From contig CBDCLE010000003.1 of NCBI GenBank assembly GCA_965218585.1, positions 64,001 through 128,000 of the forward strand: 64,000 bases of DNA, in the 5' to 3' direction. The notes beneath the pieces were generated by a model. That model ran no database searches. It had not been told where the DNA came from and was given only the letters and a program-made list of their open reading frames with translations. Positions 1 through 64,000 of the stretch are shown here, one piece after another (positions within the stretch are counted from its first letter, which is position 1; each line of letters opens with the position of its first letter). Source of the stretch: Terriglobia bacterium (GTDB taxonomy: Bacteria > Acidobacteriota > Terriglobia > 20CM-2-55-15). A program made the position numbers and the translations under genes.

Positions 1-932
1 GGGCATCCATTTGGAGCCGTCCGGTTCTTTCTTGAAGTGTGAAGTGGTGACGAACGGAACAGCGAGGTAGATGGGGTCTTCGACGATCGTGGTCACGACG
101 AACCATTCCTCCCATTCGCCTCCGTGAAACGATCGAAGTATTCGGTCATGATGGCGTTCTCGCTATAGGGCACGCCATTGGCCCGCAGGTATCCTGCCTT
201 CAGGTTGGTCGTCATCGCCAACAGATTACCGCCCCGTGTCCCTCCCCCTTGACCTCGACCCTCAGGTGCAGGATTTTCAACACCTTCGGCCGCGCCCCTC
301 GGAAGCCCTTCGTCGTCGGCCGGTGGCCGATCGGTGTCAGCCGGTGGTCCGCCACCGCGCCTGAATCCGCGGCGACCGCCACCACGCGCGGCCATGTTCT
401 CCCACTGCCCAACCGAATACCCCTGCCAGGCAGCCTCTTGCTGTGGGCGTGCTGCGATCATCGCGATCAGGGACTGCGGCTGGTTCTCGGGAGCAAAGTG
501 GATCCGGCGTGTTTGCGTTCCGTTATCGGTGTCGATTTTCAGCGTGAGGTCGTTCTCCCACGTGATGCGGAGGCGTGTCGGCGTCCGCATGATCGCTGCC
601 GCGCCAAACGCCCGGCACTGATTGCCCGCGGCGTTGTCTGCCGCGAGGTCCCACGTGTCGGCGACCCGAGTGCCCTCCGGGTTGAGCGGCATGCTGTCAT
701 AGTCACCCTTGGGCGGCGTCAGCATCCGCCAGCGCCAGTCCTCGCTCACAATGGACACCCAGTTTCCCGTGAGATCGATCAGAGCTCCTGCCTGGCCTGG
801 TCTGATGGGAGGAGGGGCCCCCCTTCCGCGCTGGGCGGCGAGTTCGATGGTGTTGAGGCTCAATATTGCCAATACCGCAGTAGCGGCGATGACGAGGCGA
901 GGGGTGCGTTCTCGGGTCAGTGTCCCTTGCAT
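1..932 (-). pseudogene. Secreted hypothetical protein (Acidobacteria-type, RGG-rich insert), frameshifted near C-terminus; runs off window start
   Basis: Signal peptide then AQRGRG. The ORF stops at 93, but adding one G to the G3 run (111-113) gives EEWFVVTTIVEDPIYLAVPFVTTSHFKKEPDGSKWMP, open to base 1. Could be a homopolymer sequencing error. Confidence 0.7.
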
Positions 933-956
933 TGGTGTTCCTCCAAACTCGGGCCG

Positions 957-1973
957 TCAGCGGGCAGGATTGGAACGCGCGGCGTTCCGGAGATCCGTGT
1001 ATACCGTCTCGATAAACATCGTCGTCGTCCACGGTCCTGTGTCCCTTCCGTATATTCCGTCATATTCGAGCGTCGGTTTCGCCGCCATGACGTCGTCCAA
1101 CGTCATTTCCTGGTCCAACATGATCTGGATGCGGTCGCGCACGATCGTCAGCATGTCGCGAACCTGGACGACGTCCGCCTCATTGCTGATTCGGCCGTGT
1201 CCCGGAATTACGAGTGTGCCTCCCTGCTGATTGCGCTCGGGAATAGTGATGTCGATGATCTCGTTCAGTGCATCGATGGAGCCCTGGACGCTGCCGCCCT
1301 GCCGAAGGTTGATCAGTGGGTAGGTCGAGGTCACGTACAGATCACCGGTGCTGATGACATCCGAGCGGCGGAAGTAGACCAGGATGTCGGCGTCGGTATA
1401 CGCCTCCGGTTGATGCAGCATCTCGATCGACTCGCCGTTAAAGTACATTGTCCTTTTGGCGCCAAAAAAAGTCTGGGACGGCCACATCTCGAAGGGTACT
1501 TCTTCGGGCGTTCCGAGCAGCTGACCCAGCCTGATCAAGCCGTTCTCGTGTCCGATGATCGGCAGCTCCTCGACATTCCGGCCCGATAGCGTCTCACCGA
1601 CCTCTGCGAACTCTTCATTTGCCCCGATGTGATCGGGGTCCACGTTGGTGTTTACAAGGTACCGAATCGGTTCGTCCGTCAGGCGCCCGATCTGGGCAAG
1701 GACTTTATCGCTGATGGCCGCCAGACTCGGGTCAACGACCATGACTCCGTCGTCCCCGACGTAGAGCGTGATATTGGCGCCGGCATTGGCCACCATGTAG
1801 ACGTTGCCCTGCACGGGCAGCACCTCGATTTCGGTACTGTCGGGATCTCTGGGGTCAGGTCGCTGCGCGTATGCGACAAGACCCGCTCCAGTCGGAAATG
1901 TCCAGAGTGCTGACAGCGCCACCAGGAGCGATGCGGCGCATAGTACTACTATGTTACAAACGAAGCGGTCCAC
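957..1973 (-). CDS. MBL-fold metallo-hydrolase (cyclase-like) with degenerate metal motif; 5' end hit by IS701
   Basis: GANIT..VGDDGVMVVD, NTNVDPDHIGAN, AYTDAD, STGDL, IPGHG motifs. The predicted GTG start lies inside the IS701 end (1946-1973), so the true start is uncertain. Confidence 0.8.
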   Translation of the reverse strand: MDRFVCNIVVLCAASLLVALSALWTFPTGAGLVAYAQRPDPRDPDSTEIEVLPVQGNVYMVANAGANITLYVGDDGVMVVDPSLAAISDKVLAQIGRLTDEPIRYLVNTNVDPDHIGANEEFAEVGETLSGRNVEELPIIGHENGLIRLGQLLGTPEEVPFEMWPSQTFFGAKRTMYFNGESIEMLHQPEAYTDADILVYFRRSDVISTGDLYVTSTYPLINLRQGGSVQGSIDALNEIIDITIPERNQQGGTLVIPGHGRISNEADVVQVRDMLTIVRDRIQIMLDQEMTLDDVMAAKPTLEYDGIYGRDTGPWTTTMFIETVYTDLRNAARSNPAR

Positions 1974-3409
1974 AGAACGGACAACGAGGAAGCTGCTGAA
2001 TCAGGAAGCGGGCGATGCGAATGCGAAGCGTGGCAATCGAGCAGGGGTTATGTCGTTCGGGCCGGATCCGGGGTTCCGCGGGGTTTGAAGTGTTTGGGGA
2101 GTTTGGGGACGGATAGTCCAACATGCTCGACAAATGCAGAGGGGGAAAAACGGCTCCGCTCGGCGACCAGGAACCCATAAGAGGCAATACATAAGGTGCC
2201 ATGATGGTGAAATCCACGCCAGCCGCGACCTTCGTAGTGTCCCAGACCGAGTTCCTGCTTGAGTTCCTGATAGTCGCGTTCGATGATCCAGCGCTGTTTG
2301 GCCTGACCGGCCAGATCGGAAAGCGAGGTATGGGCCCCAAGAGTGGAGAGCCAGTACCGGATCGGTTCGGATGCGGTCTTGGGCCACTCGACCAACAACC
2401 ACTCTTTCGGATGCGGCGAGTGGCGCTCGTGATCCAGATGAGCGGGACGAATGCGAACTGCGGCGAAACGGGAACGCAGGGTCTCGGAGGTGCCTTCGCG
2501 CCAGGAGACGTTCTTCCAACGCTGGGGAGACAACGAGAGGGCCAGTTGCTTGACCGAAACCGGTTGATGTTTCTTGTTGCGCTGCATGCGGGTCGGTGTC
2601 CGTCCGCGGCCGGTCAAGGATTTCGGCGGCAAGGGACCCTGGCCCGGTTTCCACACGGTCGTGGTGCCTTGCACCCCTAGGACGTAGCTAAGTCCGAGTT
2701 CGGTGATGCCGTGCCGGAACTTGTAGTTGTTGCCGTAGGCCGTATCGCCCAGAACCGGTGCCGGAGCAATGCCGTCATCGACGGCCTGCCGGATTTGTTC
2801 CAAAGCAATTTGAGGTTTAGTTTGAAATCGAACGTCTTCGGGAATAGCGGCTTTGCTTCGACGTTCCGGATCCTTCGCCCAGGTCTCGGGGAGGTAGAGT
2901 CGCCATGCCACCGGCAAGCTGGATTTCGCTGTCGCCACCGACAGGCTCACCGCCACCCGGCAGTTCTCAGGTTTGCCGACCTGTCCACAGTATTGCCGGG
3001 CCACACCCACCGAGTGGGTCCCCTTTTTCACGAATCCGGTGTCGTCGACAATCCAGGCTTCAATCGGACCGTTGGCTTCCATCGCCCCCAGCGCGTACTG
3101 TCGAACTTCTGCCAACAGAGCCGCATCGTCCCAGGGCGCATCCGCGACCAGATGATGTAGCGACTGGTGCATTCGGCGTACATTATCCGGAGCCAATCGT
3201 GCAGCCATCGGCTCCACACTCTTACGTTTGATCGGCAGCAACAACCCGGTGCAGTACGACTTCAACGGTTCATGACGATCGGCGTGTCCTGCGGCCGACG
3301 CCAGGCGTTCCAAATAGGCCGCAAAACGTTTTTCCTGAGTGCCTGGCGCCTTCGATTTGGCGCTCATGACCGGATGCTAACATAAAATAGACCGTTTGTA
3401 ACATAGTAG
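1946..3409 (-). mobile_element. IS701-family insertion sequence, complete
   Basis: Perfect terminal IRs CTACTATGTTACAAACG (1946-1962) and CGTTTGTAACATAGTAG (3393-3409); 5-bp direct repeat TAGTA at 1941-1945 and 3410-3414. Confidence 0.93.
2048..3367 (-). CDS. IS701-family DDE transposase
   Basis: DDTGFVKKGTHSVGVARQYCG..GK.ENC, VLGDTAYG, RWIIERDYQELKQELGLGHYEGRGWRGFHHH motifs. Confidence 0.95.
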   Translation of the reverse strand: MSAKSKAPGTQEKRFAAYLERLASAAGHADRHEPLKSYCTGLLLPIKRKSVEPMAARLAPDNVRRMHQSLHHLVADAPWDDAALLAEVRQYALGAMEANGPIEAWIVDDTGFVKKGTHSVGVARQYCGQVGKPENCRVAVSLSVATAKSSLPVAWRLYLPETWAKDPERRSKAAIPEDVRFQTKPQIALEQIRQAVDDGIAPAPVLGDTAYGNNYKFRHGITELGLSYVLGVQGTTTVWKPGQGPLPPKSLTGRGRTPTRMQRNKKHQPVSVKQLALSLSPQRWKNVSWREGTSETLRSRFAAVRIRPAHLDHERHSPHPKEWLLVEWPKTASEPIRYWLSTLGAHTSLSDLAGQAKQRWIIERDYQELKQELGLGHYEGRGWRGFHHHGTLCIASYGFLVAERSRFSPSAFVEHVGLSVPKLPKHFKPRGTPDPARTT

Positions 3410-3619
3410 TAGTAGTCAGCATAAAGAATCCCATCCGTTCGAATCGTCTGATGTGCCCGGCGATTTCAGTGCTTCTAAAGGCTTCTGTTTTTTTGCGCAC
3501 GTCAGGGCCAGTTGACAGCACGCCGAAACTAATTCTACACCAACGCTTCTTTGCTAATTGACCCTGTGCCGACACCCCCAGCTGGCAAGCCTTCGATTAG
3601 ATTGAGTTAAGAATAAGAA

Positions 3620-3792
3620 GGGGTCGCGAGGGGCCTCCTGTAGATCCCGGCGAGATCACGATCGGAGATCTAATCTATCTGAACGGTGGCGAGGCAGGTT
3701 TGCCGGCTTCTCTTCCCAGGCTCATCGTCCCTGTTCGAGGTTTTCGACTTGGTTCCGAACGCGCCTCCTCACACGTGCTCCTAACTATCCCC
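3620..3792 (-). ncRNA. Candidate structured ncRNA (rod-like, weakly 6S-like)
   Basis: Intergenic. On the minus strand GTGAGGAGGC pairs with GCCCCTCGC and GAAC..GGGACGA with TCGCCACCGTTC, followed by a U-rich tract. Family not established. Confidence 0.25.
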
Positions 3793-3883
3793 ATTAAGCT
3801 CCCCCTGGGTTATAATTCCAAGGAATCCCCTTTTCTGACCCCTTTGTTGCAGACACTTTTCCAAGCTTCTCCGGGAGGAATCC

Positions 3884-4318
3884 ATGGGACGGAAGTATAA
3901 ACAGCAGGGTTATCAGGAAGTTGGCCAGGAGCGGAGCGGAGGACAACAGAAGCCGCAACCGAAGCGGTCTTCCGATGGCCCCCGGTCGCCCCGCATGCCG
4001 GGATTCCAGGAAGTGATGCGTTGTGCGATGTGCGGCAACATAGTGCCGGCCTTCACTGAAGTCAATGCCGAGAGCCAGTGCTCGAAATGCGGCAGCGATC
4101 TTCAGAGTTGTAAGCACTGCAGACATTTCGATACGGGTGCTTTGCTTGAATGCACCCAGGCGATTCCTGAGCGAATTGTCGCGAAGGATAAGAGAAACGA
4201 CTGTGAGTTTTTTGAAGCACGTACGTCAGTGGAAAAACAAACTTCGTCTCCCAGTAGTGTCACCAGTCCCAGTACGCCTAAGGACGCGCGTAGCGCCTTC
4301 GACGATTTGTTCCGCTAG
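3884..4318 (+). CDS. Cys-rich zinc-ribbon hypothetical protein
   Basis: GGGAGG RBS; CAMCG, CSKCG, CKHC plus two further Cys; ends AFDDLF. Confidence 0.8.
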   Translation: MGRKYKQQGYQEVGQERSGGQQKPQPKRSSDGPRSPRMPGFQEVMRCAMCGNIVPAFTEVNAESQCSKCGSDLQSCKHCRHFDTGALLECTQAIPERIVAKDKRNDCEFFEARTSVEKQTSSPSSVTSPSTPKDARSAFDDLFR

Positions 4319-4479
4319 AATTTGTTAAGCGGCATCGAAGGACGCCCGTCGTTGGCCTAGTCTCCTCCCATGCACTAAGCTTTTGTTAACAGTTATTTCA
4401 CACCATCTGCCCGACTCCTGCCCTGCCATTGCAGAGGCTCGAGTTTTGATAAGAAGATGGCAGATGACGAGGAGAGAAT

Positions 4480-5865
4480 TTGCCTGAAGATCGTTTAAAA
4501 ATAGCTGTGTTTGTGGACTTCGACAATATTGAGATCGGAGTCCGAAACACACTGAATAGAAATTTTGATATCGCCGCGGTGCTTGAAGCAATCAAGGAAC
4601 GCGGTGAGATCGCAACCAAGATCGCATACGGAGACTGGAAACGCTCCGGTGATTACGGCCGGGCCATGGGCCAGCACGCCATTCACATGGTCCAGCGGAA
4701 TCCCACCCCGGGCGGAGACAAGAACGGCGCGGACATCAACCTGGCCCTAGATGCACTGGAAATGGCGTTTACGCGTGACCATATCAACGCCTTTGTCATC
4801 GTAAGTGGTGACAGTGATTTCATCACCCTGGTTGAAAAACTGAAGCAGTACGACAAGAAGGTATTTGTCGTCGGCGGACGTGGATTCACCAGCGGCATCA
4901 TGCAGCGAAACTGTCACGAGTTCATCGCTTACGAGAATCTCATCCGCTCGCAGACTTCGGGACGGAGGCCGACTGGCAGGTCGAGATCGACAGCTAGCGA
5001 AACGCCCGTCGATAAGTCTGTACCGTTGATCCGAAGAGCCCTCAAAGTTCTCAGTGATCGCGAGGTTTCTCCGCAACTCGGATTGTTGAAGAGCACCCTG
5101 CTCCAACTCGATTCTACTTTTTCCGAGCGCGACTACGGTGCAACCACGTTTCGGGATTTTATTGAGAAACTGGCCCGAACCGGGGTCGTGAGCCTGAAAC
5201 AGGTCGATCGCAGCCTGCTTGTCGAGTTGCGTGAAGGCGGAGGCGGAGAACCATTGGACGACGGGAGGAACGGCAAGAGTCTGCCCAGCCGGCGCGCTAC
5301 GTCAACCAAATCTGAAGAGTCATCGGGTAACGGTTCCCCAAGAACGGATGAAGGTATCCAACTGATCCGGTCTGTGTTCGAAAAGGCCGAGGCACCGCTG
5401 AAGTGGCCGATGTATGTCCGTGGTGTTAAGCAGTTCATCAAAGCTGCTGAACCGGATTTCGACGAAAAAGCGTACGGTTTTTCTGGCCTCTTAGATGCGC
5501 TACGACAGGTCCAGAAGGCCGGCGTGTTGCGTCTTGAGCGGACGCGCCAGGGAGTGCTTCGGATTTTCCCCGGTGAAGAGATAGAGAAGTCGATCGCCAG
5601 TGGCGGATCATTATCGGGGGAAGCCGAGAAATCTGAGGGAGCAACTTCAGACGAGCCCGCTACCGGAGATGACATAGCCCCTGCTGAGGAAGCGAAAACA
5701 ACTAAGACTACGAAGAAGGCCACGACAAAGAAGAAGGCGACTAAGAAGAAGACCGTGACCAAGAAGAAGGCCACGAAGAAGAAAGCTACAGCCAAGAAGA
5801 CGACGAAGAAGAAGGCTGTTGCGAAGAAGGAAGAGGAAGAAGCTAAGGTTGGAAGTGAGGAGTGA
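4480..5865 (+). CDS. NYN (PIN-like) domain protein with OST-HTH/LOTUS domains and Lys/Thr/Ala-rich tail
   Basis: IAVFVDFDN, KNGADINLALDA, VSGDSDF (NYN); FSERDYG and FDEKAYGFSG (LOTUS-like); KKATKKK repeats. Confidence 0.9.
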   Translation: MPEDRLKIAVFVDFDNIEIGVRNTLNRNFDIAAVLEAIKERGEIATKIAYGDWKRSGDYGRAMGQHAIHMVQRNPTPGGDKNGADINLALDALEMAFTRDHINAFVIVSGDSDFITLVEKLKQYDKKVFVVGGRGFTSGIMQRNCHEFIAYENLIRSQTSGRRPTGRSRSTASETPVDKSVPLIRRALKVLSDREVSPQLGLLKSTLLQLDSTFSERDYGATTFRDFIEKLARTGVVSLKQVDRSLLVELREGGGGEPLDDGRNGKSLPSRRATSTKSEESSGNGSPRTDEGIQLIRSVFEKAEAPLKWPMYVRGVKQFIKAAEPDFDEKAYGFSGLLDALRQVQKAGVLRLERTRQGVLRIFPGEEIEKSIASGGSLSGEAEKSEGATSDEPATGDDIAPAEEAKTTKTTKKATTKKKATKKKTVTKKKATKKKATAKKTTKKKAVAKKEEEEAKVGSEE

Positions 5866-5960
5866 CAAGCCCAGAAACGGGATGCTTGACCTAACGTAGG
5901 CAATCATCCCGCTTCCGAAGTGACTGAGTGCTGATGGCCGACAGCGTGCTTGATCGGGCG

Positions 5961-6554
5961 CTAATGCACCCCGAACTTGATCGCTTCCAGAACCGCCTCC
6001 ACCACTTCGGGATCAAACTGAGTGCCCTTGCCCAGGATCAGTTCCTCAGCAGCCTCCCGAGTGGTTAGTGCACGCCGATAGGGCCGATCATTCGTCATCG
6101 CGTCGTAAGCGTCCAGAACTGCAATCACGCGGGAACCGAAAGGTATTTCATCGCCTGCGAAGCCGTTTGGATATCCCGAGCCGTCGTACCACTCGTGATG
6201 GTGCAACACGACATCGGCCACCTGCCTGAAGTTTTCTGTCTGCTGTAGGGCATCGTACCCAAACTGGGCGTGACCCTGCATGATTTGGCGCTCCTCCACG
6301 GTTAGAGGTCCCCGTTTGTGAAGGATGGGATCTGGGATTGCGATCGTACCCAGATCGTGGAGATGTGATGCGGTTTCAACGAGTTGCGTTTCTCTGGACG
6401 AGAGCTCAAAGCGCTTGGCCACCTCCCTGGCGAGGGAGCAGATCCGCTCGCTGTGCATGCCGACACTGCGGTCCCGCATGCGTAGCAGATTGGCGAATGC
6501 CCCGGTTTGTGACTGAATTCCTTCGATTTCCAGCTCTTCAAGTATCGTCGACAT
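5961..6554 (-). CDS. Stand-alone HD-GYP c-di-GMP phosphodiesterase
   Basis: LHDLG, HHHEWYDGSGYP, AVLDAYDAMTNDRPYR, GTQFDP. Confidence 0.93.
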   Translation of the reverse strand: MSTILEELEIEGIQSQTGAFANLLRMRDRSVGMHSERICSLAREVAKRFELSSRETQLVETASHLHDLGTIAIPDPILHKRGPLTVEERQIMQGHAQFGYDALQQTENFRQVADVVLHHHEWYDGSGYPNGFAGDEIPFGSRVIAVLDAYDAMTNDRPYRRALTTREAAEELILGKGTQFDPEVVEAVLEAIKFGVH

Positions 6555-6606
6555 TTGTTTCTCCAGTGATCTGGTCGTTAGTCGGACTTCCCGCCTTCAC
6601 TCAGTT

Positions 6607-6633
6607 TTATCGGCAGGAACAGCAGAAAGCTTA
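6607..6633 (-). promoter_or_regulatory. sigma28 (FliA/SigD)-type promoter of the HD-GYP gene
   Basis: TAAG-N15-GCCGATAA on the minus strand, ~50 bp upstream of the ATG. Confidence 0.75.
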
Positions 6634-6650
6634 GTTTTTTTTACGCGGTT

Positions 6651-7035
6651 CTATGGAAGGGGCTGTCAAGAGAAACACGTCCCCGCCGAGCGGACCACCG
6701 GACCCAACACTGTCGTGGCAGCCAGCCCCTGTCTCCGTTGAGACGAACTGTTGATCCGGCATCGCAGAGAAGTCGATCACTCATCACAACGTGGTGTGGT
6801 TTCGAGAAACTGAAAAGCGCAAAGGGGTCGTGATTGCCGACCACGGTTCTATCTGAGCCTCGAGGGCTATCGCTTTTCCAGGTCGTGCGAGGGGGGATAG
6901 AGTATTACATGGGCCTTCAGCAAGCGCTGTGTGCCAACCGCGTATCGGATCCTCACCCTCGACCCTACCGTTCCGACGCCTCACCGACGACGAGCGGTCG
7001 AATGCCTCGCGCTGTCGGCAGAAGTCTGGAAACGG
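6651..7035 (-). ncRNA. Putative bridge/seekRNA region of the IS110 element
   Basis: Long 3' non-coding end with stems CGAGGG..GGAT/ATCC..CCTCG and CTGGAAAAGCG/CGCTTTTCAG; an internal loop contains TACGCGGTT, matching the flank. Confidence 0.6.
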
Positions 7036-8097
7036 CTATGTCGCCAAGTTCAGTTTCTTTGCGTTAAACGTGTCTCCTTTCTTCCACATCTTCAGTGCGG
7101 TCGCTGCAATCTTCCTCGCCAGTGTCAGCCGAGCCATCTCCTTACGCTTGCCGTCTTTCTGGAGCCCCTCCAGGTAGCTTTTCCAAGGTTCGGCCCCCAT
7201 GCCTCCGGTCGCCGCCCCGATGAACACATCTTTCAAACGTCGGTTGCCGTTGCGGTTCAGTCCCCGCGTGGCGATCGGCTTTCGACGACGTACCACACGA
7301 CTCCCTTCCTGCTCATACTCCGCACTCATGTGCATTGCCACGGCCAGACCGCTGTAGTTCCAGAGCTGGCGTTTGGTTCGAAATCGATGCGGGGTGTCCC
7401 CCGTCGCTACAATCAAGGCGCAACGTATCGGTCCCAACTGGGGAATCGTCTGCAATATCCCCACCGCACGATGCTTGCAGCTCTCGGTTAACATCGCCAG
7501 CTTCGCTTTTTTTCTTAACCCTCTCAGATGATCCAGCTCCTCATACAACCATCCGGTACGCCGCCGTGCACCGGTATTGGCGAGCTGTTCGATCCAGTGT
7601 TCCCGCTGCGATGGGAGGTAGACGCCGTGGCCCGGCGTCCGGATCCCACGTCCTCGATACATTGCCTTGATCCGAACCATCGTCCGCTGCGTATCCAGGG
7701 TCAAGGTCTCATATCCGCGGACCAGTTCTTTCAACGTCCGCGTCGCATCGTGCCCGTGGTAGACCGACCGCAGCCATCCGGCCCGGAGCAGCTCGGCCAG
7801 TTTCAGGGCATCCACCCGGTCGGTCTTGGACCCGTCACTGAGCAGTTTGTTCCGTCTGGGATCACACACGATCACTTCGCTCACATATCCCCGGACCACG
7901 TTGTAGAGCCATTCGGCCTGCGTGGTTTCTTCAAACGTCACGTGCAGCTCACCACTCAGACTCTCCAGCAAATCAATGATTGGCCCGGCCTGGGTCTCTA
8001 CGATCTTTTCCCAGACCAGTTTGCCGTCTGCGTTTAAGACCATCACCACCGTCGTTGCCTGGTGCACATCCATGCCGATATACTTGGCCTGTTTCAT
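7036..8097 (-). CDS. IS110-family recombinase/transposase
   Basis: YIGMDVH, TFEE, KTDRVDA (DEDD RuvC-like); TIPQLGP, YSGLA....S, GNRRLK, LARK. Confidence 0.95.
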   Translation of the reverse strand: MKQAKYIGMDVHQATTVVMVLNADGKLVWEKIVETQAGPIIDLLESLSGELHVTFEETTQAEWLYNVVRGYVSEVIVCDPRRNKLLSDGSKTDRVDALKLAELLRAGWLRSVYHGHDATRTLKELVRGYETLTLDTQRTMVRIKAMYRGRGIRTPGHGVYLPSQREHWIEQLANTGARRRTGWLYEELDHLRGLRKKAKLAMLTESCKHRAVGILQTIPQLGPIRCALIVATGDTPHRFRTKRQLWNYSGLAVAMHMSAEYEQEGSRVVRRRKPIATRGLNRNGNRRLKDVFIGAATGGMGAEPWKSYLEGLQKDGKRKEMARLTLARKIAATALKMWKKGDTFNAKKLNLAT

Positions 8098-8209
8098 TTA
8101 CGTGCTCCTTTGTCTTTGAATTCAACGCAGCTACGTTGAATGGGTTGTTGTCGGGAGATTTTCCTCCTGGCAACAGCCGACAAAGGGGCGTCCTTCCTTA
8201 TAGCGTATT

Positions 8210-8625
8210 CCGGAATCGAAATGAAACTCGACGTGAGCGTTAATGAAAATCTCTGGGTGAACCTGGCCCTGGATGCCGTCGACACCGAACTCAAAACCAC
8301 TGCCGAAACACTGCCTCGGATTCCGCCGCTACGAGGAACGATCGGCCTCGATATCCGATACGGCGGCTTGAGCGTAAAGCCGGAGCTCGTGCTGGCGGAC
8401 CGGAGAGACGACGTCTTCAGCACCGAAACGGAAACGGCCGGTTACGGATTGGTCAACCTGACAGCCTCGTATACTGTCCCGCAACCCCACTTCTCACACC
8501 ACCTGTCCCTCAGCTGGTTCAACGCGACAAACACGCTGTACCGCAACCACCTCAGCTTCATCAAAGATCTCGCGCCGGAGATTGGTAGTGGCGTGCGGAT
8601 GTCCTATTCCGTGAAGTTCTTCTAA
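8210..8625 (+). pseudogene. 3' fragment of a TonB-dependent receptor, truncated by IS110
   Basis: LPRIPPLR, ETETAGYGLVNL, NATNTLYRNH and a C-terminal Phe are typical TBDR barrel end; the frame begins at the IS end. Confidence 0.85.
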
Positions 8626-8638
8626 GAATGGAAGGTGG

Positions 8639-10372
8639 CTAAGACTCGAACGCTTCGGCGATGGCCTCGCGTAGCCGGTCCAAGCCCTCGGTCAGGTTTC
8701 CTTCGATGTGCGCACGTAGCACCCGACGGCCGCGTTCGGAGAGCACGGTCATGTCGCCGCTGGCCTGGGCTGCCTTGACGACGCCGAAAGAATAGCTGCG
8801 TCCGGGAACGGGAAGGTCGGTTCCGTCATCACAGGTGATCTGGAGAAAGACGCCTGTAGGGGGACCGCCCTTGTGCAACTGGCCTGTCGAGTGGAGAAAG
8901 CGTGGGCCAAACCCTAAGCAGGTCGCCACGTGTTTCCGGTCTCTGACAAGGTCCCGCATCTGGGAAAGGACAGCCTCGTGGTCCCGGCTCATTTCGACGT
9001 AGGCCTGGATGCAGAAGTAATCGCCTTCGGCGAGAGTTCCCAGATGGCTGCCCAAGTGGCGGGCCAGGGAAGGTTCGGTAGTCGTCCGAACCGGACCGAG
9101 AACCGGACCTGTATCGGCACTTGAAAATAGTTTGATACCGGCCGCCTCGAAAATGGGGACGGCCCCAGCAAGTTCACCGCTCTCTTCAAATTCGCTGGTC
9201 ACGCGTCGGGCAGCCACTTTGCTCGCATCGACATCGGGCTGAACGAACGGATTGAGGCGAAGCAACGAACCCGCAACAGCGGTGGCCATTTCCCAACGGA
9301 AAAACTCCTGTCCGATCGAGTACACATCCTCAAGCTCGATGCGCACGACGGGCTGGCCTGCCTCTTCGAGAGGACCGATCGCCGCATCTTCGGCAGAGTT
9401 CTCGTCGGAACTGAGTTTCAAATAGACGAAGACACGGTCAGCCCCATAAACCTCGGGCGACCCCAATGTTTCCCCATCGACAGGAACGATGCCCTTCCCG
9501 TCTTGCCCTGTGGACTCCGCCACCAACTGTTCGAGCCAGGCACCCAGACCGGCAATTTTGCGGGAGGTAACGATCGTCATCTTGTCTCGACCCGCCCCAG
9601 CCAATCGACCCAGAGCGATGCCCAGGAGTACTCCGGGATTTTCGAGAGTGGAAACGTCGGGACCGCATCCCGAGACCATCTCGTCGGTGGCCGCGAGAAG
9701 TCGAGCAACATCGAGCCCCATCACCGCTGCAGGCACCATACCGAAATCAGACAGCGCGGAGAAACGGCCTCCGACATCAGCTTGACCCGCAAATACGCTT
9801 CGCAGATGGCGTTGGTTGGCAAGACTCTCAAGCCTCGAACCGGGGTCGGTAATAGCCACGAAACGCCGGCCGGCTTCAACAGGGCTGAGGATTTTCGCGA
9901 CGCGGTCGAAGAAATATTCAAAGAGTAGGGACGATTCCAGCGTTGTACCGGACTTGCTGGAAACGATGAAGAGTGTTCGCTCCAGTTCCACGGAACTTTC
10001 GGTGGCGCGAATCTGGGCCGGGTCCGTTGAGTCCAGGACGTGAAGCGCCGGAAAGGATGGATCGTTTTCGAAGGTCAATCGAAGCACTTCCGGACACAGG
10101 CTCGAACCTCCCATTCCAAGCAACAAGGCCTCGGTGAAGCCCTCCGCGCGGACATCCTCGGCAATCTGTAAGAAAGCGTTCCGTCTCTCGAGTTGGCTGG
10201 GGACGATGTCGAGCCAGCCCAGCCACCGATCCTCGTTCGATCCGGTCCACAGCGAGGCGTCGCGATTCCAGATCCGGCGAACGGTATCTTCTGTGGTCCA
10301 CTCCTGAAGCGTCGATTCCACAGCGCGGGTGACCTCGAAGGGCAGGCTGAGGGACTGAGGGTTTACTGCCAT
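8639..10372 (-). CDS. pgi: Glucose-6-phosphate isomerase (Tal/Pgi C-terminal type)
   Basis: LLGMGGSSL, LDSTDP, VSSKSGTTLE, VGGRFSALS, EQLVAESTG, QPDV, GPRFLHSTGQLHKGGP. Confidence 0.85.
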   Translation of the reverse strand: MAVNPQSLSLPFEVTRAVESTLQEWTTEDTVRRIWNRDASLWTGSNEDRWLGWLDIVPSQLERRNAFLQIAEDVRAEGFTEALLLGMGGSSLCPEVLRLTFENDPSFPALHVLDSTDPAQIRATESSVELERTLFIVSSKSGTTLESSLLFEYFFDRVAKILSPVEAGRRFVAITDPGSRLESLANQRHLRSVFAGQADVGGRFSALSDFGMVPAAVMGLDVARLLAATDEMVSGCGPDVSTLENPGVLLGIALGRLAGAGRDKMTIVTSRKIAGLGAWLEQLVAESTGQDGKGIVPVDGETLGSPEVYGADRVFVYLKLSSDENSAEDAAIGPLEEAGQPVVRIELEDVYSIGQEFFRWEMATAVAGSLLRLNPFVQPDVDASKVAARRVTSEFEESGELAGAVPIFEAAGIKLFSSADTGPVLGPVRTTTEPSLARHLGSHLGTLAEGDYFCIQAYVEMSRDHEAVLSQMRDLVRDRKHVATCLGFGPRFLHSTGQLHKGGPPTGVFLQITCDDGTDLPVPGRSYSFGVVKAAQASGDMTVLSERGRRVLRAHIEGNLTEGLDRLREAIAEAFES

Positions 10373-10524
10373 TGCTGGATCAGATCATATCAGCAGTAGC
10401 GAGTCGTCAACCCCGACCGAGGCACACTCCGGCCGATCGCTACCGACGTCGGCGTGAAGTTATTTAAATTGAATAGATAAGCACCCCCTCCATACGACGC
10501 GCATGCGTCGCTAAGGACAGGACG

Positions 10525-10725
10525 CTAGTTCTGCTGGGGCTGCGGCTGGTGTTGCCGCTTATGCTCCAACAGCAGATGCAGTCGCCTTCGGTGAGAGGGG
10601 TTTGCGTCCTCGAAATCGGCACCGCAAACGTTACATCGATACCAATGGATCCGGAAGGTCGTCGATTCGTTTTCGGCCAGCACGACTTCTTCGAGTTCTG
10701 GCCTCATGGCTTTCTGGGTACTCAT
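10525..10725 (-). CDS. Small C2H2 zinc-finger-like protein (~66 aa)
   Basis: YRCNVCGADF...LLEHKRQH; start MSTQK assumed. Confidence 0.45.
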   Translation of the reverse strand: MSTQKAMRPELEEVVLAENESTTFRIHWYRCNVCGADFEDANPSHRRRLHLLLEHKRQHQPQPQQN

Positions 10726-11438
10726 TAAATCAGGGGATCCGCCCTTACAAGGTGGGATCCTCAGCTCCTTCCAGCGACCTTTTCTCATCAGAGATGCTCA
10801 CTTAGACTAAAGAGCCCTCTGTTATGAGTTCATCCGTGTCGCCGATCCTCCATTCTAAGCCAACGCGGCCGTTTCACCAACGAGAATCAGACGATACCAT
10901 CGTCTTTCCTACTGGGTAGCCCGTGATTAGTGGTCCTGGCGGCGGCGGTTTTGGTCCCGGTAATCACTTGGAATTATAGCTATTTAGCTCCTCCGATACC
11001 GGGAAGACTTCCAGTTTTGGAAATCCACTACGTTCCTAAGTAACTCGAACGGTTCATCGCTCGATTTCAGGAGGCCCAGGAAAAGTTAGGGTACCACTCC
11101 TCGATCAGATCGCAGATGTCGCCAGCAGTCTCGGCGAAGTGGAAGGCGTCGACGTGGCTCGATCCGTTCGGCGGTGGCTGCTTCACTCCATCTGTATCGT
11201 CTGGCGGGGAGCGTCTCGGTCCCCATCTTAATATCCTCGCTCTGTGAGCCTTTAACCGGCGATCTCGTCAGAAACGCACTCTATCTTAACAATCCAACGC
11301 TCAATGGAGCCGCCCGAAGGGATGCGCTACATTTGCGTGTGTTAGAATGGCCCCTGCAGACACGGAAAAGCCAACACGCCCGGCCCGAGATCCCTTAAAC
11401 GGAACCGTTGCCTCACCATGGACTGATCCCGAGCCGCG

Positions 11439-11453
11439 TGGCACCGTTCTCGC
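11439..11453 (+). promoter_or_regulatory. Possible sigma54 promoter upstream of the KamA-like gene
   Basis: TGGCACCGTTCTCGC, GG-N10-GC spacing. Confidence 0.4.
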
Positions 11454-11598
11454 TAGTGTCCGAACGACGCTCAGCGCCCGGCCAACCTTTAGCCCGGAAT
11501 CGACTGAGCGAAAAAGCGCTGATAAATAATAACTTACGGGTTTAACAGTGGGTACTGTCGATCCAACGGAATGTTTTTTTCAACTTGGGGGGGAGCTC

Positions 11599-12990
11599 AT
11601 GAACAAACCGCTGGCTGAGCCGAGCCGATATCTTGCCTACACTGACAAGAATATCGACACGATCCCGCAATTCAAGGCCCTGACCTCCGAGCAGCGCACA
11701 GCTATCCGAACGGTTTCCCGAGTACTCCCGTTCCGTGTAAACAATTACGTTATTAATGAGTTGATCGATTGGGATGACATACCTCGCGACCCGATATTTC
11801 AGCTGACCTTTCCTCAGGAAGGCATGCTGACACCGGAGGACTTCGACTGCATACGCAGCCTGGTGGAAGAGGAGACGCCGGAAGAAAGGGTCTGGGAAGC
11901 TGTGCACAAGATCCGACTCAGGCTCAATCCGCACCCGGCGGGCCAGATGGACCTCAACGTCCCAGTGCTTGACGGCGAACCGCAAGCAGGAATGCAACAC
12001 AAGTATCGCGAAACGGTTCTGTTCTTCCCCAGTCAGGGTCAGACCTGCCACGCCTACTGTACCTATTGTTTCCGCTGGGCCCAGTTTGTCGGAATGGATG
12101 AATTCAAGTTCAGCAACAACGAGGCTGCTTCGCTGGTGCGCTATCTGGAACAACACTCCGAGGTTCGGGATGTATTGATCACCGGTGGCGATCCAATGAT
12201 CATGCGGACGAGCGTTCTGGAAAGCTACATCGAACCACTCCTCAAGATTGAGTCGCTCCGCAGTATTCGGATCGGCACAAAGGCTCTGTCATGGTGGCCG
12301 TATCGCTTCGTTACCGAGAACGACGCCGACGGTCTGCTCAAACTTTTCGAAAAGGTCGTCAAATCGGGCAAGCACCTTGCGTTGATGGCTCATTACAGTC
12401 ACCCGCGCGAAATGTCGACACCAGTTTCAGACCTCGCCATCGGGAGAATTCAAAAGACGGGAGCGACGATCCGTTCTCAAGCCCCCCTCATCCGCAACGT
12501 CAATGATTACTCCGATGTATGGGCTGCCATGTGGCAGAAGCAGGTGGATCTGGGCGTGATTCCTTACTACATGTTTGTAGAGCGCGATACAGGACCGAAA
12601 CAATACTTCGATGTCCCGCTTCACCGTGCGCTGGACATATTCGCCAGGGGAATTCGTCAGGTGTCGGGGCTGGGACGGACGGTTCGCGGCCCATCAATGT
12701 CGTGTACGCCAGGCAAGGTACTTGTCGACGGAGTTGCCGAGATCGATGGAGAAAAGGTCTTCGTTTTGAAGTTCTTACAGGGAAGGGATCCCAACTGGAC
12801 GAACCGGGTGTTTTTCGCCCACTACGACGAAGCGGCGTCATGGATCGACGACCTGAAGCCTGCTTTCTCTGAACAGTTCTTTTTCGCCGATCAGCTCCCC
12901 GCAAATCGGCGCTGGAAAAACTTCACCGTGTATTCCGGGGCCCGTTCGAGAGCCGCGAAACACGGCGGGAATCGGAGATCCTTTACTTAG
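11599..12990 (+). CDS. KamA-family radical SAM protein (lysine 2,3-aminomutase-like)
   Basis: HKYRETVL, CHAYCTYCFRW (CxxxCxxC), VLITGGDP, IRIGTK, PYYMF, PGK; GGGAG RBS before ATG 11599. Confidence 0.92.
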   Translation: MNKPLAEPSRYLAYTDKNIDTIPQFKALTSEQRTAIRTVSRVLPFRVNNYVINELIDWDDIPRDPIFQLTFPQEGMLTPEDFDCIRSLVEEETPEERVWEAVHKIRLRLNPHPAGQMDLNVPVLDGEPQAGMQHKYRETVLFFPSQGQTCHAYCTYCFRWAQFVGMDEFKFSNNEAASLVRYLEQHSEVRDVLITGGDPMIMRTSVLESYIEPLLKIESLRSIRIGTKALSWWPYRFVTENDADGLLKLFEKVVKSGKHLALMAHYSHPREMSTPVSDLAIGRIQKTGATIRSQAPLIRNVNDYSDVWAAMWQKQVDLGVIPYYMFVERDTGPKQYFDVPLHRALDIFARGIRQVSGLGRTVRGPSMSCTPGKVLVDGVAEIDGEKVFVLKFLQGRDPNWTNRVFFAHYDEAASWIDDLKPAFSEQFFFADQLPANRRWKNFTVYSGARSRAAKHGGNRRSFT

Positions 12991-13009
12991 CCGACGATCC
13001 GCAGGAAAT

Positions 13010-13043
13010 AAAAAAAGGGCGGCCCGTTGGCCGCCCCTTTTTT
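13010..13043. terminator. Bidirectional Rho-independent terminator
   Basis: A7-GGGCGGCC-CGTT-GGCCGCCC-CT6 between convergent genes. Confidence 0.9.
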
Positions 13044-13062
13044 CTGCTGGCTCTCCTCTGCC

Positions 13063-13392
13063 TCAAGCCGCGTAACGATCTAACAGCGAGGCAATGCTCT
13101 GTTTCGGTTGGGCGCCCACCAGGCGTTCCTTCTCCTCTCCATCCTTGAAGAGAATCAGCGTGGGTATCGCACGAACTCCATAGCGCGCCGCTGCTTCAGG
13201 ATTCTCGTCGACATTCAATTTCGCGATGCCGGCGCGACTGGCGAACTCCTCGCCCAACTCCTCCAGGCTCGGGGCCAGCGCCCGGCAAGGCCCGCACCAC
13301 TCGGCCCAGAAATCTACGAGCAGTGGCTCGGTGGATTGAACAATACTGTCTTCCAGGTCGCTGTCCGTCAGCTGTTTTAATCGATCACTCAT
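13063..13392 (-). CDS. trxA: Thioredoxin
   Basis: VDFWAEWCGPC, IPTL. Confidence 0.95.
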   Translation of the reverse strand: MSDRLKQLTDSDLEDSIVQSTEPLLVDFWAEWCGPCRALAPSLEELGEEFASRAGIAKLNVDENPEAAARYGVRAIPTLILFKDGEEKERLVGAQPKQSIASLLDRYAA

Positions 13393-13428
13393 AATCTTGA
13401 CCTCCTTTAACCCTGTGCTTCAGGCTTT

Positions 13429-14004
13429 TCATCTGATTTCGAGTACGCGTTTCATTTCGCTCGCAACCGCGTCCAGAGGCTCCCTCGAGCGGTACGCCCG
13501 GCTGAGCACCAGAGCACCTTCAATCATCGTCAGTACAGTCAGAGCCCGCCTTCCGGCATCCTTTGCGAGATGGCCTTCTGCGACCAGACGCTGGGTAAAC
13601 AGCTCACTCCAGGTCTCGAGGGCTTGGCAGCAGGTCCTCTGCAACGGCTCTGAAGTGGCCGCCGTTTCAAGGACAACGGTCGCGATCGGACAGCCTTCGC
13701 TGAAATTCGACTCCTCCAGCTGATCACGGGCCGTTCCAATCAGCGTCACCAGGGCTTCGACGGCTGTCGACGTTTGCTTGAAAGCCCTCTGGATCACCTT
13801 GACCTGGGCGTCACATGCATACCCGATCGCCGCCACGGCGAGCTGCTCCTTCCCTCCCGGGAAGTGGAAATAGAGCGAGCCCCTGGGAGCTCCACTCTCC
13901 TCAATAATCTGCTTCAATCCTGTGCCGCTGTAGCCCTGTCTCTGTAGCAGTTCTGCAGTCTTTAGAATGATGCGTTCTTTGCCGTTGGATGCCCTTGCCG
14001 TCAT
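13429..14004 (-). CDS. TetR/AcrR-family regulator (LmrA/YxaF-like)
   Basis: GYSGTGLKQI..SGAPRGSLYFHFPGGKEQL; GCPIA. Confidence 0.93.
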   Translation of the reverse strand: MTARASNGKERIILKTAELLQRQGYSGTGLKQIIEESGAPRGSLYFHFPGGKEQLAVAAIGYACDAQVKVIQRAFKQTSTAVEALVTLIGTARDQLEESNFSEGCPIATVVLETAATSEPLQRTCCQALETWSELFTQRLVAEGHLAKDAGRRALTVLTMIEGALVLSRAYRSREPLDAVASEMKRVLEIR

Positions 14005-14025
14005 TGATCCCTCACAACAAGAGCT

Positions 14026-14054
14026 ACTATACCGATCGGTCTATATATTGTCAA
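14026..14054 (-). promoter_or_regulatory. sigma70 promoter overlapped by a palindromic TetR-type operator
   Basis: TTGACA-N17-TATAGT; near-perfect palindrome TATACCGATCGGTCTATA (14028-14045) in the spacer and -10. Confidence 0.8.
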
Positions 14055-14095
14055 CTCGCCATTTCTGACCGAAGAGGGGCGAGGAAAGAGAATGC

Positions 14096-14110
14096 TGGCA
14101 CGCCGATTGC
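14096..14110 (+). promoter_or_regulatory. sigma54 promoter of the PAS-GGDEF pair
   Basis: TGGCACGCCGATTGC matches TGGCACG-N4-TTGC. Confidence 0.75.
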
Positions 14111-14186
14111 CCATGTATAGGGACTGAACGTCCCCATTTTTGGGGCAGCCCTTTTGAATTCAAGGGTTTGAATAGAGGTATCGACG

Positions 14187-15539
14187 ATGGATAAGAGCCA
14201 GAACCCCGGCGCAGGTGTCGGATTCTTGTCAGATTCCGGTCTCTCGAATTTCCTGGATAACCTTCCAGGTATGGCCTACCGGTGCGCGTGGGACGGTGAC
14301 TGGGCAATGGAGTTCGTCAGTAGTGGAGGTCTTCAACTCACTGGGCATGACCCGGAGGACCTCGTTCGGAATTCCGCAGTCTCATGGAGTGGACTGATCC
14401 ATTCCGATGATCTGGCAAAGGTCACGAAAAGGGTCCGCCGGGCCGTCAAGGACCGCAAACCTTTTCAGGTCGAATATCGCCTGCACACCAGCGGCGGGAT
14501 GAAATGGGTCCTCGAGGAAGGACGCGTGGTGTCGGAACCCAACGACTAACCATACTCCATCGAGGGTTACATCGTCGACATCTCGGAACAGAAAGCACAC
14601 GAAGCCGACCTCACGTACCAACAGGGTCAGACCCTTCTCGCGATTGAAAAGGCCCGGGACGCGTTCCTTGCAGTCGACTCTGAAGGCAAGATCCAGGATT
14701 GGAATCGCCAGTCAGAGCAGACTTTCGGTTGGACGCGCGAGGAAGTTCTGGGGCGGGGAGTGGCCGACACTATCGTGCCGCCGGAGCGGCGGGACGAATA
14801 CCTTGAAAGCTTCAGAAGCTTCATGGAAACCCAGGTAGGCCAGGTTACCTTTCAGAGGCCGAACCTGACCGCCCGCAGGCGCAATGGTGAAGAGTTTCCG
14901 ATAGAGCTCACGATCTGGCCCAGCGACTCCTCTAGCGGACAACTATTCAATAGCTACGTCCACGACTTAACCGAACATCACGCTTTGGAGGGTCAGTTGG
15001 CCAAGGCTGAGGACTCCCTCGAGCGTCTGATGCGAGAGGATTCCCTCACCGGCCTACCCAATCGCAAGGCTCTCGAAGGCGACTTGACACGCTCCATGTC
15101 GTTCGCGCGGAGATGGAAGCAGCCGCTGTCACTGATCATGGCAAATCTCGATACGCTGAAGAGTGTTAACGATGAACTTGGCCGATCCAAGGGGGACGCT
15201 CTCCTTGTGACGTTCGCCGATGCACTGCAGGCTTCGTCCCGTCTCGAAGATTTGACGGCACGGCTTGAAGGTTCAAAGTTCGCCCTCCTGTTGCCCAATA
15301 CCGATCTGGCCAACGCCCGCGTCGTTGCCGATCGCTTGCAGAAGAAACTGCGGGAAGAGGAAATGCCCTCCCAGACGACTATTTCAGCGACGGTGGGAAT
15401 AGCCGAGTTCGATGCCCAGGACACGATCGACACCTTTGTGAGCCGCGCGACGCAGGCGCTGAATCAAGCCAAAGACGGCGGAACAGACTCGGTGGAAGCG
15501 CCCGAAGCGGGGATCGAACAGGTCGGGGAACCCGGATAG
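14187..15539 (+). pseudogene. PAS-PAS-degenerate GGDEF protein interrupted by in-frame TAA (14547-14549)
   Basis: ORFs 14187-14549 and 14760-15539 share a frame; past TAA reads PYSIEGYIVDISEQK... ; active site reads EGSKF. Confidence 0.85.
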
Positions 15540-15577
15540 GAACCTGGCGGTACCGAACGATTGGACACCACTGACTT

Positions 15578-16531
15578 ATGGGAAACGGTTTAACACTGGC
15601 GACGAACCAGACCACTCGCACGAACGGCTTCGATATCACGGAGCTCGTGCAGAACCTTCCTGGTGTCGCTTACAGATGTCGATGGACCGACGCCTGGACC
15701 ATGGAGTTCGTCAGCAACGGGTGCCACCGTGTGACGGGGTACGAACCCGCCGAGATGCTTGGGACGTCCGCCCTGCCCTGGCAGCAGCTTCTCCACCCGG
15801 ACGATTTGCCTCAGATCGCTACCGAGATCACGCTCGCGGCCGAGCAGCGCGAGTCTTTCCAAGTGGCTTATCGCATCTTCACGAAAGAGGGTGCGGAACG
15901 CTGGTTGATGGAAGAAGGCCGTGTCGTCTCGGAGCCGGACGAAGACTGGGTGCGTTTGGAGGGATTCATCTCCGACATCACGTCGCGGAAACAAACCGAG
16001 ATGTCACTTCGGGAAGCCAACGAAACCATTGGTCGCCTGATTCGAGAGGATCCGCTGACCGGGTTGGCCAACAGAAGGGCTCTCGAGGAAAACATGGCAC
16101 GCGCGATATCGTTCGCCCACAGGTGGAAGCACCCGCTCTCGATGATCATGGCGGATATCGACTATTTCAAAACCGTCAACGATCGCTACGGTCATCTGAC
16201 CGGCGACCAGGTCTTGGTTTCGTTCTCTCAATTGCTGAAAACCTCGTCCCGCGTTGAGGACATCGTGGCGCGTTTCGGCGGAGAGGAGTTCATCCTGCTC
16301 ATACCGAACACCGGCCTCGATCAGGCCACACAATTGGCCGAGCGACTCCGAGCCGACACCGAGGAAGCGACCATGCCGATCCCGACGAATATCACTGCAA
16401 GTTTCGGGGTCACACGACTGTTAGCCCAGGACACACAGGAAAGCCTGATCGCCCGGGCCGACCGGGCGCTCTACGGCGCCAAGGACGCAGGCCGGAATCG
16501 TGTTATAACGTTAAAAGACGAGCCGGCTTAG
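15578..16531 (+). CDS. PAS-GGDEF diguanylate cyclase
   Basis: DPLTGLANRR, DIDYFKTVNDRYGH..GD, ARFGGEEF, AKDAGRN. Confidence 0.95.
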   Translation: MGNGLTLATNQTTRTNGFDITELVQNLPGVAYRCRWTDAWTMEFVSNGCHRVTGYEPAEMLGTSALPWQQLLHPDDLPQIATEITLAAEQRESFQVAYRIFTKEGAERWLMEEGRVVSEPDEDWVRLEGFISDITSRKQTEMSLREANETIGRLIREDPLTGLANRRALEENMARAISFAHRWKHPLSMIMADIDYFKTVNDRYGHLTGDQVLVSFSQLLKTSSRVEDIVARFGGEEFILLIPNTGLDQATQLAERLRADTEEATMPIPTNITASFGVTRLLAQDTQESLIARADRALYGAKDAGRNRVITLKDEPA

Positions 16532-16543
16532 CCAATCTCTAAA

Positions 16544-17878
16544 CTACCTCCCCGACCGGATCAAGACCACCAGGCCAAGAACGCTAGCGATTACTGAAGC
16601 CCCGAAGATACCTATTTTCATCATGGCCACCCGGGCCGGTTCCTGGAATGCGAGCCCTCCGATGAAGAGAGACATCGTAAAGCCGATTCCTGCCAGACAG
16701 CTGACCCCATAGACATGAATCCAGCGAACGTTGGAAGGTAACTGTGCCAGGCCCAGACGAACGGCGATCCACGTAAAAAGGGTGACGCCGACCTGTTTAC
16801 CGACGACCAACCCAAGCACAATCCCCAGCGTCATCGGATGACCGATATTTGAAACGGCATCGAGGTCTAAGACGACGCCGGCGTTTGCCAGCGCGAATAT
16901 CGGCAGGATCACGACGCTCACCCAGGGGTGGAGAGCCGTCTCCAGGCGCTGCAGAGGTGTGAGCGAATAGTCGGTTACCATGTCGAGATCCAAGAGTGCG
17001 TCGTGCCGCGTACGGTTAGCCAGAACATGGTGCTCGTGGGGGCCGGCCTGGTCGAACCGGTCGATCATCGCGCGGCTTCGGGAGACAAACTTCCCGGGAT
17101 CCAGACGGATGTTTGCCGGAATCAGCATCGCCATCAACACGCCGGCAACCGTGGGGTGAACTCCTGAGAATAGAAACGCCGACCAGACGCCTCCGACACC
17201 GAAAATGCCATAGACGAGAGGGTTTCTGACGCCGAGCCGATTGAGCAGGGCTACAAACGCAAAGACCCCCGCACCCACGCCGAGGCTGAGATAGGAAATC
17301 TCGGAGGTATAAAAGAGCGCGATCGCGATGACGGCACCCAGGTCATCCGCGATTGCCAGCGATGCCAGGAAAATCTTCAAGGCCGAAGGAACGCGATCTC
17401 CCAGGAGATGAAGAATCCCCATCGAAAAAGCAATGTCGGTCGCGATCGGGATGCCCCACCCCACCGCTTCGGGCGTACCGGCGTTGAAAGCGGCATAGAT
17501 CAAGGCTGGCACGACCATGCCACCGGCAGCAGCGACCAGTGGCAGCGCCGCCAGGCGCGGCGACGACAGTTCTCCGGCCAGCAACTCCCGTTTAATCTCC
17601 AGACCAACGACAAAGAAGAAAATGGCCATCAACCCGTCATTGATCCAGAGCAGCAGCGACTCGCTGACCTCGAAACTGCCCAACTGCAGGGATAAATGCG
17701 TCTCCCAGAGCGCAGTGTAGAGGTCTGTCCAGGGAGAATTCGCCCAGACAAGAGCAACCGCTGCCGAGAGGATCAACAGGATGCCGGAAGAGACTTCAGC
17801 CCGGATGAACATCCGAAAAGGCAGGAGTAGCTTCTCGATCGGGGGGTTTTCTTTGATAAAGAAACTGTCTCGTTTCAT
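16544..17878 (-). CDS. nhaA: Na+/H+ antiporter NhaA
   Basis: WINDGLMAIFF.VVGLEIKRE, GWGIPIATDIAF, LAIADDLGA, GIGFTMSLFI. Confidence 0.96.
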   Translation of the reverse strand: MKRDSFFIKENPPIEKLLLPFRMFIRAEVSSGILLILSAAVALVWANSPWTDLYTALWETHLSLQLGSFEVSESLLLWINDGLMAIFFFVVGLEIKRELLAGELSSPRLAALPLVAAAGGMVVPALIYAAFNAGTPEAVGWGIPIATDIAFSMGILHLLGDRVPSALKIFLASLAIADDLGAVIAIALFYTSEISYLSLGVGAGVFAFVALLNRLGVRNPLVYGIFGVGGVWSAFLFSGVHPTVAGVLMAMLIPANIRLDPGKFVSRSRAMIDRFDQAGPHEHHVLANRTRHDALLDLDMVTDYSLTPLQRLETALHPWVSVVILPIFALANAGVVLDLDAVSNIGHPMTLGIVLGLVVGKQVGVTLFTWIAVRLGLAQLPSNVRWIHVYGVSCLAGIGFTMSLFIGGLAFQEPARVAMMKIGIFGASVIASVLGLVVLIRSGR

Positions 17879-18114
17879 GTCGCTTGGCCAATCGCTTTAG
17901 GACTATAGCTTATCCGGATGCTTCGGCGCATACCCGTTTACCGTCTCACGTTTCGCTTTTTTCCTACTGCGGCGAGAAAGTCCCACCAAATGCACCCCAA
18001 AAAAGCAGGATCGACTACATTTTTTGCTAAAGTTTCTTCAAGAATTGTCGACGGGGTCGGGCTGGGAACCGTAAGCCGATGAAACATATAGAACGGCCAC
18101 TGACGGCTAAACTT

Positions 18115-18130
18115 TGGCAAGCTCATTGCA
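18115..18130 (+). promoter_or_regulatory. sigma54 promoter driving an intergenic RNA
   Basis: TGGCAAGCTCATTGCA, GG-N10-GC; no credible CDS downstream. Confidence 0.7.
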
Positions 18131-18140
18131 ATATATAAAA

Positions 18141-18351
18141 TCGTAACGCGGCAGATTATTAGCCCGTTCGGACCTAGTAGCTTTTAAGGCAAGTCCGGCC
18201 AGGGACGGTAGTCGCAAACGATGAAGTCAGGATGAGCTGCGGGGGCGGAGCCCACGTCGAAAGGATTTCGGAGAGCAGCGACGAGACGTGGGCGATGAAG
18301 GACACTAGGACCAAAACCTGACGACGAACGGATTCGCCATCAGGTTTTTTT
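18141..18351 (+). ncRNA. Candidate CsrB/RsmZ-like multi-GGA sRNA
   Basis: Nine GGA motifs, five in hairpin loops; ends in terminator AAAACCTGA...TCAGGTTTTTTT (18313-18351). Confidence 0.6.
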
Positions 18352-18357
18352 AGTTCT

Positions 18358-18443
18358 AAAAGCGGGGACAGGGCACTCTTTTTGCACGTAACCCGACCAC
18401 CGTCTCCCGATATGGGCAAAAAGAGTGCCCTGTCCCCACTTTT
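18358..18443. repeat. 28-bp inverted repeat (REP-like), one mismatch, 30-nt spacer
   Basis: AAAAGCGGGGACAGGGCACTCTTTTTGC / GCAAAAAGAGTGCCCTGTCCCCACTTTT. Confidence 0.85.
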
Positions 18444-18830
18444 TCAGCTCGACTTCGTTATCGTGAAGTCGCCGTTCACGTTGTCGTGACTCCAACTCCC
18501 CTTGATCGTATCCCCGTCGAGAGTCCCTTCTATGGTGTAGTGGATCTCTCCGCGGAAGCTCTGGGCATCGGCTTCCATCTTCACCATTCCTGTCGCAGGG
18601 TCAAATGAAGCGTTGCTCAACTCGATCGCATTCGGTCCGGGGTTCACGACCCCCTTGAGAGAGCTTCCATCCCATGTCAGCTCGACGACAACGTCGTTAC
18701 GGTCATATTGGCTGGGACCCCAGTCTCCATACCAGGTTCCTGTAACGGGATCGGACTGTGCCAGGGAACCGGGAACCGCCAGTGAAACAACCAAAATAAA
18801 ACAGACCAGACTCAGAGCACTCGCTCTCAT
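18444..18830 (-). CDS. Secreted hypothetical beta-rich protein
   Basis: GGAGG RBS, signal peptide ending SLA, VTGTWYGDWGP. Confidence 0.8.
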   Translation of the reverse strand: MRASALSLVCFILVVSLAVPGSLAQSDPVTGTWYGDWGPSQYDRNDVVVELTWDGSSLKGVVNPGPNAIELSNASFDPATGMVKMEADAQSFRGEIHYTIEGTLDGDTIKGSWSHDNVNGDFTITKSS

Positions 18831-19115
18831 GAAACCTCCATACCAAAAAAACAAGAATCAGCGGCCCCTGATGACTTGAAGGCGGGGGCGACTGTTCAAA
18901 AATTGTAGCACTGTCAGTCAGGGAGCCGGGCAGAGTAGTGTACTCCAAGCTTTTGCCCTCGACGTCCTCAAGGACGTACCCAGCACACACACCCGCGATT
19001 TCTAGGTTCCGTACCTAGCGCGATTTGCAGCCTTAATACATTTGATCCGCTCACCCCGACGGGCCTAGAATAGTCACTCCTTTATCTTTGCATGGCTATA
19101 TTCGGAGGTTTGAGG

Positions 19116-20933
19116 ATGCTTCGGAAACTGAGATGGGTGGCCCCGATCCTTCTTGTCACTTCGATCGGAGTGGCCGCAGGTTTCGGCCAACAGGCTGGAC
19201 CCGCCACCTGGGAAGACGATCTCACTCCAATCGGCCCTGAGGAATGGAACTACGACCTCGCCGCTCACCTGCTGGAACGCGCCGGTTTCGGCGGTACACC
19301 GGCCCAGATCGAGGTGCTGGCCGGGATGACACCCGAACAGGCAATCCGACGACTCGTCTACTTCGAGGGCACCGACAACGGCCACTTACCTGAGTTTGAG
19401 CACTCCGGAACGCACGATCCCGGACTCGAACCTTTCCCTCCAAGTCGGCCGGCGACGACTGATCTGGCGAAGGAAACGGGTGAAGCGTTGGGAATCAAGG
19501 TTAAACCGGCCGGAAACCGGCGCCTTCAGCCCGTCGTCAACAAGTTCTTTTACTGGCTACGTGCGAGCGTATTGGAAACCAACCGTGTGGCTTACTGGTG
19601 GGCGAATCGAATGGTAGCCAGCAACCGGCCACTCCAGGAAAAGATGGCTCTGTTCTGGCATGGCCACTATGCCGTCAGCGAAGGCAAGGTACGCGACTAT
19701 AGGAAGCTACTGGGCCAACTCGAACTCTTCTACTCGCATGGAACAGGCAACTTCCGGGATCTGATGGTCGCCATGGCGCAAGACCCGGGAATGCTCTCCT
19801 TTCTGGACGCCGACGTCAACGTCCGGGGCGCTCCCAACGAAAACTTCGCCCGCGAGATCATGGAACTATTCACGATGGGCGTCGGGAACTACTCGGAAAG
19901 AGATATCCGTGAGGCAGCCCGAGCATTCACTGGCTGGAATTACGTAGACCTCGATTTCGTTGTCAACGACGACCGGCACGACGATGGCGAAAAGACCTTC
20001 CTCGGTCGAACGGGCGACTTCGACGGTGTCGAGATTATCGACATCATTATGGACCAGCCTGTCACCGCCACCTACATCGCCGGTAAGATTTATCGCTACT
20101 TTGTACGCGAGGAGCTTTCAGCCGAACTCCAGGAAGAGCTGGGTATGGTGTTACGAGGTGCCACCTACGAAGTTGCACCGCTCCTGGAAGCGATCTTCCT
20201 CTCTCGAGACTTCTACAGCGAACCTTCGGTGGGAACTCACATAAAGAGCCCCGTCCAACTGGCAGTGTCCACGTACCGAAAACTCGGCCTCCAGAACGCT
20301 CCGGGCGTTCCGGATTTCAACTCGGCCACCAGCGCACTGGGCCAGCGACTGTTTCAACCACCTACCGTCGCCGGTTGGGCCCAGGGCCGGAGTTGGGTGA
20401 CTCCAGGTCTGTTGCTCGAGCGTGGCAATTTCGCCCGTGACGTCCTTTTCCCGGACATCAACTTCGTCCCGCCGGACCGACGCAACGGCAACCCCGAGAT
20501 TCGGAGCGTTGCAGACAGGATTCGACAAGGAATGGACATAACGTCGGCAACGATGCCCAGCTCGGGAGAAATCATGGCAGAGTCGAACATGCTGGCCGAT
20601 CGCGACGAGGACTTCAACACGCGATACGGAAGCTTCCGCGGCTGGCAGATGGCGATTCAAAGGGTGATACCGATCCCGCGACACGCAGCCCAAGTCGACC
20701 TGTCCCGAATGGTTCTGGATGAGGACTTAGCGACCACGGCCGAGGTCGTCGATTATTTCGTTGACCGTTTCATGCGAGTGAGTCCCAGCGCCGAAGTGCG
20801 TGAGATGCTTGTGGATTTCCTCGACAACGAACTGGGTACGTCCGATATTTCTGTTGCCGAAACCTACCTGGAGGATCCACTACGGCTGGTTCTGCACCTG
20901 ATCATGAGCCAACCCGAGTACCAACTCGGTTGA
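19116..20933 (+). CDS. DUF1800 family protein
   Basis: AAHLLERAGFG, LQEKMALFWHGH, NENFAREIMELFTMG, PPTVAGW, PEYQL. Confidence 0.92.
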   Translation: MLRKLRWVAPILLVTSIGVAAGFGQQAGPATWEDDLTPIGPEEWNYDLAAHLLERAGFGGTPAQIEVLAGMTPEQAIRRLVYFEGTDNGHLPEFEHSGTHDPGLEPFPPSRPATTDLAKETGEALGIKVKPAGNRRLQPVVNKFFYWLRASVLETNRVAYWWANRMVASNRPLQEKMALFWHGHYAVSEGKVRDYRKLLGQLELFYSHGTGNFRDLMVAMAQDPGMLSFLDADVNVRGAPNENFAREIMELFTMGVGNYSERDIREAARAFTGWNYVDLDFVVNDDRHDDGEKTFLGRTGDFDGVEIIDIIMDQPVTATYIAGKIYRYFVREELSAELQEELGMVLRGATYEVAPLLEAIFLSRDFYSEPSVGTHIKSPVQLAVSTYRKLGLQNAPGVPDFNSATSALGQRLFQPPTVAGWAQGRSWVTPGLLLERGNFARDVLFPDINFVPPDRRNGNPEIRSVADRIRQGMDITSATMPSSGEIMAESNMLADRDEDFNTRYGSFRGWQMAIQRVIPIPRHAAQVDLSRMVLDEDLATTAEVVDYFVDRFMRVSPSAEVREMLVDFLDNELGTSDISVAETYLEDPLRLVLHLIMSQPEYQLG

Positions 20934-20943
20934 GGAATCACTT

Positions 20944-22191
20944 ATGAAAAAACACGATTCACGATTAAGCAATCTGACTCGAAGGGATCTGCTGCGTGCC
21001 GGCCTGTACGGTATCGGTGTGGGGGCGGCAACATCGATGGGAGCGCCGGCACTGTTTGGCCGCGCAGCTGAGGCAATCGCCTCTCAGGCTGCCGACGATG
21101 GCCCCATCCTCGTGGTCTTGGAGCTGAGCGGCGGAAACGACGGCCTCAATACGTTAATTCCTTATGGTGACGACGCTTACTACCGGCACCGGCCCGAGAT
21201 CGGCATCCCCGAAGCCGAAATCCGAAAGATCGACGACCACTTCGGCTTCAACCGCGGCATGGCCGGCTTTGAACGCCTGTACAAGGATGGCAAGATGGCC
21301 GTTGTTCACGGGTGCGGTTATGAAAACCCTTCGTTTTCACATTTCACCTCGATGGCCTACTGGCACACGGCGGCTCCCAATAGCGGCGCCGAGTATGGCT
21401 GGGTCGGCCACCTTGCAGATTCGATGGCGCCGAATGCGCCTTCGAATTTTCTGGTCAATATCGACTCCCGCCAGTCTCTGGCGGTTCGCAGCCGCGCACA
21501 CGTGCCGGTCGTATTTGACGCTCCCGATAGGTTTGCAAGGGAGAGCTTCTACCAGGAGCGTGAAGTTTTTGACCGTGTAGCGGACAACGGCGAGGTCAGC
21601 AACCCTTCGCGGGGATTCCTGCTCGACATCGCTCGAAGCGCACGAGACGCATCTGCCCTCGTTCAGGGAGCGTGGGAAAACTACGATTCGCCGGTAGATT
21701 ATGGGGTCACCGGACTCGACCTGCCCAAAGTCGTTGCGTTGATCGATGCGGGCATGCCGACCCGTCTCTACTACACGTCTTACCGAAACAATGCATTCGA
21801 TACACACGTGTTCCAGAACGACCTGCACCAGCGACTCTTGACCTACACTTCCGACGCCGTCTCCGCATTCATCCTGGATCTGGAAAGGATCGGCCGCGCG
21901 GATGATGTCACAGTGCTGATCTTCTCCGAGTTCGGCCGCCGAGTACCTGAAAACGTCAGCCTGGGAACCGATCACGGGGCAGCAAACCTCATGTTTGTCG
22001 TCGGCAACAACGTACAGGGGGGACACTACGGAGATCTGCCGAGTCTGACCGATCTGGACGAAGGCGACAACCTCGAGTACACGACCGACTTCCGCCGCGT
22101 ATATGCAACGATGATCGAAGGCTGGTTGGGACATCCAGATGCGGGAGAAATCCTGAAAGGCAACTTCGAATCGTTCGATATGTTTGTCTGA
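20944..22191 (+). CDS. DUF1501 family protein with Tat signal
   Basis: TRRDLL, LSGGNDGLNT, SHF, FDTH, FSEFGRR, GTDHG, DFRRVYAT. Confidence 0.93.
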   Translation: MKKHDSRLSNLTRRDLLRAGLYGIGVGAATSMGAPALFGRAAEAIASQAADDGPILVVLELSGGNDGLNTLIPYGDDAYYRHRPEIGIPEAEIRKIDDHFGFNRGMAGFERLYKDGKMAVVHGCGYENPSFSHFTSMAYWHTAAPNSGAEYGWVGHLADSMAPNAPSNFLVNIDSRQSLAVRSRAHVPVVFDAPDRFARESFYQEREVFDRVADNGEVSNPSRGFLLDIARSARDASALVQGAWENYDSPVDYGVTGLDLPKVVALIDAGMPTRLYYTSYRNNAFDTHVFQNDLHQRLLTYTSDAVSAFILDLERIGRADDVTVLIFSEFGRRVPENVSLGTDHGAANLMFVVGNNVQGGHYGDLPSLTDLDEGDNLEYTTDFRRVYATMIEGWLGHPDAGEILKGNFESFDMFV

Positions 22192-22321
22192 CGATTGATA
22201 CCGGAGGCACCGAGACACGACTCTCGAGTTCTGTGCACTCCGAACCCAACGTGCACAATCGCCACCGGCCAGCCGATATTCGCTGGGACAGCAGCCGTAG
22301 GCTTCGATAGGCCTGCCGACC

Positions 22322-22633
22322 TCAATCCGAAGTCCCGTCGAGGGTAACGACGGGTTCGTCGCCTATGACTTCGGCGCTGTGGACCGTACCGCTGGGAATC
22401 GTCAACGAATCGCCCGCTTCCAGAACGAAACTCTCACCCAACACGCTTATCCGAAAGCGCCCGGACAAGACGCCATCGATCTTATTGGTGTCGTGCGTGT
22501 GATCCGGGAAGTAAGTACCTGGCGGATAAACGTAGCGAGTTACGGAGTAGCCCTGATACTCGAACCTGCCACGCATAGATTCTTCAGTCAGGCGCCCGTC
22601 CTGATCGGCATCCCATTTCTCGATTCGTATCAT
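22322..22633 (-). CDS. Cupin domain protein
   Basis: YPPGTYFPDHTH...VLSG...GD.LTIPSGTVHSA. Confidence 0.88.
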   Translation of the reverse strand: MIRIEKWDADQDGRLTEESMRGRFEYQGYSVTRYVYPPGTYFPDHTHDTNKIDGVLSGRFRISVLGESFVLEAGDSLTIPSGTVHSAEVIGDEPVVTLDGTSD

Positions 22634-22642
22634 GAATTGGAA

Positions 22643-24754
22643 TCAGGGCCTGTACTCGAGCAGCTCTGATCGTTCGAGGTTGGCTTCGACTTCTTCGCGG
22701 GTCCGCCACGGTGCACGGAGCTCCTTCTCGGCCAGCAACTCCAGTTGATCGCCACGGTGGGGCGATCCAGGCTGGGACGCATTGCCGTAACTCAAAAGAA
22801 CCTCAGCACGAACGGGATCCGAGAACTCAACGGCTGCAACAAACGTGTCTCCGTGGATCGTGCGGAATCGATCGCCGTCTGGTTCGAACGACATGACCCG
22901 AAACGCACCCAGCGCGCCCGGACCGCCGTTTGCGGCCAAGTCATAACCTTCAATCCGGAACCGGTACACGTCACCCCACGGAACGTCCAAGGCACTGTGT
23001 GTCTCTTCGATGCGCCCAGCTGCGACCTCCAATGCGGTAACAGCGCCCTGTGGGTCCGCCAGACCATCGGGCGTCGTGCGAGGATTCTCCTCGTCCCAGG
23101 GCGTGCCAAAGACGTCCGGACCCACTCCCAACTCCCGAGCCCAGGCTTCGAACAACACCGTTCCCTGGCTGTCAGCATCGGCCTCACGGTTCCAGGCATC
23201 CAGGACATCGGCCGCTCTTGCCGCCAAACCGCCGCGGCGCCGCGCGACAGGAATCAGATCGTCCAGGATTCGGTCGGCCAGTTCCATGCGCGTGGAATGT
23301 TTGTATTCGACCATTTCCTCGAAAGTGATCGAATCGTCTTCGTCGAGCATTCGAACTGAACGCTGGGGGCGAAAGCCCATCTCTTCGGGTGCCAGGTAAT
23401 CGGGGTAGTTGTAGGCTTCGAGCTCCTTCGGAAACGTAGCGCTCCAGGGCGGATCGTTGGCATTCTGGACCCAACCGCTCTCGGGATCCACGATGCGCGG
23501 CAATTCGAAATATCCATGAGCCCGGTCCCAGAGCGTTGCAGGATGGTTGCCGGGAATAGTTGCTTGCCAGAAAGTCCAGTCCCCGGCTCCACGAATCGGG
23601 TTGCGCCCTCCGAACACATACATGATCCGTCCGTCGCGATCTGCGTAAATCACGTTGAAAAAGGGATTCTGCAGACGCCGCAACGCGGCTTCAAAAGTCT
23701 CGAGATCGGTCGCCCGCATCATGTCCCAGTACTGTTCGACAAAATGGGGTTCATCGAGACCAGCGAGCCGCGCAACCAATACGCTGGCAGCGTTTTCGGC
23801 GATGACCGGACCGTGATCCGTACTTCGGATAACCAGTTCCCGCTCCTCCAACGAACCGTCCGAACGCCTCACGAAATAACTTTCGGTTTCTGATTCGAAC
23901 TCCCTTTCGTAGTCGGGACCGAAATCGACGGGTGGCCAGGCATACCCTTCTCCCATTCGAAAGATTTCATACAGGTCCGCACCATCCATCGTGTTGACCG
24001 TATGTGTCCAACCCAGATTGTCGTTGAACGCGATAGCGAGAGTCGGAAAACCGACCAACGTTGCTCCGTACGCGTTCAAATCGGGAGCTACGAGATGAGC
24101 CTCAAACCACGTGTAAAATCCCGACCACGGCAGGTGCGGATTCGCCAGCAACATCGCGTTTCCACTCTCGGACCGGGATGGCCCGATGGCCCAACCGTTT
24201 GAACCTGGGACAGCTCCATCTGCAGCCGGACGCAAAGATTCACCCAGGAACTCCAGATGAATCACCCGTTGAATATGAGCGAGGACATCCGACGCTCTCA
24301 CCGGCAGGACAACCTCAACACGATCATCGATGTTTTCCCGGTTCGACTCGGCGTAGTCGTTGAGCCCGGCAGCGAACGCTTCCAGGTAGGCCCGTATGGC
24401 GGGGTTCTGGAACTCAAGCCACTCCTCGGCCCGCGCTGGCACACCCATACGCCGTATATAGACATCAGAGTCGACGTATTCCTCTCCCCAGTACTCGGCC
24501 GCCCGGCCTCGGGCCTCACCATAGAGTTGAAGAATCAGGTCCCCGTGGCTCTCCGCCTGCGCAGAACCGAACGAATGGAAGAGTCCTTCCCAACTGTCGG
24601 CATACACATGCGGCACGCCCCATGTGTCCCAGAGGATTTCGGTCTGGATAGGGGGCTCGGAAGAGCAGGAACCGATCACCATCAATAGAGGAAGCAACAC
24701 GACAAGTGGCTTGGGCGAACGAAATTGGAAGTTATTGATACTCATTGTCTCCAT
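22643..24754 (-). CDS. Penicillin acylase/AHL acylase family Ntn-hydrolase (lipoprotein)
   Basis: WDTWGVPHV, GSNGWAIGP (Ser nucleophile), LLANPHLPW, QNAND. Confidence 0.93.
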   Translation of the reverse strand: METMSINNFQFRSPKPLVVLLPLLMVIGSCSSEPPIQTEILWDTWGVPHVYADSWEGLFHSFGSAQAESHGDLILQLYGEARGRAAEYWGEEYVDSDVYIRRMGVPARAEEWLEFQNPAIRAYLEAFAAGLNDYAESNRENIDDRVEVVLPVRASDVLAHIQRVIHLEFLGESLRPAADGAVPGSNGWAIGPSRSESGNAMLLANPHLPWSGFYTWFEAHLVAPDLNAYGATLVGFPTLAIAFNDNLGWTHTVNTMDGADLYEIFRMGEGYAWPPVDFGPDYEREFESETESYFVRRSDGSLEERELVIRSTDHGPVIAENAASVLVARLAGLDEPHFVEQYWDMMRATDLETFEAALRRLQNPFFNVIYADRDGRIMYVFGGRNPIRGAGDWTFWQATIPGNHPATLWDRAHGYFELPRIVDPESGWVQNANDPPWSATFPKELEAYNYPDYLAPEEMGFRPQRSVRMLDEDDSITFEEMVEYKHSTRMELADRILDDLIPVARRRGGLAARAADVLDAWNREADADSQGTVLFEAWARELGVGPDVFGTPWDEENPRTTPDGLADPQGAVTALEVAAGRIEETHSALDVPWGDVYRFRIEGYDLAANGGPGALGAFRVMSFEPDGDRFRTIHGDTFVAAVEFSDPVRAEVLLSYGNASQPGSPHRGDQLELLAEKELRAPWRTREEVEANLERSELLEYRP

Positions 24755-24783
24755 TTTGTCAGATGAAGTCTCCTTACGACGAC

Positions 24784-26172
24784 TCAGTTGTACGAAGCCG
24801 CAATCGCTTCAAGGCGTTCCTGAATACTCGATTCCGGCAACCATTCTCCGCGAACCATGACCCCAGCCCGGTCCCGAATGTTTGCGATATCCTCCAAAGG
24901 ATCCGCGTTGACCAGAAGCAAATCGGCCCGGTTGCCCACTTCGATGGTTCCAAAGTCGTCCTGGTTGCTAAAGTAGCGACCGACGTTGGCCGTTCCCGAT
25001 CGAAGAATTTCGTAAGGTGACATACCCGCCTCAGACATTACTGCCAGCTCCCGGTGTATCGAGAAACCGGGAACACTGAACTGCTGCGGCGCATCGGTCC
25101 CCATCAAAACCGGAACACCCCCATCCTGCAATGCGGCGAGCACTCGCATGCGGTTATCAATCAGCTGCCTGGCGGCCTCGGGATCGAAATCGGGGGCTGA
25201 AACTCTTGATTGATAGCTAGCCCTCCACCCTTCGACGTCTCCAGGGGGCATGTAACGCAACTCTTCATATCGTGTCAGTGCGTCCAACTCGCGGGTCCCG
25301 ACTAGAGCTTCCCAGAGCGCCATCGTGGGTACGACCCACGCTCCGGCGTTTCGAGTCCTCTCGACAATATCTACCAGCTGGGACTCTTCGATCGGATCCG
25401 CAGTAGCGTCCAGATGTTCGAGGTAACCATCGAGATGATCGAAGGTCTCCTGTCCCATATCGAGCGCGTGGGGAAGTCCGACTTCAGCGGGCACATGACC
25501 GCCGAAGCGCATACCCAATTCGTTGGCTGTCTCAGCCATCGCGTCGTATTCGGATCGGGTCAAACCCGGATGAACCTTCAACAGATCCCAGCCTTCTCCG
25601 GCCTGGCTGCGAACTCGGGCAACGGCTTCCTCCGGTGAATCGATAGAACCTCCGCTAAAGCTGGGGCCGGCCAGGTACAGGTTGGGCCCGATGAGATCTC
25701 CCCGCCGAACTCTTTCGCGCAATTCGAGTTGCCCGGGGGCACCGAGCATGCCCCGCACGGTCGTGATCCCATTCGCGACATACATGAACAGAACGGCTTC
25801 GACGAATTCTTCCGGATCGCTTGGTGGTGGGATGTGCCCGTGCATCTCGGCCAGCCCCGGCAGGAGATACCTTCCGTTCCCATCCACCAGTACGGCAGGG
25901 TCTGGAACGTTTGCGTCCACAGCGTCCGTGATCTGGGCAACAATCCCGTCCTGAACGATAACCGTCTGATCTTCGAGAACGCGTTCCGAGTCCATGGGAA
26001 TTACGGTGACGCCGACGAACGCTACCGGCAATGACTCCCCTCCTGGGAATTCCGGAACGTCGATTTCGGTCGTTGTCTGAGTCGCCTGTGAATTGCAGCC
26101 CACAGCGACGAGCAGGAACAAGAAACACGAAAACGTCTGTCTGAATAACCTTAGGGACATTCTTAGACCCAT
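24784..26172 (-). CDS. Amidohydrolase-family lipoprotein
   Basis: PGLAEMHGH, GITTVRGM, GTDAP, G.RADLLL; GGAGG before ATG 26172. Confidence 0.9.
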   Translation of the reverse strand: MGLRMSLRLFRQTFSCFLFLLVAVGCNSQATQTTTEIDVPEFPGGESLPVAFVGVTVIPMDSERVLEDQTVIVQDGIVAQITDAVDANVPDPAVLVDGNGRYLLPGLAEMHGHIPPPSDPEEFVEAVLFMYVANGITTVRGMLGAPGQLELRERVRRGDLIGPNLYLAGPSFSGGSIDSPEEAVARVRSQAGEGWDLLKVHPGLTRSEYDAMAETANELGMRFGGHVPAEVGLPHALDMGQETFDHLDGYLEHLDATADPIEESQLVDIVERTRNAGAWVVPTMALWEALVGTRELDALTRYEELRYMPPGDVEGWRASYQSRVSAPDFDPEAARQLIDNRMRVLAALQDGGVPVLMGTDAPQQFSVPGFSIHRELAVMSEAGMSPYEILRSGTANVGRYFSNQDDFGTIEVGNRADLLLVNADPLEDIANIRDRAGVMVRGEWLPESSIQERLEAIAASYN

Positions 26173-26216
26173 GTGCCACCTCCAATTTCGGTCCCCATAT
26201 ATTACAACCGGATGCC

Positions 26217-27095
26217 TCACCGCTCACGCTTCATCCGAGTGAGCCGACAGGTCCAGCGGACAAACGATCGCGAAGCGAGGGGAAAGAGCGATCCCATCGC
26301 CAGATGATAGACAGCAAACAACTCCAACGAGAACGGGACGTAGCCACCATATCCGAGAATTGGCATCTCGAAAACGTGAAGAAAATCTACGAAGGGGATT
26401 CTGTATGTCCATTTCGGATAGGACAGGTAGTTCCACATCTCCCAAAAGAAACCGCACACCAGACATCCGAGACCCAGCGCCACGACGGGCCGCCAATTCC
26501 CTGCCGCGATCGCCCGAAACAGGGACCGGTGTCCCAAAGCATCGTTGATCGGATCGACAATAAAGAACAAGGATAACCAGACCAGGGGAAAGAAGTAACG
26601 AGGCCATGCGAGCACGAGGGCCAGCATCGCGACTCCGCCCACGACCAGTCCGGCCCGCATCCCGCTTCGCATTCCGATTCGACCAGCTCTGGGAAGGGCC
26701 TGAGCGATCTTGAACGTGCTGAACCACTCTGCTGTGCCGAAGACAGCCGGGATGACGGTCGAAAAACAGAGAGAAGCCCAAAAGAAGTATTCGAGATCGC
26801 TGAAGGCGGCGCGTCCTTCATAGATCCAGTTGCCGGTCCGCGAGTTGATGGCTTCGAACAGCCACCAGGTTGGGGCCGAGACCAGAAACAAACCGGCGTA
26901 GTGACCATGACTGCGGGTCCAGAGCGAAGTTCCGCTTCGCCTGCAGGTCCAGGCATCAACGGTCAAGCAATAACCCAACCACAACGGAAAGAACCCCCAG
27001 TGAGTTCTCAATCCGTCGAGCGACTAGTTCAGTGTCCAAAAAACGGCGACCAGAACCAGGCCGATTGTCCCCCGCAGAGGCCAGCTATTGATCAT
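26217..27095 (-). pseudogene. Membrane protein with in-frame TAG (27024-27026)
   Basis: MINSWPLRGTIGLVLVAVFWTLN*SLDGLRTHWGFFPLW continues in frame; GFFWEMWNY and FEMPILGY motifs. Confidence 0.75.
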
Positions 27096-27455
27096 CTTGG
27101 TGAATAGTACTCCCGGTCAGAGACCTTAGAAGCTCGTTCCTGTTCCACCGATCACGAACCGAGAGCGAGGTTCACTGCCATGGGACAGAAAATAGCTTGC
27201 TCACACCTGTCGGCCAATGACGTCCAATTGCTGATTGTGCCTGTGGGTTTGGTAACTTTTACCATCTTCCGGACGTATTTAAGTAGTTTAGGGCTAGTTG
27301 TTTGAGGCCCCGCTTCGCTGAGGTGACAAGGCAGACATAAAGCGTTGATTTCGAAAGCGTAAGAGTCAAACGTGGCCGTCCCAAATCCCTCAGTTCGATA
27401 TAATTGTAAGTTTGCTATCGCCCTACATAACGAAACAGGACCTGCTGACCTCGAT

Positions 27456-29754
27456 ATGAAAAGAATCCGACCGATCGCTCTTCTTCTACTACCCGTAATT
27501 CTCGTATTTCTTGGACAAACCGTGCCACAGGCCGCAGCGCAGGAAGGTCTCGCAGGCTTTGAAGACCGCCGTGTCATGGCTGCAGCCCGACTCGGGCCCG
27601 GAGAAAGCATCGACCTAGACGGCCGACTAGACGAAGTTGCATGGGGACGGGCTGAACCGGCGACCGACTTCATCCAGATCGACCCGGACAACGGAGCAGC
27701 GGCGACCGAACCCACAGAGGTGTACATCCTGTTCAGCGAAAACAGCATGTACATGGGAGTCGTCCTCTACGACTCCGAACCGGACCAGCTCAGAGGCAAC
27801 ACCATGCAGCGCGACGCAGGCCTGGGAGCCGACGACCGTTTTATGTGGGTATTCGACACGTATCTGGACGAACGGACCGGATATTACTTCGAAATGAACC
27901 CATCGGGAGCCATGGGGGACCAGTTGGTCAGCGGTGGCGGCGGTGGATTCGGCGGTGGCGGTGGCGGATTCAGAGGCGGCGGTGGATTCGGCGGTGGCGG
28001 CCGTGCCTGGGACGCCATCTGGGACGCCCAGGTCCGCCGGAGCGAAATCGGATGGGTCCTCGAAATCGAAATGCCGTTCCGCACGCTGAACTTCGACCCG
28101 AACGGGCAAGCCTGGGGCATCAATTTCCAGCGGACAGTACGCCGAAAGAATGAGGAGACCATCTGGAACGGCTACCAACGTAATAGTGGGGGCCTCAGGA
28201 GGATGTCCAATGCCGGCCTGATCGTCGGTATGTCGGAGATCAGCCAGGGGGTCGGCCTGGATGTCATTCCGTACACAACCGGTCGTGCCAAGTCATTTCG
28301 TCCTCCCGGGTCACCCCCCGGAAGCGACCTCCACACGAATTATACGGGAGACCCCGGCGTCGATTTTGTCTATAACGTGACGCCGAGCCTCAGAGCCAAC
28401 TTCACCGTAAACACGGACTTTGCGGAAACCGAAGTGGATGACCGGCAGGTCAATTTGACCCGATTCTCTCTTCGTTTCCCTGAAAAACGGGATTTCTTCC
28501 TCGAAGGCAGCAACTTTTTCTCCCTCTCCGGTTTCGGTGACGCATTCTTCAGCCGCCGGATCGGCCTGACGGAAGGTTTACCTCAACGGATCGACTACGG
28601 CGTCAAGCTGACCGGGCAGGCCGGAGCGCAGGACATCGGTGTCCTGCAGGTGCGTACAGGGGAAGACGGGGGCCGTCCTGGGGAGGACTTTACGGTTTTC
28701 AGGGGCGCGCGCCGCTTCTTGAGCGAATCTCACGTTGGCATGCTCTACACGCGGCGGAGCGCGCGCGCGGGCCAGGTAGCGGACCCGACGGCAATCGGGC
28801 CTGCACTTCAAACGCTAGGATTCGATCTTAGTTTGAGAACGCAGCGCTTCATGGGCGACAAGAACCTCTCCTTTACCGGACACTACGTCACGACAACGAA
28901 TCCGGACGATACAGGGGATAATGCGCGTTACGGGGGCTCGTTCGGTTACTTCAACGATCTCTGGTCGGGAATCCTCGGCATGACGGAAACTCAGGCAAAC
29001 TTCGATCCCGCTGTCGGTTTCGTCAACCGGCGCGGTATCAAAGAATACAATACGTTCGTTCGGTTCTCACCGCGGCCGCGAAACCACCCCTTGATCCGCC
29101 AGTTCCAGTGGAGCGCCAGCTTCAACCAGACGGACGACAGCCGAAACGTCATGTTGTCCCAAAGACTCAGCTTCGGCCTGTTCCAGATGAACACCCATGC
29201 CGGAGACCACTTTGGTTTCAGCATCAGTCGCGAGTTTGAAAGGCTCCAGAGAGATTTCAGGATGGGCCCGAACCGTTCCGTTGTCCTGGAGGCCGGAAAC
29301 CAGTACCGCTACAACAGATATAACGTCAACTGGAACATGAGCAACCAGAGGCCTGTGTCTCTTGGCGGACAGTTCCGATGGGGGCGACTACTTCAGTGGC
29401 ACTCGCCGCGACTTCGAGCCACGTCTCTCTATCCGTCCCCGCAACGGACTGAGCATCAGACTGGAAAACGAATGGACGCGTATCGAACTGCCCGAGGGCA
29501 GCTTCTCCGTCAGCATTTTCGCGGCCGACGTGAGTGTTCAACTCAGCCCATGGATCTCGCTCGCCAGCAATGTTCAGTACGACAACGACAGTCGGAACCT
29601 GGGCTGGCAGGCCCGGTTCCGCTGGATTCTGAACCCCGGCAACGACCTCTTTCTGGTGTACAACCACAACTGGCTGAGCGATCCTGCAGGCGGCGGTTTT
29701 AGTACTGTAGACCGTCAACTGGCTTCCAAGCTGGTTTACACCCATCGCTTCTAA
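27456..29754 (+). pseudogene. CBM9-like/DUF5916 outer-membrane-associated protein with +1 frameshift in G5 run (29380-29384)
   Basis: IDLDGRLDE.AW, NTDFAETEVD.RQVNLTRF..FPEKRDFFLEG; correcting gives FRWGDYFSGTRR... ending KLVYTHRF. Confidence 0.85.
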
Positions 29755-29868
29755 AATTCCTTAAGTCAGAACATAACCTGGTCTTCCAGTGTGGGTCGAA
29801 GTCCGTTCCAGGATAGACTCTGTAGTTGGACGCTCAATGGACACGCATTCCGTTGGTGAGGCCAAGTC

Positions 29869-30264
29869 ATGAAAAAGATCGAAAAGACCGAGGAAGAAGG
29901 GCAACAGGAACTGACAGACGAGCAATACCACGTCTGCCGTCAAAAAGGGACCGAACCCCCCTTTACCGGCAAGTATCACGACTCGAAAGACACCGGAATC
30001 TATCGCTGCGTCTGCTGTGGGAGCGAATTGTTTGAGTCGGAAACAAAATTCGACTCGGGCACAGGGTGGCCCAGCTTCTATCAGCCGATCTCAGAAGAGA
30101 CAGTCGGGACGGAAGAAGACTCGAGTTACGGCATGCGCAGGACAGAAGTCGTCTGTAAAGCCTGCGGGGCGCATCTGGGTCACGTCTTTCCCGACGGGCC
30201 ACAGCCGACCGGACTCCGATACTGCATCAACTCCGCTTCTCTGGATCTGGATAGCAAAGATTAA
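29869..30264 (+). CDS. msrB: Peptide-methionine (R)-S-oxide reductase
   Basis: [34 protein letters not shown]. Confidence 0.96.
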
Positions 30265-30270
30265 GAATCA

Positions 30271-30327
30271 ACGCAGAGACGCAGAGGGCGCGGAGACGCA
30301 GGATTTTTCTTCGCGTTTCTCCGCGCC
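30271..30327. repeat. REP-like imperfect palindrome between convergent genes
   Basis: CGCAGAGACGCAGAG repeat; GGGCGCGGAGA pairs with TCTCCGCGCCC. Confidence 0.55.
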
Positions 30328-30334
30328 CGGCCAT

Positions 30335-30910
30335 CTAATCTTCGTCCACTTCGCTTCCAGCTTGTTCCAATTCGAGGCTGTCGGCGGTGGCGGGTTGGCC
30401 CAGTTCCCAGCGAATAATCCCGGTTGAGTCGACAAAAAACGATCTCTTGCTATCGATTCGGGTTGAGGGTTGCGCTGTCAGGCTGTAAGTGTCGGCGTTC
30501 GGGCTTCCCCGCATTCGGATCTGGTAGCCACTATCGGCAAGCGACGGATCTTCGCCCAAAGTCAGTTCCTGAACCAATTCCCCTAGGGTGAGGGCGTATC
30601 TCCTGTTGAGGTTCACGAAATTGGTCTGGGCTTCACTAACATCCCGGACGGCCTGTAGTGCCTGAGCCTCACTGGCAGCGCTTACCTCACCCAGCAGCGC
30701 CTCGGCTTCGACTGCACTGGGAGTCGTGGCGAACCTTCTGACGATGTCTTCCAGAAGGCCTTCGCTTTCCCCGAACTGACCGGCCTGGTTCGCGGCAACC
30801 GCCTGACCGAACAATTCGGCCGACTCATCGGCAGGATCAGGTGCCCCACCGCCACCCGCGCATCCGAGCAAAACACTACAAAGCAAGACTGCAACTGTGA
30901 GTTTTCTCAT
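30335..30910 (-). CDS. Lipoprotein: TPR-like hairpin plus pilin-like C-terminal domain
   Basis: Lipobox LLGC; AQTNF...RRYA.TLGEL, YSLTAQP...RSFFVDSTGIIR. Confidence 0.65.
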   Translation of the reverse strand: MRKLTVAVLLCSVLLGCAGGGGAPDPADESAELFGQAVAANQAGQFGESEGLLEDIVRRFATTPSAVEAEALLGEVSAASEAQALQAVRDVSEAQTNFVNLNRRYALTLGELVQELTLGEDPSLADSGYQIRMRGSPNADTYSLTAQPSTRIDSKRSFFVDSTGIIRWELGQPATADSLELEQAGSEVDED

Positions 30911-30939
30911 CAGGTTCCTCTTTCACCTCTGGAAAGCAT

Positions 30940-32142
30940 TCAGGACGGAATCGTAAAGCCGAGGACGATCGGATCGTGATCGGATAAGGGCGGCTCTTTT
31001 TCCGTCATACCCTCGAGGATTGCGGGAGCTTGCTCCGGATCGTTCGCGTCCACCCGAATCCCTTTTCCTGCAAACCAGTCGAGTTTCAACGAACAGCGCC
31101 CACCCTCCTTTTCCAAGGCCCAATTTATGAACGAAAAGCACCATTGGGGGATCCATTCGCCCATGTTCTTGTTCGCAGCCAGGTCATGGATCGAGTAATG
31201 CAAAGTGCATCCACCCGGCACATTCAGATCTCTGTAGTTGTAACCCCGGCTCTCAAGTTCACGGAACAGATGCCGTTCGAACCATCGATCCGGGTGCGGG
31301 TAGTGTCGTCTGAGGACACCCCGAACCCCCATCAGCACCCGTCGAACGTAACCCAGAATGGAATACAGGGCACGCCGGGCGTTATGTGTTGTTGTGTTCC
31401 AGTCCCCGCCAATGAGGACTGGTAGCCGGGGCTCGAGACCTTCCAGATGATCCAGAAGCAGGCGCATCTGCCGATGCCTGTGGCGCTGGCTCGAATGGGC
31501 GTCCATATGCAACGCCACCACTCGGAACCTCCCGAGCGGATGTTCGACGTCTGCGATAATGGCGCGCTGCGACCCGAGCCGCTTTTCCCGGCCGACCATC
31601 TTGTCCTTTCCGTTCGGTAATGCCAGCGCGTGTGCGTCCACAAGCGGGTACCTCGACATGATCGTATTCCCGTGTAGGGCCAGCGTGTTTTCCCCCTCCG
31701 CCTCCGCTTCGACTCCTGCTCCCTTATTAAGGGCAAGGTAACACGGCGCAAATACGTAGTGGACGCCCAGGTGGGTCGCAATCTCTCGAGCGACATGGCG
31801 ATTCGATGTTCGCGCCATCCCGTAGTCGACTTCGGTGAGCAGCCAAACATCGCTTGAAGCCAATGTCGGATCGGTGCGAAGAGCCTCAAGGATGCCGTCG
31901 AGTTGAATCCCGCGCTCAATGTTCCAGGCTGCGATCCGGATTGGGCGGCGCGGCGGCGGCGGTGTAACCGGCGGAAAGCTGCCGAGCTCGAGCCCACCCA
32001 GCACACGGTCCAACTCGGGTCTCAGCTCCTCGAAGAGCGAAGAGCCTGTACATGCATCGGTGCTTTCGAATCGGGCCAGATCCGCAAAGTAAGTTTGGAG
32101 ATTATGGTCCAGTGGAGACCGTGGGAGCGCGGATGTCGTCAT
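30940..32142 (-). CDS. Endonuclease/exonuclease/phosphatase family protein
   Basis: AWNIERG, LTEVD, GGDWNT, KLDW, LSDHDP. Confidence 0.9.
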   Translation of the reverse strand: MTTSALPRSPLDHNLQTYFADLARFESTDACTGSSLFEELRPELDRVLGGLELGSFPPVTPPPPRRPIRIAAWNIERGIQLDGILEALRTDPTLASSDVWLLTEVDYGMARTSNRHVAREIATHLGVHYVFAPCYLALNKGAGVEAEAEGENTLALHGNTIMSRYPLVDAHALALPNGKDKMVGREKRLGSQRAIIADVEHPLGRFRVVALHMDAHSSQRHRHRQMRLLLDHLEGLEPRLPVLIGGDWNTTTHNARRALYSILGYVRRVLMGVRGVLRRHYPHPDRWFERHLFRELESRGYNYRDLNVPGGCTLHYSIHDLAANKNMGEWIPQWCFSFINWALEKEGGRCSLKLDWFAGKGIRVDANDPEQAPAILEGMTEKEPPLSDHDPIVLGFTIPS

Positions 32143-32436
32143 AGGCGTTTGGAACTCAGCCTGCTGCTGTCTGCTGATAACTCTTCCATTACAGTCGTCG
32201 TGATACCTGCCTGGTCCCGAAAGACTACATTAACAATGGTTTCAACGCATGTGAAGACACTAACCGGTGTTCGTAAATGCGTTTCGACAGGTTCGACACT
32301 CTACCCTTGATCCTGAACGGCATGGGTGTGATGCTGTAGCCCGCTTGCAATCCACCACAGCTGCCCGCGCGGTGATTTTCAGGTAGACTAACGGGCAATC
32401 CGAGGAAGCGATAACAGCGATGATAGGGAAGGCCGC

Positions 32437-34216
32437 ATGACCCAACACATTCGGTTCGGGAGCTTTAACCGTGAACTGAACATCCAGCTGGACCAGATCA
32501 GCTATAACGAGATGATCCCGACCGTCACCTACGATGCGGCCGGCAACGAACTCCCTCAAAAACCTGAAGCGCTCTCACTCGGTGCAGGAGATGTCTATCG
32601 TCTACTGCGCCCCTATCTTTCTGTCAGGTTCATCGATCAGTTCAAGGCGGTGATGCCGCTAACCAACCTTGTATCTGGTGTTGTTCCAGCTTTTCATTCT
32701 GCGACAGGCGGTGCAGGATGCCTGGGTTATTTCGGTCGGCCTGCTCGCAGTCGTCATGGGTTTGATGCTGTTTATGGAGGGGTTAAAGGTCGGTTTGATG
32801 CCATTCGGGGAAACGCTCGGCATTTCGCTGCCAGCCAAGGCAACGCTCGCCACCGTAGTGCCTGTCGTGTTTCTGCTGGGCATAGGCGTCACGTTTGCGG
32901 AACCTGCGATTGGCGCGCTACAGACAGCGGGCTCACTGGTCAGTGTGTCCCAGGCGCCCTATCTCTACACATTGCTGACGGACTGGGCAGGTGCGCTTGT
33001 ACTCGCGGTTGGTATCGGCGTCGGACTTGCCGCCGTGCTCGGCACGATCCGCTTCATCTTCGGATGGAGCCTGAAACCCCTGATCTACGTCACGCTTGCA
33101 CCGGTTTTGGCGATCAGCGCCTACATGGCGCTCGATCCGGAATTGTGCAAGGTTCTCGGCCTTGCTTTCGATTCTGGCGCGGTGACCACGGGACCCGTCA
33201 CCGTACCGCTGGTTTTGTCCCTGGGGATCGGCATTGCCCATGCGGCGGGCAAGGGAACGGACTCGTTGTCCGGCTTCAGTATCGTCACGCTCGCATCTCT
33301 CTTCCCCATTATCGCAGTGATGGGGCTCACGCTTTATGTTGCCGGGCAGACAGACCCGGAATCGATCCTCGCCGCCGCAAACGAAGTCCAGGCCGAAATG
33401 GGTGAGCTGTCCTGGTATCAATTGACGCCGGCTTTGGAGATCATTGGCGGCATCCGCGCCATCGTCCCGCTGGTGGTTTTTCTTTTGCTGGTGCTGCTCG
33501 TGCTGCTCAGGGAGCGGTTACCCAACCCGAAAATCATTGGATTCGGCATTCTGCTCTGTGTGCTCGGTATGTGTATCTTCAATCTGGGCCTAGGTTATGG
33601 TCTTTCGAAATTGGGTGGACAGAGCGGAGGGTTGGTTCCCGCGGCGTTTACAAGCATACAGGGCGTGGACGGTTCGCCTTTGTATTTCCTGGCACTGGGA
33701 CTCGGCATTGCCATCGGCTTTGCCTGGCTCCTGGGCTTTGGAGCCACGTTGGCAGAACCTGCGCTGAACGCATTGGGCATCACAGTTGAGAACCTCACCA
33801 ACGGGTCCTTCAGGAAGTCGACGCTGATGTATGCGGTGTCTGTCGGTGTGGGCTTTGGTGTCGCAATCGGCGTAGCGAAGATCATATTTGACATTCCAAT
33901 GGCGTGGCTTTTGATTCCGGGTTACTTGATCGCGGCTGGATTGACCGCCTTATCGAGTGAAGAGTTCGTCAATATCGCCTGGGACAGTGCAGGCGTCACG
34001 ACAGGGCCCGTGACGGTCCCTTTGGTTCTGGCGATGGGACTCGGGTTTGGCAATGCACTCGGGGCAATTGAAGGATTCGGCATCCTGTCCATGGCGTCGA
34101 TCGGTCCCATCATTGCAGTTCTTTCAACCGGTCTCTATATTCGCTGGAAAATTGCCCGAAGGCATGCAAGAGCTGAAGCGGAAGACTACGAGGAACCCAC
34201 GGGTGCCATGGTATGA
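32437..34216 (+). pseudogene. Fused two-repeat DUF1538 membrane protein, frameshifted by AACC duplication (32661-32668)
   Basis: Two repeats with AEPA and DSG/AGVTTGPVTVPL. Removing one AACC joins ...AVMPLT to LYLVLFQLF. Confidence 0.85.
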
Positions 34217-34590
34217 CTAGAGAATTTACGATACTCACAGATGTTTCAATGATCACGTGCATCGTCCAGCGCGGGAAAGCGGACCGCGTCATCCAGGCCG
34301 CCCAAGATGCCGGGGCACAGGGTGCGACGGTCTATTATGGTTACGGCAGCAGCGTTCGTGAGCGGTTGGGGATTCTCGGGCTCGCGATCGACGTCGAAAA
34401 AGAAATCATCGTGACACTGGTTGCCGATGATCAGGTCCATCGTATTTTTGAGCGGATGTACTTCGCGGCTGAACTAGACGTACCTGGGAACGGCATTATC
34501 TATGTCACCAAACTCGATAAAGCCGCCACATACATCCCCAAGGAAATTATCGAGCGCGTAAACGCCAAGGTATCGGAGTCGGCCCGGTGA
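34213..34590 (+). CDS. P-II family regulator-like protein
   Basis: ITCIVQRGKAD...AGAQGAT, EKEI, PGNGIIY. Confidence 0.85.
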   Translation: MTREFTILTDVSMITCIVQRGKADRVIQAAQDAGAQGATVYYGYGSSVRERLGILGLAIDVEKEIIVTLVADDQVHRIFERMYFAAELDVPGNGIIYVTKLDKAATYIPKEIIERVNAKVSESAR

Positions 34591-34931
34591 AGGGCATTAT
34601 CGAAAATGCCAGACTGATTACCTGCATCCTGCCAAAAGGAAAGGCGCAGCTCGTCCAGAAGGCGTTGGTCGAAGAAAAGGGATTGCACACTGCCAATTTT
34701 CACCATGGTCGTGGTGTTGGCCGCTTTTCACCCTTGACAGCCAGGGGTATGGGTGAGCAACAGGAAAGGGAGATTCTTGAAGTCAACGTGGCCGCCGACA
34801 GGGCCGACGACCTATTCGAGTTCATGTTCTTCAAGGGCGAAATGGACCAGCCTCACGGCGGCATCATTTTCATGACCACCCTAGTCAATGGCATGGGCAT
34901 GGGGGTGCCGGACCTGTCGGGCGAAGGGTGA
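34587..34931 (+). CDS. Second P-II family-like protein
   Basis: LITCILPKGKA, GRGVG, EREIL, PHGGIIF. Confidence 0.8.
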   Translation: MKGIIENARLITCILPKGKAQLVQKALVEEKGLHTANFHHGRGVGRFSPLTARGMGEQQEREILEVNVAADRADDLFEFMFFKGEMDQPHGGIIFMTTLVNGMGMGVPDLSGEG

Positions 34932-35031
34932 ACGCTCTCATCGGGCGCGTCCGGACGCGTTTGCAACTGGCGCCGGCCGTGCCGCAGATCCGTTAACCTG
35001 TGGTTCCACGCGAAGGAGGTATTGGAGACTC

Positions 35032-37554
35032 ATGGAACTGGACCTGGGATCCGTCGTACTTCTGCTCGCGGGACTCCTTTTCGCCTCCGCGCTGATATCG
35101 CTTTTTGCAAGCCGCACAGCGTTTCCATATACGGTCCTTCTGGTTGTCTTCGGCTTCGCTCTCCGCTTGATGTTCGCCGAGTGGGAAGGATTTGAGTATC
35201 TCGAATCGGAAATCGCCACCGAAGTCGTGTTCTTTGTTTTCCTCCCCACGCTACTGTTTGAATCCTCGTTCAATCTCGACTCCAAGCTTCTTTTCCGGAA
35301 CATCGTCCCTGTCCTGACGCTCGCGATCCCTGCTTTTCTCCTTTCGACGGCGATCGTTGGCTATCTCGGATCCTGGGCACTCGGCATACCGCTGGTGACC
35401 GCCCTCCTTTTCGGAGCTCTTATCTCGGCTACCGACCCTGTGGCCGTCGTGGCTCTGTTCAAGGAACTGGGCGCTCCAAAGCGGCTGATGGTGTTAGTCG
35501 AAGGTGAAAGCCTATTTAACGACGCCACAGCGATCGTCCTGTTCAACGTTCTGCTGGGAATCGCAGTGGGTGGAGCGGCGGCAACCTTATCACTGACTTC
35601 AGCTATCCTGAATTTCTTTGTCGTTTTTCTGGGTGGGATTGTCGTCGGCGCCGTTATAGCGTTTACCTTTGCCGAGATCCTGTCGATGGTACGCGACAAC
35701 GAGCTCGTCGAAATCACGCTCACGACAATAGTCGCGTACATGTCGTTCATAGTGGCCGAACACTATCTTCATGTTTCCGGTGTGATGGCAACCGGGGCGG
35801 CGGGAGTCATTCTTGGGGGTTGGGGACGCACGAAGATTTCCCCGTCCGTCGGTCATTTTATGCATTCGTTCTGGGAGTATCTGTCGTTCGTCGCCAATTC
35901 ACTGATTTTCCTCCTCGTGGGTCTGGCGCTGAGTCCGGCCCTGATCCGTGAGTTCCTTTTCGCGGTGCTCCTGGCAATACCGATCGTGTACTTTTCCCGC
36001 GCTTTGAGCATTGCGATCGCAGTTCCCCTGGTTAATCGAACACGGATGATCGAGCCGATCGATATGCGCTATCGGCTGGTCATGTACTGGGGGGGCCTGA
36101 GGGGAGCGCTTGCGCTGGCACTGGCCCTGAGTTTGCCGCCGGACTTCGCAGCCAAGGAGTTGATCCTGGTTTCAGCGATGGGCGTGGTCATGGCAACGCT
36201 ACTCGTTAACGCAGTGACAATCGGACCGCTTCTTCGATTACTTGGCTTCGACCGCCTCTCGCCGGCCGAACTATTCGCCCGCTTCGAAAGCCTCCTGATG
36301 CTGAAGCGTGACACGCGTTCGAAGCTCGGCCGCTTCGGGGAAGAAAGAGCAATCGCGCCCAGCATCGTTGACAAGGTCCGAATGAGTTACCTGAACCGCG
36401 AATCACAGATAGAAACTGAACGCGAAACGTCCATGTCCGGGGACGGGCAACTCAGCAACCGGGATCAGTTGGAAGTAGTTTCACACCAGGCACTGTGTAT
36501 CGAGAAACAGCATTACTGGGAGGAGTTCGCTGAGGGTCACCTCCGCGAACAGGCCTACAAGCAACTCATCCAGGATGTGGATTACCAGGCCGATCACGTC
36601 AAGGCATACGGTGAATTCCCTGAGACGTTTGAAGAGGCCGGCACACGAGAAAGTCCACTGGACTACGTCCTCTACAAACTGGGAATCTTCAGCCACTACC
36701 TTCAGACGCGCAAAGTGGGGGAGATGGCCGACCGTTTCGAACAGAACAGCGCGAAAGCCGCAGGTGCCCGCTCGGTTGCATCTTTACTGGACCGGTTGCA
36801 CAAGGAAGAAACTATCGACGAAGACGCCTACCGAGCGGTCCGAAACTATTACCAGTTCCGTCACGACAAGGCACAACGCGAGCTATCATCGATGGCCGCC
36901 GACTATCCCGAATACGTCGAACGGACCCAGGAATTTCTGCTGACCCGTAGTTGTCTCCATAACGAAGAAGCCACACTGCAAATGTTGAGAGACCTGGGAC
37001 TCGTTCCGGATAAAGTCTATTTACAACATAAGGAAGAGATCGCGGATGGATTTGCCCGCCTTCGCAATCGGCCCGTTGAAAATCTTCAGCTTGACCCCGC
37101 CTCGTTGCTGGCGCAGATTCCTCTGTTCGAACACTGCTCCGAAGATGATCTCGCCCGAGTCGCCCAGCTTCTCGAGTCGGAGTCGTTTGCAGAGGGCGAC
37201 CGGATCGTACGCCAGGGCGAGTCCGGTGATTCGATGTATGTCATCGCCCGGGGCGCAGTAAAGGTACTCAAAGAAATCGATAATCAGCAACCCGACCTGC
37301 TGGCGATCCTTGTTGCAGGAGGATTTTTCGGAGAGATCGCTTTGCTCGGCGAGTCCCCAAGAACTGCAAGCGTCAGGGCCGCAAGCCCGTGTACAATGCT
37401 GCGACTGCGGCGGCGTAATCTCGAAACACTGATGACTTTGTCTCCAGACATCAAGCGATCCGTTCAAAGAGCCTACAAGGAACGCCTGGCGGCGTTGGAA
37501 TCTCTCACGACCGAGGAATCCGCACCCGGAGCGAGCGAAGCCTCTCCGGCATAA
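35032..37554 (+). CDS. CPA1 (NhaP-type) cation/H+ antiporter with C-terminal cNMP-binding domain
   Basis: SATDPVAV, EGESLFNDA, GLRGA; GD.IVRQGESGDSMY..GEIALL..PRTASV. Confidence 0.92.
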   Translation: MELDLGSVVLLLAGLLFASALISLFASRTAFPYTVLLVVFGFALRLMFAEWEGFEYLESEIATEVVFFVFLPTLLFESSFNLDSKLLFRNIVPVLTLAIPAFLLSTAIVGYLGSWALGIPLVTALLFGALISATDPVAVVALFKELGAPKRLMVLVEGESLFNDATAIVLFNVLLGIAVGGAAATLSLTSAILNFFVVFLGGIVVGAVIAFTFAEILSMVRDNELVEITLTTIVAYMSFIVAEHYLHVSGVMATGAAGVILGGWGRTKISPSVGHFMHSFWEYLSFVANSLIFLLVGLALSPALIREFLFAVLLAIPIVYFSRALSIAIAVPLVNRTRMIEPIDMRYRLVMYWGGLRGALALALALSLPPDFAAKELILVSAMGVVMATLLVNAVTIGPLLRLLGFDRLSPAELFARFESLLMLKRDTRSKLGRFGEERAIAPSIVDKVRMSYLNRESQIETERETSMSGDGQLSNRDQLEVVSHQALCIEKQHYWEEFAEGHLREQAYKQLIQDVDYQADHVKAYGEFPETFEEAGTRESPLDYVLYKLGIFSHYLQTRKVGEMADRFEQNSAKAAGARSVASLLDRLHKEETIDEDAYRAVRNYYQFRHDKAQRELSSMAADYPEYVERTQEFLLTRSCLHNEEATLQMLRDLGLVPDKVYLQHKEEIADGFARLRNRPVENLQLDPASLLAQIPLFEHCSEDDLARVAQLLESESFAEGDRIVRQGESGDSMYVIARGAVKVLKEIDNQQPDLLAILVAGGFFGEIALLGESPRTASVRAASPCTMLRLRRRNLETLMTLSPDIKRSVQRAYKERLAALESLTTEESAPGASEASPA

Positions 37555-37566
37555 CAGGAGTCATCG

Positions 37567-39243
37567 ATGGACATCTTTAACGCATTCCTGACCGTAATGA
37601 ACAACATCCTCTGGCACAACGTGGTGCTCTTCGCCATCCTCGGTCTTGGACTCCTGTTGCTCGTCTGGACGAAGTTCGCTCCGATCGTCGCGCTTACTCA
37701 CGGCGTCGCCATTATCCGAGGCAAGTTCGACGACAAGGATGACCCGGGCGCCATCAGTCACTTCCAGGCTCTCTCGGCAGCACTGTCGGCCACTGTCGGG
37801 CTCGGAAATATCGGGGGCGTAGCGCTGGCCATCTCTCTGGGGGGGCCGGGTGCTGTGTTCTGGATGTGGGTTGTTGGGCTGGCGGGAATGGCCATCAAGA
37901 CGACGGAAGTCACCCAGTCCATGCTCTACCGGAACACGACCGATCCGGACAATCCACACGGCGGACCCATGTTCGTCGTCAGCCGTGGCCTCGCCGAGAT
38001 GAATCCTGCCTGGAAGAGCTTGGGCCGGTGGGTAGGCTACATCTTCTGCGTCACACTGATGGTCTCCACGGTGACCGGCGGCAATATGTTCCAGGCCTGG
38101 AACGTGGGCAACGTCACCGCGTTGAACTTTGGAGTTCCGTCGCTGTTAACGGGACTTATCCTCGCAATCATCACGGGACTTGTCATTATCGGAGGGATCA
38201 AGAGAATCGGAGCCGTCGCCGGAAAACTCGTGCCCTTCATGTGTGGCCTGTATCTGCTGGCATCGGTATACGTGTTGATTCTGAACTTCAGCGCGATTCC
38301 GGGACTGTTTCGAATGATCGTCGTTTCTGCGTTCAGCCCGGTCGAGGCACAGGGTGCGTTCATAGGTGGCACATTTGGTTACGCGTTCCTCCTGGGGATG
38401 CGGAGGGCTCTCTTCTCAAACGAAGCGGGGCAGGGTTCAGCGCCGATCGCCCATTCGGCGGCTCGAACGAACGAACCGGTTCGTGAGGGTATCGTGGCAG
38501 GCCTGGAACCTTTTATCGATACGATCGTCGTATGCACCCTCACGGCGCTCGTCATCCTGGCCAGTGGGGCATGGAACCGGGCACCTGAAACACAGTTTGA
38601 AACGCCGCCCGAAATCGTTGAAGTCTCGCCGGGAGAGTGGGCGATCGAGGGTTCAGAAATCGACCCGAATTTCGACTGGCAGGCAGGACAGAGGTTGTTT
38701 CTCATCCTCGAAACAGGAAGACAGAACGAGCAGACCGGTACAACCCTCGACCAAATGACCGGAGTTGTCGTTGCTTCCGGCGATGGTTTTGACGTTGAAT
38801 GGGACTCTTGGACAGGGACCGGAACCCCTACGCTGCCTGGACCCGGCATCCATCTGAACTATACGGGCGCCAGCCTCACGAGCCTCGCGTTCGACCGAGT
38901 CCAGCCCGGATTGGGCCGCTGGCTGGTGACTCTCGCTTCCTGGCTGTTCGCAATATCGACAATGATCTCCTGGAGTTACTACGGAGAACAGGGCATCGTC
39001 TTCATGTTTGGCGCCAAATGGGTACGCACGTACAAATTCATCTATTGTCTGCTGATTATCGTCGCCGCCTCGGGCTTCATCACGACCGACCAGCAACTGG
39101 ACGGCCTGACCGGGACCGGTACCGGCGTCATGTTGTTCGCGAACATCCCGATCATCCTGCTCTTCAGCCGCAAAGCGATGTCGGAGTACCACGAATATGT
39201 CCGTCGCCTGCGGTCCGGGGAAATGCGACCTAACGTCTCCTGA
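37567..39243 (+). CDS. Na+/alanine-glycine symporter (AgcS family)
   Basis: ATVGLGNIGGVA, GGPGAVFWMW, GGPM, FSNEAGQGSAPIAH, FIDTIVVCT, SWSYYGE. Confidence 0.93.
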   Translation: MDIFNAFLTVMNNILWHNVVLFAILGLGLLLLVWTKFAPIVALTHGVAIIRGKFDDKDDPGAISHFQALSAALSATVGLGNIGGVALAISLGGPGAVFWMWVVGLAGMAIKTTEVTQSMLYRNTTDPDNPHGGPMFVVSRGLAEMNPAWKSLGRWVGYIFCVTLMVSTVTGGNMFQAWNVGNVTALNFGVPSLLTGLILAIITGLVIIGGIKRIGAVAGKLVPFMCGLYLLASVYVLILNFSAIPGLFRMIVVSAFSPVEAQGAFIGGTFGYAFLLGMRRALFSNEAGQGSAPIAHSAARTNEPVREGIVAGLEPFIDTIVVCTLTALVILASGAWNRAPETQFETPPEIVEVSPGEWAIEGSEIDPNFDWQAGQRLFLILETGRQNEQTGTTLDQMTGVVVASGDGFDVEWDSWTGTGTPTLPGPGIHLNYTGASLTSLAFDRVQPGLGRWLVTLASWLFAISTMISWSYYGEQGIVFMFGAKWVRTYKFIYCLLIIVAASGFITTDQQLDGLTGTGTGVMLFANIPIILLFSRKAMSEYHEYVRRLRSGEMRPNVS

Positions 39244-39288
39244 CTGGACCTCACGCCGCCGGCAATTGAGGCGCGCCTCGTCTTTTGA

Positions 39289-40845
39289 ATGATCTTTCGC
39301 AGTCCTCATTCTGAAGTCACGATACCTGACGTCTCGTTGGGAGAACTCCTTCTAACCAGGGCCGCTGGGTTCGGAGACAAGCTGGCTCTCATCGACGGGC
39401 CTACAGGCAGAAGCTATACCTTCACCAAATTTGTGTCCTTCGTGAAACGGATAGCCGCAAGTCTGGCTGAGATGGGTTTTAAGAAAGGGGACGTGCTGGC
39501 GCTGATGTGCCCCAACTGTCCCGAGTATGGGATGGTGTTTGTGGCGACAGCGCTGTTGGGCGGGGTCACGACACCGCTCAATCCGATGTCGACGACCATC
39601 GAGTTGGACACGCAGGCCAGTGATTGCGGGGCCCAGTATCTGTTCACGACTCCGGAAATCCTGGATCGCCTGGAAGGGAGTTCGGCGACGGATTGGAAAA
39701 ATATCATCGTAATTGGCAGCGCTCGAGGAACCACACCGTTTGAAAGGCTGCTGGAATCTAAGACCGAACCTCCCCATATCCAAATAGATTCCACAGAAGA
39801 CAACGTCGTTCTTCCGTATTCCAGTGGAACGACGGGGATTTCAAAAGGCGTCGTACTGACGCACCGGAACCTCGTCGCCAATCTTCGGCAGATCGCCAAC
39901 GGGATTTTCACAGAAGATGCTGTCATTGCTGGCCTCCCCCCGTTTTTTCATATCTACGGCCTCACGGTTGTTCTGCTACTGGGTCTATACCGCGGAGCGA
40001 CAAACGTCATTCTGCCGCGATTCGAAATGACGTCCTTCGTGGATAGCGTCGAGCGGTACGGCATAACACATGCCAACCTCGTTCCGCCCCTGATCCTGGC
40101 GCTCGCAAACCATGCTGGAGTGGAACCGAAACGACTGGCGAGCCTCGGAACTGTTCAGAGTGGAGCTGCACCGCTATCTCCGAATACTGCTCGGTCGTTC
40201 GGGGATCGCTTCGGGTGCCGTGTGCTACAAGGATATGGTTTGACCGAAACCAGCCCCGTCACCCACCTTGCACCACTGGTTTCGGTGGACATTCCTATCG
40301 AATCAATCGGACCGCCGGTTCCCAACACCGAATGCCGGATCGTGGACGTCGACACGGGAAGCGAGCTTGGAGCCGATCAACGAGGAGAGCTCTACATAAG
40401 GGGTCCTCAGGTCATGCGCGGCTATCTGAACGATGCCGAGAAGACTGCTGGGATGATCGATTCCGAAGGCTGGCTCCAGACAGGAGACATGGCCTATGCA
40501 GACGAGCGAGGAAATTTCTATATCGTCGACCGTATCAAGGAACTCATCAAATACAAGGCCTACCCGATCGCTCCCGCCGAACTTGAAACCGTCCTTCTTG
40601 CTCACCCCTTGGTCAAAGACGCGGCCGTCGTGCCTGTTCCCGACCAAACCGCGGGCCAGATACCCAAAGCATTCGTCGTTGGTGATGAGTCCCTGGAGCC
40701 GATCGAATTGATGGCATGGGTCGGAGAACGCGTGTCCCCACATAAGAGGATCCGCAAAGTCGAGTTCATCGATGCGATCCCGAGATCGGCATCGGGAAAG
40801 ATCTTACGGCGTGTTTTAGTGGAGAGAGAAGGGACGGCATCGTAG
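39289..40845 (+). CDS. Acyl-CoA synthetase (4-coumarate-CoA ligase-like)
   Basis: YSSGTTG.SKG, GYGLTETSP, TGD, DRIKELIKYK, SGKILRR. Confidence 0.92.
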   Translation: MIFRSPHSEVTIPDVSLGELLLTRAAGFGDKLALIDGPTGRSYTFTKFVSFVKRIAASLAEMGFKKGDVLALMCPNCPEYGMVFVATALLGGVTTPLNPMSTTIELDTQASDCGAQYLFTTPEILDRLEGSSATDWKNIIVIGSARGTTPFERLLESKTEPPHIQIDSTEDNVVLPYSSGTTGISKGVVLTHRNLVANLRQIANGIFTEDAVIAGLPPFFHIYGLTVVLLLGLYRGATNVILPRFEMTSFVDSVERYGITHANLVPPLILALANHAGVEPKRLASLGTVQSGAAPLSPNTARSFGDRFGCRVLQGYGLTETSPVTHLAPLVSVDIPIESIGPPVPNTECRIVDVDTGSELGADQRGELYIRGPQVMRGYLNDAEKTAGMIDSEGWLQTGDMAYADERGNFYIVDRIKELIKYKAYPIAPAELETVLLAHPLVKDAAVVPVPDQTAGQIPKAFVVGDESLEPIELMAWVGERVSPHKRIRKVEFIDAIPRSASGKILRRVLVEREGTAS

Positions 40846-40856
40846 AACGACCCCGC

Positions 40857-42224
40857 TCAACGTTCGATAGCCGGGATCTGCTCCAGCAATCTCTAATCCC
40901 TTGTGCCGAGTGCACCAACAATTCCGAGCGGCATGTTCGAACTGATTCGAACGTAGCCCGATTGGAGAGTTTCAGGCACAACCGCGGTGTGCTGCCTGCG
41001 CGGCGACAGGGACAAATCTTCCGCGTTCAGGACGGTACCGTCGGATTGAACAACCTCGATCGTGACGTCGGCCTGAACGGCCAGCAGTTCGTTGGGATTG
41101 GCCATGGCGAGTCCCGAATAATAGGTGTTCCCACCTAACGCCAGCGGAAGAACCCACGGGCCCGTCGACGCCGGACCTATCGGGTACACCATGGATGACT
41201 CGGTGAAAGTTCCCTGACCAATGCTGGCGACTTCGAGGCTGCCGATCAGAGAAACAGTCTGGCCTCCGGTCTCACGAAGCCTAATGTAGCCGTCTACAAC
41301 GGGAGCAGGAAAAACAGCGATCCTCACAACACCGAACAGTTCCTGAACGTCGTTTCGAATCCCTTCACCCGGTCCCAGTGTTCTCCGAACGAGTTCGCCC
41401 ACGACGCCTCCGGATCCGTCTTCGGCGATGAGCTCGACAGTGATGGTTCCGTCTGTTGGATTGACGAGATTGAGTGTGGATCGATAGCCTCCCCCGAAGA
41501 CAAAGAACGGAGCCAGATACGTGCTTGTGGGATCCGGGACGGGTTCAGCACTGAGAATATTCCCGAACAGTGGTGTCTCCACCCTCTGCCACGCGACGAT
41601 TTCAGCGCCGGAACTCAAACGAAGGTACCCTTCGAATACCCGACCGCCCGCTCCGTTGTCGGGCAGGACATCGCGGAAGATATCTGAAATCCTCAACGTG
41701 ACACTCCTGTTGGCGGCGAGCGTCACAGCAAAGCTCCCTCGGGAAACGCCGTCGAGGCCGATCAGTTCCAGCGTCACACCGGCAGGAAGAAACCCTCCCG
41801 GCCTCACGAGCGTGACAAGCGTATCGGTGTGGCCCAGCTCTCTGAAACCTGTATCGATCCGTACGTCGGACAGCAGAAGCGTAGTAGCTGGTGCAAGAGG
41901 TTTTGCGATTGCCAACCGATCCGGATCTCCGTGAGCCAAAACAACGTCAACACCGGAAGCTGCAGAATCCACGCGGACCCAGCCCGAATCCGGACGCTCT
42001 GCACCGGAAAGAATTTATTCCAGCAGTAGCGCCCTTTGCTCGCCAGGCGACAGGGAGACCTGCCCGCTGGAAACAACACCCGTATCACCGTCGGTCGCCG
42101 AGACCTCAACGATGGCTGCTGACTCCGCTGAATTAACGAAGGAAAGCCCGATGTAGTCGTTGGGTCCTCGGTCGAAGAGCGGTAAAAAGCTCTGAAGAAG
42201 TACTGTAAGGAAAAGCGCGTTCAT
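40857..42224 (-). pseudogene. Secreted beta-rich hypothetical protein with in-frame TAA (42015-42017) and probable premature TAG (40893-40895)
   Basis: ORFs 42015-42224 and 40893-41972 share a frame (LLLE*ILSGAERPDSGWVRV); after TAG continues RLLEQIPAIER to TGA. Confidence 0.7.
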
Positions 42225-42357
42225 CCCTCTTGATGTCCCCTGATCATAGCCCTACCGCGAATGTCACAACGATATAGACGCTTGGAAAGCCATAGGGTTT
42301 ATCCTGACACTGAATTCTCGGTTTGTGCCGGCATCGGCATGAAAGGCGTCAAGCAGA

Positions 42358-43125
42358 GTGCAAACCACTCCGGATCGGGTCACATTCGAAGAATGGTTTT
42401 CGTTACTGTGGGAAAGGCACACGGCTGATCTGACCTTCCAGGAAATCCGAAAGGCCATTCAGGCCTTATCGCAAGGCTACGTCGAGACGAGGAGAAAGCG
42501 CATCTCGTCAGCGCTCGGAAGCGCAGGGAAGCGCGCTGGGTTTGCCGTCTTTTACGGACCGCTGCACTTCCTTTTGCTCCGCAGGATCTGCCAGGAACTC
42601 GAGGTCTCGCATCGCTCCTGCAATGAAATCATCGATCTGGGGTGCGGCACGGGTGTCGGTGGCGCAGCCTGGGCGATTGACGACTCCGGTGATCCCTCGA
42701 TCCTGGGAATCGATCGCAATTCCTGGGCCGCGGGGGAAGCCGAATGGACTTATCGTGCGCTGGGACTCCGAGGAAAAACCCGGACAGCGGACGTCAACCG
42801 AGTTCTCCTGCCCGGACCCGGTTCCGGCATTGTAGGGGCCTACACAGTCAATGAACTGAGTTCCGACGACAGAGACAAGCTCCTGAAAACTCTGATGGAA
42901 GCAGCATCGAGGGGTTCCAGCGTCCTGGTCGTCGAACCTATAGCCCGGCGATTGACTCCCTGGTGGAACGGTTGGGTTCCGTCATTCCTGGCTGCTGGAG
43001 GCCGATCCGACGACTGGCGCTTCGAGGTGACGTTGCCCGAGCGTCTGAAGCTCATGGACAAGGCCGCCGGACTCGATCACCGTGAGCTGACCGGCCGATC
43101 TCTCTGGCTGCCCGGATCCATTTAG
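42358..43125 (+). CDS. Class I SAM-dependent methyltransferase
   Basis: IIDLGCGTGVGG; VLVVEP. Confidence 0.85.
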   Translation: MQTTPDRVTFEEWFSLLWERHTADLTFQEIRKAIQALSQGYVETRRKRISSALGSAGKRAGFAVFYGPLHFLLLRRICQELEVSHRSCNEIIDLGCGTGVGGAAWAIDDSGDPSILGIDRNSWAAGEAEWTYRALGLRGKTRTADVNRVLLPGPGSGIVGAYTVNELSSDDRDKLLKTLMEAASRGSSVLVVEPIARRLTPWWNGWVPSFLAAGGRSDDWRFEVTLPERLKLMDKAAGLDHRELTGRSLWLPGSI

Positions 43126-43232
43126 AACGCTTACAGAAAACTCCGTGCACCCGTTGATTCGATTCGTTGATCTTTACTGTCCCATTGGATACCCTTGCCC
43201 TCTCTAAACACGACTTATTGGAGGGTGAACAG

Positions 43233-44813
43233 ATGAGATTCAGGTGGATTCTGACAGTAGTCGTCGGCATGACCCTACTCGCCGCATGTGCGTCGGAGCC
43301 GGCAGTTGGCCCCGAAGCCGGCCAGACCTTGCTCGACGAAGTCGCCGAATCAATAGGCGGATGGGACACTCTGTCGGCGATCGAACGGCAGGAATTCATT
43401 ACTCAAGGTAATGATTTCGACCCGCACCAAGCTCCCGAGCCAGGAGCAGTACTTCAGTTCAACGGTTTTGGGCAGACAACGATGATCGACTATGGAGGGC
43501 CCTCGATACGCATCGAGTTCGATGCGGAAAGGACGTATCCGGGCCCGGCTCCGGTGGTCTTCACCGAAGTCATCGATGGTGACACAGGCGCTCTGCTTGG
43601 AGTAGACGATGACGGTGAACTCTCAGCCAGCCGGATGCAGGGTAGCCGCGTGGCCGCGCGACTCCGAGACTATAACCGCCTTCCAAGACAGTTGCCTTTC
43701 GTTGCCCGTGGGGCTTCGGATCTGACCCGCGCTGAGGATCGAAATGTCGACGGCCAAACCTACGAGGTTCTGCAATACACGGACGGAAACAACCCGGTAG
43801 AGATCCTTGTCGATGGCTTCACAAAGCTTCCCGCCAGCGTCATCTATACGGAGACGGATCCGCTGATCGCCGATTACGAGAACGCGATCGTCTACCTCGA
43901 CTGGAGAGATACCCAGGTCTTCACTGACGCGGACGAACCCCTCGAGGCGCGGATGCCCTTCGGTCAGATAGTGACGCTGAACGGGGAAACCTTGCGTGAG
44001 GAAGCTTACAGAAACGTCATCAACAACGGCACTTTTACCGACGGTGCCTTCGACATTCCCCAAGACGTGCGTGATACAGACGAGCCCGGTGAACGCATCG
44101 TGTCGCAGTGGGTCCTACGGCGGGCTCATATGGGACTTGGAGGACAGGCCTGGGGAGACCCCGAACCCAACGTTACGGCCGACGAGGTTGCACCGGGTGT
44201 TTTACACATTCGCGGGGGGAGCCATCACAGCATGGCTGTTGAGATGGAAGATCATGTAATCGTAATCGAGGCGCCGTTGCTGGAGGAGCGCTCCGACGCG
44301 GTGATAAGCCTGATCGAGGAGGAATTCCCTGACAAGCCGATCCGCTACGTCGTAACAACTCATTTTCACGTTGACCATAGCGGTGGCATCCGGACCTACG
44401 CGTCGAAGAACGCCACCGTGGTCGTTCATGAAAGCATCGTTCCGTTTATCACGTCTGCGCTTGAAAGCCCCGGAAACATCCGGCCCGATATGCTCGCCCA
44501 ATCCGGAGTGACGCCAACGGTTGAAGGTGTCGCCGAGTCGATGGATCTGACCGACGGCAACCGCACCGTTCAGATCTGGAACGTTCCTAACGAACATGCG
44601 TTGGGTATGGTGATGGCCTATCTTCCGAACGAAAGGATCGCTTTTGTCAGCGACTTGTACTCTCCACCGGCGGCGCCACAAGAAGACAACGCCAACGCGC
44701 GAGCTTTTTATGACGCAGTGATCAACGCGGGACTGGAGGTTGATCAGGTCGTCGGAGGGCACGGGGGCCCGGCCGGATCGTTCCAGGTTCTGGCCAACGT
44801 CTTCGGTAACTGA
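43233..44813 (+). CDS. MBL-fold metallo-hydrolase lipoprotein
   Basis: Lipobox LAAC; THFHVDHSGG, FVSDL, GGHG. Confidence 0.9.
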   Translation: MRFRWILTVVVGMTLLAACASEPAVGPEAGQTLLDEVAESIGGWDTLSAIERQEFITQGNDFDPHQAPEPGAVLQFNGFGQTTMIDYGGPSIRIEFDAERTYPGPAPVVFTEVIDGDTGALLGVDDDGELSASRMQGSRVAARLRDYNRLPRQLPFVARGASDLTRAEDRNVDGQTYEVLQYTDGNNPVEILVDGFTKLPASVIYTETDPLIADYENAIVYLDWRDTQVFTDADEPLEARMPFGQIVTLNGETLREEAYRNVINNGTFTDGAFDIPQDVRDTDEPGERIVSQWVLRRAHMGLGGQAWGDPEPNVTADEVAPGVLHIRGGSHHSMAVEMEDHVIVIEAPLLEERSDAVISLIEEEFPDKPIRYVVTTHFHVDHSGGIRTYASKNATVVVHESIVPFITSALESPGNIRPDMLAQSGVTPTVEGVAESMDLTDGNRTVQIWNVPNEHALGMVMAYLPNERIAFVSDLYSPPAAPQEDNANARAFYDAVINAGLEVDQVVGGHGGPAGSFQVLANVFGN

Positions 44814-44840
44814 TTTTTATCGCCATAGGTTTAGACAGAA

Positions 44841-44869
44841 ACTAGAGGGCGCCTTCGGGCGTCCTTAGT
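44841..44869. terminator. Hairpin with UUCG loop after the MBL gene
   Basis: ACTAGAGGGCGCC-TTCG-GGCGTCCTTAGT; weak U-tract. Confidence 0.55.
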
Positions 44870-44947
44870 CGCTCAATGGCTGGTGTTCGGCTACTGTCAG
44901 CTGGTAGCATAATTGGATACGTCGAGCAGCAGTGGAGGAATGACTCT

Positions 44948-45997
44948 ATGAACCGAGGAATCGCAAAGTCTGTCGTCGCAATAGCTGTGGCACTGCTCGT
45001 TCAGCCGATAGCGGAGGCCCAGTCCAACGAAGCGCTGGCGATTATCGACGGCCTGTCCTTCAGTGAAGCCGATGTACGGGCCACTGCCGCCGATGAGCTT
45101 GAGAGGCTCGAAACACGGCGATTGCAGTTTGAAGCCACCTCCAAGGCGGAAGAACATCAAGTCATCGAGGAGGCACTCAACGGAATGATCGCGGATCGAC
45201 TTCTGACAAGGGAAGCCACAGATCGTGGCCTTTCGGTCGAAGACCTTCTTGCGACGGAAGTTACAGCAAACATACCGCTCCCGGCCGAAGAAGAAGTACA
45301 GAACGTCTACAACCTCAATCGTGAGCAACTGTCCGGAGTCCCCTTTGAAGTGGGCATGGGGCAGGTCCGGGATTTCCTCCGTCAGCGAGGCTATGATCAA
45401 ACCCTTGAGAATTACGTCCGAGACCTGCGCGAGCAGTATGGTGTCCAGTCTTTTCTGGGTCCGTATCGAGTCGACGTTGAAACGGAAGGCCACCCCGGGG
45501 TCGGGTCCTTCGATGCTCCCATCACAATCGTAGAGTTTTCAGACTTTGAGTGCCCGTTCTGCCGGCAGACCGAACCAGTCCTCAAACAGATCCAGGAAGA
45601 ATATGGCGATCAGGTAAGGTTCGTTTACAGGCAGTTTCCCCTCAACGATATCCATCCACGAGCCCAGAAGGCCGCCGAGGCATCCTTGTGCGCGGATGAG
45701 CAAGGGCAGTTCTGGAATATGCATGATGCCTTGTTCCTTGAACCGGTCGAACTGGAAGTGGCGAGCCTCAAGGCCAAAGCCGTTGGAGTCGGCTTGGATG
45801 CAGAAGCTTTCAATGAATGTCTCGACTCGGCCAGGTATGCGGTCCGCGTCGATGACGACGTCAGGGACGGTGTGCGGGCGGGCGTGACCGGCACCCCGAT
45901 GGTTTTTATCAACGGTCGTCCGGTTTCGGGCGCGCAGCCGTTTGAGTCCTACGTCGCGATTATCGATGACGAACTGGAACTCGACTCCCAAGAATAG
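44948..45997 (+). CDS. DsbA-family thioredoxin protein with SurA-like N-terminus
   Basis: EFSDFECPFC, GVTGTP..FINGR. Confidence 0.9.
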   Translation: MNRGIAKSVVAIAVALLVQPIAEAQSNEALAIIDGLSFSEADVRATAADELERLETRRLQFEATSKAEEHQVIEEALNGMIADRLLTREATDRGLSVEDLLATEVTANIPLPAEEEVQNVYNLNREQLSGVPFEVGMGQVRDFLRQRGYDQTLENYVRDLREQYGVQSFLGPYRVDVETEGHPGVGSFDAPITIVEFSDFECPFCRQTEPVLKQIQEEYGDQVRFVYRQFPLNDIHPRAQKAAEASLCADEQGQFWNMHDALFLEPVELEVASLKAKAVGVGLDAEAFNECLDSARYAVRVDDDVRDGVRAGVTGTPMVFINGRPVSGAQPFESYVAIIDDELELDSQE

Positions 45998-46051
45998 CGA
46001 CAGCGGCAGAGGAAGGTGACCGCGTCTTCCTCCAATCCTTTCTACGGAACC

Positions 46052-46633
46052 TCAGATCTCGCTCTCTTCGATCCATCGGTCCACCTCGGGACCCCGATAG
46101 TTTTCCAATCGGTCGAGCAGCTCCCCTCCGTTTCCAGCCACGGTCATCATGTCCCGATTCTTCTGTGCTATGAAGTTTTCCCCAACGGCATGGTCAAGGA
46201 ATTCAAGGAGACGATCGTAGTAGCCTTCGACGTTGAGCAGACCGCAGGGCTTTCGGTGTATACCCAACTGAGCCCAGGTCCAGATCTCAAGTAGTTCTTC
46301 GAGCGTGCCCAACCCTCCTGGCAACGCTATGAACGCGTCGGCAAGGTGCGCCATCTGAGCCTTCCGATCGTGCATGGAACCGACCACGCGGAGTTCGGAC
46401 AGGCCCGAGTGCGCCACCTCGCGGTCCACCAGGGGTCGTGGAATGACTCCGATGACGTGCCCTCCGCCCTCCAGCACGGTGTCAGCCAGCAAACCCATCA
46501 AGCCAACCGCGCCGCCGCCGTAAACCAGACCGAGGTCTCTCGAGATAAGGACAGCTCCCAGCGCGCGGGCAGCGTCCCCGTACTCGGAAAGCACACCCGG
46601 GCTCGACCCTGCGAATACACAGACCCGCTTCAC
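46052..46633 (-). CDS. LOG-family nucleotide phosphoribohydrolase (TIGR00730)
   Basis: LVYGGGAVGLMG, MHDRK, PGGLGTLEE. Confidence 0.93.
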   Translation of the reverse strand: MKRVCVFAGSSPGVLSEYGDAARALGAVLISRDLGLVYGGGAVGLMGLLADTVLEGGGHVIGVIPRPLVDREVAHSGLSELRVVGSMHDRKAQMAHLADAFIALPGGLGTLEELLEIWTWAQLGIHRKPCGLLNVEGYYDRLLEFLDHAVGENFIAQKNRDMMTVAGNGGELLDRLENYRGPEVDRWIEESEI

Positions 46634-47022
46634 TACGAGCGACCCAGTCCGTAGCCTATCCAGACGGCAAGCAATCCCGCTACGACGTGCAGGACGACAT
46701 TGAGTACGGCGCGGGAGGCATCGGCCTCTCTCACCAGCGCAAGAGTTTCATAGCCAAACGCTGAGAAAGTCGTAAAACCACCCAGGATTCCTATGAAGAG
46801 AAACAAACGAAGCTCGGTTCCGATCAGCTGCCGTGAGTCCCCCAATCCCCCGAGAACGCCAATGACGAAGCAGCCAACGACGTTGACCAATAGCGTCCCG
46901 TAGGGAAGGGTTGGGGATGGGAAAAGCCTATACGCAAGCCCACCGGCGCCGAACCGGGCGATGGACCCGAGAAACCCGCCAGCGCCGACCAGAAGCGAAT
47001 GCCACAACCAATTCGTGCTCAA
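46633..47022 (-). CDS. crcB: Fluoride channel CrcB/FluC
   Basis: GGFLGSIAR, GTLLVN, GGFTTFSAF. Confidence 0.94.
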   Translation of the reverse strand: MSTNWLWHSLLVGAGGFLGSIARFGAGGLAYRLFPSPTLPYGTLLVNVVGCFVIGVLGGLGDSRQLIGTELRLFLFIGILGGFTTFSAFGYETLALVREADASRAVLNVVLHVVAGLLAVWIGYGLGRS

Positions 47023-47051
47023 TCAATCCACCCTGTCTAGATGATTCGCTT

Positions 47052-47417
47052 CTATTCCGAATCCCGATGAACCGTGTCGGGCGAAAACGCGGGCAAACAA
47101 ACAGCTATGTACCGGGCGCCACCCGTTTCCGGACTGCTGTAACGGACCCATTCCCCGGGGCGCGCGACAACGGCCTGGCCGGCCCTCACATCGAGTTGTC
47201 CGCCTTCAAACTCAACCCGCAGCATGCCCTCGAGGACGAGAGTTATTTCTTCGAACTCCGGCTTCTGTCCGGGCTCGACCCATCCTTCGGGGGAAACCAT
47301 GCGCGCCACACTGGCTCCTTCGTGCCCTGAATTGACACGGCCGGCATACTCCTCGATGCGCTTGGGCTTGTTCCCTGCAGCATGAATAATTGTCGGTTTC
47401 TCTATCAGCTCCGGCAT
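47052..47417 (-). CDS. Cupin domain protein
   Basis: GNKPKRIEEY.GRVNSG, WVEPGQ.PEFEE, GEWVRYS. Confidence 0.85.
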   Translation of the reverse strand: MPELIEKPTIIHAAGNKPKRIEEYAGRVNSGHEGASVARMVSPEGWVEPGQKPEFEEITLVLEGMLRVEFEGGQLDVRAGQAVVARPGEWVRYSSPETGGARYIAVCLPAFSPDTVHRDSE

Positions 47418-47429
47418 TCGCCCGAATCC

Positions 47430-48236
47430 TCAAAAAGGTTTGTCTCCGTCAAGGACACGTCCGATTCCACCCAGGACCGATCCTTCACCCACGGACCGTC
47501 CGCCCCGTGAGGGCACTGCCGAAACAATACGGTTGGCTAGTCGGCTTAAAGGCAGCGACTGCAGCCAAACGTGTCCCGGCCCCTTCAGCGTCGCAAAGAA
47601 CAGGCCTTCGCCGCCGAACAGGGCGGACTTGATTCCTCCGACAAGCTGAATGTCGTAATTTACTGTTGCCTGGAATCCCACGATGCACCCTGTGTCGACT
47701 CGAAGTGTTTCACCCGCCGCCAGCTGCCTTTCGTAGAGCGTCCCCCCTGCGTGAACAAAGGTCCATCCATCGTCGTCCAGCCGTTGCATGATAAACCCCT
47801 CGCCACCGAACAAGCCGGCGCCGAGCTTTCGCTGAAACGCTATGCCGATGGAAACCCCCTTTGCCGCCGCCAGGAAGGAATCCTTCTGCGTTATGAGCTG
47901 GCCACCGATCTTGGCCAGATGGATCGGGATGATCTTGCCTGGATAAGGAGCTCCGAAAGCCACCCTCTTCTTTCCACCACCGCCATTCATGAAGACGGTC
48001 ATAAACAGAGATTCCCCAGTCAGAAGCCGTTTACCGGCCCCGACCAGCGAACCCAGAACACCACCGCCGTCGGATGGAGACCCGTCGCCGAATACGGTTT
48101 CCATCTCGATCCCGTCGTCCATGTACATCATGCCTCCGGCCTCGGCAACCGTCGCCTCCCCAGGATCGAGCTCCACCTCGACAAACTGCATATCGTCTCC
48201 GTAAATCTTGTAGTCGACCTCGTGCATCGTAGCCAT
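47430..48236 (-). CDS. AIM24/TIGR00266 family protein
   Basis: VAEAGGMMY, GESLFMT, FGGEGF, GPGHVWLQSLP. Confidence 0.93.
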   Translation of the reverse strand: MATMHEVDYKIYGDDMQFVEVELDPGEATVAEAGGMMYMDDGIEMETVFGDGSPSDGGGVLGSLVGAGKRLLTGESLFMTVFMNGGGGKKRVAFGAPYPGKIIPIHLAKIGGQLITQKDSFLAAAKGVSIGIAFQRKLGAGLFGGEGFIMQRLDDDGWTFVHAGGTLYERQLAAGETLRVDTGCIVGFQATVNYDIQLVGGIKSALFGGEGLFFATLKGPGHVWLQSLPLSRLANRIVSAVPSRGGRSVGEGSVLGGIGRVLDGDKPF

Positions 48237-48277
48237 GGTTCCTCCTTTCCTCGGAACAATATACGGAATACTGTCCG

Positions 48278-49219
48278 CTAAACGTTCCCTGTCAGTGCCC
48301 GGACATGAGCATGTACCGCACCACCCAGGTTGTCGAGGTTGTATCCACCTTCCAACATGGCGATGAGACGATTCGAACAGTGACGTTCCGCTATGCCCAT
48401 CAATTCCTTCGTCATCTCCGCAAAATCGGCATCTTCAAGCATCAGTTGCCCCAGGGGATCTTCGATCCGCGAGTCAAAGCCAGCCGAAATGATGATCAGG
48501 TCGGGCTGAAACTGAGCTTCGATACGACCCAGGGCCCCACTGAAAGCTTCTCGGTGATCCGACGCGGCAGTCCCGGATCGCAGAGGCACGTTGAGCGTTG
48601 CGCCCCGTCCAGCGCCGCTCCCCACCTCTGTCCCCGCTCCCGTTCCTGGATAGAACGGATATTGGTGCGTCGAAAAATAGAAAACGTCAGGATCGTCATA
48701 GAATATTTCCTGCGTGCCGTTGCCATGGTGCACGTCCCAATCCACGACGAGGATCCGCTCCAAGCCATAGCGTGCCTGAGCATACCGGGCAGCAATCGCA
48801 GCGTTGTTGAACAGGCAGAACCCCATGGCGAACTCGGGCCTGGCATGATGCCCAGGCGGACGAACGGCAGCAAACACGTTGTCCGCTTCTCCGGTAACGA
48901 CCTGATCGACACCGCGGAGTCCTGCCCCGACCGCCAGTCGCGCCACGTCAAAAGACGCTGGGCTGATAACGGTGTCGGGATCGAGCCGATCATGACCTTC
49001 ACTGCTGGCCTCTCGAACAAGTTCGAACAACGCTGAGGAATGGCACCGCGTAATGTCCTGTTCTGAAGCCTGAACGGGCTGGACGTGTCGGAGCTGGGAC
49101 CACAACTCCCGGTCACCCTCCAGGCTGGCCTGGATAGCCTCCAGCCGCCGGGAAGTTTCCGGATGGTATCCGGTGTCGTGTTCCAGAAAACGCGGATCGT
49201 AAATGAGAGCAGTGGCCAT
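48278..49219 (-). CDS. Histone deacetylase-family amidohydrolase
   Basis: HPE, RPPGHHA, GFCLFNN, DWDVHHGNGTQ, SAGFD, LEGGY. Confidence 0.95.
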   Translation of the reverse strand: MATALIYDPRFLEHDTGYHPETSRRLEAIQASLEGDRELWSQLRHVQPVQASEQDITRCHSSALFELVREASSEGHDRLDPDTVISPASFDVARLAVGAGLRGVDQVVTGEADNVFAAVRPPGHHARPEFAMGFCLFNNAAIAARYAQARYGLERILVVDWDVHHGNGTQEIFYDDPDVFYFSTHQYPFYPGTGAGTEVGSGAGRGATLNVPLRSGTAASDHREAFSGALGRIEAQFQPDLIIISAGFDSRIEDPLGQLMLEDADFAEMTKELMGIAERHCSNRLIAMLEGGYNLDNLGGAVHAHVRALTGNV

Positions 49220-49232
49220 GGTCCGCAGAAGA

Positions 49233-49799
49233 CTAAACAGCAGGTTGGGTACCCGACAACAGGTCTGTTGCAGTAAAAATCGGATAGAAAGGATAACGGG
49301 AACGGATCGCCTCAGTTCCACCCTCTTCTCGGTCCACTACAACCATCGTCGCGGCGACCTTATACCCCTCGGCTTCTACCTTCTCACAGGCTTCAAGGAT
49401 GGATCCGCCGCTGGTACATACGTCGTCGACGATGATGACAGGCGAACCTGGTGATCCCGACCATCCTTCTATCTGTCGCTTGGCCCCATGCTTCTTTGCT
49501 TCCTTACGGACGATAAAAGCGGGAAGGGGCGTTTTCTCAACTTCGCTGACAACCGCAACGGCTGCTGCAATCGGGTCGGCTCCGAGAGTCAGACCCCCGA
49601 TCGCTTCGGCTTTGATTCCGTTCTCGCGAATTGCACGGAGCATCAGCCGGGCCGTGAGCAATGCTCCGCGGGGATTGAGCGTCGTGGTCCGGCAGTCCAG
49701 GTAGTAGGAGGATTTCTTTCCCGAGGTGAGCACGAACTCACCCAATCGGAGCGATTGTTCGCGGATTACCTCAAGCAGACCCTGTCGATCCTGATCCAT
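49233..49799 (-). CDS. pyrE: Orotate phosphoribosyltransferase
   Basis: FVLTSGKKSSYYLD, RKEAKKHG, VDDVCTSGGS. Confidence 0.95.
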   Translation of the reverse strand: MDQDRQGLLEVIREQSLRLGEFVLTSGKKSSYYLDCRTTTLNPRGALLTARLMLRAIRENGIKAEAIGGLTLGADPIAAAVAVVSEVEKTPLPAFIVRKEAKKHGAKRQIEGWSGSPGSPVIIVDDVCTSGGSILEACEKVEAEGYKVAATMVVVDREEGGTEAIRSRYPFYPIFTATDLLSGTQPAV

Positions 49800-49890
49800 G
49801 CGGCGAGAGTATATCACCCAGTAATGACTGTTCTTATGGCCTCAAGGTTTGTGCGCCGACGGAGAGTGGGCCGGTAAAGAAAGGCGTGGT

Positions 49891-50565
49891 CTATTCAGCG
49901 TAGAGAGCTCGGAGTGCCTCGGTATCGCTCTCTGAGAGCCCGGAATGGAACCTGATGTCGCTTCTCGATTCCAGTTGCCTGCGGTAGCGCATAAAATACT
50001 CGGTCAAGTTCCCTCCGAACCCAAAAGAGTACATGATATCGGCGAACTGGTCGGTGTGGCCCAGCCCGACGGCATGCCCCAGCTCGTGAACACAGGTCAG
50101 ATAGACGATCGTGTCGCGGAGAAGCTCGTCCTTTTCGGCCCGGGCTCCAAGTTCCCGGCTCAGTTGCAAGACGCCAGGCATTACATAGACGAAAGCACCC
50201 GGCTTACCGTTGACCCGAATGTGTTGAGTTTCACCGAAGAGTCCCTGGTCGGCCGTCACCCAGATGAGTCGGACGAGTGTCCCGTTCTCGGTATCTGATT
50301 CCACGAAGTTCAGCCGGCCGCCGCTTTCACGCGACCAGGCGCCAAAAGCCTCCCGGGCAAGGTCCCGATCTGCAGGCTCATAACCGGGAATATCACTGCC
50401 ATCGGCAATGAAGTAGGGAATCGGTTCACTCGCATCCAAGGGGTCGTACCCCTGGAATAACACTTGACGCCCTAGGCCGCTCCCTGTCAGAACGAGCCCC
50501 GCCCCGAGGGCGGCCGCCACGCCTAAGACGATTGCTCCAAACAGGTTTCCCGTCACATGGCCCAT
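49891..50565 (-). CDS. Matrixin-like zinc metalloprotease
   Basis: HELGHAVGLGH followed by DIMY (Met-turn). Confidence 0.85.
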   Translation of the reverse strand: MGHVTGNLFGAIVLGVAAALGAGLVLTGSGLGRQVLFQGYDPLDASEPIPYFIADGSDIPGYEPADRDLAREAFGAWSRESGGRLNFVESDTENGTLVRLIWVTADQGLFGETQHIRVNGKPGAFVYVMPGVLQLSRELGARAEKDELLRDTIVYLTCVHELGHAVGLGHTDQFADIMYSFGFGGNLTEYFMRYRRQLESRSDIRFHSGLSESDTEALRALYAE

Positions 50566-50808
50566 ATCGGCGAAAGTATACCACCCACCCAGTTGGAGAA
50601 ATAGAACGACCGGGCCGCCCCAGAAGTGAGTATTTTTCAATAAAGCGCCGCGCTGGAAGATCCTCTGGTGAAATCAAGCTGACAGTTATGGTACAAAAGA
50701 GTTTAGCTTTCTGAACGTCCCGGTCTTAAGCATGTCCGACACGCCAACCTGTGACTACTGCGGCACGCCCAAGGCCATCCTTCAACCCCAAACAACGGAC
50801 AAAAATGC

Positions 50809-52365
50809 ATGAGTGATTCAGTTCTTCTGCGTCGAGTGCGCAATATCTATCGTAATCTGCCGACCGCGGCCAACTATGAACACATCATTCGTCGGGGTGA
50901 AGCCCGAGTGGCACACCGGGGCCCTATTGTGGCTCATACCGGAGCCCGGACTGGCCGTTCTCCAAAAGACAAATTCATCACGATGGAACCCTCATGCGCA
51001 GACAAGGTCTGGTGGGGCGAAGTCAATCAGCCGTTCTTGACAGAGCGTTTTGACACCTTGCTTCACAGGGTCGAAGGATATCTCCAGGGCAGGGACGTCT
51101 ACGTTCAGGATTGTTATGTGGGAGCCGATCCCGACTACCGCATGCCGATCGAGGTGATTACAGAAGAGGCCTGGCAGGGCCAGTTTGCGCGGAATCTCTT
51201 CCCGAAGCGAACATCGGGAGAGCCCGCCGAGTTCACCATTATCAGCCTGCCTAACTTCCATGCGATACCCGACTTCGACGGAACGAGTTCGGAAGCATTC
51301 GTTCTCATGAACTTTGCCAAGAAGATGGTCCTGATCGCGGGAACAGCTTATGCCGGCGAGATCAAGAAGTCTGCTTTCACGATCATGAACTATCTGATGC
51401 CATCAAAGAACGTGTTTCCCATGCATTGCTCGGCAAATATCGGCAAGAACGGAGAGACGGCGATTCTGTTCGGTCTTTCCGGAACGGGCAAAACGACACT
51501 GTCCGCAGACCCGGAGCGGCAGTTGATCGGAGACGACGAGCACGGGTGGAGTGACAACGGCCTGTTCAATTTCGAAAGCGGTTGCTACGCCAAGGTGATC
51601 CGGCTTTCCCGCGACGCGGAACCCGATATCTACCGCGCTACGGAACGCTTCGGAACTGTTCTGGAGAACGTCGTCCTCGACGAAGATACGCGGACCCTGG
51701 ACCTGGATGATGACTCGATTACGGAAAATACGCGAGCGGCGTACCCCCTTACCTATATCAGGAACAGCGAACCGAGTGGTTTAGGCGGGCACCCAAAGAA
51801 CATCATCATGCTGACGGCGGATGCTTTCGGAGTTCTTCCTCCGATTGCGCGCCTGACACCTGAGCAGGCTATGTATCACTTCATTTCCGGATACACCGCC
51901 AAGGTTGCCGGAACCGAAGCTGGAATGGGGAAGGACCCGCAGGCAACGTTCAGCACCTGTTTCGGCGCGCCGTTCATGGTGTTGCATCCGACTGTTTATG
52001 CAAACTTGCTGCAGGATCGGATGGAAGAACACAAGTCTGACTGTTGGCTCATCAACACCGGTTGGACCGGCGGCCCTTATGGCGTGGGTAGCCGCATGAA
52101 GATAGCCCACACGCGCGCGATGGTCAGTGCCGCTCTCGATGGAACTCTGAAAGACGTTCCAACCGAGACAGATCCGATCTTCAATCTCCAGATTCTGACA
52201 TCCTGTCCGGGGGTTCCCGAAGAAGTCCTGAATCCCCGAAATACCTGGGACGACCCGGAGGCCTATGATGCCAAGGCCCGGGATCTGGCGAATCGATTCA
52301 AAGAGAACTTCCGGATATTCGCAGACGACATGGCTGAAGAGGTCGTGGCAGCCGGTCCGCAGTAG
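50809..52365 (+). CDS. pckA: PEP carboxykinase (ATP)
   Basis: TGRSPKDK, YAGEIKK, GLSGTGKTTLS, LIGDDEHGW, NTGWTGG. Confidence 0.97.
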   Translation: MSDSVLLRRVRNIYRNLPTAANYEHIIRRGEARVAHRGPIVAHTGARTGRSPKDKFITMEPSCADKVWWGEVNQPFLTERFDTLLHRVEGYLQGRDVYVQDCYVGADPDYRMPIEVITEEAWQGQFARNLFPKRTSGEPAEFTIISLPNFHAIPDFDGTSSEAFVLMNFAKKMVLIAGTAYAGEIKKSAFTIMNYLMPSKNVFPMHCSANIGKNGETAILFGLSGTGKTTLSADPERQLIGDDEHGWSDNGLFNFESGCYAKVIRLSRDAEPDIYRATERFGTVLENVVLDEDTRTLDLDDDSITENTRAAYPLTYIRNSEPSGLGGHPKNIIMLTADAFGVLPPIARLTPEQAMYHFISGYTAKVAGTEAGMGKDPQATFSTCFGAPFMVLHPTVYANLLQDRMEEHKSDCWLINTGWTGGPYGVGSRMKIAHTRAMVSAALDGTLKDVPTETDPIFNLQILTSCPGVPEEVLNPRNTWDDPEAYDAKARDLANRFKENFRIFADDMAEEVVAAGPQ

Positions 52366-52381
52366 AGTAGACGGCTAGCGC

Positions 52382-53146
52382 ATGCTCGAAGGTAAGACTG
52401 GCCTGATCATGGGCGTCGCCAACAAGCGGAGCATCGCTTGGGGTGTCGCCCAAGCTGCAGAACAGGCCGGAGCCCGGCTGGTTTTGACCTATCAGAATGA
52501 GCGGTTGGGCGAAAACGTCCGGAAACTCGCTCCTGAACTGAACGATCCCCTCCTCTTGCCCTGCGATGTCGGAATCGACGATGAGATTGATCGCCTCATG
52601 GAGAGCATCCAAAAGGACGTCGGGGGACTGGACTTTCTCGTCCACGCTCTCGCTTTCGCTCCCCGGGAGGCTCTGACCGGGTCGTTCCTGAACACCTCGC
52701 GAGAAGCTTTCGGAATCGCCCTGGACGTCAGCGCTTATTCTCTGGTGGCGCTGGCTCGCCGGGCAGCTCTTTTGATGAAAGACCGTAGCGGCTCCATCAT
52801 GACGATCACATATCTGGGCAGTGAGCGCGTGGTCCCGGGCTACAACGTCATGGGAGTCGCCAAGGCTGCACTGGAAGCTTCAGTCCGCTACCTGGCGAAC
52901 GATCTTGGGCCGGAGGGTATTCGGGTCAATGCGATCTCGGCCGGACCGATCCGAACACTGGCGTCCTCGGCTGTCTCCGGCATTTCCGGCATGGTCAAAA
53001 TGCACACCGAAAAGGCCCCTCTCCGGCGGCCCACCGAAACGAGTGAAGTCGGAGACACAGCTGTTTTTCTGGCGAGCTCGATGTCCCGTGGAACAACAGG
53101 TGAGGTCATCTACGTCGATGGCGGGTACAACGTTCTCGGTGCGTGA
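52382..53146 (+). CDS. fabI: Enoyl-ACP reductase
   Basis: GVANKRSIAWG, YNVMGVAKAALE, ISAGPIRTLA. Confidence 0.96.
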   Translation: MLEGKTGLIMGVANKRSIAWGVAQAAEQAGARLVLTYQNERLGENVRKLAPELNDPLLLPCDVGIDDEIDRLMESIQKDVGGLDFLVHALAFAPREALTGSFLNTSREAFGIALDVSAYSLVALARRAALLMKDRSGSIMTITYLGSERVVPGYNVMGVAKAALEASVRYLANDLGPEGIRVNAISAGPIRTLASSAVSGISGMVKMHTEKAPLRRPTETSEVGDTAVFLASSMSRGTTGEVIYVDGGYNVLGA

Positions 53147-53152
53147 TGGAAC

Positions 53153-54298
53153 TCACCAACTGACGCGAAGACCTGTCGTGGCGGAAACGCCAGAATACGC
53201 CCCGCCGTCATTGGCACTGTCGGTCATTTCTCCGAACTGCACGCCACTTTGAAGCTTCAGCTTGTGGCCGTAGAAATAGTAATTGACCCCCAGATAAGCC
53301 TCGTTGTATTCGTCGCCCCGGCCCGAGGTCGCCCGGTTTTCGTACCTGCCTAGCCTGACTCCGTTCGGATTCTCGCTTCCGAGGTATGTGTAGCGGCCGA
53401 CGACCTGGAACCTGCGGGTCACGTTGAAGAACGGCATGGTCATCACACCCCACAGATCGCTTTGCCCCAGGTAACCCGATCCCGTGCTGAGATCCGCTCG
53501 AAAACCCCACCTGTTGTCTTCAAATTTAAAATTGACAGAGGTCACGTGTTGAAGCTGTCTAGTGCCGCTGTTGTCCGGATCCGGATTCTGATAGACGTAA
53601 TTGCCGGCCAGCAGAGCTTCGCTCACTCCCAGCGAGTCTCGAAAATCGTAGCCGATGACGACAAGGCCAAAATAGCTTCCGTTGAATCTGCCGAACTCGC
53701 GGTTTGCTTCGCCTGCGGAGTAGGCACCGACTTGATAGATCCAATTCGAAAGTTCGCCCGATACGCTGACACCGGACATGTACTCCCGGGTAAACCACAT
53801 GTTGTTGGCCAGGTTGCTGCGGTCGATGGTCAGAAGTTCCTTTGATGACGTCGAACCTTCCATTGTGAAGCCGACGCTTTGCTTGCCGAAGGTCAGCGCC
53901 ATCCCCTCACTTCGGCTCCACTCCAGATAAAAGTCTGTAAGCCCCATGTAAAACGGATCTGTTTCCTGTGGGTTGAAAGCCGCTTCTGTGTGAAGCGTGA
54001 ACTGGTTCAGGAAAGTCGATTTAACACCAAGGCGGAAACGGCGGACATTCCATTCCTGGTGCGATGATCGATCTCCGTTAACCGCTGCATATTCGTATTG
54101 GAACCGTCCGCTGAAAAGCACGCTTTGGAGCACGGAGTTGTCTTCATTTTCGTACCACTCGGCGAATCTCCAGATGTTGTCGTAGACGGACGGTGCATCT
54201 TCGGTAGGAGACTGAACCGGCGCCGCACGCGATTCGAAAGGTGCGACACAAGTGAGCAGTATCGCGACAATGAAATTTGAGGATGTCGATCTGATCAA
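53153..54298 (-). CDS. Phosphate-selective porin OprO/OprP family
   Basis: SGRFQY, VRRFRLG, EGSTSSKELLTIDRS, GVNYY, C-terminal Trp. Confidence 0.75.
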   Translation of the reverse strand: MIRSTSSNFIVAILLTCVAPFESRAAPVQSPTEDAPSVYDNIWRFAEWYENEDNSVLQSVLFSGRFQYEYAAVNGDRSSHQEWNVRRFRLGVKSTFLNQFTLHTEAAFNPQETDPFYMGLTDFYLEWSRSEGMALTFGKQSVGFTMEGSTSSKELLTIDRSNLANNMWFTREYMSGVSVSGELSNWIYQVGAYSAGEANREFGRFNGSYFGLVVIGYDFRDSLGVSEALLAGNYVYQNPDPDNSGTRQLQHVTSVNFKFEDNRWGFRADLSTGSGYLGQSDLWGVMTMPFFNVTRRFQVVGRYTYLGSENPNGVRLGRYENRATSGRGDEYNEAYLGVNYYFYGHKLKLQSGVQFGEMTDSANDGGAYSGVSATTGLRVSW

Positions 54299-54452
54299 AG
54301 CGCCTCTTTCAATTCGTTCAATGTACGCCTTATCTCACAGTGTGTTCGGTCGAGGCCCAGTTTAGGGCTCTCCGCGTTCTATGGGGTGCTAAAAGTCTCA
54401 GCCTGAATTCAGGGACGGAAATCGAGTCAGCCACAGGCCCCGGGAGGGATGC

Positions 54453-55460
54453 CTATTCAGCGATTTGCAGGACCTTCTCCTCGCCCTGGATCGGGAGGGA
54501 TGCCGTCATTTCCTGGGGCGCCCGCCAGTGGTCGATCACAGACACTTTCTGAACACAACCGATCGTGCATCGAGGCGCACATGGCTTCTTTGTGTAGAAC
54601 TCCCGATGAACATCATCAGCCGTGTAGTCAGCAAGCGGAATTCCTGGAAAACCACGCTGCTGTGAGCAGTAGTGGACGAGGCCGTCCTCGCAGATATAAA
54701 GAAACCGTGCGCCGGCGCGGCAATGCCAGTCGTTCGGCTTCCCCTTGGCAAGATTCTCCTGGAACCAGTTCAGGCGAGTGTAGCTCTGGCTGCCGTAACT
54801 GCGAATCTTTCGATAGACACGCTCTTCTCTACGGTCGAGAGGTTTCACCTGCCCTGAGCCGTCATGAATAATTCCTAACGACGTCGAGAATCCCAGATGC
54901 CGCGCCAACTCCGTAATGTGAAGAGCGTCTTCCGGCGTCTTGATACCGCCGCCGATCACGGAGTTGATGTTCACATCGAAATCGGAGTACTCGGCGAGAT
55001 ACTGGAGTTTCAGTTCCAGAACTTTCAGGCTCTTCATCGAGACTTCATCGGGTTCGATGTTGTCGATGCTGATCTGTAGATATTCCAGACCTGCATCATT
55101 GAGTGCTTTGATCTTGTCTGGCACCAGAAGATAACCGTTGGTGATCAATCCGGCAATCATGTCCCGGCCGCGAATCCTCGCGATGATCTTCTCGATCTCC
55201 GGATGCATCAGGGGTTCACCGCCGCTGATCGTAATGATAGACGTCCCCAGTTCCGCTAGCTTGTCGAGTCGACGGTACATCTCTTCGGTAGGAACCGGAG
55301 GCGAATGATCGTCGTATTCATTGCAATAGGCACATGCCAGATTACACCGCCGCATCGGAATGATGTGAGCCAGGAGAGGATGGCGTGTGGAGGCCAATCC
55401 ACGTGCAATCATCTGCGTTTCACGCCACCTGAGCCGGAGCCTGTTTTTCCTCTTTATCAT
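54453..55460 (-). CDS. Radical SAM protein with C-terminal Cys cluster (possibly hopanoid-associated)
   Basis: [34 protein letters not shown]. Confidence 0.85.
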
Positions 55461-55560
55461 CAAAACACCCGGGAAAATCCAATCGCGTGAAGTCTTCCGT
55501 AAGATATCACATCGATACACTTGGCTAGTGCCCGGGGACAGCGTAGATAATAGAACTCTC

Positions 55561-57702
55561 ATGGAATTCCGATTCCAATGGAAATTTCGTCTGGACGTCG
55601 AACCCGACCGACTATGGCGATACATTGCTGACACAGGTAGTTTGAACGAAGCTGCCGGACTGCCTGAATGGAAACTTCAATACATCCCGGAAGACGATGG
55701 CGGTTCCCGACAAACAGCAGAAACGCGCTATATGGGGTGGCGCATCCGCTGGGACGAACACCCCTTCGAATGGGTGGAAGGCAGAAGCTACGAGGTCCTT
55801 CGCGTCTATCACAATGGGCCTGTGCGTTCGTTCCGGTTGGCCGTCCAGCTTTCACCTCTGGACGGCGGATCGCTTCTGGTAGAGGACATGGTTGTCGAAC
55901 CTCGGTGGCTTGTTCTGGCGCCGGCGATCTACTGGGATCTCGGGTACCGCTCTCGCAAGCGTTTTGGACGTGTCTATAGGAAGATCGAAAACTTTCTGAA
56001 GGGTCAGACTGCAGCGCCCTTCCCTGTGCGGCATCCGAATACGGTCGCAGATGATCGCCTGCACCGACTCGAGAAACGTCTTAATGGTGTCGAGGGCGGA
56101 GAGTATCTCCCCAACCTTCTGAACGCTCTCAAAACATATTCCGATCAAGAACTGCACCGGCTGCGCGCTTTTGCCTTCGCCGACGAATGGGGTGCCGACC
56201 GGGTGCAGACCCTGAAACTGTTTCTGCACGCGGGGGTGGCAGGGCTACTGGATGTCTCCTGGGACGTCATATGTCCGAGTTGCCGTGGAGCAAAGATGCG
56301 AGTCGGGAAACTTCGGGATCTTCGGACCGAAGCGCATTGCGACGCATGCAACATCCGCTACTCCACCGATTTCGCAGAGTCGGTAGAGATCACTTTTCTT
56401 CCAAGTTCAGGAATCCGGAAAGTCGAGATGAACGACTATTGCAGCGGTGGTCCAATGAGGGCCCCCCACGTCGTCGTACAACAGCAGATTCCGCCTGGAG
56501 AAACCCGAACGATACCGCTCAGACTCAAGCCGTGGCAGTACAGGCTACGTTCCCTGAAACTCCCAAGCCACAGCATGCTCAAGGTCGGAAGCGAACTCGG
56601 GGGAAATGAACTGAAAGCAACGCTGGGAGTAGCGGGAATAGCACCAGAGGAAACTACTCTTGGCGAGGACTTCACGTTGGCGATCCGGAACGGAACGGAA
56701 AAGACCCACACAGTGATGCTCGAAAGGACCTCGGAACAGGAACAGGCAACCTCTGCAGCATTCGTGACCACAATGCCGGAGTTCCGCAACCTGTTCTCGT
56801 CTGAGGTCCTGGCTCCTGACACGCAGGTCCGTGCCGGAACGATCTGCCTGATGTTTACGGATCTGAGGGGATCGACTTCCATGTATGAGGAAATCGGCGA
56901 CACCGCGGCGTACGCTCGCGTACGCGAACACTTTGAAATATTGCGGGACGTGGTCGGGAGCTACGAGGGAACATTCGTCAAAACGATCGGGGATGCTCTC
57001 ATGGCCGCTTTTAGCGATCCGGCCAAAGGACTGGGTGCGGCGTTTGACATGCACGAACGGATGCGACTAGAAAACAAGACACACAGTCCGGCCCTAACGC
57101 TCAAGATCGGTCTCCACCAGGGTCCCTGTTTCGCAGTAAATACGAATGAGAACCTGGACTATTTCGGAACAACTGTCAACATAGCGGCACGCGTTCAAAA
57201 GGAGAGCCAGGGAGGAGACGTTGTGGTGACCGACGAACTTTTCCACGACCACGCAGCGCAAGAACTATTGCTGGAGCGCGTCCATGCTTACCAGCCGCTG
57301 GAGATTGAAATTCGCGGCCTTCGAGGAACCCCTTGGGCCGATGGGGATTGGGGTCGATCTCTTTGTCACTCGTCGGTCACGATGAGAAAGCATCGATCCT
57401 TCCTCGCTCCTCAACCTCGACCGCAAGACCCATCGGCGCCACTGGCGATACCTCTGTTACAGGCCACTAGTCTTCCAGAAGACTGCCTTCGGTATCGTAG
57501 ATCTCTACCGGTCCATACTGCTCCAGTATCGACTGGATCTGGCTCGCATCCCCGACGACGACGATCTGCATCGCTTCGGGATCCAGATACTTCTCTGCCA
57601 TACTCTGAACCGTTTCGGAAGTCACAGCCATCACCCGTTCCGGATACCTATCCCAGTAGTCCCGTGCAAAGCCATAGATCTCGCGCGTCGTCGAATAACT
57701 GA
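55561..57702 (+). CDS. SRPBCC-like/DUF5939/adenylate-guanylate cyclase protein; C-terminus probably run-on beyond ~57330
   Basis: [39 protein letters not shown]. The tail after IRGLRG reads through a repeat and overlaps the opposite gene. Confidence 0.85.
57337..57437. repeat. ~100-bp palindromic (MITE/REP-like) element
   Basis: 21-bp arms with 18/21 match: GCCGATGGGGATTGGGGTCGA / TCGACCGCAAGACCCATCGGC. Confidence 0.7.
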
Positions 57703-58939
57703 GGAGGCTCGTGGGGCGTTCCAGCGAGAGGGCAAAACGGGCCACGAGGGACCGCTTTACCTCCTCGAGTTCGACCTCGGGCACAGCTTGGTCCTTCATT
57801 CGTTCCAGTTCATAGAAAAACTCAGTCATCGCGCCTTCTGTGACTTCGGTGCGCACATCGGCCGATGCCCGCCAGGCTCCCGGATACTTCAGAGCCGAGA
57901 AGAAACTGTAGGCTCCATAGGTATAGCCCTTTTCCTCACGGAGGTTGATGAACAGGCGAGAAGAGGGACCTCCACCCAACACCTGATTCATGACCGTCAG
58001 TGGAATGTAGTCAGGATGCCGGCGGTCCAGTGCCAGAGTCCCCATATAGATCGTCGCCTGGGCGGAGTCCGGTCGATCAACGAGAAAGATCCGACCAAGG
58101 GCCGGCGTTTCCGGATCCGGGGGCAACTCTACAACGTAGTCGGTCCGTTCCCAGTCCTCCAGCCACTCGTTCAAATCCGAGAAAATGTCCTGGGCGTCAA
58201 CGTCTCCGGCAATACTGAGAACGGAGTTCTGAGGTGCATAGCGCTCCCGATGCCAGCGAGCGAGAATCTCGGTCGACATAGCATCAAGGGAATCCTCTGT
58301 GGCCGATCGCGTCGCTGCGGGATGGTCGCCGAACACGGCCGCACTGAATCGCTCGTTTGCCAGAAATCCGGAGCGGGTACGCTGCTGACGAAGCCCTGCT
58401 ATCTCTTCCTCGCGGATCCGCTCAAATTCCGGTTCAGGAAAGGTGGGATTCAGCAAAACGTCGCGCATGATCTCGAACCAATCTTCCATATTGCGGCTTA
58501 AGCCCGACGCACTCACACTGGTCGCCTCGGAACCGAAGTTCGACGAACTGTTAAGGTTCGCTCCGAGCCGGGCAACCTCTTCAAGGATTTCACCGTTGGA
58601 TCGCGTTGTGGTACCTTCGCGCAACATCCTGGCTGTCATGTCCGCTACACCGGCAAGTTCGCTGGATTCATAGAGGGGGCCTGCCCCGCCGATGGTAAGC
58701 TGCATGGTCACAATCGGCGAGCGGTCGTCTTCGAGAACAAGCACTCGTAACCCGTTGTCCAGCGTGGTCTCGACCGCGCGCGGAAGCGTCACCTGGAGTA
58801 CATCGTTGGAAACAGGTGCCAGATTCTTGCGGACGATAGAGGATGAATCAGGAGCCGCAATGTCCTGGGCACCGGCAACGGTATGCACGCCGCAGATTAA
58901 CGCAAGAACGAGAGAAAGTTTTCCAATCTGAGGCCTCAC
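57467..58939 (-). CDS. M16 peptidase, non-catalytic subunit
   Basis: LDNGLRV, no HxxEH, SRLFINLREEKGYTYG. Confidence 0.9.
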   Translation of the reverse strand: MRPQIGKLSLVLALICGVHTVAGAQDIAAPDSSSIVRKNLAPVSNDVLQVTLPRAVETTLDNGLRVLVLEDDRSPIVTMQLTIGGAGPLYESSELAGVADMTARMLREGTTTRSNGEILEEVARLGANLNSSSNFGSEATSVSASGLSRNMEDWFEIMRDVLLNPTFPEPEFERIREEEIAGLRQQRTRSGFLANERFSAAVFGDHPAATRSATEDSLDAMSTEILARWHRERYAPQNSVLSIAGDVDAQDIFSDLNEWLEDWERTDYVVELPPDPETPALGRIFLVDRPDSAQATIYMGTLALDRRHPDYIPLTVMNQVLGGGPSSRLFINLREEKGYTYGAYSFFSALKYPGAWRASADVRTEVTEGAMTEFFYELERMKDQAVPEVELEEVKRSLVARFALSLERPTSLLSYSTTREIYGFARDYWDRYPERVMAVTSETVQSMAEKYLDPEAMQIVVVGDASQIQSILEQYGPVEIYDTEGSLLED

Positions 58940-60294
58940 TGTCCACCTCCGCGTGCCGGCCGCTGCTCCCTAGTCTGCGGCAGAGTCGTTACGACTGTCC
59001 GGTTGGTTTCTCTTAGATAAATGTCCGCCCCGGATCGAATCTGCTGCTTCGAAACGCGATCGTACTTCTCCTGGAAGGTGTTGATCAGATCAGGATCGTT
59101 ATAGAAGACGGTGTTCTCGGCCAACGCATTGGCCCTGGCGCGCGTGGACTGCAAGCGCTGAGCGTTCTGCCGTTCGATCTGAGTGATGACCTTTTCCATC
59201 TCCCAATCCTCTACAAGGTCTGTCTTCAGCGTTTCGATTTCCCGATAGATAGCAGCTTCAAGGTCTTCGAGTTCGACACCTGGCCTCGGCGTCGCAGAAA
59301 TCGAAAACAAGGATGGACCGCGGCGTTCACCGAGGCCTGCGCGAACGTTGAGCGCCAACTGATCTTCCTGGACGAGTCTCTGGTACAGACGTCCTGACCG
59401 ACCGCCTCCCAGGATGTCTCCCAACACCGCCAGGATGTACCAGTCACCCGTATTCCCTTCTGGAGCCTTGAAGGCGATATCCAGCCGAGGCAGCCGGGCA
59501 AACTGGTCGGCGATAGTGACACGCTTTTCCTCTGTCTGCTCTGGCTCGACGATAAACATTTCAGGTGGTGTGAGCTGATCTGGGATGTCACCGAAGTATT
59601 GCTCGATCTTTGCCAGTGCTTCCTCTGCGTCGAAATCTCCGACGAGGGCCAGAACAGCATTGTTGGGAGCGTAGTACTGCCTGAAGAAGTCCTCTACGTC
59701 GACTAGCGTCGCGGCATCCAGGTCGTCCATGGAACCAATCGTGGAATGGCTGTAAGCAAACGATTCATACGCTGTCTCGTTAACTGTTAAAAACGTTCGA
59801 CCGTACGGGGCATTGTCAATTCCAAGCCGGCGCTCCTCCTTCACGGTCTGCCGCTGGTTCTCAAGATTCGCCTCGGAAATGTCGAGGGATCTCATCCGGT
59901 CGGCCTCCAGGAACAGGCCCAGGTCGAGTTGGTTCGCGGGCAGCGTTTCGAAATAATTCGTTCGGTCCGAGCTGGTCGTACCGTTCATGCTCCCGCCGTT
60001 GTTCTGGATCAAAATAAAATGCTCACCCTTGCCGACGTTCTCCGAGCCCTGGAACATCATGTGTTCAAACAGATGCGCAAATCCCGTCTTCCCCTGGCGT
60101 TCGTTGCGGGACCCCACATCGTAGACAACACAGATGGAGTAGGTCGGAGCGGAATGATCCTCCGAAAGGATCACCCTGAGCCCGTTATCCAAACGGAAGA
60201 TTTCGAAAGGAACCTCGGACTGGGCATCCGCAGGCCCGGCCCAAAGAATCAATAGAAGCGCTGTCAGCGAGGAGACAAACGTCTTTCTCAGCAT
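58936..60294 (-). CDS. M16 peptidase, catalytic subunit
   Basis: GFAHLFEHMMF, NGTT..DRTNY, EADRM, YAPNNA. Confidence 0.94.
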   Translation of the reverse strand: MLRKTFVSSLTALLLILWAGPADAQSEVPFEIFRLDNGLRVILSEDHSAPTYSICVVYDVGSRNERQGKTGFAHLFEHMMFQGSENVGKGEHFILIQNNGGSMNGTTSSDRTNYFETLPANQLDLGLFLEADRMRSLDISEANLENQRQTVKEERRLGIDNAPYGRTFLTVNETAYESFAYSHSTIGSMDDLDAATLVDVEDFFRQYYAPNNAVLALVGDFDAEEALAKIEQYFGDIPDQLTPPEMFIVEPEQTEEKRVTIADQFARLPRLDIAFKAPEGNTGDWYILAVLGDILGGGRSGRLYQRLVQEDQLALNVRAGLGERRGPSLFSISATPRPGVELEDLEAAIYREIETLKTDLVEDWEMEKVITQIERQNAQRLQSTRARANALAENTVFYNDPDLINTFQEKYDRVSKQQIRSGADIYLRETNRTVVTTLPQTREQRPARGGGQ

Positions 60295-60393
60295 ACTTTC
60301 ACCTCAGAAGTGACGGGAATTCGCCCTAAGGATGTAGTCTATGCGACCTGCTTCATCCGTTCCACCCATTCTGCACGCTTCCTTGAGGTGGCG

Positions 60394-61617
60394 TTACTGG
60401 GGTAAGGTGCGGCCCTGCGCAAAATCAGTCTGACCCTGAAAAACGCGCAGTCCGAATTCAGGCATGATCGAAAAGATGTGATCAAAGATATCGGACTGGA
60501 TGCCTTCGTACTCTGCCCAGGCGGTCACGTTCGTAAAGACGTACAACTCGACGGGCAGACCTTCTGACGTGGGCGAGAGCTGGCGCACGATCAGTGTCAT
60601 GTTCTGGTGAATCTTAGGGTGCTGCCGCAAATAAGCAGCTAGGTAGGCACGCAATGTTCCGACATTGGTCAACCGACGCGCATTCACGATCAGATTGGGA
60701 TCATCCTGAAAGGTTTTATTGAAGTCACGGACCTCTTGCCTCTTCTCACGCACATAGTCCTGCAGAATGGCAAAGTTTTCGATCCTGTCCAGATCTGCTT
60801 CGGTCAGAAAGTGGATCGAATTCATGTCAACGAAGAAGGAGCGCTTGATCCGGCGGCCACCGGACTCCTGCATGCCGCGCCAGTTCTTGAAAGGCTGTTC
60901 GATCAGCTTGTGCGTTGGAACGGCGGTGATCGTCTTATCGAAGTTCTGAATCTTGACGGTATGAAGAGTCAACTCGATCACGTCACCGTCCGCACCATAC
61001 TGCGGCATTTCGATCCAATCTCCGACCCGCACCATGTCGTAGCTGGCCATCTGAAGGCTGGCGACGAATGAGAGGATCGTGTCCCTGAAAACCAGCAGGA
61101 GGACGGCGGTGATCGCCCCGATCCCACTCAACAGGAGCAGAGGGTCTCGCCCCGTCAGAGTGGCAATGAAAAGGACGCCACCGATGACGTAGATGGCAAT
61201 CTTGCTCACCTGAACATAGGCTTCAATCGGCCGGCCCTCTGCGATCGAACTAGAGGAGTAGGTCCTGCCGACAGCGGTCAGAAAGGCCGCCAACGCTGAG
61301 ACACCAACCAGAACCATTGCGGCAGCGGCCGCGCGTTCGACCAGTGTGTCAACCCCTTGGGGTACATCGGGTATGAACCCGATGCCGAAGTAAACGACTA
61401 AAGCTGGCGCCAGGTGCGCCACGCGCCCGAATACATTGAATTCGAGAAGAATGTCGTCGAACTGGAAGGCAGTCTCTTGGGCAACACGACGGACAGTCGT
61501 CAGAATGATGCTTTTTGTGATTCGGTCCGCCAGATAGGCGAACAGCATCACGACTACAATTCCAATCGCGGTTGCTAGGATCGGGTATTGATTCAGAAAC
61601 TCGAGCGCACTCGACAT
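60394..61617 (-). CDS. MscS-family mechanosensitive channel (YbdG-like)
   Basis: RVGDWIEMPQYGADGDV, NWRGMQESGGRRIKRS, YEGIQSDIFDH. Confidence 0.92.
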   Translation of the reverse strand: MSSALEFLNQYPILATAIGIVVVMLFAYLADRITKSIILTTVRRVAQETAFQFDDILLEFNVFGRVAHLAPALVVYFGIGFIPDVPQGVDTLVERAAAAAMVLVGVSALAAFLTAVGRTYSSSSIAEGRPIEAYVQVSKIAIYVIGGVLFIATLTGRDPLLLLSGIGAITAVLLLVFRDTILSFVASLQMASYDMVRVGDWIEMPQYGADGDVIELTLHTVKIQNFDKTITAVPTHKLIEQPFKNWRGMQESGGRRIKRSFFVDMNSIHFLTEADLDRIENFAILQDYVREKRQEVRDFNKTFQDDPNLIVNARRLTNVGTLRAYLAAYLRQHPKIHQNMTLIVRQLSPTSEGLPVELYVFTNVTAWAEYEGIQSDIFDHIFSIMPEFGLRVFQGQTDFAQGRTLPQ

Positions 61618-61757
61618 GTCGTCATCTTACACGTAAGGAAGTGGCGAGTTAAGCGTGATAATCGCCATTCGTTCTGATGAAACATTTCGGCCAAACCGGA
61701 ATTGTTTCAGGGGGAAGGAGGAAATGACTGATAGGCGGCGATAATCGAGACCAACTA

Positions 61758-63458
61758 TCAGCGTGCCATTCTCGATCGATTATCGTCCTGTTTCTTCAGT
61801 TGCGATTTGAGCTTGTACATGCGTCGATCTGCCACAGCAGTAACATCGGTCAGCGTGCTACCGTCTTCCGGTGCCGAGGCAACACCACAGCTGACTCCGA
61901 AGCCCAGTTCACGATACGTTTCAAAGCTAGCATCCCCATCGACCAACCGCTGAAACTCCCCTGCGGATGGAAACACGGATCTTAGGTGAGAGGCTAGGCG
62001 CACCAGAACGTCATCGCCGGCCTGATGTCCGAACGTATCGTTGACAGCCTTGAAGGAGTCCAGGTCCAACAACACAATTGAGAAAGATTCCTCCGAGGAA
62101 TCCTTAAACGACCTCTCCAGCGCTCGCCGATTCGCCAGTCCCGTCAGTCGATCAGAAATCGCATCCTGATGTGCGACTTCGATCATACGGGCCTTGTGAA
62201 GACTGCCCGCGATTCGGTCGGCCGTCGCCGTGGCATAGCGAACCTCATCATCGCCGAATTCGGCATCGCGATATAGCGACAGGACTGCCAGTACCCGCCC
62301 GTCGAACATCACAGGAGCGGCCACGACTTTCAATCCTTCGAATCGCCCGGAATCCACAGCAAGGTTCACGCAGGGGCTCTGTTCAGCAGCGACCCAACCG
62401 GCGACTCCTGCTCCGAAGGGGAGTACGCCATGGGGTTCTTCGTTCCTGGAATACGAAACCAATTGGTCGCTGTTGACCGACCAGAGAACCACCGTACTCG
62501 ATTCAACATGTTCTTCAAGCATGCCGGCGACTACGGAAGCAATGTCTTCAACAGAGGACAATCCGCTGATTGCTTCGGAAAGCGTATCCAGGAAATGTAC
62601 TTCCGACGCAGCCTTTTCTATGTCGGAATAGGCGCTCGGTCTGTATTCTTCCGGCCTCCCCTCCGAACCCTCGGTGACATCAAGATAGACGTGTTTCCAA
62701 TGAGCCACGATGTCTGGATCAAAAAGGGTACCGGATCCCTTTTCGAGCATCGTCATGGCTTGTTCTGCCGTCACCGACAGGTTCCCATGACGAGACATGA
62801 AGCTTTCGTAGGAATCAACGATCGCGATCACCCGGGCTGCGATGGGAATTGAGGTGCCTCGGAGTCCTTCCGGGTAACCCGAGCCACCGTATCGTTCGTG
62901 ATGGTACCGAACCGCGTCTGATCCCGGATATGAAAACTTGATGTTGGATATGATCTCTCCCCCGATTTCGGGATGGAGGCGCATCTTAGTCATTTCCTCA
63001 GGTGTCAGAGATCCTCTCTTCCTGAGGATGTAGTCCGGTACGGCCAGTTTTCCAATGTTGTGCAGGAGGGCGGCGGCGGCAATCCCATCCACTTCATCAT
63101 CTTCAAGATTCATTTCACGGACCAGTGCTCTCGCGTAGGCCTGAACTCGAACAACGTGGCCCTGGTTCTGATCCTTGGCATCGATGGCCAGGACGAGCGT
63201 TTCCAAGGTTGATTCGTGTAGCTCGGCCATGACTTCGGCATGCCGCTTCTTGCTTTCAAGCTGTTCGGTATAGGCTCGGTGAGCCCGGAAGTTCATGTAG
63301 AGAAGAGGCAGCAAGGGAACCAACGCACCCAAGGCTGCGTAGGCCAACGTGACATCGTAGACGAGTGCGCCTACACCCACGGGGAATCCCATCGCCACGC
63401 AGAGCAGAACCACTGACCGGAGCAGGGACAGGCTGGTATATGAGGAGTCTTTTCTCAA
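61758..63458 (-). CDS. Membrane HD-GYP/GAF/GGDEF protein with degenerate catalytic sites
   Basis: LHNIGK (HD to HN), HHERYGGSGYP; DRLTGLANRR and DLDSFKAVNDTFGH..GD present, but the GGDEF segment is missing. Confidence 0.85.
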   Translation of the reverse strand: MRKDSSYTSLSLLRSVVLLCVAMGFPVGVGALVYDVTLAYAALGALVPLLPLLYMNFRAHRAYTEQLESKKRHAEVMAELHESTLETLVLAIDAKDQNQGHVVRVQAYARALVREMNLEDDEVDGIAAAALLHNIGKLAVPDYILRKRGSLTPEEMTKMRLHPEIGGEIISNIKFSYPGSDAVRYHHERYGGSGYPEGLRGTSIPIAARVIAIVDSYESFMSRHGNLSVTAEQAMTMLEKGSGTLFDPDIVAHWKHVYLDVTEGSEGRPEEYRPSAYSDIEKAASEVHFLDTLSEAISGLSSVEDIASVVAGMLEEHVESSTVVLWSVNSDQLVSYSRNEEPHGVLPFGAGVAGWVAAEQSPCVNLAVDSGRFEGLKVVAAPVMFDGRVLAVLSLYRDAEFGDDEVRYATATADRIAGSLHKARMIEVAHQDAISDRLTGLANRRALERSFKDSSEESFSIVLLDLDSFKAVNDTFGHQAGDDVLVRLASHLRSVFPSAGEFQRLVDGDASFETYRELGFGVSCGVASAPEDGSTLTDVTAVADRRMYKLKSQLKKQDDNRSRMAR

Positions 63459-63484
63459 GGCGGACTAGTCTCCCATCATTTAAC

Positions 63485-63511
63485 TTATCGGCCGGAGACA
63501 CATCATCCTTA
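63485..63511 (-). promoter_or_regulatory. sigma28-type promoter of the HD-GYP/GGDEF gene
   Basis: TAAG-N15-GCCGATAA; the first T coincides with the IS110 core. Confidence 0.75.
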
Positions 63512-64000
63512 ATACGCTATAAGGAAGGACGCCCCTTTGTCGGCTGTTGCCAGGAGGAAAATCTCCCGACAACAACCCATTCAACGTAGCTGCGTTGAAT
63601 TCAAAGACAAAGGAGCACGTAAATGAAACAGGCCAAGTATATCGGCATGGATGTGCACCAGGCAACGACGGTGGTGATGGTCTTAAACGCAGACGGCAAA
63701 CTGGTCTGGGAAAAGATCGTAGAGACCCAGGCCGGGCCAATCATTGATTTGCTGGAGAGTCTGAGTGGTGAGCTGCACGTGACGTTTGAAGAAACCACGC
63801 AGGCCGAATGGCTCTACAACGTGGTCCGGGGATATGTGAGCGAAGTGATCGTGTGTGATCCCAGACGGAACAAACTGCTCAGTGACGGGTCCAAGACCGA
63901 CCGGGTGGATGCCCTGAAACTGGCCGAGCTGCTCCGGGCCGGATGGCTGCGGTCGGTCTACCACGGGCACGATGCGACGCGGACGTTGAAAGAACTGGTC
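63511..64000 (+). mobile_element. IS110-family element, copy 2 (partial, inverted relative to copy 1)
   Basis: Appears identical by eye to the reverse complement of 7720-8209. Confidence 0.93.
63623..64000 (+). CDS. IS110 recombinase, copy 2 (5' part)
   Basis: MKQAKYIGMDVHQ..., ATG 112 bp from the left end as in copy 1. Confidence 0.93.
   Translation, partial: MKQAKYIGMDVHQATTVVMVLNADGKLVWEKIVETQAGPIIDLLESLSGELHVTFEETTQAEWLYNVVRGYVSEVIVCDPRRNKLLSDGSKTDRVDALKLAELLRAGWLRSVYHGHDATRTLKELV

Follow-up and report, generated by a model that had tools for sequence, protein, structure and literature searches.

It is well documented that insertion sequences of the IS110 family are guided by a bridge RNA that combines a target loop with a donor loop and that, in the IS1111 group, is located in the right end of the element (PMC11208160). 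For IS1111 elements such as ISEc11, ISKpn4, ISPa11, and ISPst6, a seekRNA is described in which the segment complementary to the top strand stands 5' of the other segment, the two overlapping at the insertion point (Siddiquee et al., 2024; PMC11187229). In IS621 (Durrant et al., 2024; PMC11208160), as the excision structures present it, the right-target guide base-pairs on the top strand with the core and the right flank, the left flank being the partner of the left guide (PMC13626964). In this study, we describe a stretch of 64,000 nucleotides from the genome of a Terriglobia bacterium (Acidobacteriota), referred to here as the window, which on sequence grounds very probably carries an active and recently expanded IS of the IS110/IS1111 type, with an IS1111-like architecture and a serine/DEDD recombinase that would be guided by a bridge (seek) RNA derived from the 3' end of the element. 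An earlier note on this DNA had proposed an IS110/IS1111-type element whose target loop matches its own insertion sites, and this is borne out by the Pfam domains of the protein, the flanks of 16 copies, and covariation across lineages. Bridge-type RNA-guided systems have been known since 2024, and the element is a new and divergent Acidobacteriota example of them; the mechanism itself is not new. At the level of titles and abstracts, no report on such elements in Acidobacteriota was found in the literature, and the supplements of PMC11187229 and PMC11208160 may list a relative.

The likeness to the IS1111 elements for which a seekRNA is described (PMC11187229) extends over most of the architecture. 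Like them, the window element has a long non-coding region behind its gene (386 nt on the 3' side vs. 109 nt on the 5' side), subterminal inverted repeats with short terminal extensions, and an outward -35 hexamer at the right end. The order of the two target segments is also the same (6945-6937 before 6908-6902), with the overlap at the insertion point. Moreover, the pair ISEc11/ISXne4 is described as retargeted by changes confined to the loop (PMC11187229), as is seen in the relatives of the window element. The differences from this group are the GLAVAMHMSA motif and the Terriglobia host of the element described here, and a clear second, donor-type loop, where the parts of PMC11187229 drawn on here stress target matches only. 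With IS621 (PMC11208160; PMC13626964) the window element shares a pseudo-symmetric RNA of two loops for target and donor, two guides per loop, one for the left half on the bottom strand and one for the core and right half on the top strand, a core of 2 nt at both junctions, and a DEDD domain followed by a Tnp domain that bears a putative catalytic serine. Unlike the window element, IS621 is described with its RNA in the left end before the gene and with the guides in reversed order; its core is CT rather than AC, its subterminal inverted repeat spans only 2-3 bp, and its recombinase is about 26% identical to that of the window.

The IS occupies positions 8206..6650 on the minus strand, which is the strand of all features given below, and its 1557 bp consist of one copy of the core (AC, 8206-8205) and the body, running from ACGCTATAAGG at the left end to CCTTCCATAGA at the right end. 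The host genome (26 contigs, 4.55 Mb) contains 16 copies with 99.7-100% identity. When these were aligned together with their flanks, five columns varied within the 1557 interior positions (8206-6650), and the sequences outside were unrelated; unitigs from two public DNA runs break at 6650 and at 8206. In the right exterior (6649-6642; consensus A[C/A]CGCGTA), seven of the eight positions vary among the 16 copies, and the contrast between these variable positions past the right end and a near-invariant interior indicates that this stretch is target DNA lying outside the IS. Comparison of one copy (L004) and its flanks with four genomes of the same genus gave no contiguous empty site, the two flanks lying on different contigs there. 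The homologue of its right flank in these relatives reads ...GCAGCA-ACGCGTA..., indicating that CGCGTA belongs to the host sequence. With 16 intact, near-identical copies and flanks that are non-syntenic in relatives, we read the element as one that is currently reshaping its host genome.

From the copy alignment and the flank counts, the right junction (6641..6649) comprises a target-derived copy of the core (6649-6648) and the right target flank CGCGTAT, and the left target flank (8207..8211) is GGAAT at this copy and GTAAT in the consensus of the 16 copies. The left subterminal inverted repeat, TAAGGAAGG (8192..8200), is separated from the core by the 4-nt extension GCTA, and the right one, CCTTCCATA (6652..6660), by the 2-nt extension GA. 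Compared by eye, 8200-8192 and the reverse complement of 6660-6652 agree at eight of nine positions, and relatives carry a perfect 9-bp repeat, TATGAAAGG, at the same place; the pair is absent from the 25 longest pairs of a repeat search. Subterminal inverted repeats of 7-17 bp are a feature of the IS1111 group, and the 9 bp found here fall in this range.

The recombinase (transposase) gene lies at 7036..8097 and encodes 353 aa in a frame that is open in all 16 copies. Both domains of the IS110 family in the wide sense are present, the N-terminal DEDD RuvC-like domain (PF01548, DEDD_Tnp_IS110; E 3.7e-17, 63 bits against a cut-off of 29) and the C-terminal Tnp domain (PF02371, Transposase_20; E 4e-9, 37.2 bits against a cut-off of 21.3). 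The protein is full-length but divergent, since it matches positions 1-342 of the 343 of NF033542 with 127.2 bits, under the cut-off of 140, which is an NCBIfam equivalog naming threshold and not a mechanistic feature. In a collection of 72,556 plasmid records, 669 of them matching, its identity to any IS110-family gene is at most 28%, and the nearest named genes, of the IS621, ISAtu7, and ISSso6 families, are all 24-28% identical, so that a placement in a tree would be weak. Among proteins of solved structure, a sequence search with phmmer found ISCro4 (PDB 9t56; E 1.3e-9) and IS621 (8wt6_A; E 3.3e-7); ISCro4 is the best of these relatives and aligns over N- and C-terminal stretches, yet it is distant. 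Relatives of the recombinase (E 1e-30 or better) occur in 10 of 41 related genomes, the host included, and a scan of species-representative genomes gave 227 encoding stretches, the best 80 of which come from Terriglobia and other Acidobacteriota.

Residues D10, E56/E57, D93, D96, and S258 are invariant in six relatives at 64-82% identity, and motif spacing, together with the motif quoted below, makes them candidates for the DEDD/serine catalytic residues. The HMMER alignment places the serine region of ISCro4 differently from the S258 assignment, and the alignment is unreliable there. The C-terminal motif reads G250 L A V A M H M S258 A, which keeps the spacing of the IS1111 motif GL-P----S(t)G with V for P and A for G; occasional TA variants of that motif are described (PMC11187229).

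Within the 386 nt of non-coding sequence 3' of the gene, about 125 nt are predicted, by consensus fold and covariance model, to form the core of a bridge/seek RNA (6836..6960), in which a target-binding domain (P1, loop, P2) precedes a donor-binding domain (P3, loop, P4) and each domain consists of a stem with an internal loop. In the consensus fold, the 5' strand of P1 (6949..6960) pairs with its 3' strand at 6889-6898 (6889..6898). P2 (6912..6935) is a hairpin between the two target guides (GGC/GCC, with the inner CAGC-GCUU-GCUG), the sequence of which differs from lineage to lineage while the hairpin is kept. P3 (6881-6888 with 6836-6842) encloses the donor loop and the P4 hairpin (6865-6868 with 6856-6859), the whole spanning 6836..6888. 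The stems around internal loops that the earlier note had supposed were recovered both in an RNAalifold consensus of eight sequences, with two domains, each of stem, internal loop, and inner hairpin, and all four guide stretches in loops, and in a single-sequence fold of 6962-6834, which gave the same structure at an energy that is not unusual (z -0.72). A fold of the whole 385-nt end was set aside (z = +1.64; 97 of 100 shuffles were as good).

Fold energies being unremarkable, the structural support rests on covariation. A covariance model built from the eight sequences matches 34 of 37 loci of relatives at about 50% identity (E 1.7e-10 to 5.2e-22), always behind the recombinase gene. In the resulting alignment, which is fitted to the covariance model itself and so favours the structure, 94% of the cells are paired vs. 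32-51% when the partners are slid, changes on both sides occur in 10 of 25 pairs, and none of 500 shuffles reaches any of five measures. In the wider family, four pairs of helix 1 (P1) have changed on both sides. G-U pairs are frequent, so the structure fits the recombinase-sense strand only. A search of Rfam with positions 6400-8400 gave no match at E up to 1.

The internal loops of this predicted non-coding RNA match the target and the donor. The 5' strand of the target loop carries the right-target guide AUACGCGGU (6937..6945), complementary to the top-strand core AC plus CGCGTAT, and the 3' strand carries the left-target guide GUAAUAC (6902..6908), which equals the consensus left flank GTAAT plus the core AC. 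In the donor loop, the left-donor guide AUAGAAC on the 3' strand (6846..6852) equals the right end of the IS, ATAGA, plus the core AC. A candidate right-donor guide, AGCG, on the 5' strand (6871..6874) is short and uncertain; it stands 3 nt before the inner helix, in the register of the right-target guide, and would pair with about four bases of the core and left end, and it is not conserved in two of the relatives (L065 and L066).

The starting point of the earlier note was that TACGCGGTT (minus strand, 6944-6936) is the exact reverse complement of AACCGCGTA (6650-6642), and the two strings are indeed located there; the repeat search likewise returned the loop and the flank as a 9-nt pair with 100% complementarity. 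The second domain said to carry ATAGAA matching the right end is also found, as part of ATAGAAC (6852-6846), whereas the GTAA assigned to the opposite strand of the target loop is present within GTAATAC (6908-6902) as part of a longer guide, GUAAU plus the core AC. On its own the 9-mer match is only mildly unusual, as the 9-mer occurs twice in the 64-kb window vs. 0.30 expected and 4 of 100 shuffles give at least two, and it is the other copies and the relatives that lend it weight. Two further matches are absent in relatives, namely the ninth pair of that 9-mer (between U6936 and the final A of the IS) and an 11/12 match of GUAAUACUCUAU to the left junction, and each is either a coincidence or a possible handshake-type contact.

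Across the 16 copies, the consensus counts at the right junction are A15 C11 for the core and C15 G13 C14 G14 T13 A10 T11 for the flank, those of the left flank at -5 to -1 are G 11, T 9, A 13, A 8, and T 10, and every consensus flank base matches the guides. The right guide forms 7-9 of nine pairs in 14 of the 16 copies, and in one of the remaining two the junction is shorter by a base. The earlier note had expected right flanks similar to the loop once all copies were collected, with the 9-mer not fixed at every end, and this is what is seen: AACCGCGTA stands exactly at the right junction of 4 of the 16 copies, the other 12 differing from it at one to four positions, and the right flank resembles the loop (at least seven of nine pairs) in 14 of the 16. 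The host genome holds no unoccupied perfect 14-mer target site and four within two mismatches, indicating that its insertions have gone into imperfect sites.

Ends and flanks were also read directly from multi-copy lineages of related elements. All lineages have a common frame, ...UCGAGGGUGAGGAUC - variable - hairpin - variable - UCUAUCCCCCCUCG..., followed by ...AGCGAUAGCC-loop-GGCUCAGAUAGA(A/U)C...GGUCGG, and the core plus right flank of every lineage has its reverse complement in the first variable stretch of that lineage, the second being identical to its left flank plus core. The right guide TACGCGG of G000 goes with the right flank CCGCGTA, and that of G007/G017 (82% identical to the window element), TAAGCGG, with CCGCTTA at three of three junctions, so that relative to the window element both guide and flank are one base apart. 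L065 has the guide CGGGGAG and the flank CTCCCCG, with eight of nine pairs when the register is anchored on the inner helix as in the others. The right guide CAAGATG of G001 goes with C-ATCTTG, and GTATAGGCG of G021 with C-GCCTATAC. In G002 the guide CAAGTTG is found with the flank C-AACTTG and in G003 TAACTTG with C-AAGTTA, an instance of single-base covariation (CAAGTTG with CAACTTG vs. TAACTTG with CAAGTTA). The left guide behaves in the same way, GTACTG-TC in G002 corresponding to the left flank and core G[C/T]A[C/T]TG-TC and TATAG-TC in G021 to GTATAG-TC. The donor guide tracks the right end as well, being AUAGAUC in relatives with a TC core and AUAGGAC in G038, where the right end is ATAGG.

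When guides were scored against flanks of seven lineages at a fixed register, the true assignment ranked alone at the top of the 5040 permutations, both for the right guide and for the two guides combined, and this was unchanged without the core positions; the left guide alone ties with one other permutation because two lineages share a left guide. In a lineage at about 50% identity that is represented by many assemblies, the guide ...AGGUGG occurs with the flank CACCT at 23 of 23 distinct sites and ...AGCUGG with CAGCT at 13 of 15 sites, a guide G thus going with a flank C and a guide C with a flank G (eight loci in which the pattern of the right end was not found are left out, and each duplicate flank enters the count once). 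Copies within a lineage are related and are not independent events in the permutation statistics or in these counts, and the p-value of the counts is overstated. At the level of sequence, the guides of each lineage fit their own flanks best, and the covariation of guide and flank across orthologs, which the earlier note had anticipated, is real.

The core dinucleotide can be read from the same comparison. In three lineages of the TC type, the two junctions have exactly two bases (TC) in common; TC also closes the left guide, and the guide of the donor loop is AUAGA-UC there. The window element, its 82% relative, L065, and L066 have AC at the aligned positions of both guides, and AC is found at the junctions of the AC-type relatives wherever these are readable (the contig of L066 keeps the left junction only). 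The core changes in step at three places, namely at both junctions, where the left guide ends, and in the donor guide, with AC in the G000 clade and TC in the other clade, and as judged from these alignments the core of the window element is AC. Insertion is site-specific, with this short core at both junctions and no further duplication.

The left junctions of the 16 copies all have AC, and the right junctions have AC in 10 copies, AA in five, and GC in one. The 6 of 16 right cores that are not AC are not predicted by a simple model of identical cores. Random segregation of a heteroduplex would be expected to leave the deviant core on either side, yet in six of the six copies with differing cores the donor core AC is kept on the left and the deviant core, presumably that of the target, on the right. 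This one-sided core might be explained if a single product strand survived, for instance when one strand exchange is completed by replication. That the recombinase represents a branch of its own, and a deep one, among bridge recombinases (identity to named family members of 28% or less, under the family cut-off, SA for SG/TG), joining tolerance of a mismatch at the second core base to a one-sided resolution of recombination, is a reading that we regard as unlikely.

The ends given above differ from those of the earlier note, which had the IS run from TACGCT to CCATAG around a core AA, with TACGCT as the -10 element of the circle junction. Both copies in the window fit that model, with GGAA and TTAA before TACGCT and a right junction ATAG-AA-CCGCGTA, and the left flanks it gave, GGAA for copy 1 and TTAA for copy 2 (window 63511 onward), are as it described them provided that one counts from TACGCT. 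The base before ACGCT, though, is T in 10, A in four, and C in two of the 16 copies, and AA stands at -3/-2 in six of 16, followed by T (AA-TACGCT) in five. A base (8207) that is T in only 10 of 16 copies belongs to the flank, so the IS starts with ACGCT, and TACGCT would not be at the circle junction. Relatives share exactly TC at both junctions where the window element reads AC, and the left and donor guides end in AC here and in TC there; with AC given by both junctions, by the donor guide, and by the left guide at its 3' end, the AA core falls, and the whole model in this form is the least probable of the alternatives.

It might also be supposed that the protein alone chooses the site, the recombinase recognising ACCGCGTA-like DNA and the complementary 9-mer being a protein-binding repeat or a coincidence. 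The mild improbability of the 9-mer match by itself agrees with this, as does the fact that all the evidence is indirect as to RNA; but relatives with recombinases 64-82% identical have different flanks, to which both loop strands have changed to match while the stems stayed constant, and a protein-binding repeat needs no sense and antisense segments that each end at the core, which leaves such a choice by protein very improbable. Nor do we favour a guide made of DNA, in which the non-coding end would pair with the target as folded single-stranded DNA in the manner of IS200/IS605. Single-stranded DNA of the same strand would display identical pairing and covariation, the evidence being all at the level of DNA sequence. 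Against it, the protein has IS110-family domains, and the guide of that family is described as an RNA that co-purifies with the enzyme (PMC11187229; PMC11208160); the guide region lies at least 185 nt from the right end and not in a terminal hairpin; and metatranscriptome contigs that cover the target-loop domain point, weakly, in the same direction. These contigs stem from two runs of a single study and span 6876-7048 and 6876-7189 in a variant with 95-99% similarity; they come without strand or ends, DNA carry-over is possible, and both stop at 6876. Stretches of the element that no RNA contig covers carry no weight either way. A DNA guide is as improbable as a choice by protein alone.

The reading that we prefer is that of a recombinase guided by the RNA of its own 3' region, and by analogy with the published systems the RNA would be the active molecule, its loops reading target and donor. 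The element would excise as a circle in which ...CCATAGA is joined to ACGCTATAAGG..., with a predicted junction of ...CCATAGA-AC-GCTATAAGG..., or in longer form ...TTGACAGCCCCTTCCATAGA-AC-GCTATAAGGAAGG.... At this junction the outward TTGACA would come to lie within 18 nt of TATAAG, which would drive transcription of the recombinase gene and of the RNA behind it. In the complex of RNA and protein, the 5' strand of the target loop, AUACGCGGU, would pair with the core AC and CGCGTAT on the top strand of the target, and the 3' strand, GUAAUAC, which is the same as GTAAT plus AC of the top strand, would pair with the bottom strand. The AUAGAAC of the donor loop would likewise read the right end of the element itself with the core, the guide for the left end being short and uncertain. 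The complex would then recombine the circle junction with sites like GTAAT-AC-CGCGTAT, strands being exchanged at the AC core. Both the circle and the chemistry of strand exchange are taken here from the mechanism published for the family and would apply by analogy.

With regard to the junction promoter, the outward-facing -35 hexamer TTGACA of the right end (6664..6669) is present where the earlier note had placed it (6669-6664) and is kept in all related lineages examined. The candidate -10 element, TATAAG, is in the left end (8197..8202) and would follow the -35 after 18 nt in the predicted circle junction; in the joined ends of relatives CAGTAT or CATTAT would lie at 17 nt from TTGACA. Junction promoters belong to the published picture of the family (PMC11187229), and TTGACA may by analogy be part of one here. 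No sigma-70-like site was found inside the element on the minus strand. Contigs of two DNA runs and two RNA-library runs contained no circle-junction joint, which is uninformative because contigs drop rare forms.

Recombinases of the IS110/IS1111 type are under development as programmable tools for DNA insertion, and divergent orthologues with guides that can be read from the genome are useful starting material. The lineages compared here form a natural series, with at least eight lineages with different targets, single-base switches of guide and target, and both AC and TC cores. Most lineages offer 7 to 16 independent insertions, and the series maps loop positions to target positions without experiment.

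Beyond the two domains, a long-range helix of 10 bp is predicted between the last codons of the recombinase gene and the region just after the bridge RNA. Its 5' arm, AGAAACUGAA (7049..7058), is 100% complementary to 6805-6814, where the repeat search located the 3' arm, UUCAGUUUCU (6805..6814). By eye, relatives have complementary pairs at both of these positions, the sequences being different in the lineages at about 50% identity. In the reading regarded above as unlikely, this conserved helix, which would clamp the stop region of the recombinase to the 3' side of the RNA, may mark how the guide is excised from the mRNA.

The flanks of the insertion sequence in G000, the genome that holds the window, have only about 14 nt in common. 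In the G001 lineage (L023, L055, L037, L056, L057, and L043) the insertions lie in long repeated host sequences, with flanks conserved over approximately 17-22 nt or more per side, and the same setting is found in the G038 lineage (L026, L038, L044, L059, and L062), in which flank conservation exceeds 50 nt. REP-like targeting has been reported for other IS1111-type elements. The pattern of insertion in both related lineages is REP-like targeting, which they have in common with those elements.

The dinucleotide core at the left junction (8205-8206 in the window copy) is AC in all 16 copies of G000. At the right junction (6648-6649 in the window copy) it is AC in 10 copies, AA in five, and GC in one; the deviant core is found on the right side in every case and never on the left. 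The junction of the copy at C1:70825 is one base shorter than in the other copies and could be an AA-type junction that has lost one nucleotide in the A run. A second copy of the element is present on the plus strand at 63511-64000 and continues past the window end, so that the window includes no more of it than the left end and a portion of the recombinase gene. When the whole G000 genome was searched, no perfect GTAATACCGCGTAT site was left unoccupied, and the unoccupied near-matches were one site with one mismatch and four sites when up to two mismatches were allowed. In this genome the 8-mer ACCGCGTA is rarer than expected from base composition (104 occurrences vs. approximately 171).

The DNA that encodes the left guide seems to have been used as a target at G038 locus L058 (G038:C8), where a tandem pair of copies is found on the minus strand at about locus positions 2649-3934. 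One copy is inserted inside the bridge-RNA gene of another, precisely where the left-guide DNA (TATAAAC-AC) ends, and this DNA mimics the target's left half. A 95-99% variant present in two metatranscriptome runs is changed at 6909-6910, the two bases that directly precede the left guide on its 5' side, so that CAU of the RNA strand becomes CGA; both the left and right guides are unchanged.

On the minus strand, codons at the very end of the recombinase gene (7049-7058; AGAAACUGAA) form a perfect 10-bp long-range helix with 6805-6814, directly 3' of the bridge RNA. Relatives carry complementary pairs at both equivalent places, and the lineages at approximately 50% identity use other sequences for them, for example CUGAAACC/GGUUUCAG. 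This helix may mark how the RNA folds or is processed out of the mRNA.

The left flank of the window copy carries a partial TonB-dependent receptor barrel (8140-8625, plus strand) of which only the last ~135 residues are present (PF00593 profile positions 327-435 of 436), and the right flank is the region upstream of an HD-domain gene (5961-6554, minus strand; PF13487). Because these two flanks are not continuous with each other, an IS-mediated deletion or rearrangement is suggested. The two flanks of another copy, L004, likewise lie on separate contigs in relatives.

Follow-up and report, generated by a model that had tools for sequence, protein, structure and literature searches.

Inversion of chromosomal segments by homologous recombination between inverted copies of an insertion sequence (IS) is a familiar process of which several cases are known. 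The IS1106 pairs of Neisseria (PMC3454330) resemble the locus analyzed here in having homologous copies in opposite orientation, a reciprocal swap of their flanks and RecA present. The element at our locus belongs to the IS110/IS1111 elements, whose recombination is directed by a bridge RNA; the traits in common are a DEDD recombinase, a core dinucleotide and a long right end whose guides pair with both target and donor (PMC11208160). IS110 elements insert without target-site duplication. As a result, and in contrast to the IS1106-type cases, a swap has to be read from the core, from the two halves of the target site and from the gene that was split.

The window, by which we mean the whole stretch of 64,000 nt that was analyzed, contains one IS110 copy and the first 487 bases of a second, and the two copies bound a unique block of 55,307 bp. 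The major features are summarized in Table 1. The genome contains 16 full copies of the element. Copies 1 and 2 are identical over their full 1,557 bp and over a further 8 and 3 flanking bases. The transposase matches the profiles of the DEDD RuvC-like domain (PF01548, 63 bits) and of the C-terminal transposase domain (PF02371, 37 bits), both above the cut-off. The non-coding ends measure 109 bases on the left and 386 bases on the right, and a longer right end is a trait of the IS1111 group. Where that group has sub-terminal inverted repeats of 7-17 bp, the element shows only an imperfect repeat, offset by two bases. Like other members of the IS110 family, the element has a core dinucleotide at each end. 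The region to the left of the block is itself rearranged at about position 3800.

Table 1. Features of the inverted block, the two IS110 copies and their flanking genes (window numbering unless stated otherwise)
Feature	Position	Strand	Remarks
Small HD-GYP gene, 197 aa	5961..6554	-	Outside the inversion; Pfam HD_5, E 1e-43; both the HD and the GYP motif intact
Small HD-GYP gene promoter, sigma28 type (predicted)	6607..6633	-	TAAG-N15-GCCGATAA
Right-hand core dinucleotide of copy 1	6648..6649	-	AC on the transposase strand; outer side of the breakpoint; from the 16-copy flank alignment
IS110-family element, copy 1	6650..8206	-	Length 1,557 bp, left core (8205-8206) included
Two predicted target-guide segments of a putative bridge RNA	6937-6945 and 6902-6908 (within 6902..6945)	-	Match the 16-site target consensus
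IS110 transposase/recombinase, 353 aa	7036..8097	-	PF01548 and PF02371 above cut-off
Inverted unique block	8207..63513	.	Synteny with congeners; GC skew opposite in sign to that of the adjacent flanks
TonB-dependent receptor, 3' fragment, 139 codons	8207..8625	+	Pfam PF00593 positions 327-435
Large HD-GYP/GAF/GGDEF gene	61758..63458	-	Inside the inversion; degenerate
Large HD-GYP gene promoter, sigma28 type (predicted)	63485..63511	-	TAAG-N15-GCCGATAA
IS110 copy 2	63514..65070	+	First 487 bases in the window (63514..64000), remainder to G000:C3:129070
TonB-dependent receptor, 5' part, 608 codons	G000:C3:129072-130895 (~65072-66895 in window numbering)	-	Beyond the window end

Judged from the assembled sequence, the 55,307-bp block is inverted relative to related genomes. 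A sequence-only reading of the window had proposed an inversion of about 55 kb between the two inverted IS110 copies, and the swapped flanks, the receptor halves and the gene order of the congeners all agree with it. Copy 1 indeed has mismatched flanks, with a 3' fragment of a TonB-dependent receptor gene on one side and an HD-GYP gene with its sigma28-like site on the other. The 5' part of the receptor gene, predicted to lie on the minus strand beyond copy 2, was found there in frame with the fragment in the window; it encodes CarboxypepD_reg, Plug and positions 43-311 of PF00593. The two halves rejoin in frame into a protein of 747 aa, the alignment is free of gaps to 20 columns from the junction for all 6 homologues, and each half is 79-85% identical to orthologues in three congeners. 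In all three congeners that have a receptor orthologue, DNA matching the window from 65071 onwards runs straight into DNA matching it from about 8206 onwards. At the other breakpoint, the two HD-GYP genes, which the same reading had taken for former divergent neighbors, are exactly that in 4 of the 4 congeners, where the orthologues of the small gene are also present (78-89% identity). The suggested comparison with relatives revealed one congener, G002, with the interior opposite relative to both outer flanks: its order in window coordinates is 3803>6632, 63432 down to 13063, 12980 down to 8206, and then 65078+. The flank swap is reciprocal and both empty sites can be restored. GC skew is -0.0225 inside the block, +0.0335 over the 55 kb to its right and +0.054 at 3803-6649; the skew of the whole contig start left of the block (-0.011) resembles that inside and counts against the inversion, although this is the part rearranged near 3800.

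The left core reads AC in all 16 IS110 copies by flank alignment, and by the same alignment the right core is AC in 10 copies, AA in 5 and GC in 1; the elements of relatives have TC at the equivalent position. The shared core reads GT on the plus strand of the window, at 6648-6649 and 8205-8206. The sequence-only reading had joined the flanks through an AA core. This part of it has to be corrected, as the actual shared core is AC and the AA join is two bases short: the receptor can be read past the junction for 11 codons with AA versus 139 with AC, and AA was ruled out on the loss of frame. Junction offsets of +/-3 bases keep the frame too, but only the zero offset combines an ungapped alignment with the core position of the related elements. 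Once restored, the HD-GYP intergenic region matches that of G003 and can be aligned with those of all four congeners; local scoring of the promoter join against the congeners did not separate AA from AC (14 versus 14 in G003).

Both reconstructed empty sites agree with the target consensus of the 16 sites, which the predicted guides in the right end of the element match as well. In related elements, the guides covary with the target flanks in G001 (7 copies) and in G002 (8 of the 9 copies whose right end is intact). In a departure from the described bridge-RNA elements (PMC11208160), the guides appear, from their order relative to the transposase gene, to read the target on the opposite strand. 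Hexamers resembling -35 and -10 boxes at the two IS ends would lie 18 bases apart if the element circularized. A single-sequence fold of the right end was no better than those of shuffled sequences (z +1.85).

Promoters recognized by sigma28 (FliA) have a TAAA-N15-GCCGATAA-like consensus. Sites of the form TAAG-N15-GCCGATAA occur only 4 times in the genome, against 128 GCCGATAA boxes, and a FliA gene above the TIGR02479 cut-off is present. The two sites in the window are thus predicted sigma28 promoters by their consensus. The -10-like box upstream of the small HD-GYP gene is kept in all four congeners, with one base altered in three of them; spacing and boxes of the sigma28-like sites are looser there. 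The earlier picture of two back-to-back sigma28 promoters feeding two HD-GYP genes stands in so far as both sites exist, with a sigma28 label that comes from the consensus, and falls short in that the large gene is degenerate. Its HD motif has become HN, and the GGDEF motif has disappeared through an in-frame deletion near 61964; the gene is intact in 3 of the 4 congeners and broken in G003. These motif losses bear on whether the locus could be a reversible switch, in which the block would turn back and forth and the population would retain both orientations because expression of the receptor or of the c-di-GMP genes differs between them. Inverted repeats permit reversal in principle, and of the breakpoints one lies in a receptor gene and the other in a region predicted to promote transcription in both directions. 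Nevertheless, the IS interrupts the receptor in either orientation, neither predicted promoter overlaps the IS or its core and each moves together with its own gene, and in the flagellar cluster associated with sigma28 fliP is missing and flhA is split. With the decay of the large HD-GYP gene added, we regard such a switch as very improbable. A phase-variable switch of the Piv type was likewise rejected, as the inversion reassigns no promoter or coding part.

Our preferred explanation, which we hold to be probable, is a real chromosomal inversion produced by two separate insertions and a subsequent crossover between the copies; recombination between them appears to be the most likely cause. 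One IS110 copy would have inserted into the receptor gene and the other into the gap separating the back-to-back promoters, and both target sites match the guide segments. One crossover anywhere along the 1.56-kb homology would then flip the block, probably through host recombination of the RecA type. RecA is intact, covering 262 of 262 profile positions. The flip is predicted to switch nothing and to be nearly neutral, because the promoters stay with their genes, the insertion by itself had disrupted the receptor and the large HD-GYP gene is in decay. Its sole effect would be that the receptor knock-out could no longer be reversed by simple excision of the IS.

Among the 16 copies, C2:415456 and C10:159509 form another swapped pair, at which 4.4 kb has been lost. 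This pair requires recombination among more than two copies (at least three), as expected of homologous recombination. Both swapped pairs join copies of identical internal sequence; such identity is found in 29 of the 120 copy pairs, and the probability that both would show it by chance is about 0.06. The rare 725T allele (Cys at transposase residue 207) occurs in three copies that lie within about 95 kb of each other in the congener gene order, a clustering with a probability of about 0.001-0.003 in simulations made post hoc. The allele is absent from the contigs of the sequencing runs, all of which show C; such contigs drop minority alleles.

Identical parent and daughter copies are what a transposase-coupled event would demand, in which bridge-RNA-guided one-ended transfer of a resident IS110 to a nearby target is resolved by host replication or repair into two copies with swapped flanks at once. 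Such copying and inversion in one event would agree with the clustering of 725T copies in one region, and the structure of the ends, as far as the assembled junctions tell, fits this route and homologous recombination alike. IS110 elements are reported to carry out single-ended reactions, termed 'direct transfer' and 'half-match'; the top-strand transfer in these reports, however, preserves the donor and yields simple insertions (bioRxiv 10.1101/2025.10.25.684509, 10.64898/2026.08.31.748434), and the former argues against transposition of the cointegrate type (bioRxiv 10.1101/2025.10.25.684509). Canonical bridge inversion between a donor and a target (PMC11208160) would presumably leave one IS and a hybrid empty site. 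Identical partners may also result if an element is copied locally and then recombines in the ordinary way, or from gene conversion during the crossover, and three or more copies are required for the second pair. We therefore consider a transposase-coupled origin unlikely, and doubt that the genome would hold two natural products of it together with a locally spreading 207 Cys variant lineage (three copies, about 95 kb of ancestral order).

The crossover between two inserted copies also has to be weighed against an artifact of assembly, in which both insertions are real, the flanks were misjoined via the two identical repeats and the cells are ancestral in orientation. The identity of the two copies and of the bases next to them would invite such an error, the second swapped pair likewise joins copies without differences, and neither synteny nor GC skew tells a recent inversion from a misjoin. 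The source assembly, which appears to be long-read, resolves longer repeats all the same: 159 of the 162 repeat intervals of at least 1.6 kb lie within contigs, up to 3 kb, and the IS110 copies carry their own variants. Of the contig ends, 41 of 52 are single-copy. Matching flanks are seen at 8 of the 12 copies outside the swapped pairs, with no call from the flank test for the other 4 (C1:69263, C2:282707, C5:2084 and C15:1141). The second swap is accompanied by the loss of fliP, which, with the genome 95% complete, a misjoin alone would not produce. We consider misassembly quite improbable.

A search for DNA runs listed 24, with no RNA run among them; the comparison used the six of large share (0.42-0.99), from three studies, all in the form of contigs, and left aside the 18 of small share. 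None of their contigs spans an IS110 copy, and none of the joints listed in them is an empty-site joint that skips the IS. The X19 contigs reach 22-27 letters into the IS from all four flanks, under the 31-letter threshold for bridging; they lend slight support to the assembled junctions and say nothing on orientation. Since copies 1 and 2 are identical, phasing is possible by spanning reads only. An X23 contig of a 97% variant stops about 40 bases short of copy 2.

Our literature search, which covered only a minority of subscription papers and no preprint supplements, found no natural inversion between two IS110 copies made by the recombinase. Programmed bridge inversion joins one donor and one target (PMC11208160), whereas the product here consists of two full elements. 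If the recombinase rather than the host made the swap, this would bear on the mechanism by which IS110 elements transpose and on the risk that bridge editing causes unwanted rearrangements. The locus is also of value as a worked case, in which the split gene sets the IS ends to the base, and the 16 sites and the related elements provide natural guide-target covariation.

IS110 copies at both ends of a large rearrangement, as here, are likewise reported for the ISPpu10 amplifications of Pseudomonas putida (bioRxiv 10.64898/2026.03.19.712850). Those are amplifications under laboratory evolution, whereas ours is an inversion, and the study leaves open whether the element drives the amplification or merely accompanies it (bioRxiv 10.64898/2026.03.19.712850). 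A close published precedent is the GR2 rearrangement of Wolbachia wRi, for which other strains showed the non-inverted state with one insertion, as verified by PCR (PMC5665950); here no intermediate with both insertions in the ancestral orientation was seen. The rearrangement described here is likely of a familiar, ordinary type, in an IS-rich genome with decaying flagellar and c-di-GMP genes. It differs from wRi GR2 (PMC5665950) in that the gene split here codes for a TonB receptor and that the second site lies where two divergent promoters are predicted.

The 55,307-bp block between the two inverted IS110 copies (window 8207-63513; the window is G000:C3:64001-128000, and its numbering runs on past 64000 along the contig) is, judged from the gene order of four congeners (G001-G004) and from GC skew, inverted in the assembly relative to the ancestral state. 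The small HD-GYP gene outside the block (5961-6554, minus strand) and the large HD-GYP/GAF/GGDEF gene inside it (61758-63458, minus strand) are adjacent and divergent in all four congeners, as the sequence-only reading had proposed for their past. In the three congeners with an orthologue of the TonB-dependent receptor, the match to window 65071 onward passes directly into the match to about 8206 onward. The order in G002 runs forward from 3803 to 6632, then from 63432 down to 13063, from 12980 down to 8206 and finally from 65078 onward, with additional DNA of its own between these matching segments. The block has a GC skew of -0.0225, against +0.0335 over the 55 kb that follow and +0.054 at 3803-6649; further left, at the contig start, the skew is -0.011, and that stretch is itself rearranged. 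Synteny, the whole order of G002 and GC skew thus confirm, for the assembly, the inversion of about 55 kb suggested earlier. A second synteny break lies at window 1933-3803, where congeners join window 3803 to C19:76835 on another contig of this genome (G000); beside the break lies an element (window 2048-3367) with a DDE_5 transposase, present in more than 20 copies. A gene of about 1 kb (window 53149-54226) has the opposite orientation in G001 to that in G000, G002 and G004, and an intergenic inverted repeat of 33 bp (window 18358-18443) is 91% complementary with a loop of 20 bases.

The 5' part of the receptor had been predicted past copy 2, and codons 1-608 are found there on the minus strand. 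Joined through an AC core to window 8207 onward, they give a protein of 747 amino acids; alignment with six homologues shows no gap within 20 columns of the junction in any of them, and both halves are 79-85% identical to the orthologues in three congeners. AA, first taken as the shared core, is rejected because its join is two bases short and leaves only 11 codons readable past the receptor junction, versus 139 with AC. Upstream of the receptor is a small His-rich ORF (L011:6952-7410) that ends in RGPPRA.

The reciprocal join restores the intergenic region of the HD-GYP pair, which aligns with all four congeners; in G003 the same two boxes span 71 bases versus 72 in the rebuilt region. Of the proposal of two back-to-back sigma28 promoters, the sites are real: both TAAG-N15-GCCGATAA sites are present, the genome has only two others like them for its 128 GCCGATAA boxes, and FliA is encoded. 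The boxes are looser in the congeners, so sigma28 control is only a prediction. Two more TAA(A/G)-N15-GCCGATAA sites, at G000:C3:142585 and C22:132102, are candidates for the rest of the sigma28 regulon. The breakpoint falls between the two -35-like boxes, and therefore each predicted promoter remains with its own gene. The receptor is interrupted by an IS in both orientations, and a flip would merely block its repair by precise excision. On these grounds, flipping of the block is highly improbable as a regulatory switch, the more so as the large HD-GYP gene is degenerate, with HN for HD and the GGDEF motif gone by in-frame loss (both motifs are intact in three congeners). This gene is independently broken in G003. 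Public sequencing run X23 has a contig with a variant of it at 97% identity (L002:1003-1466), which stops about 40 bases before copy 2 and may come from a co-occurring strain with a different allele at this site.

The G000 genome (26 contigs, 4.55 Mb, 95% complete) carries 16 copies of the full IS110 element. Alignment of the 16 ends gives an invariant sequence of 1,557 bp in 14 copies; the other two differ from this length by a single base. The left core is AC in every copy; the right core is AC in ten, AA in five and GC in one. Two segments of the 386-base right end match the two halves of the target consensus; the right end, with its predicted bridge RNA, folds no better than shuffled sequences. 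G001 and G002 carry elements related to it at 68% identity. In these (7 copies in G001; 8 of 9 copies with an intact right end in G002), the predicted guide segments change with the flanks, and the ends and the predicted donor guide alike show TC as the core; this fixes the core as AC in the G000 element. The layout fits the bridge-RNA arrangement of the IS1111 group (PMC11208160). The predicted guides and the cores (AC in G000, TC in G001 and G002; sequences L086-L105) would represent natural reprogrammed isoforms inside one genus. Separately, an 870-bp repeat at the start of contig C15 (L052:56-925) has more than 20 counterparts in G003 at 99-100% identity, against about 75-80% for core genes, which likely reflects recent IS exchange between species.

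Coordinates of the IS110 features (G000; window positions unless a contig is named)
Feature	Position	Strand	Remarks
IS110 transposase ORF	7036-8097	minus	PF01548 + PF02371
Copy 1	6650-8206	minus	identical to copy 2
Copy 2	63514-65070	plus	identical to copy 1
Predicted bridge-RNA guides	6902-6945		IS right end of copy 1; covary with target flanks and core
725T copies	7479 (copy 1); equivalent place in copy 2; G000:C19:41686-43242
Second pair	G000:C2:415456-417018 (L046); G000:C10:159506-161062 (L050)		swapped flanks; flagellar cluster

The most likely origin of the inversion is two insertions and one crossover: two independent IS110 insertions, each at a guide-matching site, would have been followed by a single crossover within the 1.56-kb homology of the copies, flipping the block. 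recA is intact in G000. On the description in PMC11208160, a canonical bridge inversion, in which donor is joined to target, would yield a single element plus a hybrid empty site. It is unlikely that the IS110 recombinase itself made the swap, even though both swapped pairs consist of internally identical copies when only 29 of 120 copy pairs are identical; local copying or gene conversion would explain that identity too. The 725T allele is clustered as well: in G001, G002 and G004, C19:41.7-76.8 kb is next to window 3803, which places its three copies within about 95 kb in congener gene order (chance 0.001-0.003, post hoc). The allele is non-synonymous, giving transposase Cys207 versus Arg in the other 13 copies, and found no confirmation in public contigs. 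bioRxiv 10.1101/2025.10.25.684509 and 10.64898/2026.08.31.748434 report one-ended transfers by IS110 elements, but as ways of making simple insertions, and no natural recombinase-made inversion of this kind was among the papers listed in a literature search.

At the second pair, the flanks of the C2:415456 copy do not match each other; in G001, G002 and G003 one of them joins cleanly, as an empty site, onto the right flank of the copy at about C10:159509. In the reciprocal product a flgD fragment abuts the fliR side; the intervening 4.4 kb or so is gone, including fliP, which was not found anywhere in the 95% complete genome. A frameshift near C2:413080 breaks flhA into two parts. Most simply, two direct copies would have lost the DNA between them by deletion and a third copy would have taken part in an inversion, a pattern to be expected when many copies undergo homologous recombination.

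Could the flanks have been misjoined through the IS repeats? The stretch is present in six public runs from three studies, all as contigs and none spanning an IS copy, so its orientation in cells is a prediction from the assembly. Contigs of run X19 reach 22-27 letters into the IS from all four flanks, against a bridging rule of 31 letters, and no empty-site joint is among the X19 joints listed. Indirect signs speak for a genuine inversion. Contigs enclose 159 of the 162 repeat intervals of at least 1.6 kb (up to 3 kb in length), single-copy sequence forms 41 of the 52 contig ends, and individual IS copies bear variants of their own. By their flanks, four of the 16 copies are swapped, six are collinear with at least one congener (two of these only coarsely), two cut a domain that resumes in register and four gave no decision. 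Misassembly is accordingly a decidedly improbable explanation.

A real inversion of this kind has a nearly identical counterpart in Wolbachia wRi, where, according to PMC5665950, the GR2 rearrangement inverted more than 40 kb between two ISWpi7 (IS110) copies and split a gene at its ends. By that comparison, the G000 inversion is a further instance of an already described type of event.

Follow-up and report, generated by a model that had tools for sequence, protein, structure and literature searches.

Within the window, a 64,000-nucleotide stretch of DNA from a Terriglobia bacterium, the segment from 18141 to 18351 is very probably a genuine small RNA gene driven by a sigma-54 promoter. Judged by comparison of its sequence with other genomes, the RNA is a member of a new family that has no match in Rfam and is confined to a single family of the Terriglobia. 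It has a multi-helix fold that is supported by covariation, and it displays an invariant hairpin, GCCAGGGACGGUAGUCG, with complements in two other RNAs, one at the tip of a second small RNA and one in a hairpin of a flagellin 3' UTR. An earlier note on this DNA had proposed a sponge for CsrA of the CsrB/RsmZ kind; the conserved complements in the second small RNA and the flagellin 3' UTR point to base pairing, a mode of action that the proposal did not consider and that probably makes up at least one part of how the RNA works.

The gene and its terminator are placed as follows.

18141-18351, plus strand: small RNA of about 211 nt, its start predicted from the -12 element
18316-18351, plus strand: Rho-independent terminator, with a GGA in the loop at 18330 and a T-run at 18345-18351

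The locus had been described as roughly 210 nt without a credible coding sequence, and this was borne out. The sole internal open reading frame, of 29 amino acids beginning MSCGGG (18232-18321), is not conserved: of 46 distinct copies of the RNA only 13 have its ATG context, and even inside the genus the frame diverges past about 10 codons, leading us to reject it as a coding gene. The terminator also held up, with a stem at 18316-18345 that folds and a T-run that ends at 18351. In a model-fitted alignment 11 of the 12 stem pairs are changed on both sides; a simple terminator scan did not have this terminator among its calls. The next gene downstream lies on the opposite strand, convergent with the small RNA. 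The likeness to known Csr-type families fared worse, as no Csr/Rsm model of Rfam matched the locus, the window or eight homologous loci. Scanning 17800-18500 with cmscan against all 4227 families of Rfam 15, at E values up to 10, gave no Csr/Rsm, Qrr or GlmY/GlmZ match, and neither the whole window at gathering score nor the eight homologous loci gave one. The scans returned only weak hairpin and terminator look-alikes below the gathering scores.

Homologs of the RNA are numerous. The window copy scores 141.8 bits (E 5.6e-39) against our covariance model, R1, and 31 of 35 genomes of the family carry the RNA. Across a sample of the class, it was present in 17 of 20 genomes of its own Terriglobia family and in none of 130 from the other sampled families. 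Full-length homologs occur in other genera, including tandem arrays of two to three copies, and there are several paralogs per genome. These fall into two promoter classes: the window copy has a sigma-54 promoter, and a second copy per genome has a sigma-70 promoter. Below, counts for the conservation of GGA motifs and structure refer to 46 distinct copies, and those for the promoter and its upstream dyad refer to the 18 copies of the sigma-54 class. Separately, a pattern made from a 20-nt core hit only 27 stretches in a public genome collection, several of them in unrelated phyla and probably there by chance.

Three conserved elements were located in and upstream of the promoter.

18115-18130, plus strand: sigma-54 -24/-12 promoter, TGGCA-N6-TTGCA, with GG at 18116-17 and GC at 18128-29
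18010-18053, plus strand: activator-type dyad, ATCGACTACA ... AATTGTCGAC, centered about 109 bp upstream of the predicted start
18071-18086, plus strand: conserved block GTAAGCCGATGAAACA (CTAACTCGTTGNATTC in other genera), found by alignment between the dyad and the promoter

The sigma-54 consensus noticed earlier, TGGCAAGCTCATTGCA at 18115-18130, is real. When the copies are aligned, GG-N10-GC stands at a constant distance in 18 of 18 while the spacer varies, and the conservation of this promoter across sequences is therefore above chance. A sigma-70-like TTGGCA-16-TAAAAT overlaps the box in the window and is not conserved in the alignment of the other copies. The upstream dyad is conserved in the alignment of the same 18 copies (17 match as a regular expression), and a profile of it searched against the whole genome found the window site as its sole match (E 1.1e-10; next best E 2.3). 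The position of the block between dyad and promoter would suit a DNA-bending (IHF-like) site. We found no promoter of the GacA/UvrY type; the conserved signals are the -24/-12 box and a different dyad upstream of it. The genome contains rpoN (186 bits). The earlier note had placed sigma54 genes in the window; genes for sigma-54 activators are absent from it, as none of the 13 genomic matches to Sigma54_activat (PF00158) lies on its contig. In the five genomes inspected, PF00158 matches lie from 5.5 to more than 30 kb from the sigma-54-class copies, and no activator gene is a steady neighbor.

The fold is made up of the following parts.

18146-18167, plus strand: 5' hairpin ACGCGGC-loop-GCCCGU, found in the sigma-54 class only; it folds, with a conserved stem and a variable loop
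18173-18177, plus strand: 5' strand of helix P1, CCUAG, partner 18305-18309; one pair is UA in 23 copies and CG in 19
18193-18196, plus strand: 5' strand of helix P2, GUCC, partner GGAC at 18300-18303; shows a compensatory switch
18197-18215, plus strand: invariant segment GGCCAGGGACGGUAGUCGC, comprising hairpin P3 (GCC-AGGGAC-GGU) and its 3' flank; candidate pairing seed, with GGA at 18203
18211-18222, plus strand: 5' strand of helix P4, partner 18285-18296; 8 of 10 pairs changed on both sides
18237-18240, plus strand: 5' strand of helix P5, CUGC, partner GCAG at 18275-18278; encloses P6 and P7
18242-18253, plus strand: hairpin P6, GGG-GGCGGAG-CCC, with GGA 18247 in the loop
18257-18271, plus strand: hairpin P7, UCGAA-AGGAU-UUCGG, with GGA 18263 in the loop

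Looking among homologs for covarying stems, as had been suggested, we found that the stems either covary or, for P3, are invariant. The P2 switch separates the classes, CUCC:GGAG against GUCC:GGAC (CG 27, GC 18); all four pairs of P5 are changed on both sides and all five pairs of the P7 stem covary. In a plain MAFFT alignment 88.7% of cells pair, compared to 78.3% in shuffles and 31.8-46.0% in slid controls. Changes on both sides affect 31 of the 47 pairs there; the model-fitted alignment gives 93.0% and 33 of 47. The multi-helix fold predicted from these alignments is thus supported by covariation. In it, the closing helices P1 and P2 would hold the invariant P3 and the P4/P5 helix, which in turn would present P6 and P7. 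The GGCCAGGGACGGUAGUCGC segment is invariant or nearly so in the 46 copies, with 17-19 nt common to all paralogs.

Against this fold we examined the GGA motifs on which the sponge proposal had been built. All nine begin exactly where they had been reported (18170, 18203, 18230, 18247, 18263, 18270, 18300, 18308 and 18330). Four of the five hairpins said to display them stand, P3 as an invariant element and P6, P7 and the terminator as covarying ones; the fifth, TCA-GGA-TGA, falls outside the consensus fold, in which the motif at 18230 belongs to a different feature.

18228-18232, plus strand: unpaired junction motif CAGGA, with GGA at 18230

The raw number of motifs is not enriched, with nine compared to 7.17 +/- 1.76 in dinucleotide shuffles, 43 of 200 of which reach nine. 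Conservation of the sites among the aligned sequences, on the other hand, is above chance. Among the 46 distinct copies, GGA is kept in the P3 loop (18203) of 44, the junction (18230) of 43, the P6 loop (18247) of 45, the P7 loop (18263) of 42, at 18300 in 45 and in the terminator loop of 26; the motif at 18300 is base-paired in helix P2, outside any loop, and those at 18170, 18270 and 18308 are lineage-specific. Nine distant paralogs scoring 29.8-70.1 bits keep GGA in P3 (8 of 9), the junction (8 of 9), P6 (7 of 9) and P7 (8 of 9) while other parts decay, including the AGUCG flank of the seed. Several GGA motifs exposed in loops or linkers (P3, junction, P6 and P7) are thus conserved among homologs, as expected of Csr/Rsm sponges.

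The csrA, fliW and rpoN genes that the sponge proposal called for are all present in the genome, csrA in two forms. With the cut-off at 27 bits, its two PF02599 (CsrA) matches reach 78.3 and 59.5 bits. One adjoins fliW, and this csrA-fliW pair lies beside flagellar genes. The second is a divergent paralog restricted to the same bacterial family as the RNA: matches above 50 bits occur only there, in 15 of 21 sampled family genomes, and the best match outside scores 35.6 bits. Arginine 44 is the key RNA-contacting residue of CsrA; in the paralog a threonine (T44) stands in its place, followed by a basic residue at 45, and the C-terminal helix is missing. In genus g3, the single genome with clear RNA copies has both the paralog and flagellin, and the other four have neither; three of these have no RNA match, and G006 has a weak one of 70 bits. 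Another genome, G005, lacks flagellin and canonical CsrA, yet keeps both the RNA and the divergent paralog. The exceptions are G026, G019 and G020, which have the RNA with no paralog found, and G032, where the reverse holds; few independent events lie behind this co-distribution. Additionally, in relatives the 5' leader of flagellin has A(C/A)GGAU in a hairpin loop and a Shine-Dalgarno sequence, CACGGAGGA, which resemble the loops of the RNA.

Taken together, the conserved GGA loops, the CsrA homologs and the co-distribution of the paralog speak for the CsrA-sponge reading, and the GGA count, the Rfam result and the absence of a GacA/UvrY promoter speak against it. We regard that reading as plausible but unproven, and we put the chance that the RNA binds a CsrA-type protein, as its conserved motifs suggest, at a little short of even.

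P3 itself invites a second explanation. Together with the adjacent AGUCG, this hairpin (GCC-AGGGAC-GGU), the most conserved of the GGA loops, forms a region with complements in the apical loop of a partner RNA and in the hairpin of the flagellin 3' UTR. We counted 72 occurrences of the 13-mer complement, TACCGTCCCTGGC, spread over 31 of the 35 genomes, compared to three of a reversed control. Outside the RNA genes there are 28 of these sites, and for 16 of them the location is the tip of a unit made up of a promoter, a hairpin and a terminator, the units being homologous to one another. Seven others (G009, G016 twice, G028, G006, G003 and G034), among them sites that look coding or unclear, are not counted as partners. 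The version of this unit from the window's own genus was recovered by both profile and BLAST.

Contig C12 of the window's genome (G000), about 214290-214436: partner small RNA

A conserved complement of the invariant 19-mer occurs in the partner RNA in 21 of the 35 genomes; the flagellin 3' UTR carries one in 11 of 35, drawn from three genera. The flagellin hairpin sits directly past the stop codon of one flagellin gene, and the site is missing from most genera that carry the RNA. In the window's genome, the flagellin reading frame before it is without the start and leader found in relatives and may therefore be a dead gene. Neither the partner RNA nor the flagellin 3' UTR has a match in Rfam. 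Scoring the whole RNA as a duplex with the flagellin 3' UTR was uninformative, since 481 of 600 random windows scored equally well. From these complementarities, we consider it probable that P3 pairs with the partner RNA and with the flagellin 3' UTR.

Our preferred reading joins these elements in one trans-acting small RNA, with sigma-54 transcription, a covarying fold, binding of a CsrA-family protein and pairing through P3; as a whole we hold it tentatively, giving it not quite an even chance. An enhancer-binding protein at the dyad, about 110 bp upstream, would activate sigma-54 at the -24/-12 element, and the transcript would end at its own terminator. The A/N-GGA motifs in the loops of P3, P6 and P7 and in the junction would bind a CsrA-family protein, which the RNA might titrate or use as a helper. 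The divergent family-restricted paralog is a likelier candidate for this protein than the CsrA linked to FliW. P3 and its flank would pair loop-to-loop with the tip of the partner RNA and with the flagellin hairpin, linking the RNA to the flagellin/CsrA circuit.

A more elaborate version of this reading is a Csr-type circuit of new design outside the Proteobacteria, in an organism that has FliW. There, the sigma-54 RNA and its sigma-70 sibling would sequester the divergent CsrA paralog, and kissing-loop pairing of the invariant GGA hairpin with the anti-RNA and the flagellin 3' UTR would gate them. Flagellin mRNA level, the signal of the enhancer-binding protein and CsrA activity would then be joined by RNA-RNA and RNA-protein competition at one loop. 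We consider a circuit of this reach unlikely.

Base pairing without any protein could account in full for the invariance of P3, and the strongest alternative to the combined reading is a pure riboregulator of the Qrr kind that acts only through P3 and its flank. Flagellin mRNA and others would be its targets, the second small RNA its sponge or partner, the GGA loops structural or incidental, and its chaperone of the Hfq type instead of CsrA. An invariant segment of 17-19 nt in all paralogs, an exact complement of that seed at the hairpin tips of two unrelated kinds of RNA, tandem multi-copy arrays, a sigma-54 promoter that has an upstream site to itself and a GGA count that does not exceed chance all agree with such a regulator, and Hfq is present in the genome. 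However, it leaves unexplained why the GGA motifs of P6, P7 and the junction persist in 42-45 of 46 copies while the stems around them covary, and why GGA stays in most of the distant paralogs though the AGUCG flank of the seed has decayed. Besides the flagellin 3' UTR, moreover, the genome has no seed-complementary site near a gene start, and it holds only three non-self seed sites with up to three mismatches, about the chance expectation. We think this alternative somewhat doubtful.

At the other extreme, the RNA could be a classical sponge of the CsrB/RsmZ type that does nothing but sequester CsrA dimers, its complementarity serving at most for turnover. The four to six GGA sites that are conserved where the RNA is looped or unpaired, the CsrA proteins of the genome, the several paralogs per genome (compare RsmX/Y/Z) and the likeness of the loop motifs to the flagellin-leader sites would all be accounted for. 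Yet sequence and helices (P1, P2, P4 and the invariant 19-mer) are conserved beyond what presenting GGA needs, conserved complementary partners exist, and no Csr/Rsm model of Rfam matches. Canonical CsrA is already antagonized by FliW, and fliW is reported to be anti-correlated with the regulators of sponge RNAs (PMC7652899). A role as a sponge alone is thus quite improbable. Very improbable is a structured RNA for some other protein or ligand, a small-protein gene or a cis-acting leader: the elaborate covarying fold with its invariant nucleotides would suit an RNA of that kind, but this gives no reason for the complementary partners or for the GGA loops being conserved, the 29-amino-acid frame is not conserved, and we rejected a leader or riboswitch since the RNA has a terminator of its own, the gene downstream is convergent and tandem copies exist.

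Acidobacteria are among the most abundant phyla in soil, and to our knowledge their regulatory RNAs are almost undescribed. No CsrA-related or sigma-54-driven small RNA of Acidobacteria appears in the titles and abstract openings of the literature searched, and the RNA appears to be a new small regulator, well conserved, in Acidobacteria of the soil. CsrA sponge RNAs are reported as a feature of the Gammaproteobacteria, and organisms of the FliW type are thought to be without them (PMC7652899). The locus offers a test case defined by sequence, with sigma-54 and sigma-70 siblings, an activator site, a CsrA paralog, an anti-RNA and a flagellin 3' UTR site. If CsrA binding holds true, the known range and logic of Csr systems would be widened; if only the pairing does, the result would be a new riboregulator-sponge pair aimed at a 3' UTR hairpin. 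On either reading, a covariance model is now available for annotating genomes of this Terriglobia family.

Compared to known systems, the RNA resembles CsrB/CsrC and RsmX/Y/Z of the Gammaproteobacteria in being noncoding with its own terminator, in carrying A/N-GGA in short hairpin loops and single-stranded linkers, the terminator loop included, and in occurring as several paralogs per genome, alongside CsrA-family proteins. It departs from them in its control, where a sigma-54 promoter and a dyad of its own take the place of GacA/UvrY, and in the number of conserved GGA, which is only four to six; CsrA binding is a prediction. Its multi-helix fold is rigid and covarying and includes an invariant 19-mer, it has conserved complements in other RNAs, and its host has FliW. 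The Qrr1-5 RNAs of Vibrio are transcribed from sigma-54 promoters that have their own activator site, exist as multiple paralogs and share an invariant base-pairing seed. The window RNA is like them in its GG-N10-GC promoter with an activator-type site in a genome that contains rpoN, in its paralogous copies, and in an invariant stretch, the putative seed, that has complementary sites. Unlike Qrr1-5, however, it is about twice as long, has an unrelated sequence (no Rfam match) and conserved GGA loops, and holds its candidate seed in a hairpin loop, with complements in a small RNA and a 3' UTR instead of in 5' leaders.

At glmY and glmZ, overlapping sigma-54 and sigma-70 promoters are used. GlmY and GlmZ of Enterobacteria are described as two homologous small RNAs in one genome under different control (PMC2267818, PMC4152352). 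Our family likewise provides a homologous pair under different control, and the window copy also has an overlapping sigma-70-like match; the sequences, however, are unrelated, and that match is not conserved in other copies. McaS of E. coli is a base-pairing RNA that acts on genes for motility and biofilm and is also reported to bind CsrA by its GGA motifs and to antagonize it (PMC7652899). In E. coli, by contrast, it depends on sigma-70 and Hfq; the two RNAs are unrelated in sequence, and both activities are predictions for the window RNA. Finally, flagellin mRNA, CsrA and FliW form a circuit in Bacillus and Campylobacter, for which no antagonizing small RNA has been described (PMC4894983, PMC7652899). 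The Terriglobia arrangement resembles it in the csrA-fliW pair beside flagellar genes, in the hairpin GGA and Shine-Dalgarno GGA of relatives' flagellin leaders, and in a flagellin mRNA that would be part of the RNA network, here by complementarity. It differs in having a small RNA with GGA loops that is complementary to a flagellin 3' UTR, together with a second, divergent CsrA paralog.

The small RNA lies inside a 565-bp intergenic gap, and the sigma-54 box, nine GGA motifs and 3' terminator described there by an earlier note are all present, with every GGA at the exact coordinate claimed.

Features of the gap, in window coordinates
16544-17878, minus strand: NhaA-type antiporter gene (Pfam E 1.3e-148), one flank of the gap
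18115-18130: sigma-54-like box TGGCAAGCTCATTGCA
18141-18351, plus strand: small RNA, from its predicted start
18316-18345: terminator stem, followed by seven T
18444-18854, minus strand: 136-aa ORF without a Pfam match, the other flank, convergent with the small RNA

A simple scan also found an overlapping sigma-70-like match at the promoter (TTGGCA-16-TAAAAT, 10/12); the RNA's terminator was absent from the output of a simple terminator scan. Rfam 15, searched at E up to 10, gave no family match to the RNA region apart from weak hairpin look-alikes on a neighbouring inverted repeat, and the whole window had zero matches at gathering score. This near-perfect 87-nt repeat (AAAAGCGGGGACAGGGCACTCTTTTTGC ... 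GCAAAAAGAGTGCCCTGTCCCCACTTTT, 18358-18444), whose only Rfam look-alikes are weak and microRNA-like, separates the RNA terminator from the stop of the 136-aa ORF and is probably the terminator of that ORF's gene or a two-way terminator. Elsewhere in the window, upstream of the antiporter gene, is a pair of neighbouring GGDEF diguanylate cyclase genes (14760-16531), of which the second also encodes a PAS domain; an IS110-family transposase occupies 7036-8097.

Searching 60 relatives and the window's genome at the DNA level recovered full-length homologs in three genera (74-88% identity, often as two or three tandem copies). It also revealed that the window's genome (G000:C20) and most family genomes carry a second copy that is more distantly related. 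R1, the RNA's covariance model, recognises two copies and no more in the window's genome, the second scoring 157 bits (G000:C20:61648-61834, locus L071). Copies are present in 31 of the 35 family genomes and in 22 of the 25 high-quality ones. Across a class sample of 151 genomes, searched with stricter Infernal filters that can lose weak matches, R1 found copies in 17/20 family genomes (window's own excluded) and 0/130 genomes of twelve other families. Weaker R1 matches (29.8-70.1 bits) represent distant paralogs.

For the consensus structure, 43 sequences were aligned with plain MAFFT and annotated by hand. In this alignment 88.7% of cells pair, compared to 78.3% in shuffles and 31.8-46.0% with slid partners, and 31 of 47 pairs show changes on both sides. 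Realigning 46 distinct copies to R1, which biases the alignment towards the model, raised these values to 93.0% and 33/47.

Helices of the small RNA
P1: closing helix, CUAG/CUAG
P2: clean compensatory switch, CUCC:GGAG in class 2 and GUCC:GGAC in class 1
P3: invariant hairpin, GCC-AGGGAC-GGU
P4 and P5: surround P6 and P7
P6 and P7: small hairpins with one GGA per loop
Terminator helix, 18316-18345: covaries strongly

The 29-aa ORF once considered as a coding alternative is not conserved among the copies. This comparative evidence shows a conserved, structured and non-coding member of a new RNA family, bearing out the claim of an unannotated small RNA gene.

Alignments of the copies split into two classes. 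In class 1, which includes the window copy, TGG-N10-GC is held at a fixed distance in 18/18 copies while its spacer varies, a sigma-54 promoter signature; the other copies do not retain the window's sigma-70 -10 match. Approximately 105-137 bp upstream of the TGG is a conserved dyad, TCGACAACA...TTGTCGA (17/18 by regex), and the stretch that separates it from the promoter holds an additional conserved block. When the 4.55-Mb genome was searched with a dyad profile, this locus was the sole hit (E 1.1e-10; next best 2.3). Class 2 copies carry an A-tract and TTGnnn-17-nAnAAT in 22 of 25 cases, and the second copy in the window's genome belongs here (A-tract, TTGAAA-17-AACAAT). The genome also encodes rpoN. 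Together, these patterns show a promoter of the sigma-54 type that has its own upstream site, and from it the RNA is presumably transcribed. The sigma-54 genes that the earlier note placed in the window did not materialize: none of the genome's 13 matches to the activator domain PF00158 is on the window's contig, and no flagellar or sigma-54 activator genes were seen among the 15 window ORFs scanned. In genera g4 and g10, four activator genes with similar scores (214-217 bits), likely orthologs, lie 6-12 kb from the class 2 RNA gene (G007:C1:2203697, G017:C1:1816435, G026:C38:247207 and G013:C7:1319838), a proximity that may be mere synteny.

The note had proposed that the RNA is a CsrA sponge. 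Its nine GGA motifs compare to 7.17 +/- 1.76 in dinucleotide shuffles, 43 of 200 of which reach nine, and counts in most family members are likewise unremarkable. Position, not number, is the conserved property.

GGA sites, by window coordinate, and their retention among 46 distinct copies
18203: P3 loop, 44/46
18230: junction CAGGA, 43/46
18247: P6 loop, 45/46
18263: P7 loop, 42/46
18300: P2 strand, base-paired, 45/46
18330: terminator loop, 26/46

Nine distant paralogs keep GGA at P3 (8/9), the junction (8/9), P6 (7/9) and P7 (8/9) while their AGUCG flank and P2 have decayed, so nothing in this family is conserved more deeply than these four motifs.

The window's genome encodes two CsrA homologs. 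The canonical one adjoins fliW and a flagellar hook-associated/flagellin-like gene and retains the usual YRYE motif. The other (G000:C10:195292-195525, locus L002) matches the Pfam model only at positions 1-43; its consensus over 21 genomes is MLIIsRKkdQKIIIaDDIEITILEiGRNRVRFGIkAPKhV.IHT(R/K), in which T replaces R44 and a basic residue follows at 45, and a tail rich in Pro and Glu takes the place of the C-terminal helix. CsrA of either kind occurs in 33/35 family genomes. When the class sample was queried with the divergent paralog, scores >50 bits came only from the RNA's family (15/21, window's genome counted); other families gave 27-36-bit matches to canonical CsrA only (f3 4/20, f5 11/19). 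In genus g3, the sole genome with clear RNA copies (G028) has both the paralog and flagellin; the other four lack both, three of them without an RNA match and one (G006) with a weak 70-bit match. G005 has neither flagellin nor canonical CsrA and retains both RNA and paralog. This co-distribution reflects few independent events and has exceptions: RNA with no paralog found in G026, G019 and G020, and the reverse in G032.

The invariant P3 hairpin and its 3' flank also have complements elsewhere. The 13-mer TACCGTCCCTGGC occurs 72 times in 31/35 genomes, compared to three times for a reversed control, and 28 occurrences fall outside the small RNA genes. Sixteen of these form the tip of a homologous small unit, in which a long hairpin lies between a GTATTTTT-GAC promoter and a terminator, in genera g4, g7, g8, g9, g10 and g11. 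A profile of this unit identified a partner RNA in the window's genome (G000:C12:214258-214482, locus L222; E 3.4e-25) with a TTGACA-type promoter and an apical loop, CGACACCGUCCCUGGCUGA, complementary to the invariant hairpin. BLAST found the partner RNA in 12/12 genomes of g1, g4 and g10, and homologs occur in 21/35 family genomes. A third conserved complement context, in genus g4 (G029:C8:1243034 and G026:C38:175541, loci L188 and L190), has CTCTTCAGTTTTGACGATAAAGAGG in front of it, a sequence similar to one half of the class 1 dyad.

With up to three mismatches allowed, a genome search for the invariant 18-mer's complement returned three non-self sites, approximately the chance expectation. 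One lies ~20 nt past a flagellin stop codon, in the flagellar region with csrA-fliW, where it forms the exposed portion of the hairpin GGGGGCGA...[CCGUCCCUGGCC]...UCGCCCCC. Eleven genomes from three genera conserve this site (g1 5/5, g4 4/5, g10 2/2), with 12-20 nt of complement amid diverging UTR sequence. Rfam gave no match above gathering score for the flagellin 3' UTR or for partner RNA homologs of other genomes. In the window's genome the flagellin ORF (G000:C2:384936-386007; L115 1369-2440) may be a dead gene truncated at its 5' end: no ATG/GTG/TTG stands close to its N-terminus, and both the MSFSV start and the 5' leader found in four relatives are missing. The relatives' leaders, with a hairpin-loop A(C/A)GGAU and the SD CACGGAGGA, have the classical layout for CsrA, which resembles the small RNA's own loops. 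Every flagellin site reads ...CCCUGGCC, which fits the G found in class 1 (CCGGCCAGGG), and the partner RNAs of g1, g4 and g10 read ...CCCUGGCU, which fits the class 2 A (CCAGCCAGGG); this single position hints that class 1-flagellin and class 2-partner RNA are specific pairs.

Comparison among genomes shows that the family has both conserved GGA loops and conserved complementary partners. We tentatively favor a dual mechanism, in which P3 would pair with the partner RNA and the flagellin 3' UTR and the GGA loops would bind a CsrA-type protein. Base pairing alone, which is possible and ranks second, would explain the complements and leave aside the GGA motifs retained by distant paralogs. The sponge of the earlier note gains from the conserved loops and the CsrA homologs, and as the sole function it is improbable: it is incomplete beside the complementary RNA partners, and the chance-level GGA count and lack of an Rfam match weigh against it. 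Some other function, given this double conservation, is the least likely. The locus is worth experimental follow-up.

The titles and abstract openings that we surveyed describe no such RNA in Acidobacteria. CsrA control in Campylobacter is described as operating without antagonising small RNAs (PMC4894983), and fliW is reported to be anti-correlated with regulators of sponge RNAs (PMC7652899). In the latter review, the base-pairing RNAs McaS and GadY are reported as CsrA antagonists and CsrA may assist RNA-RNA interactions (PMC7652899).
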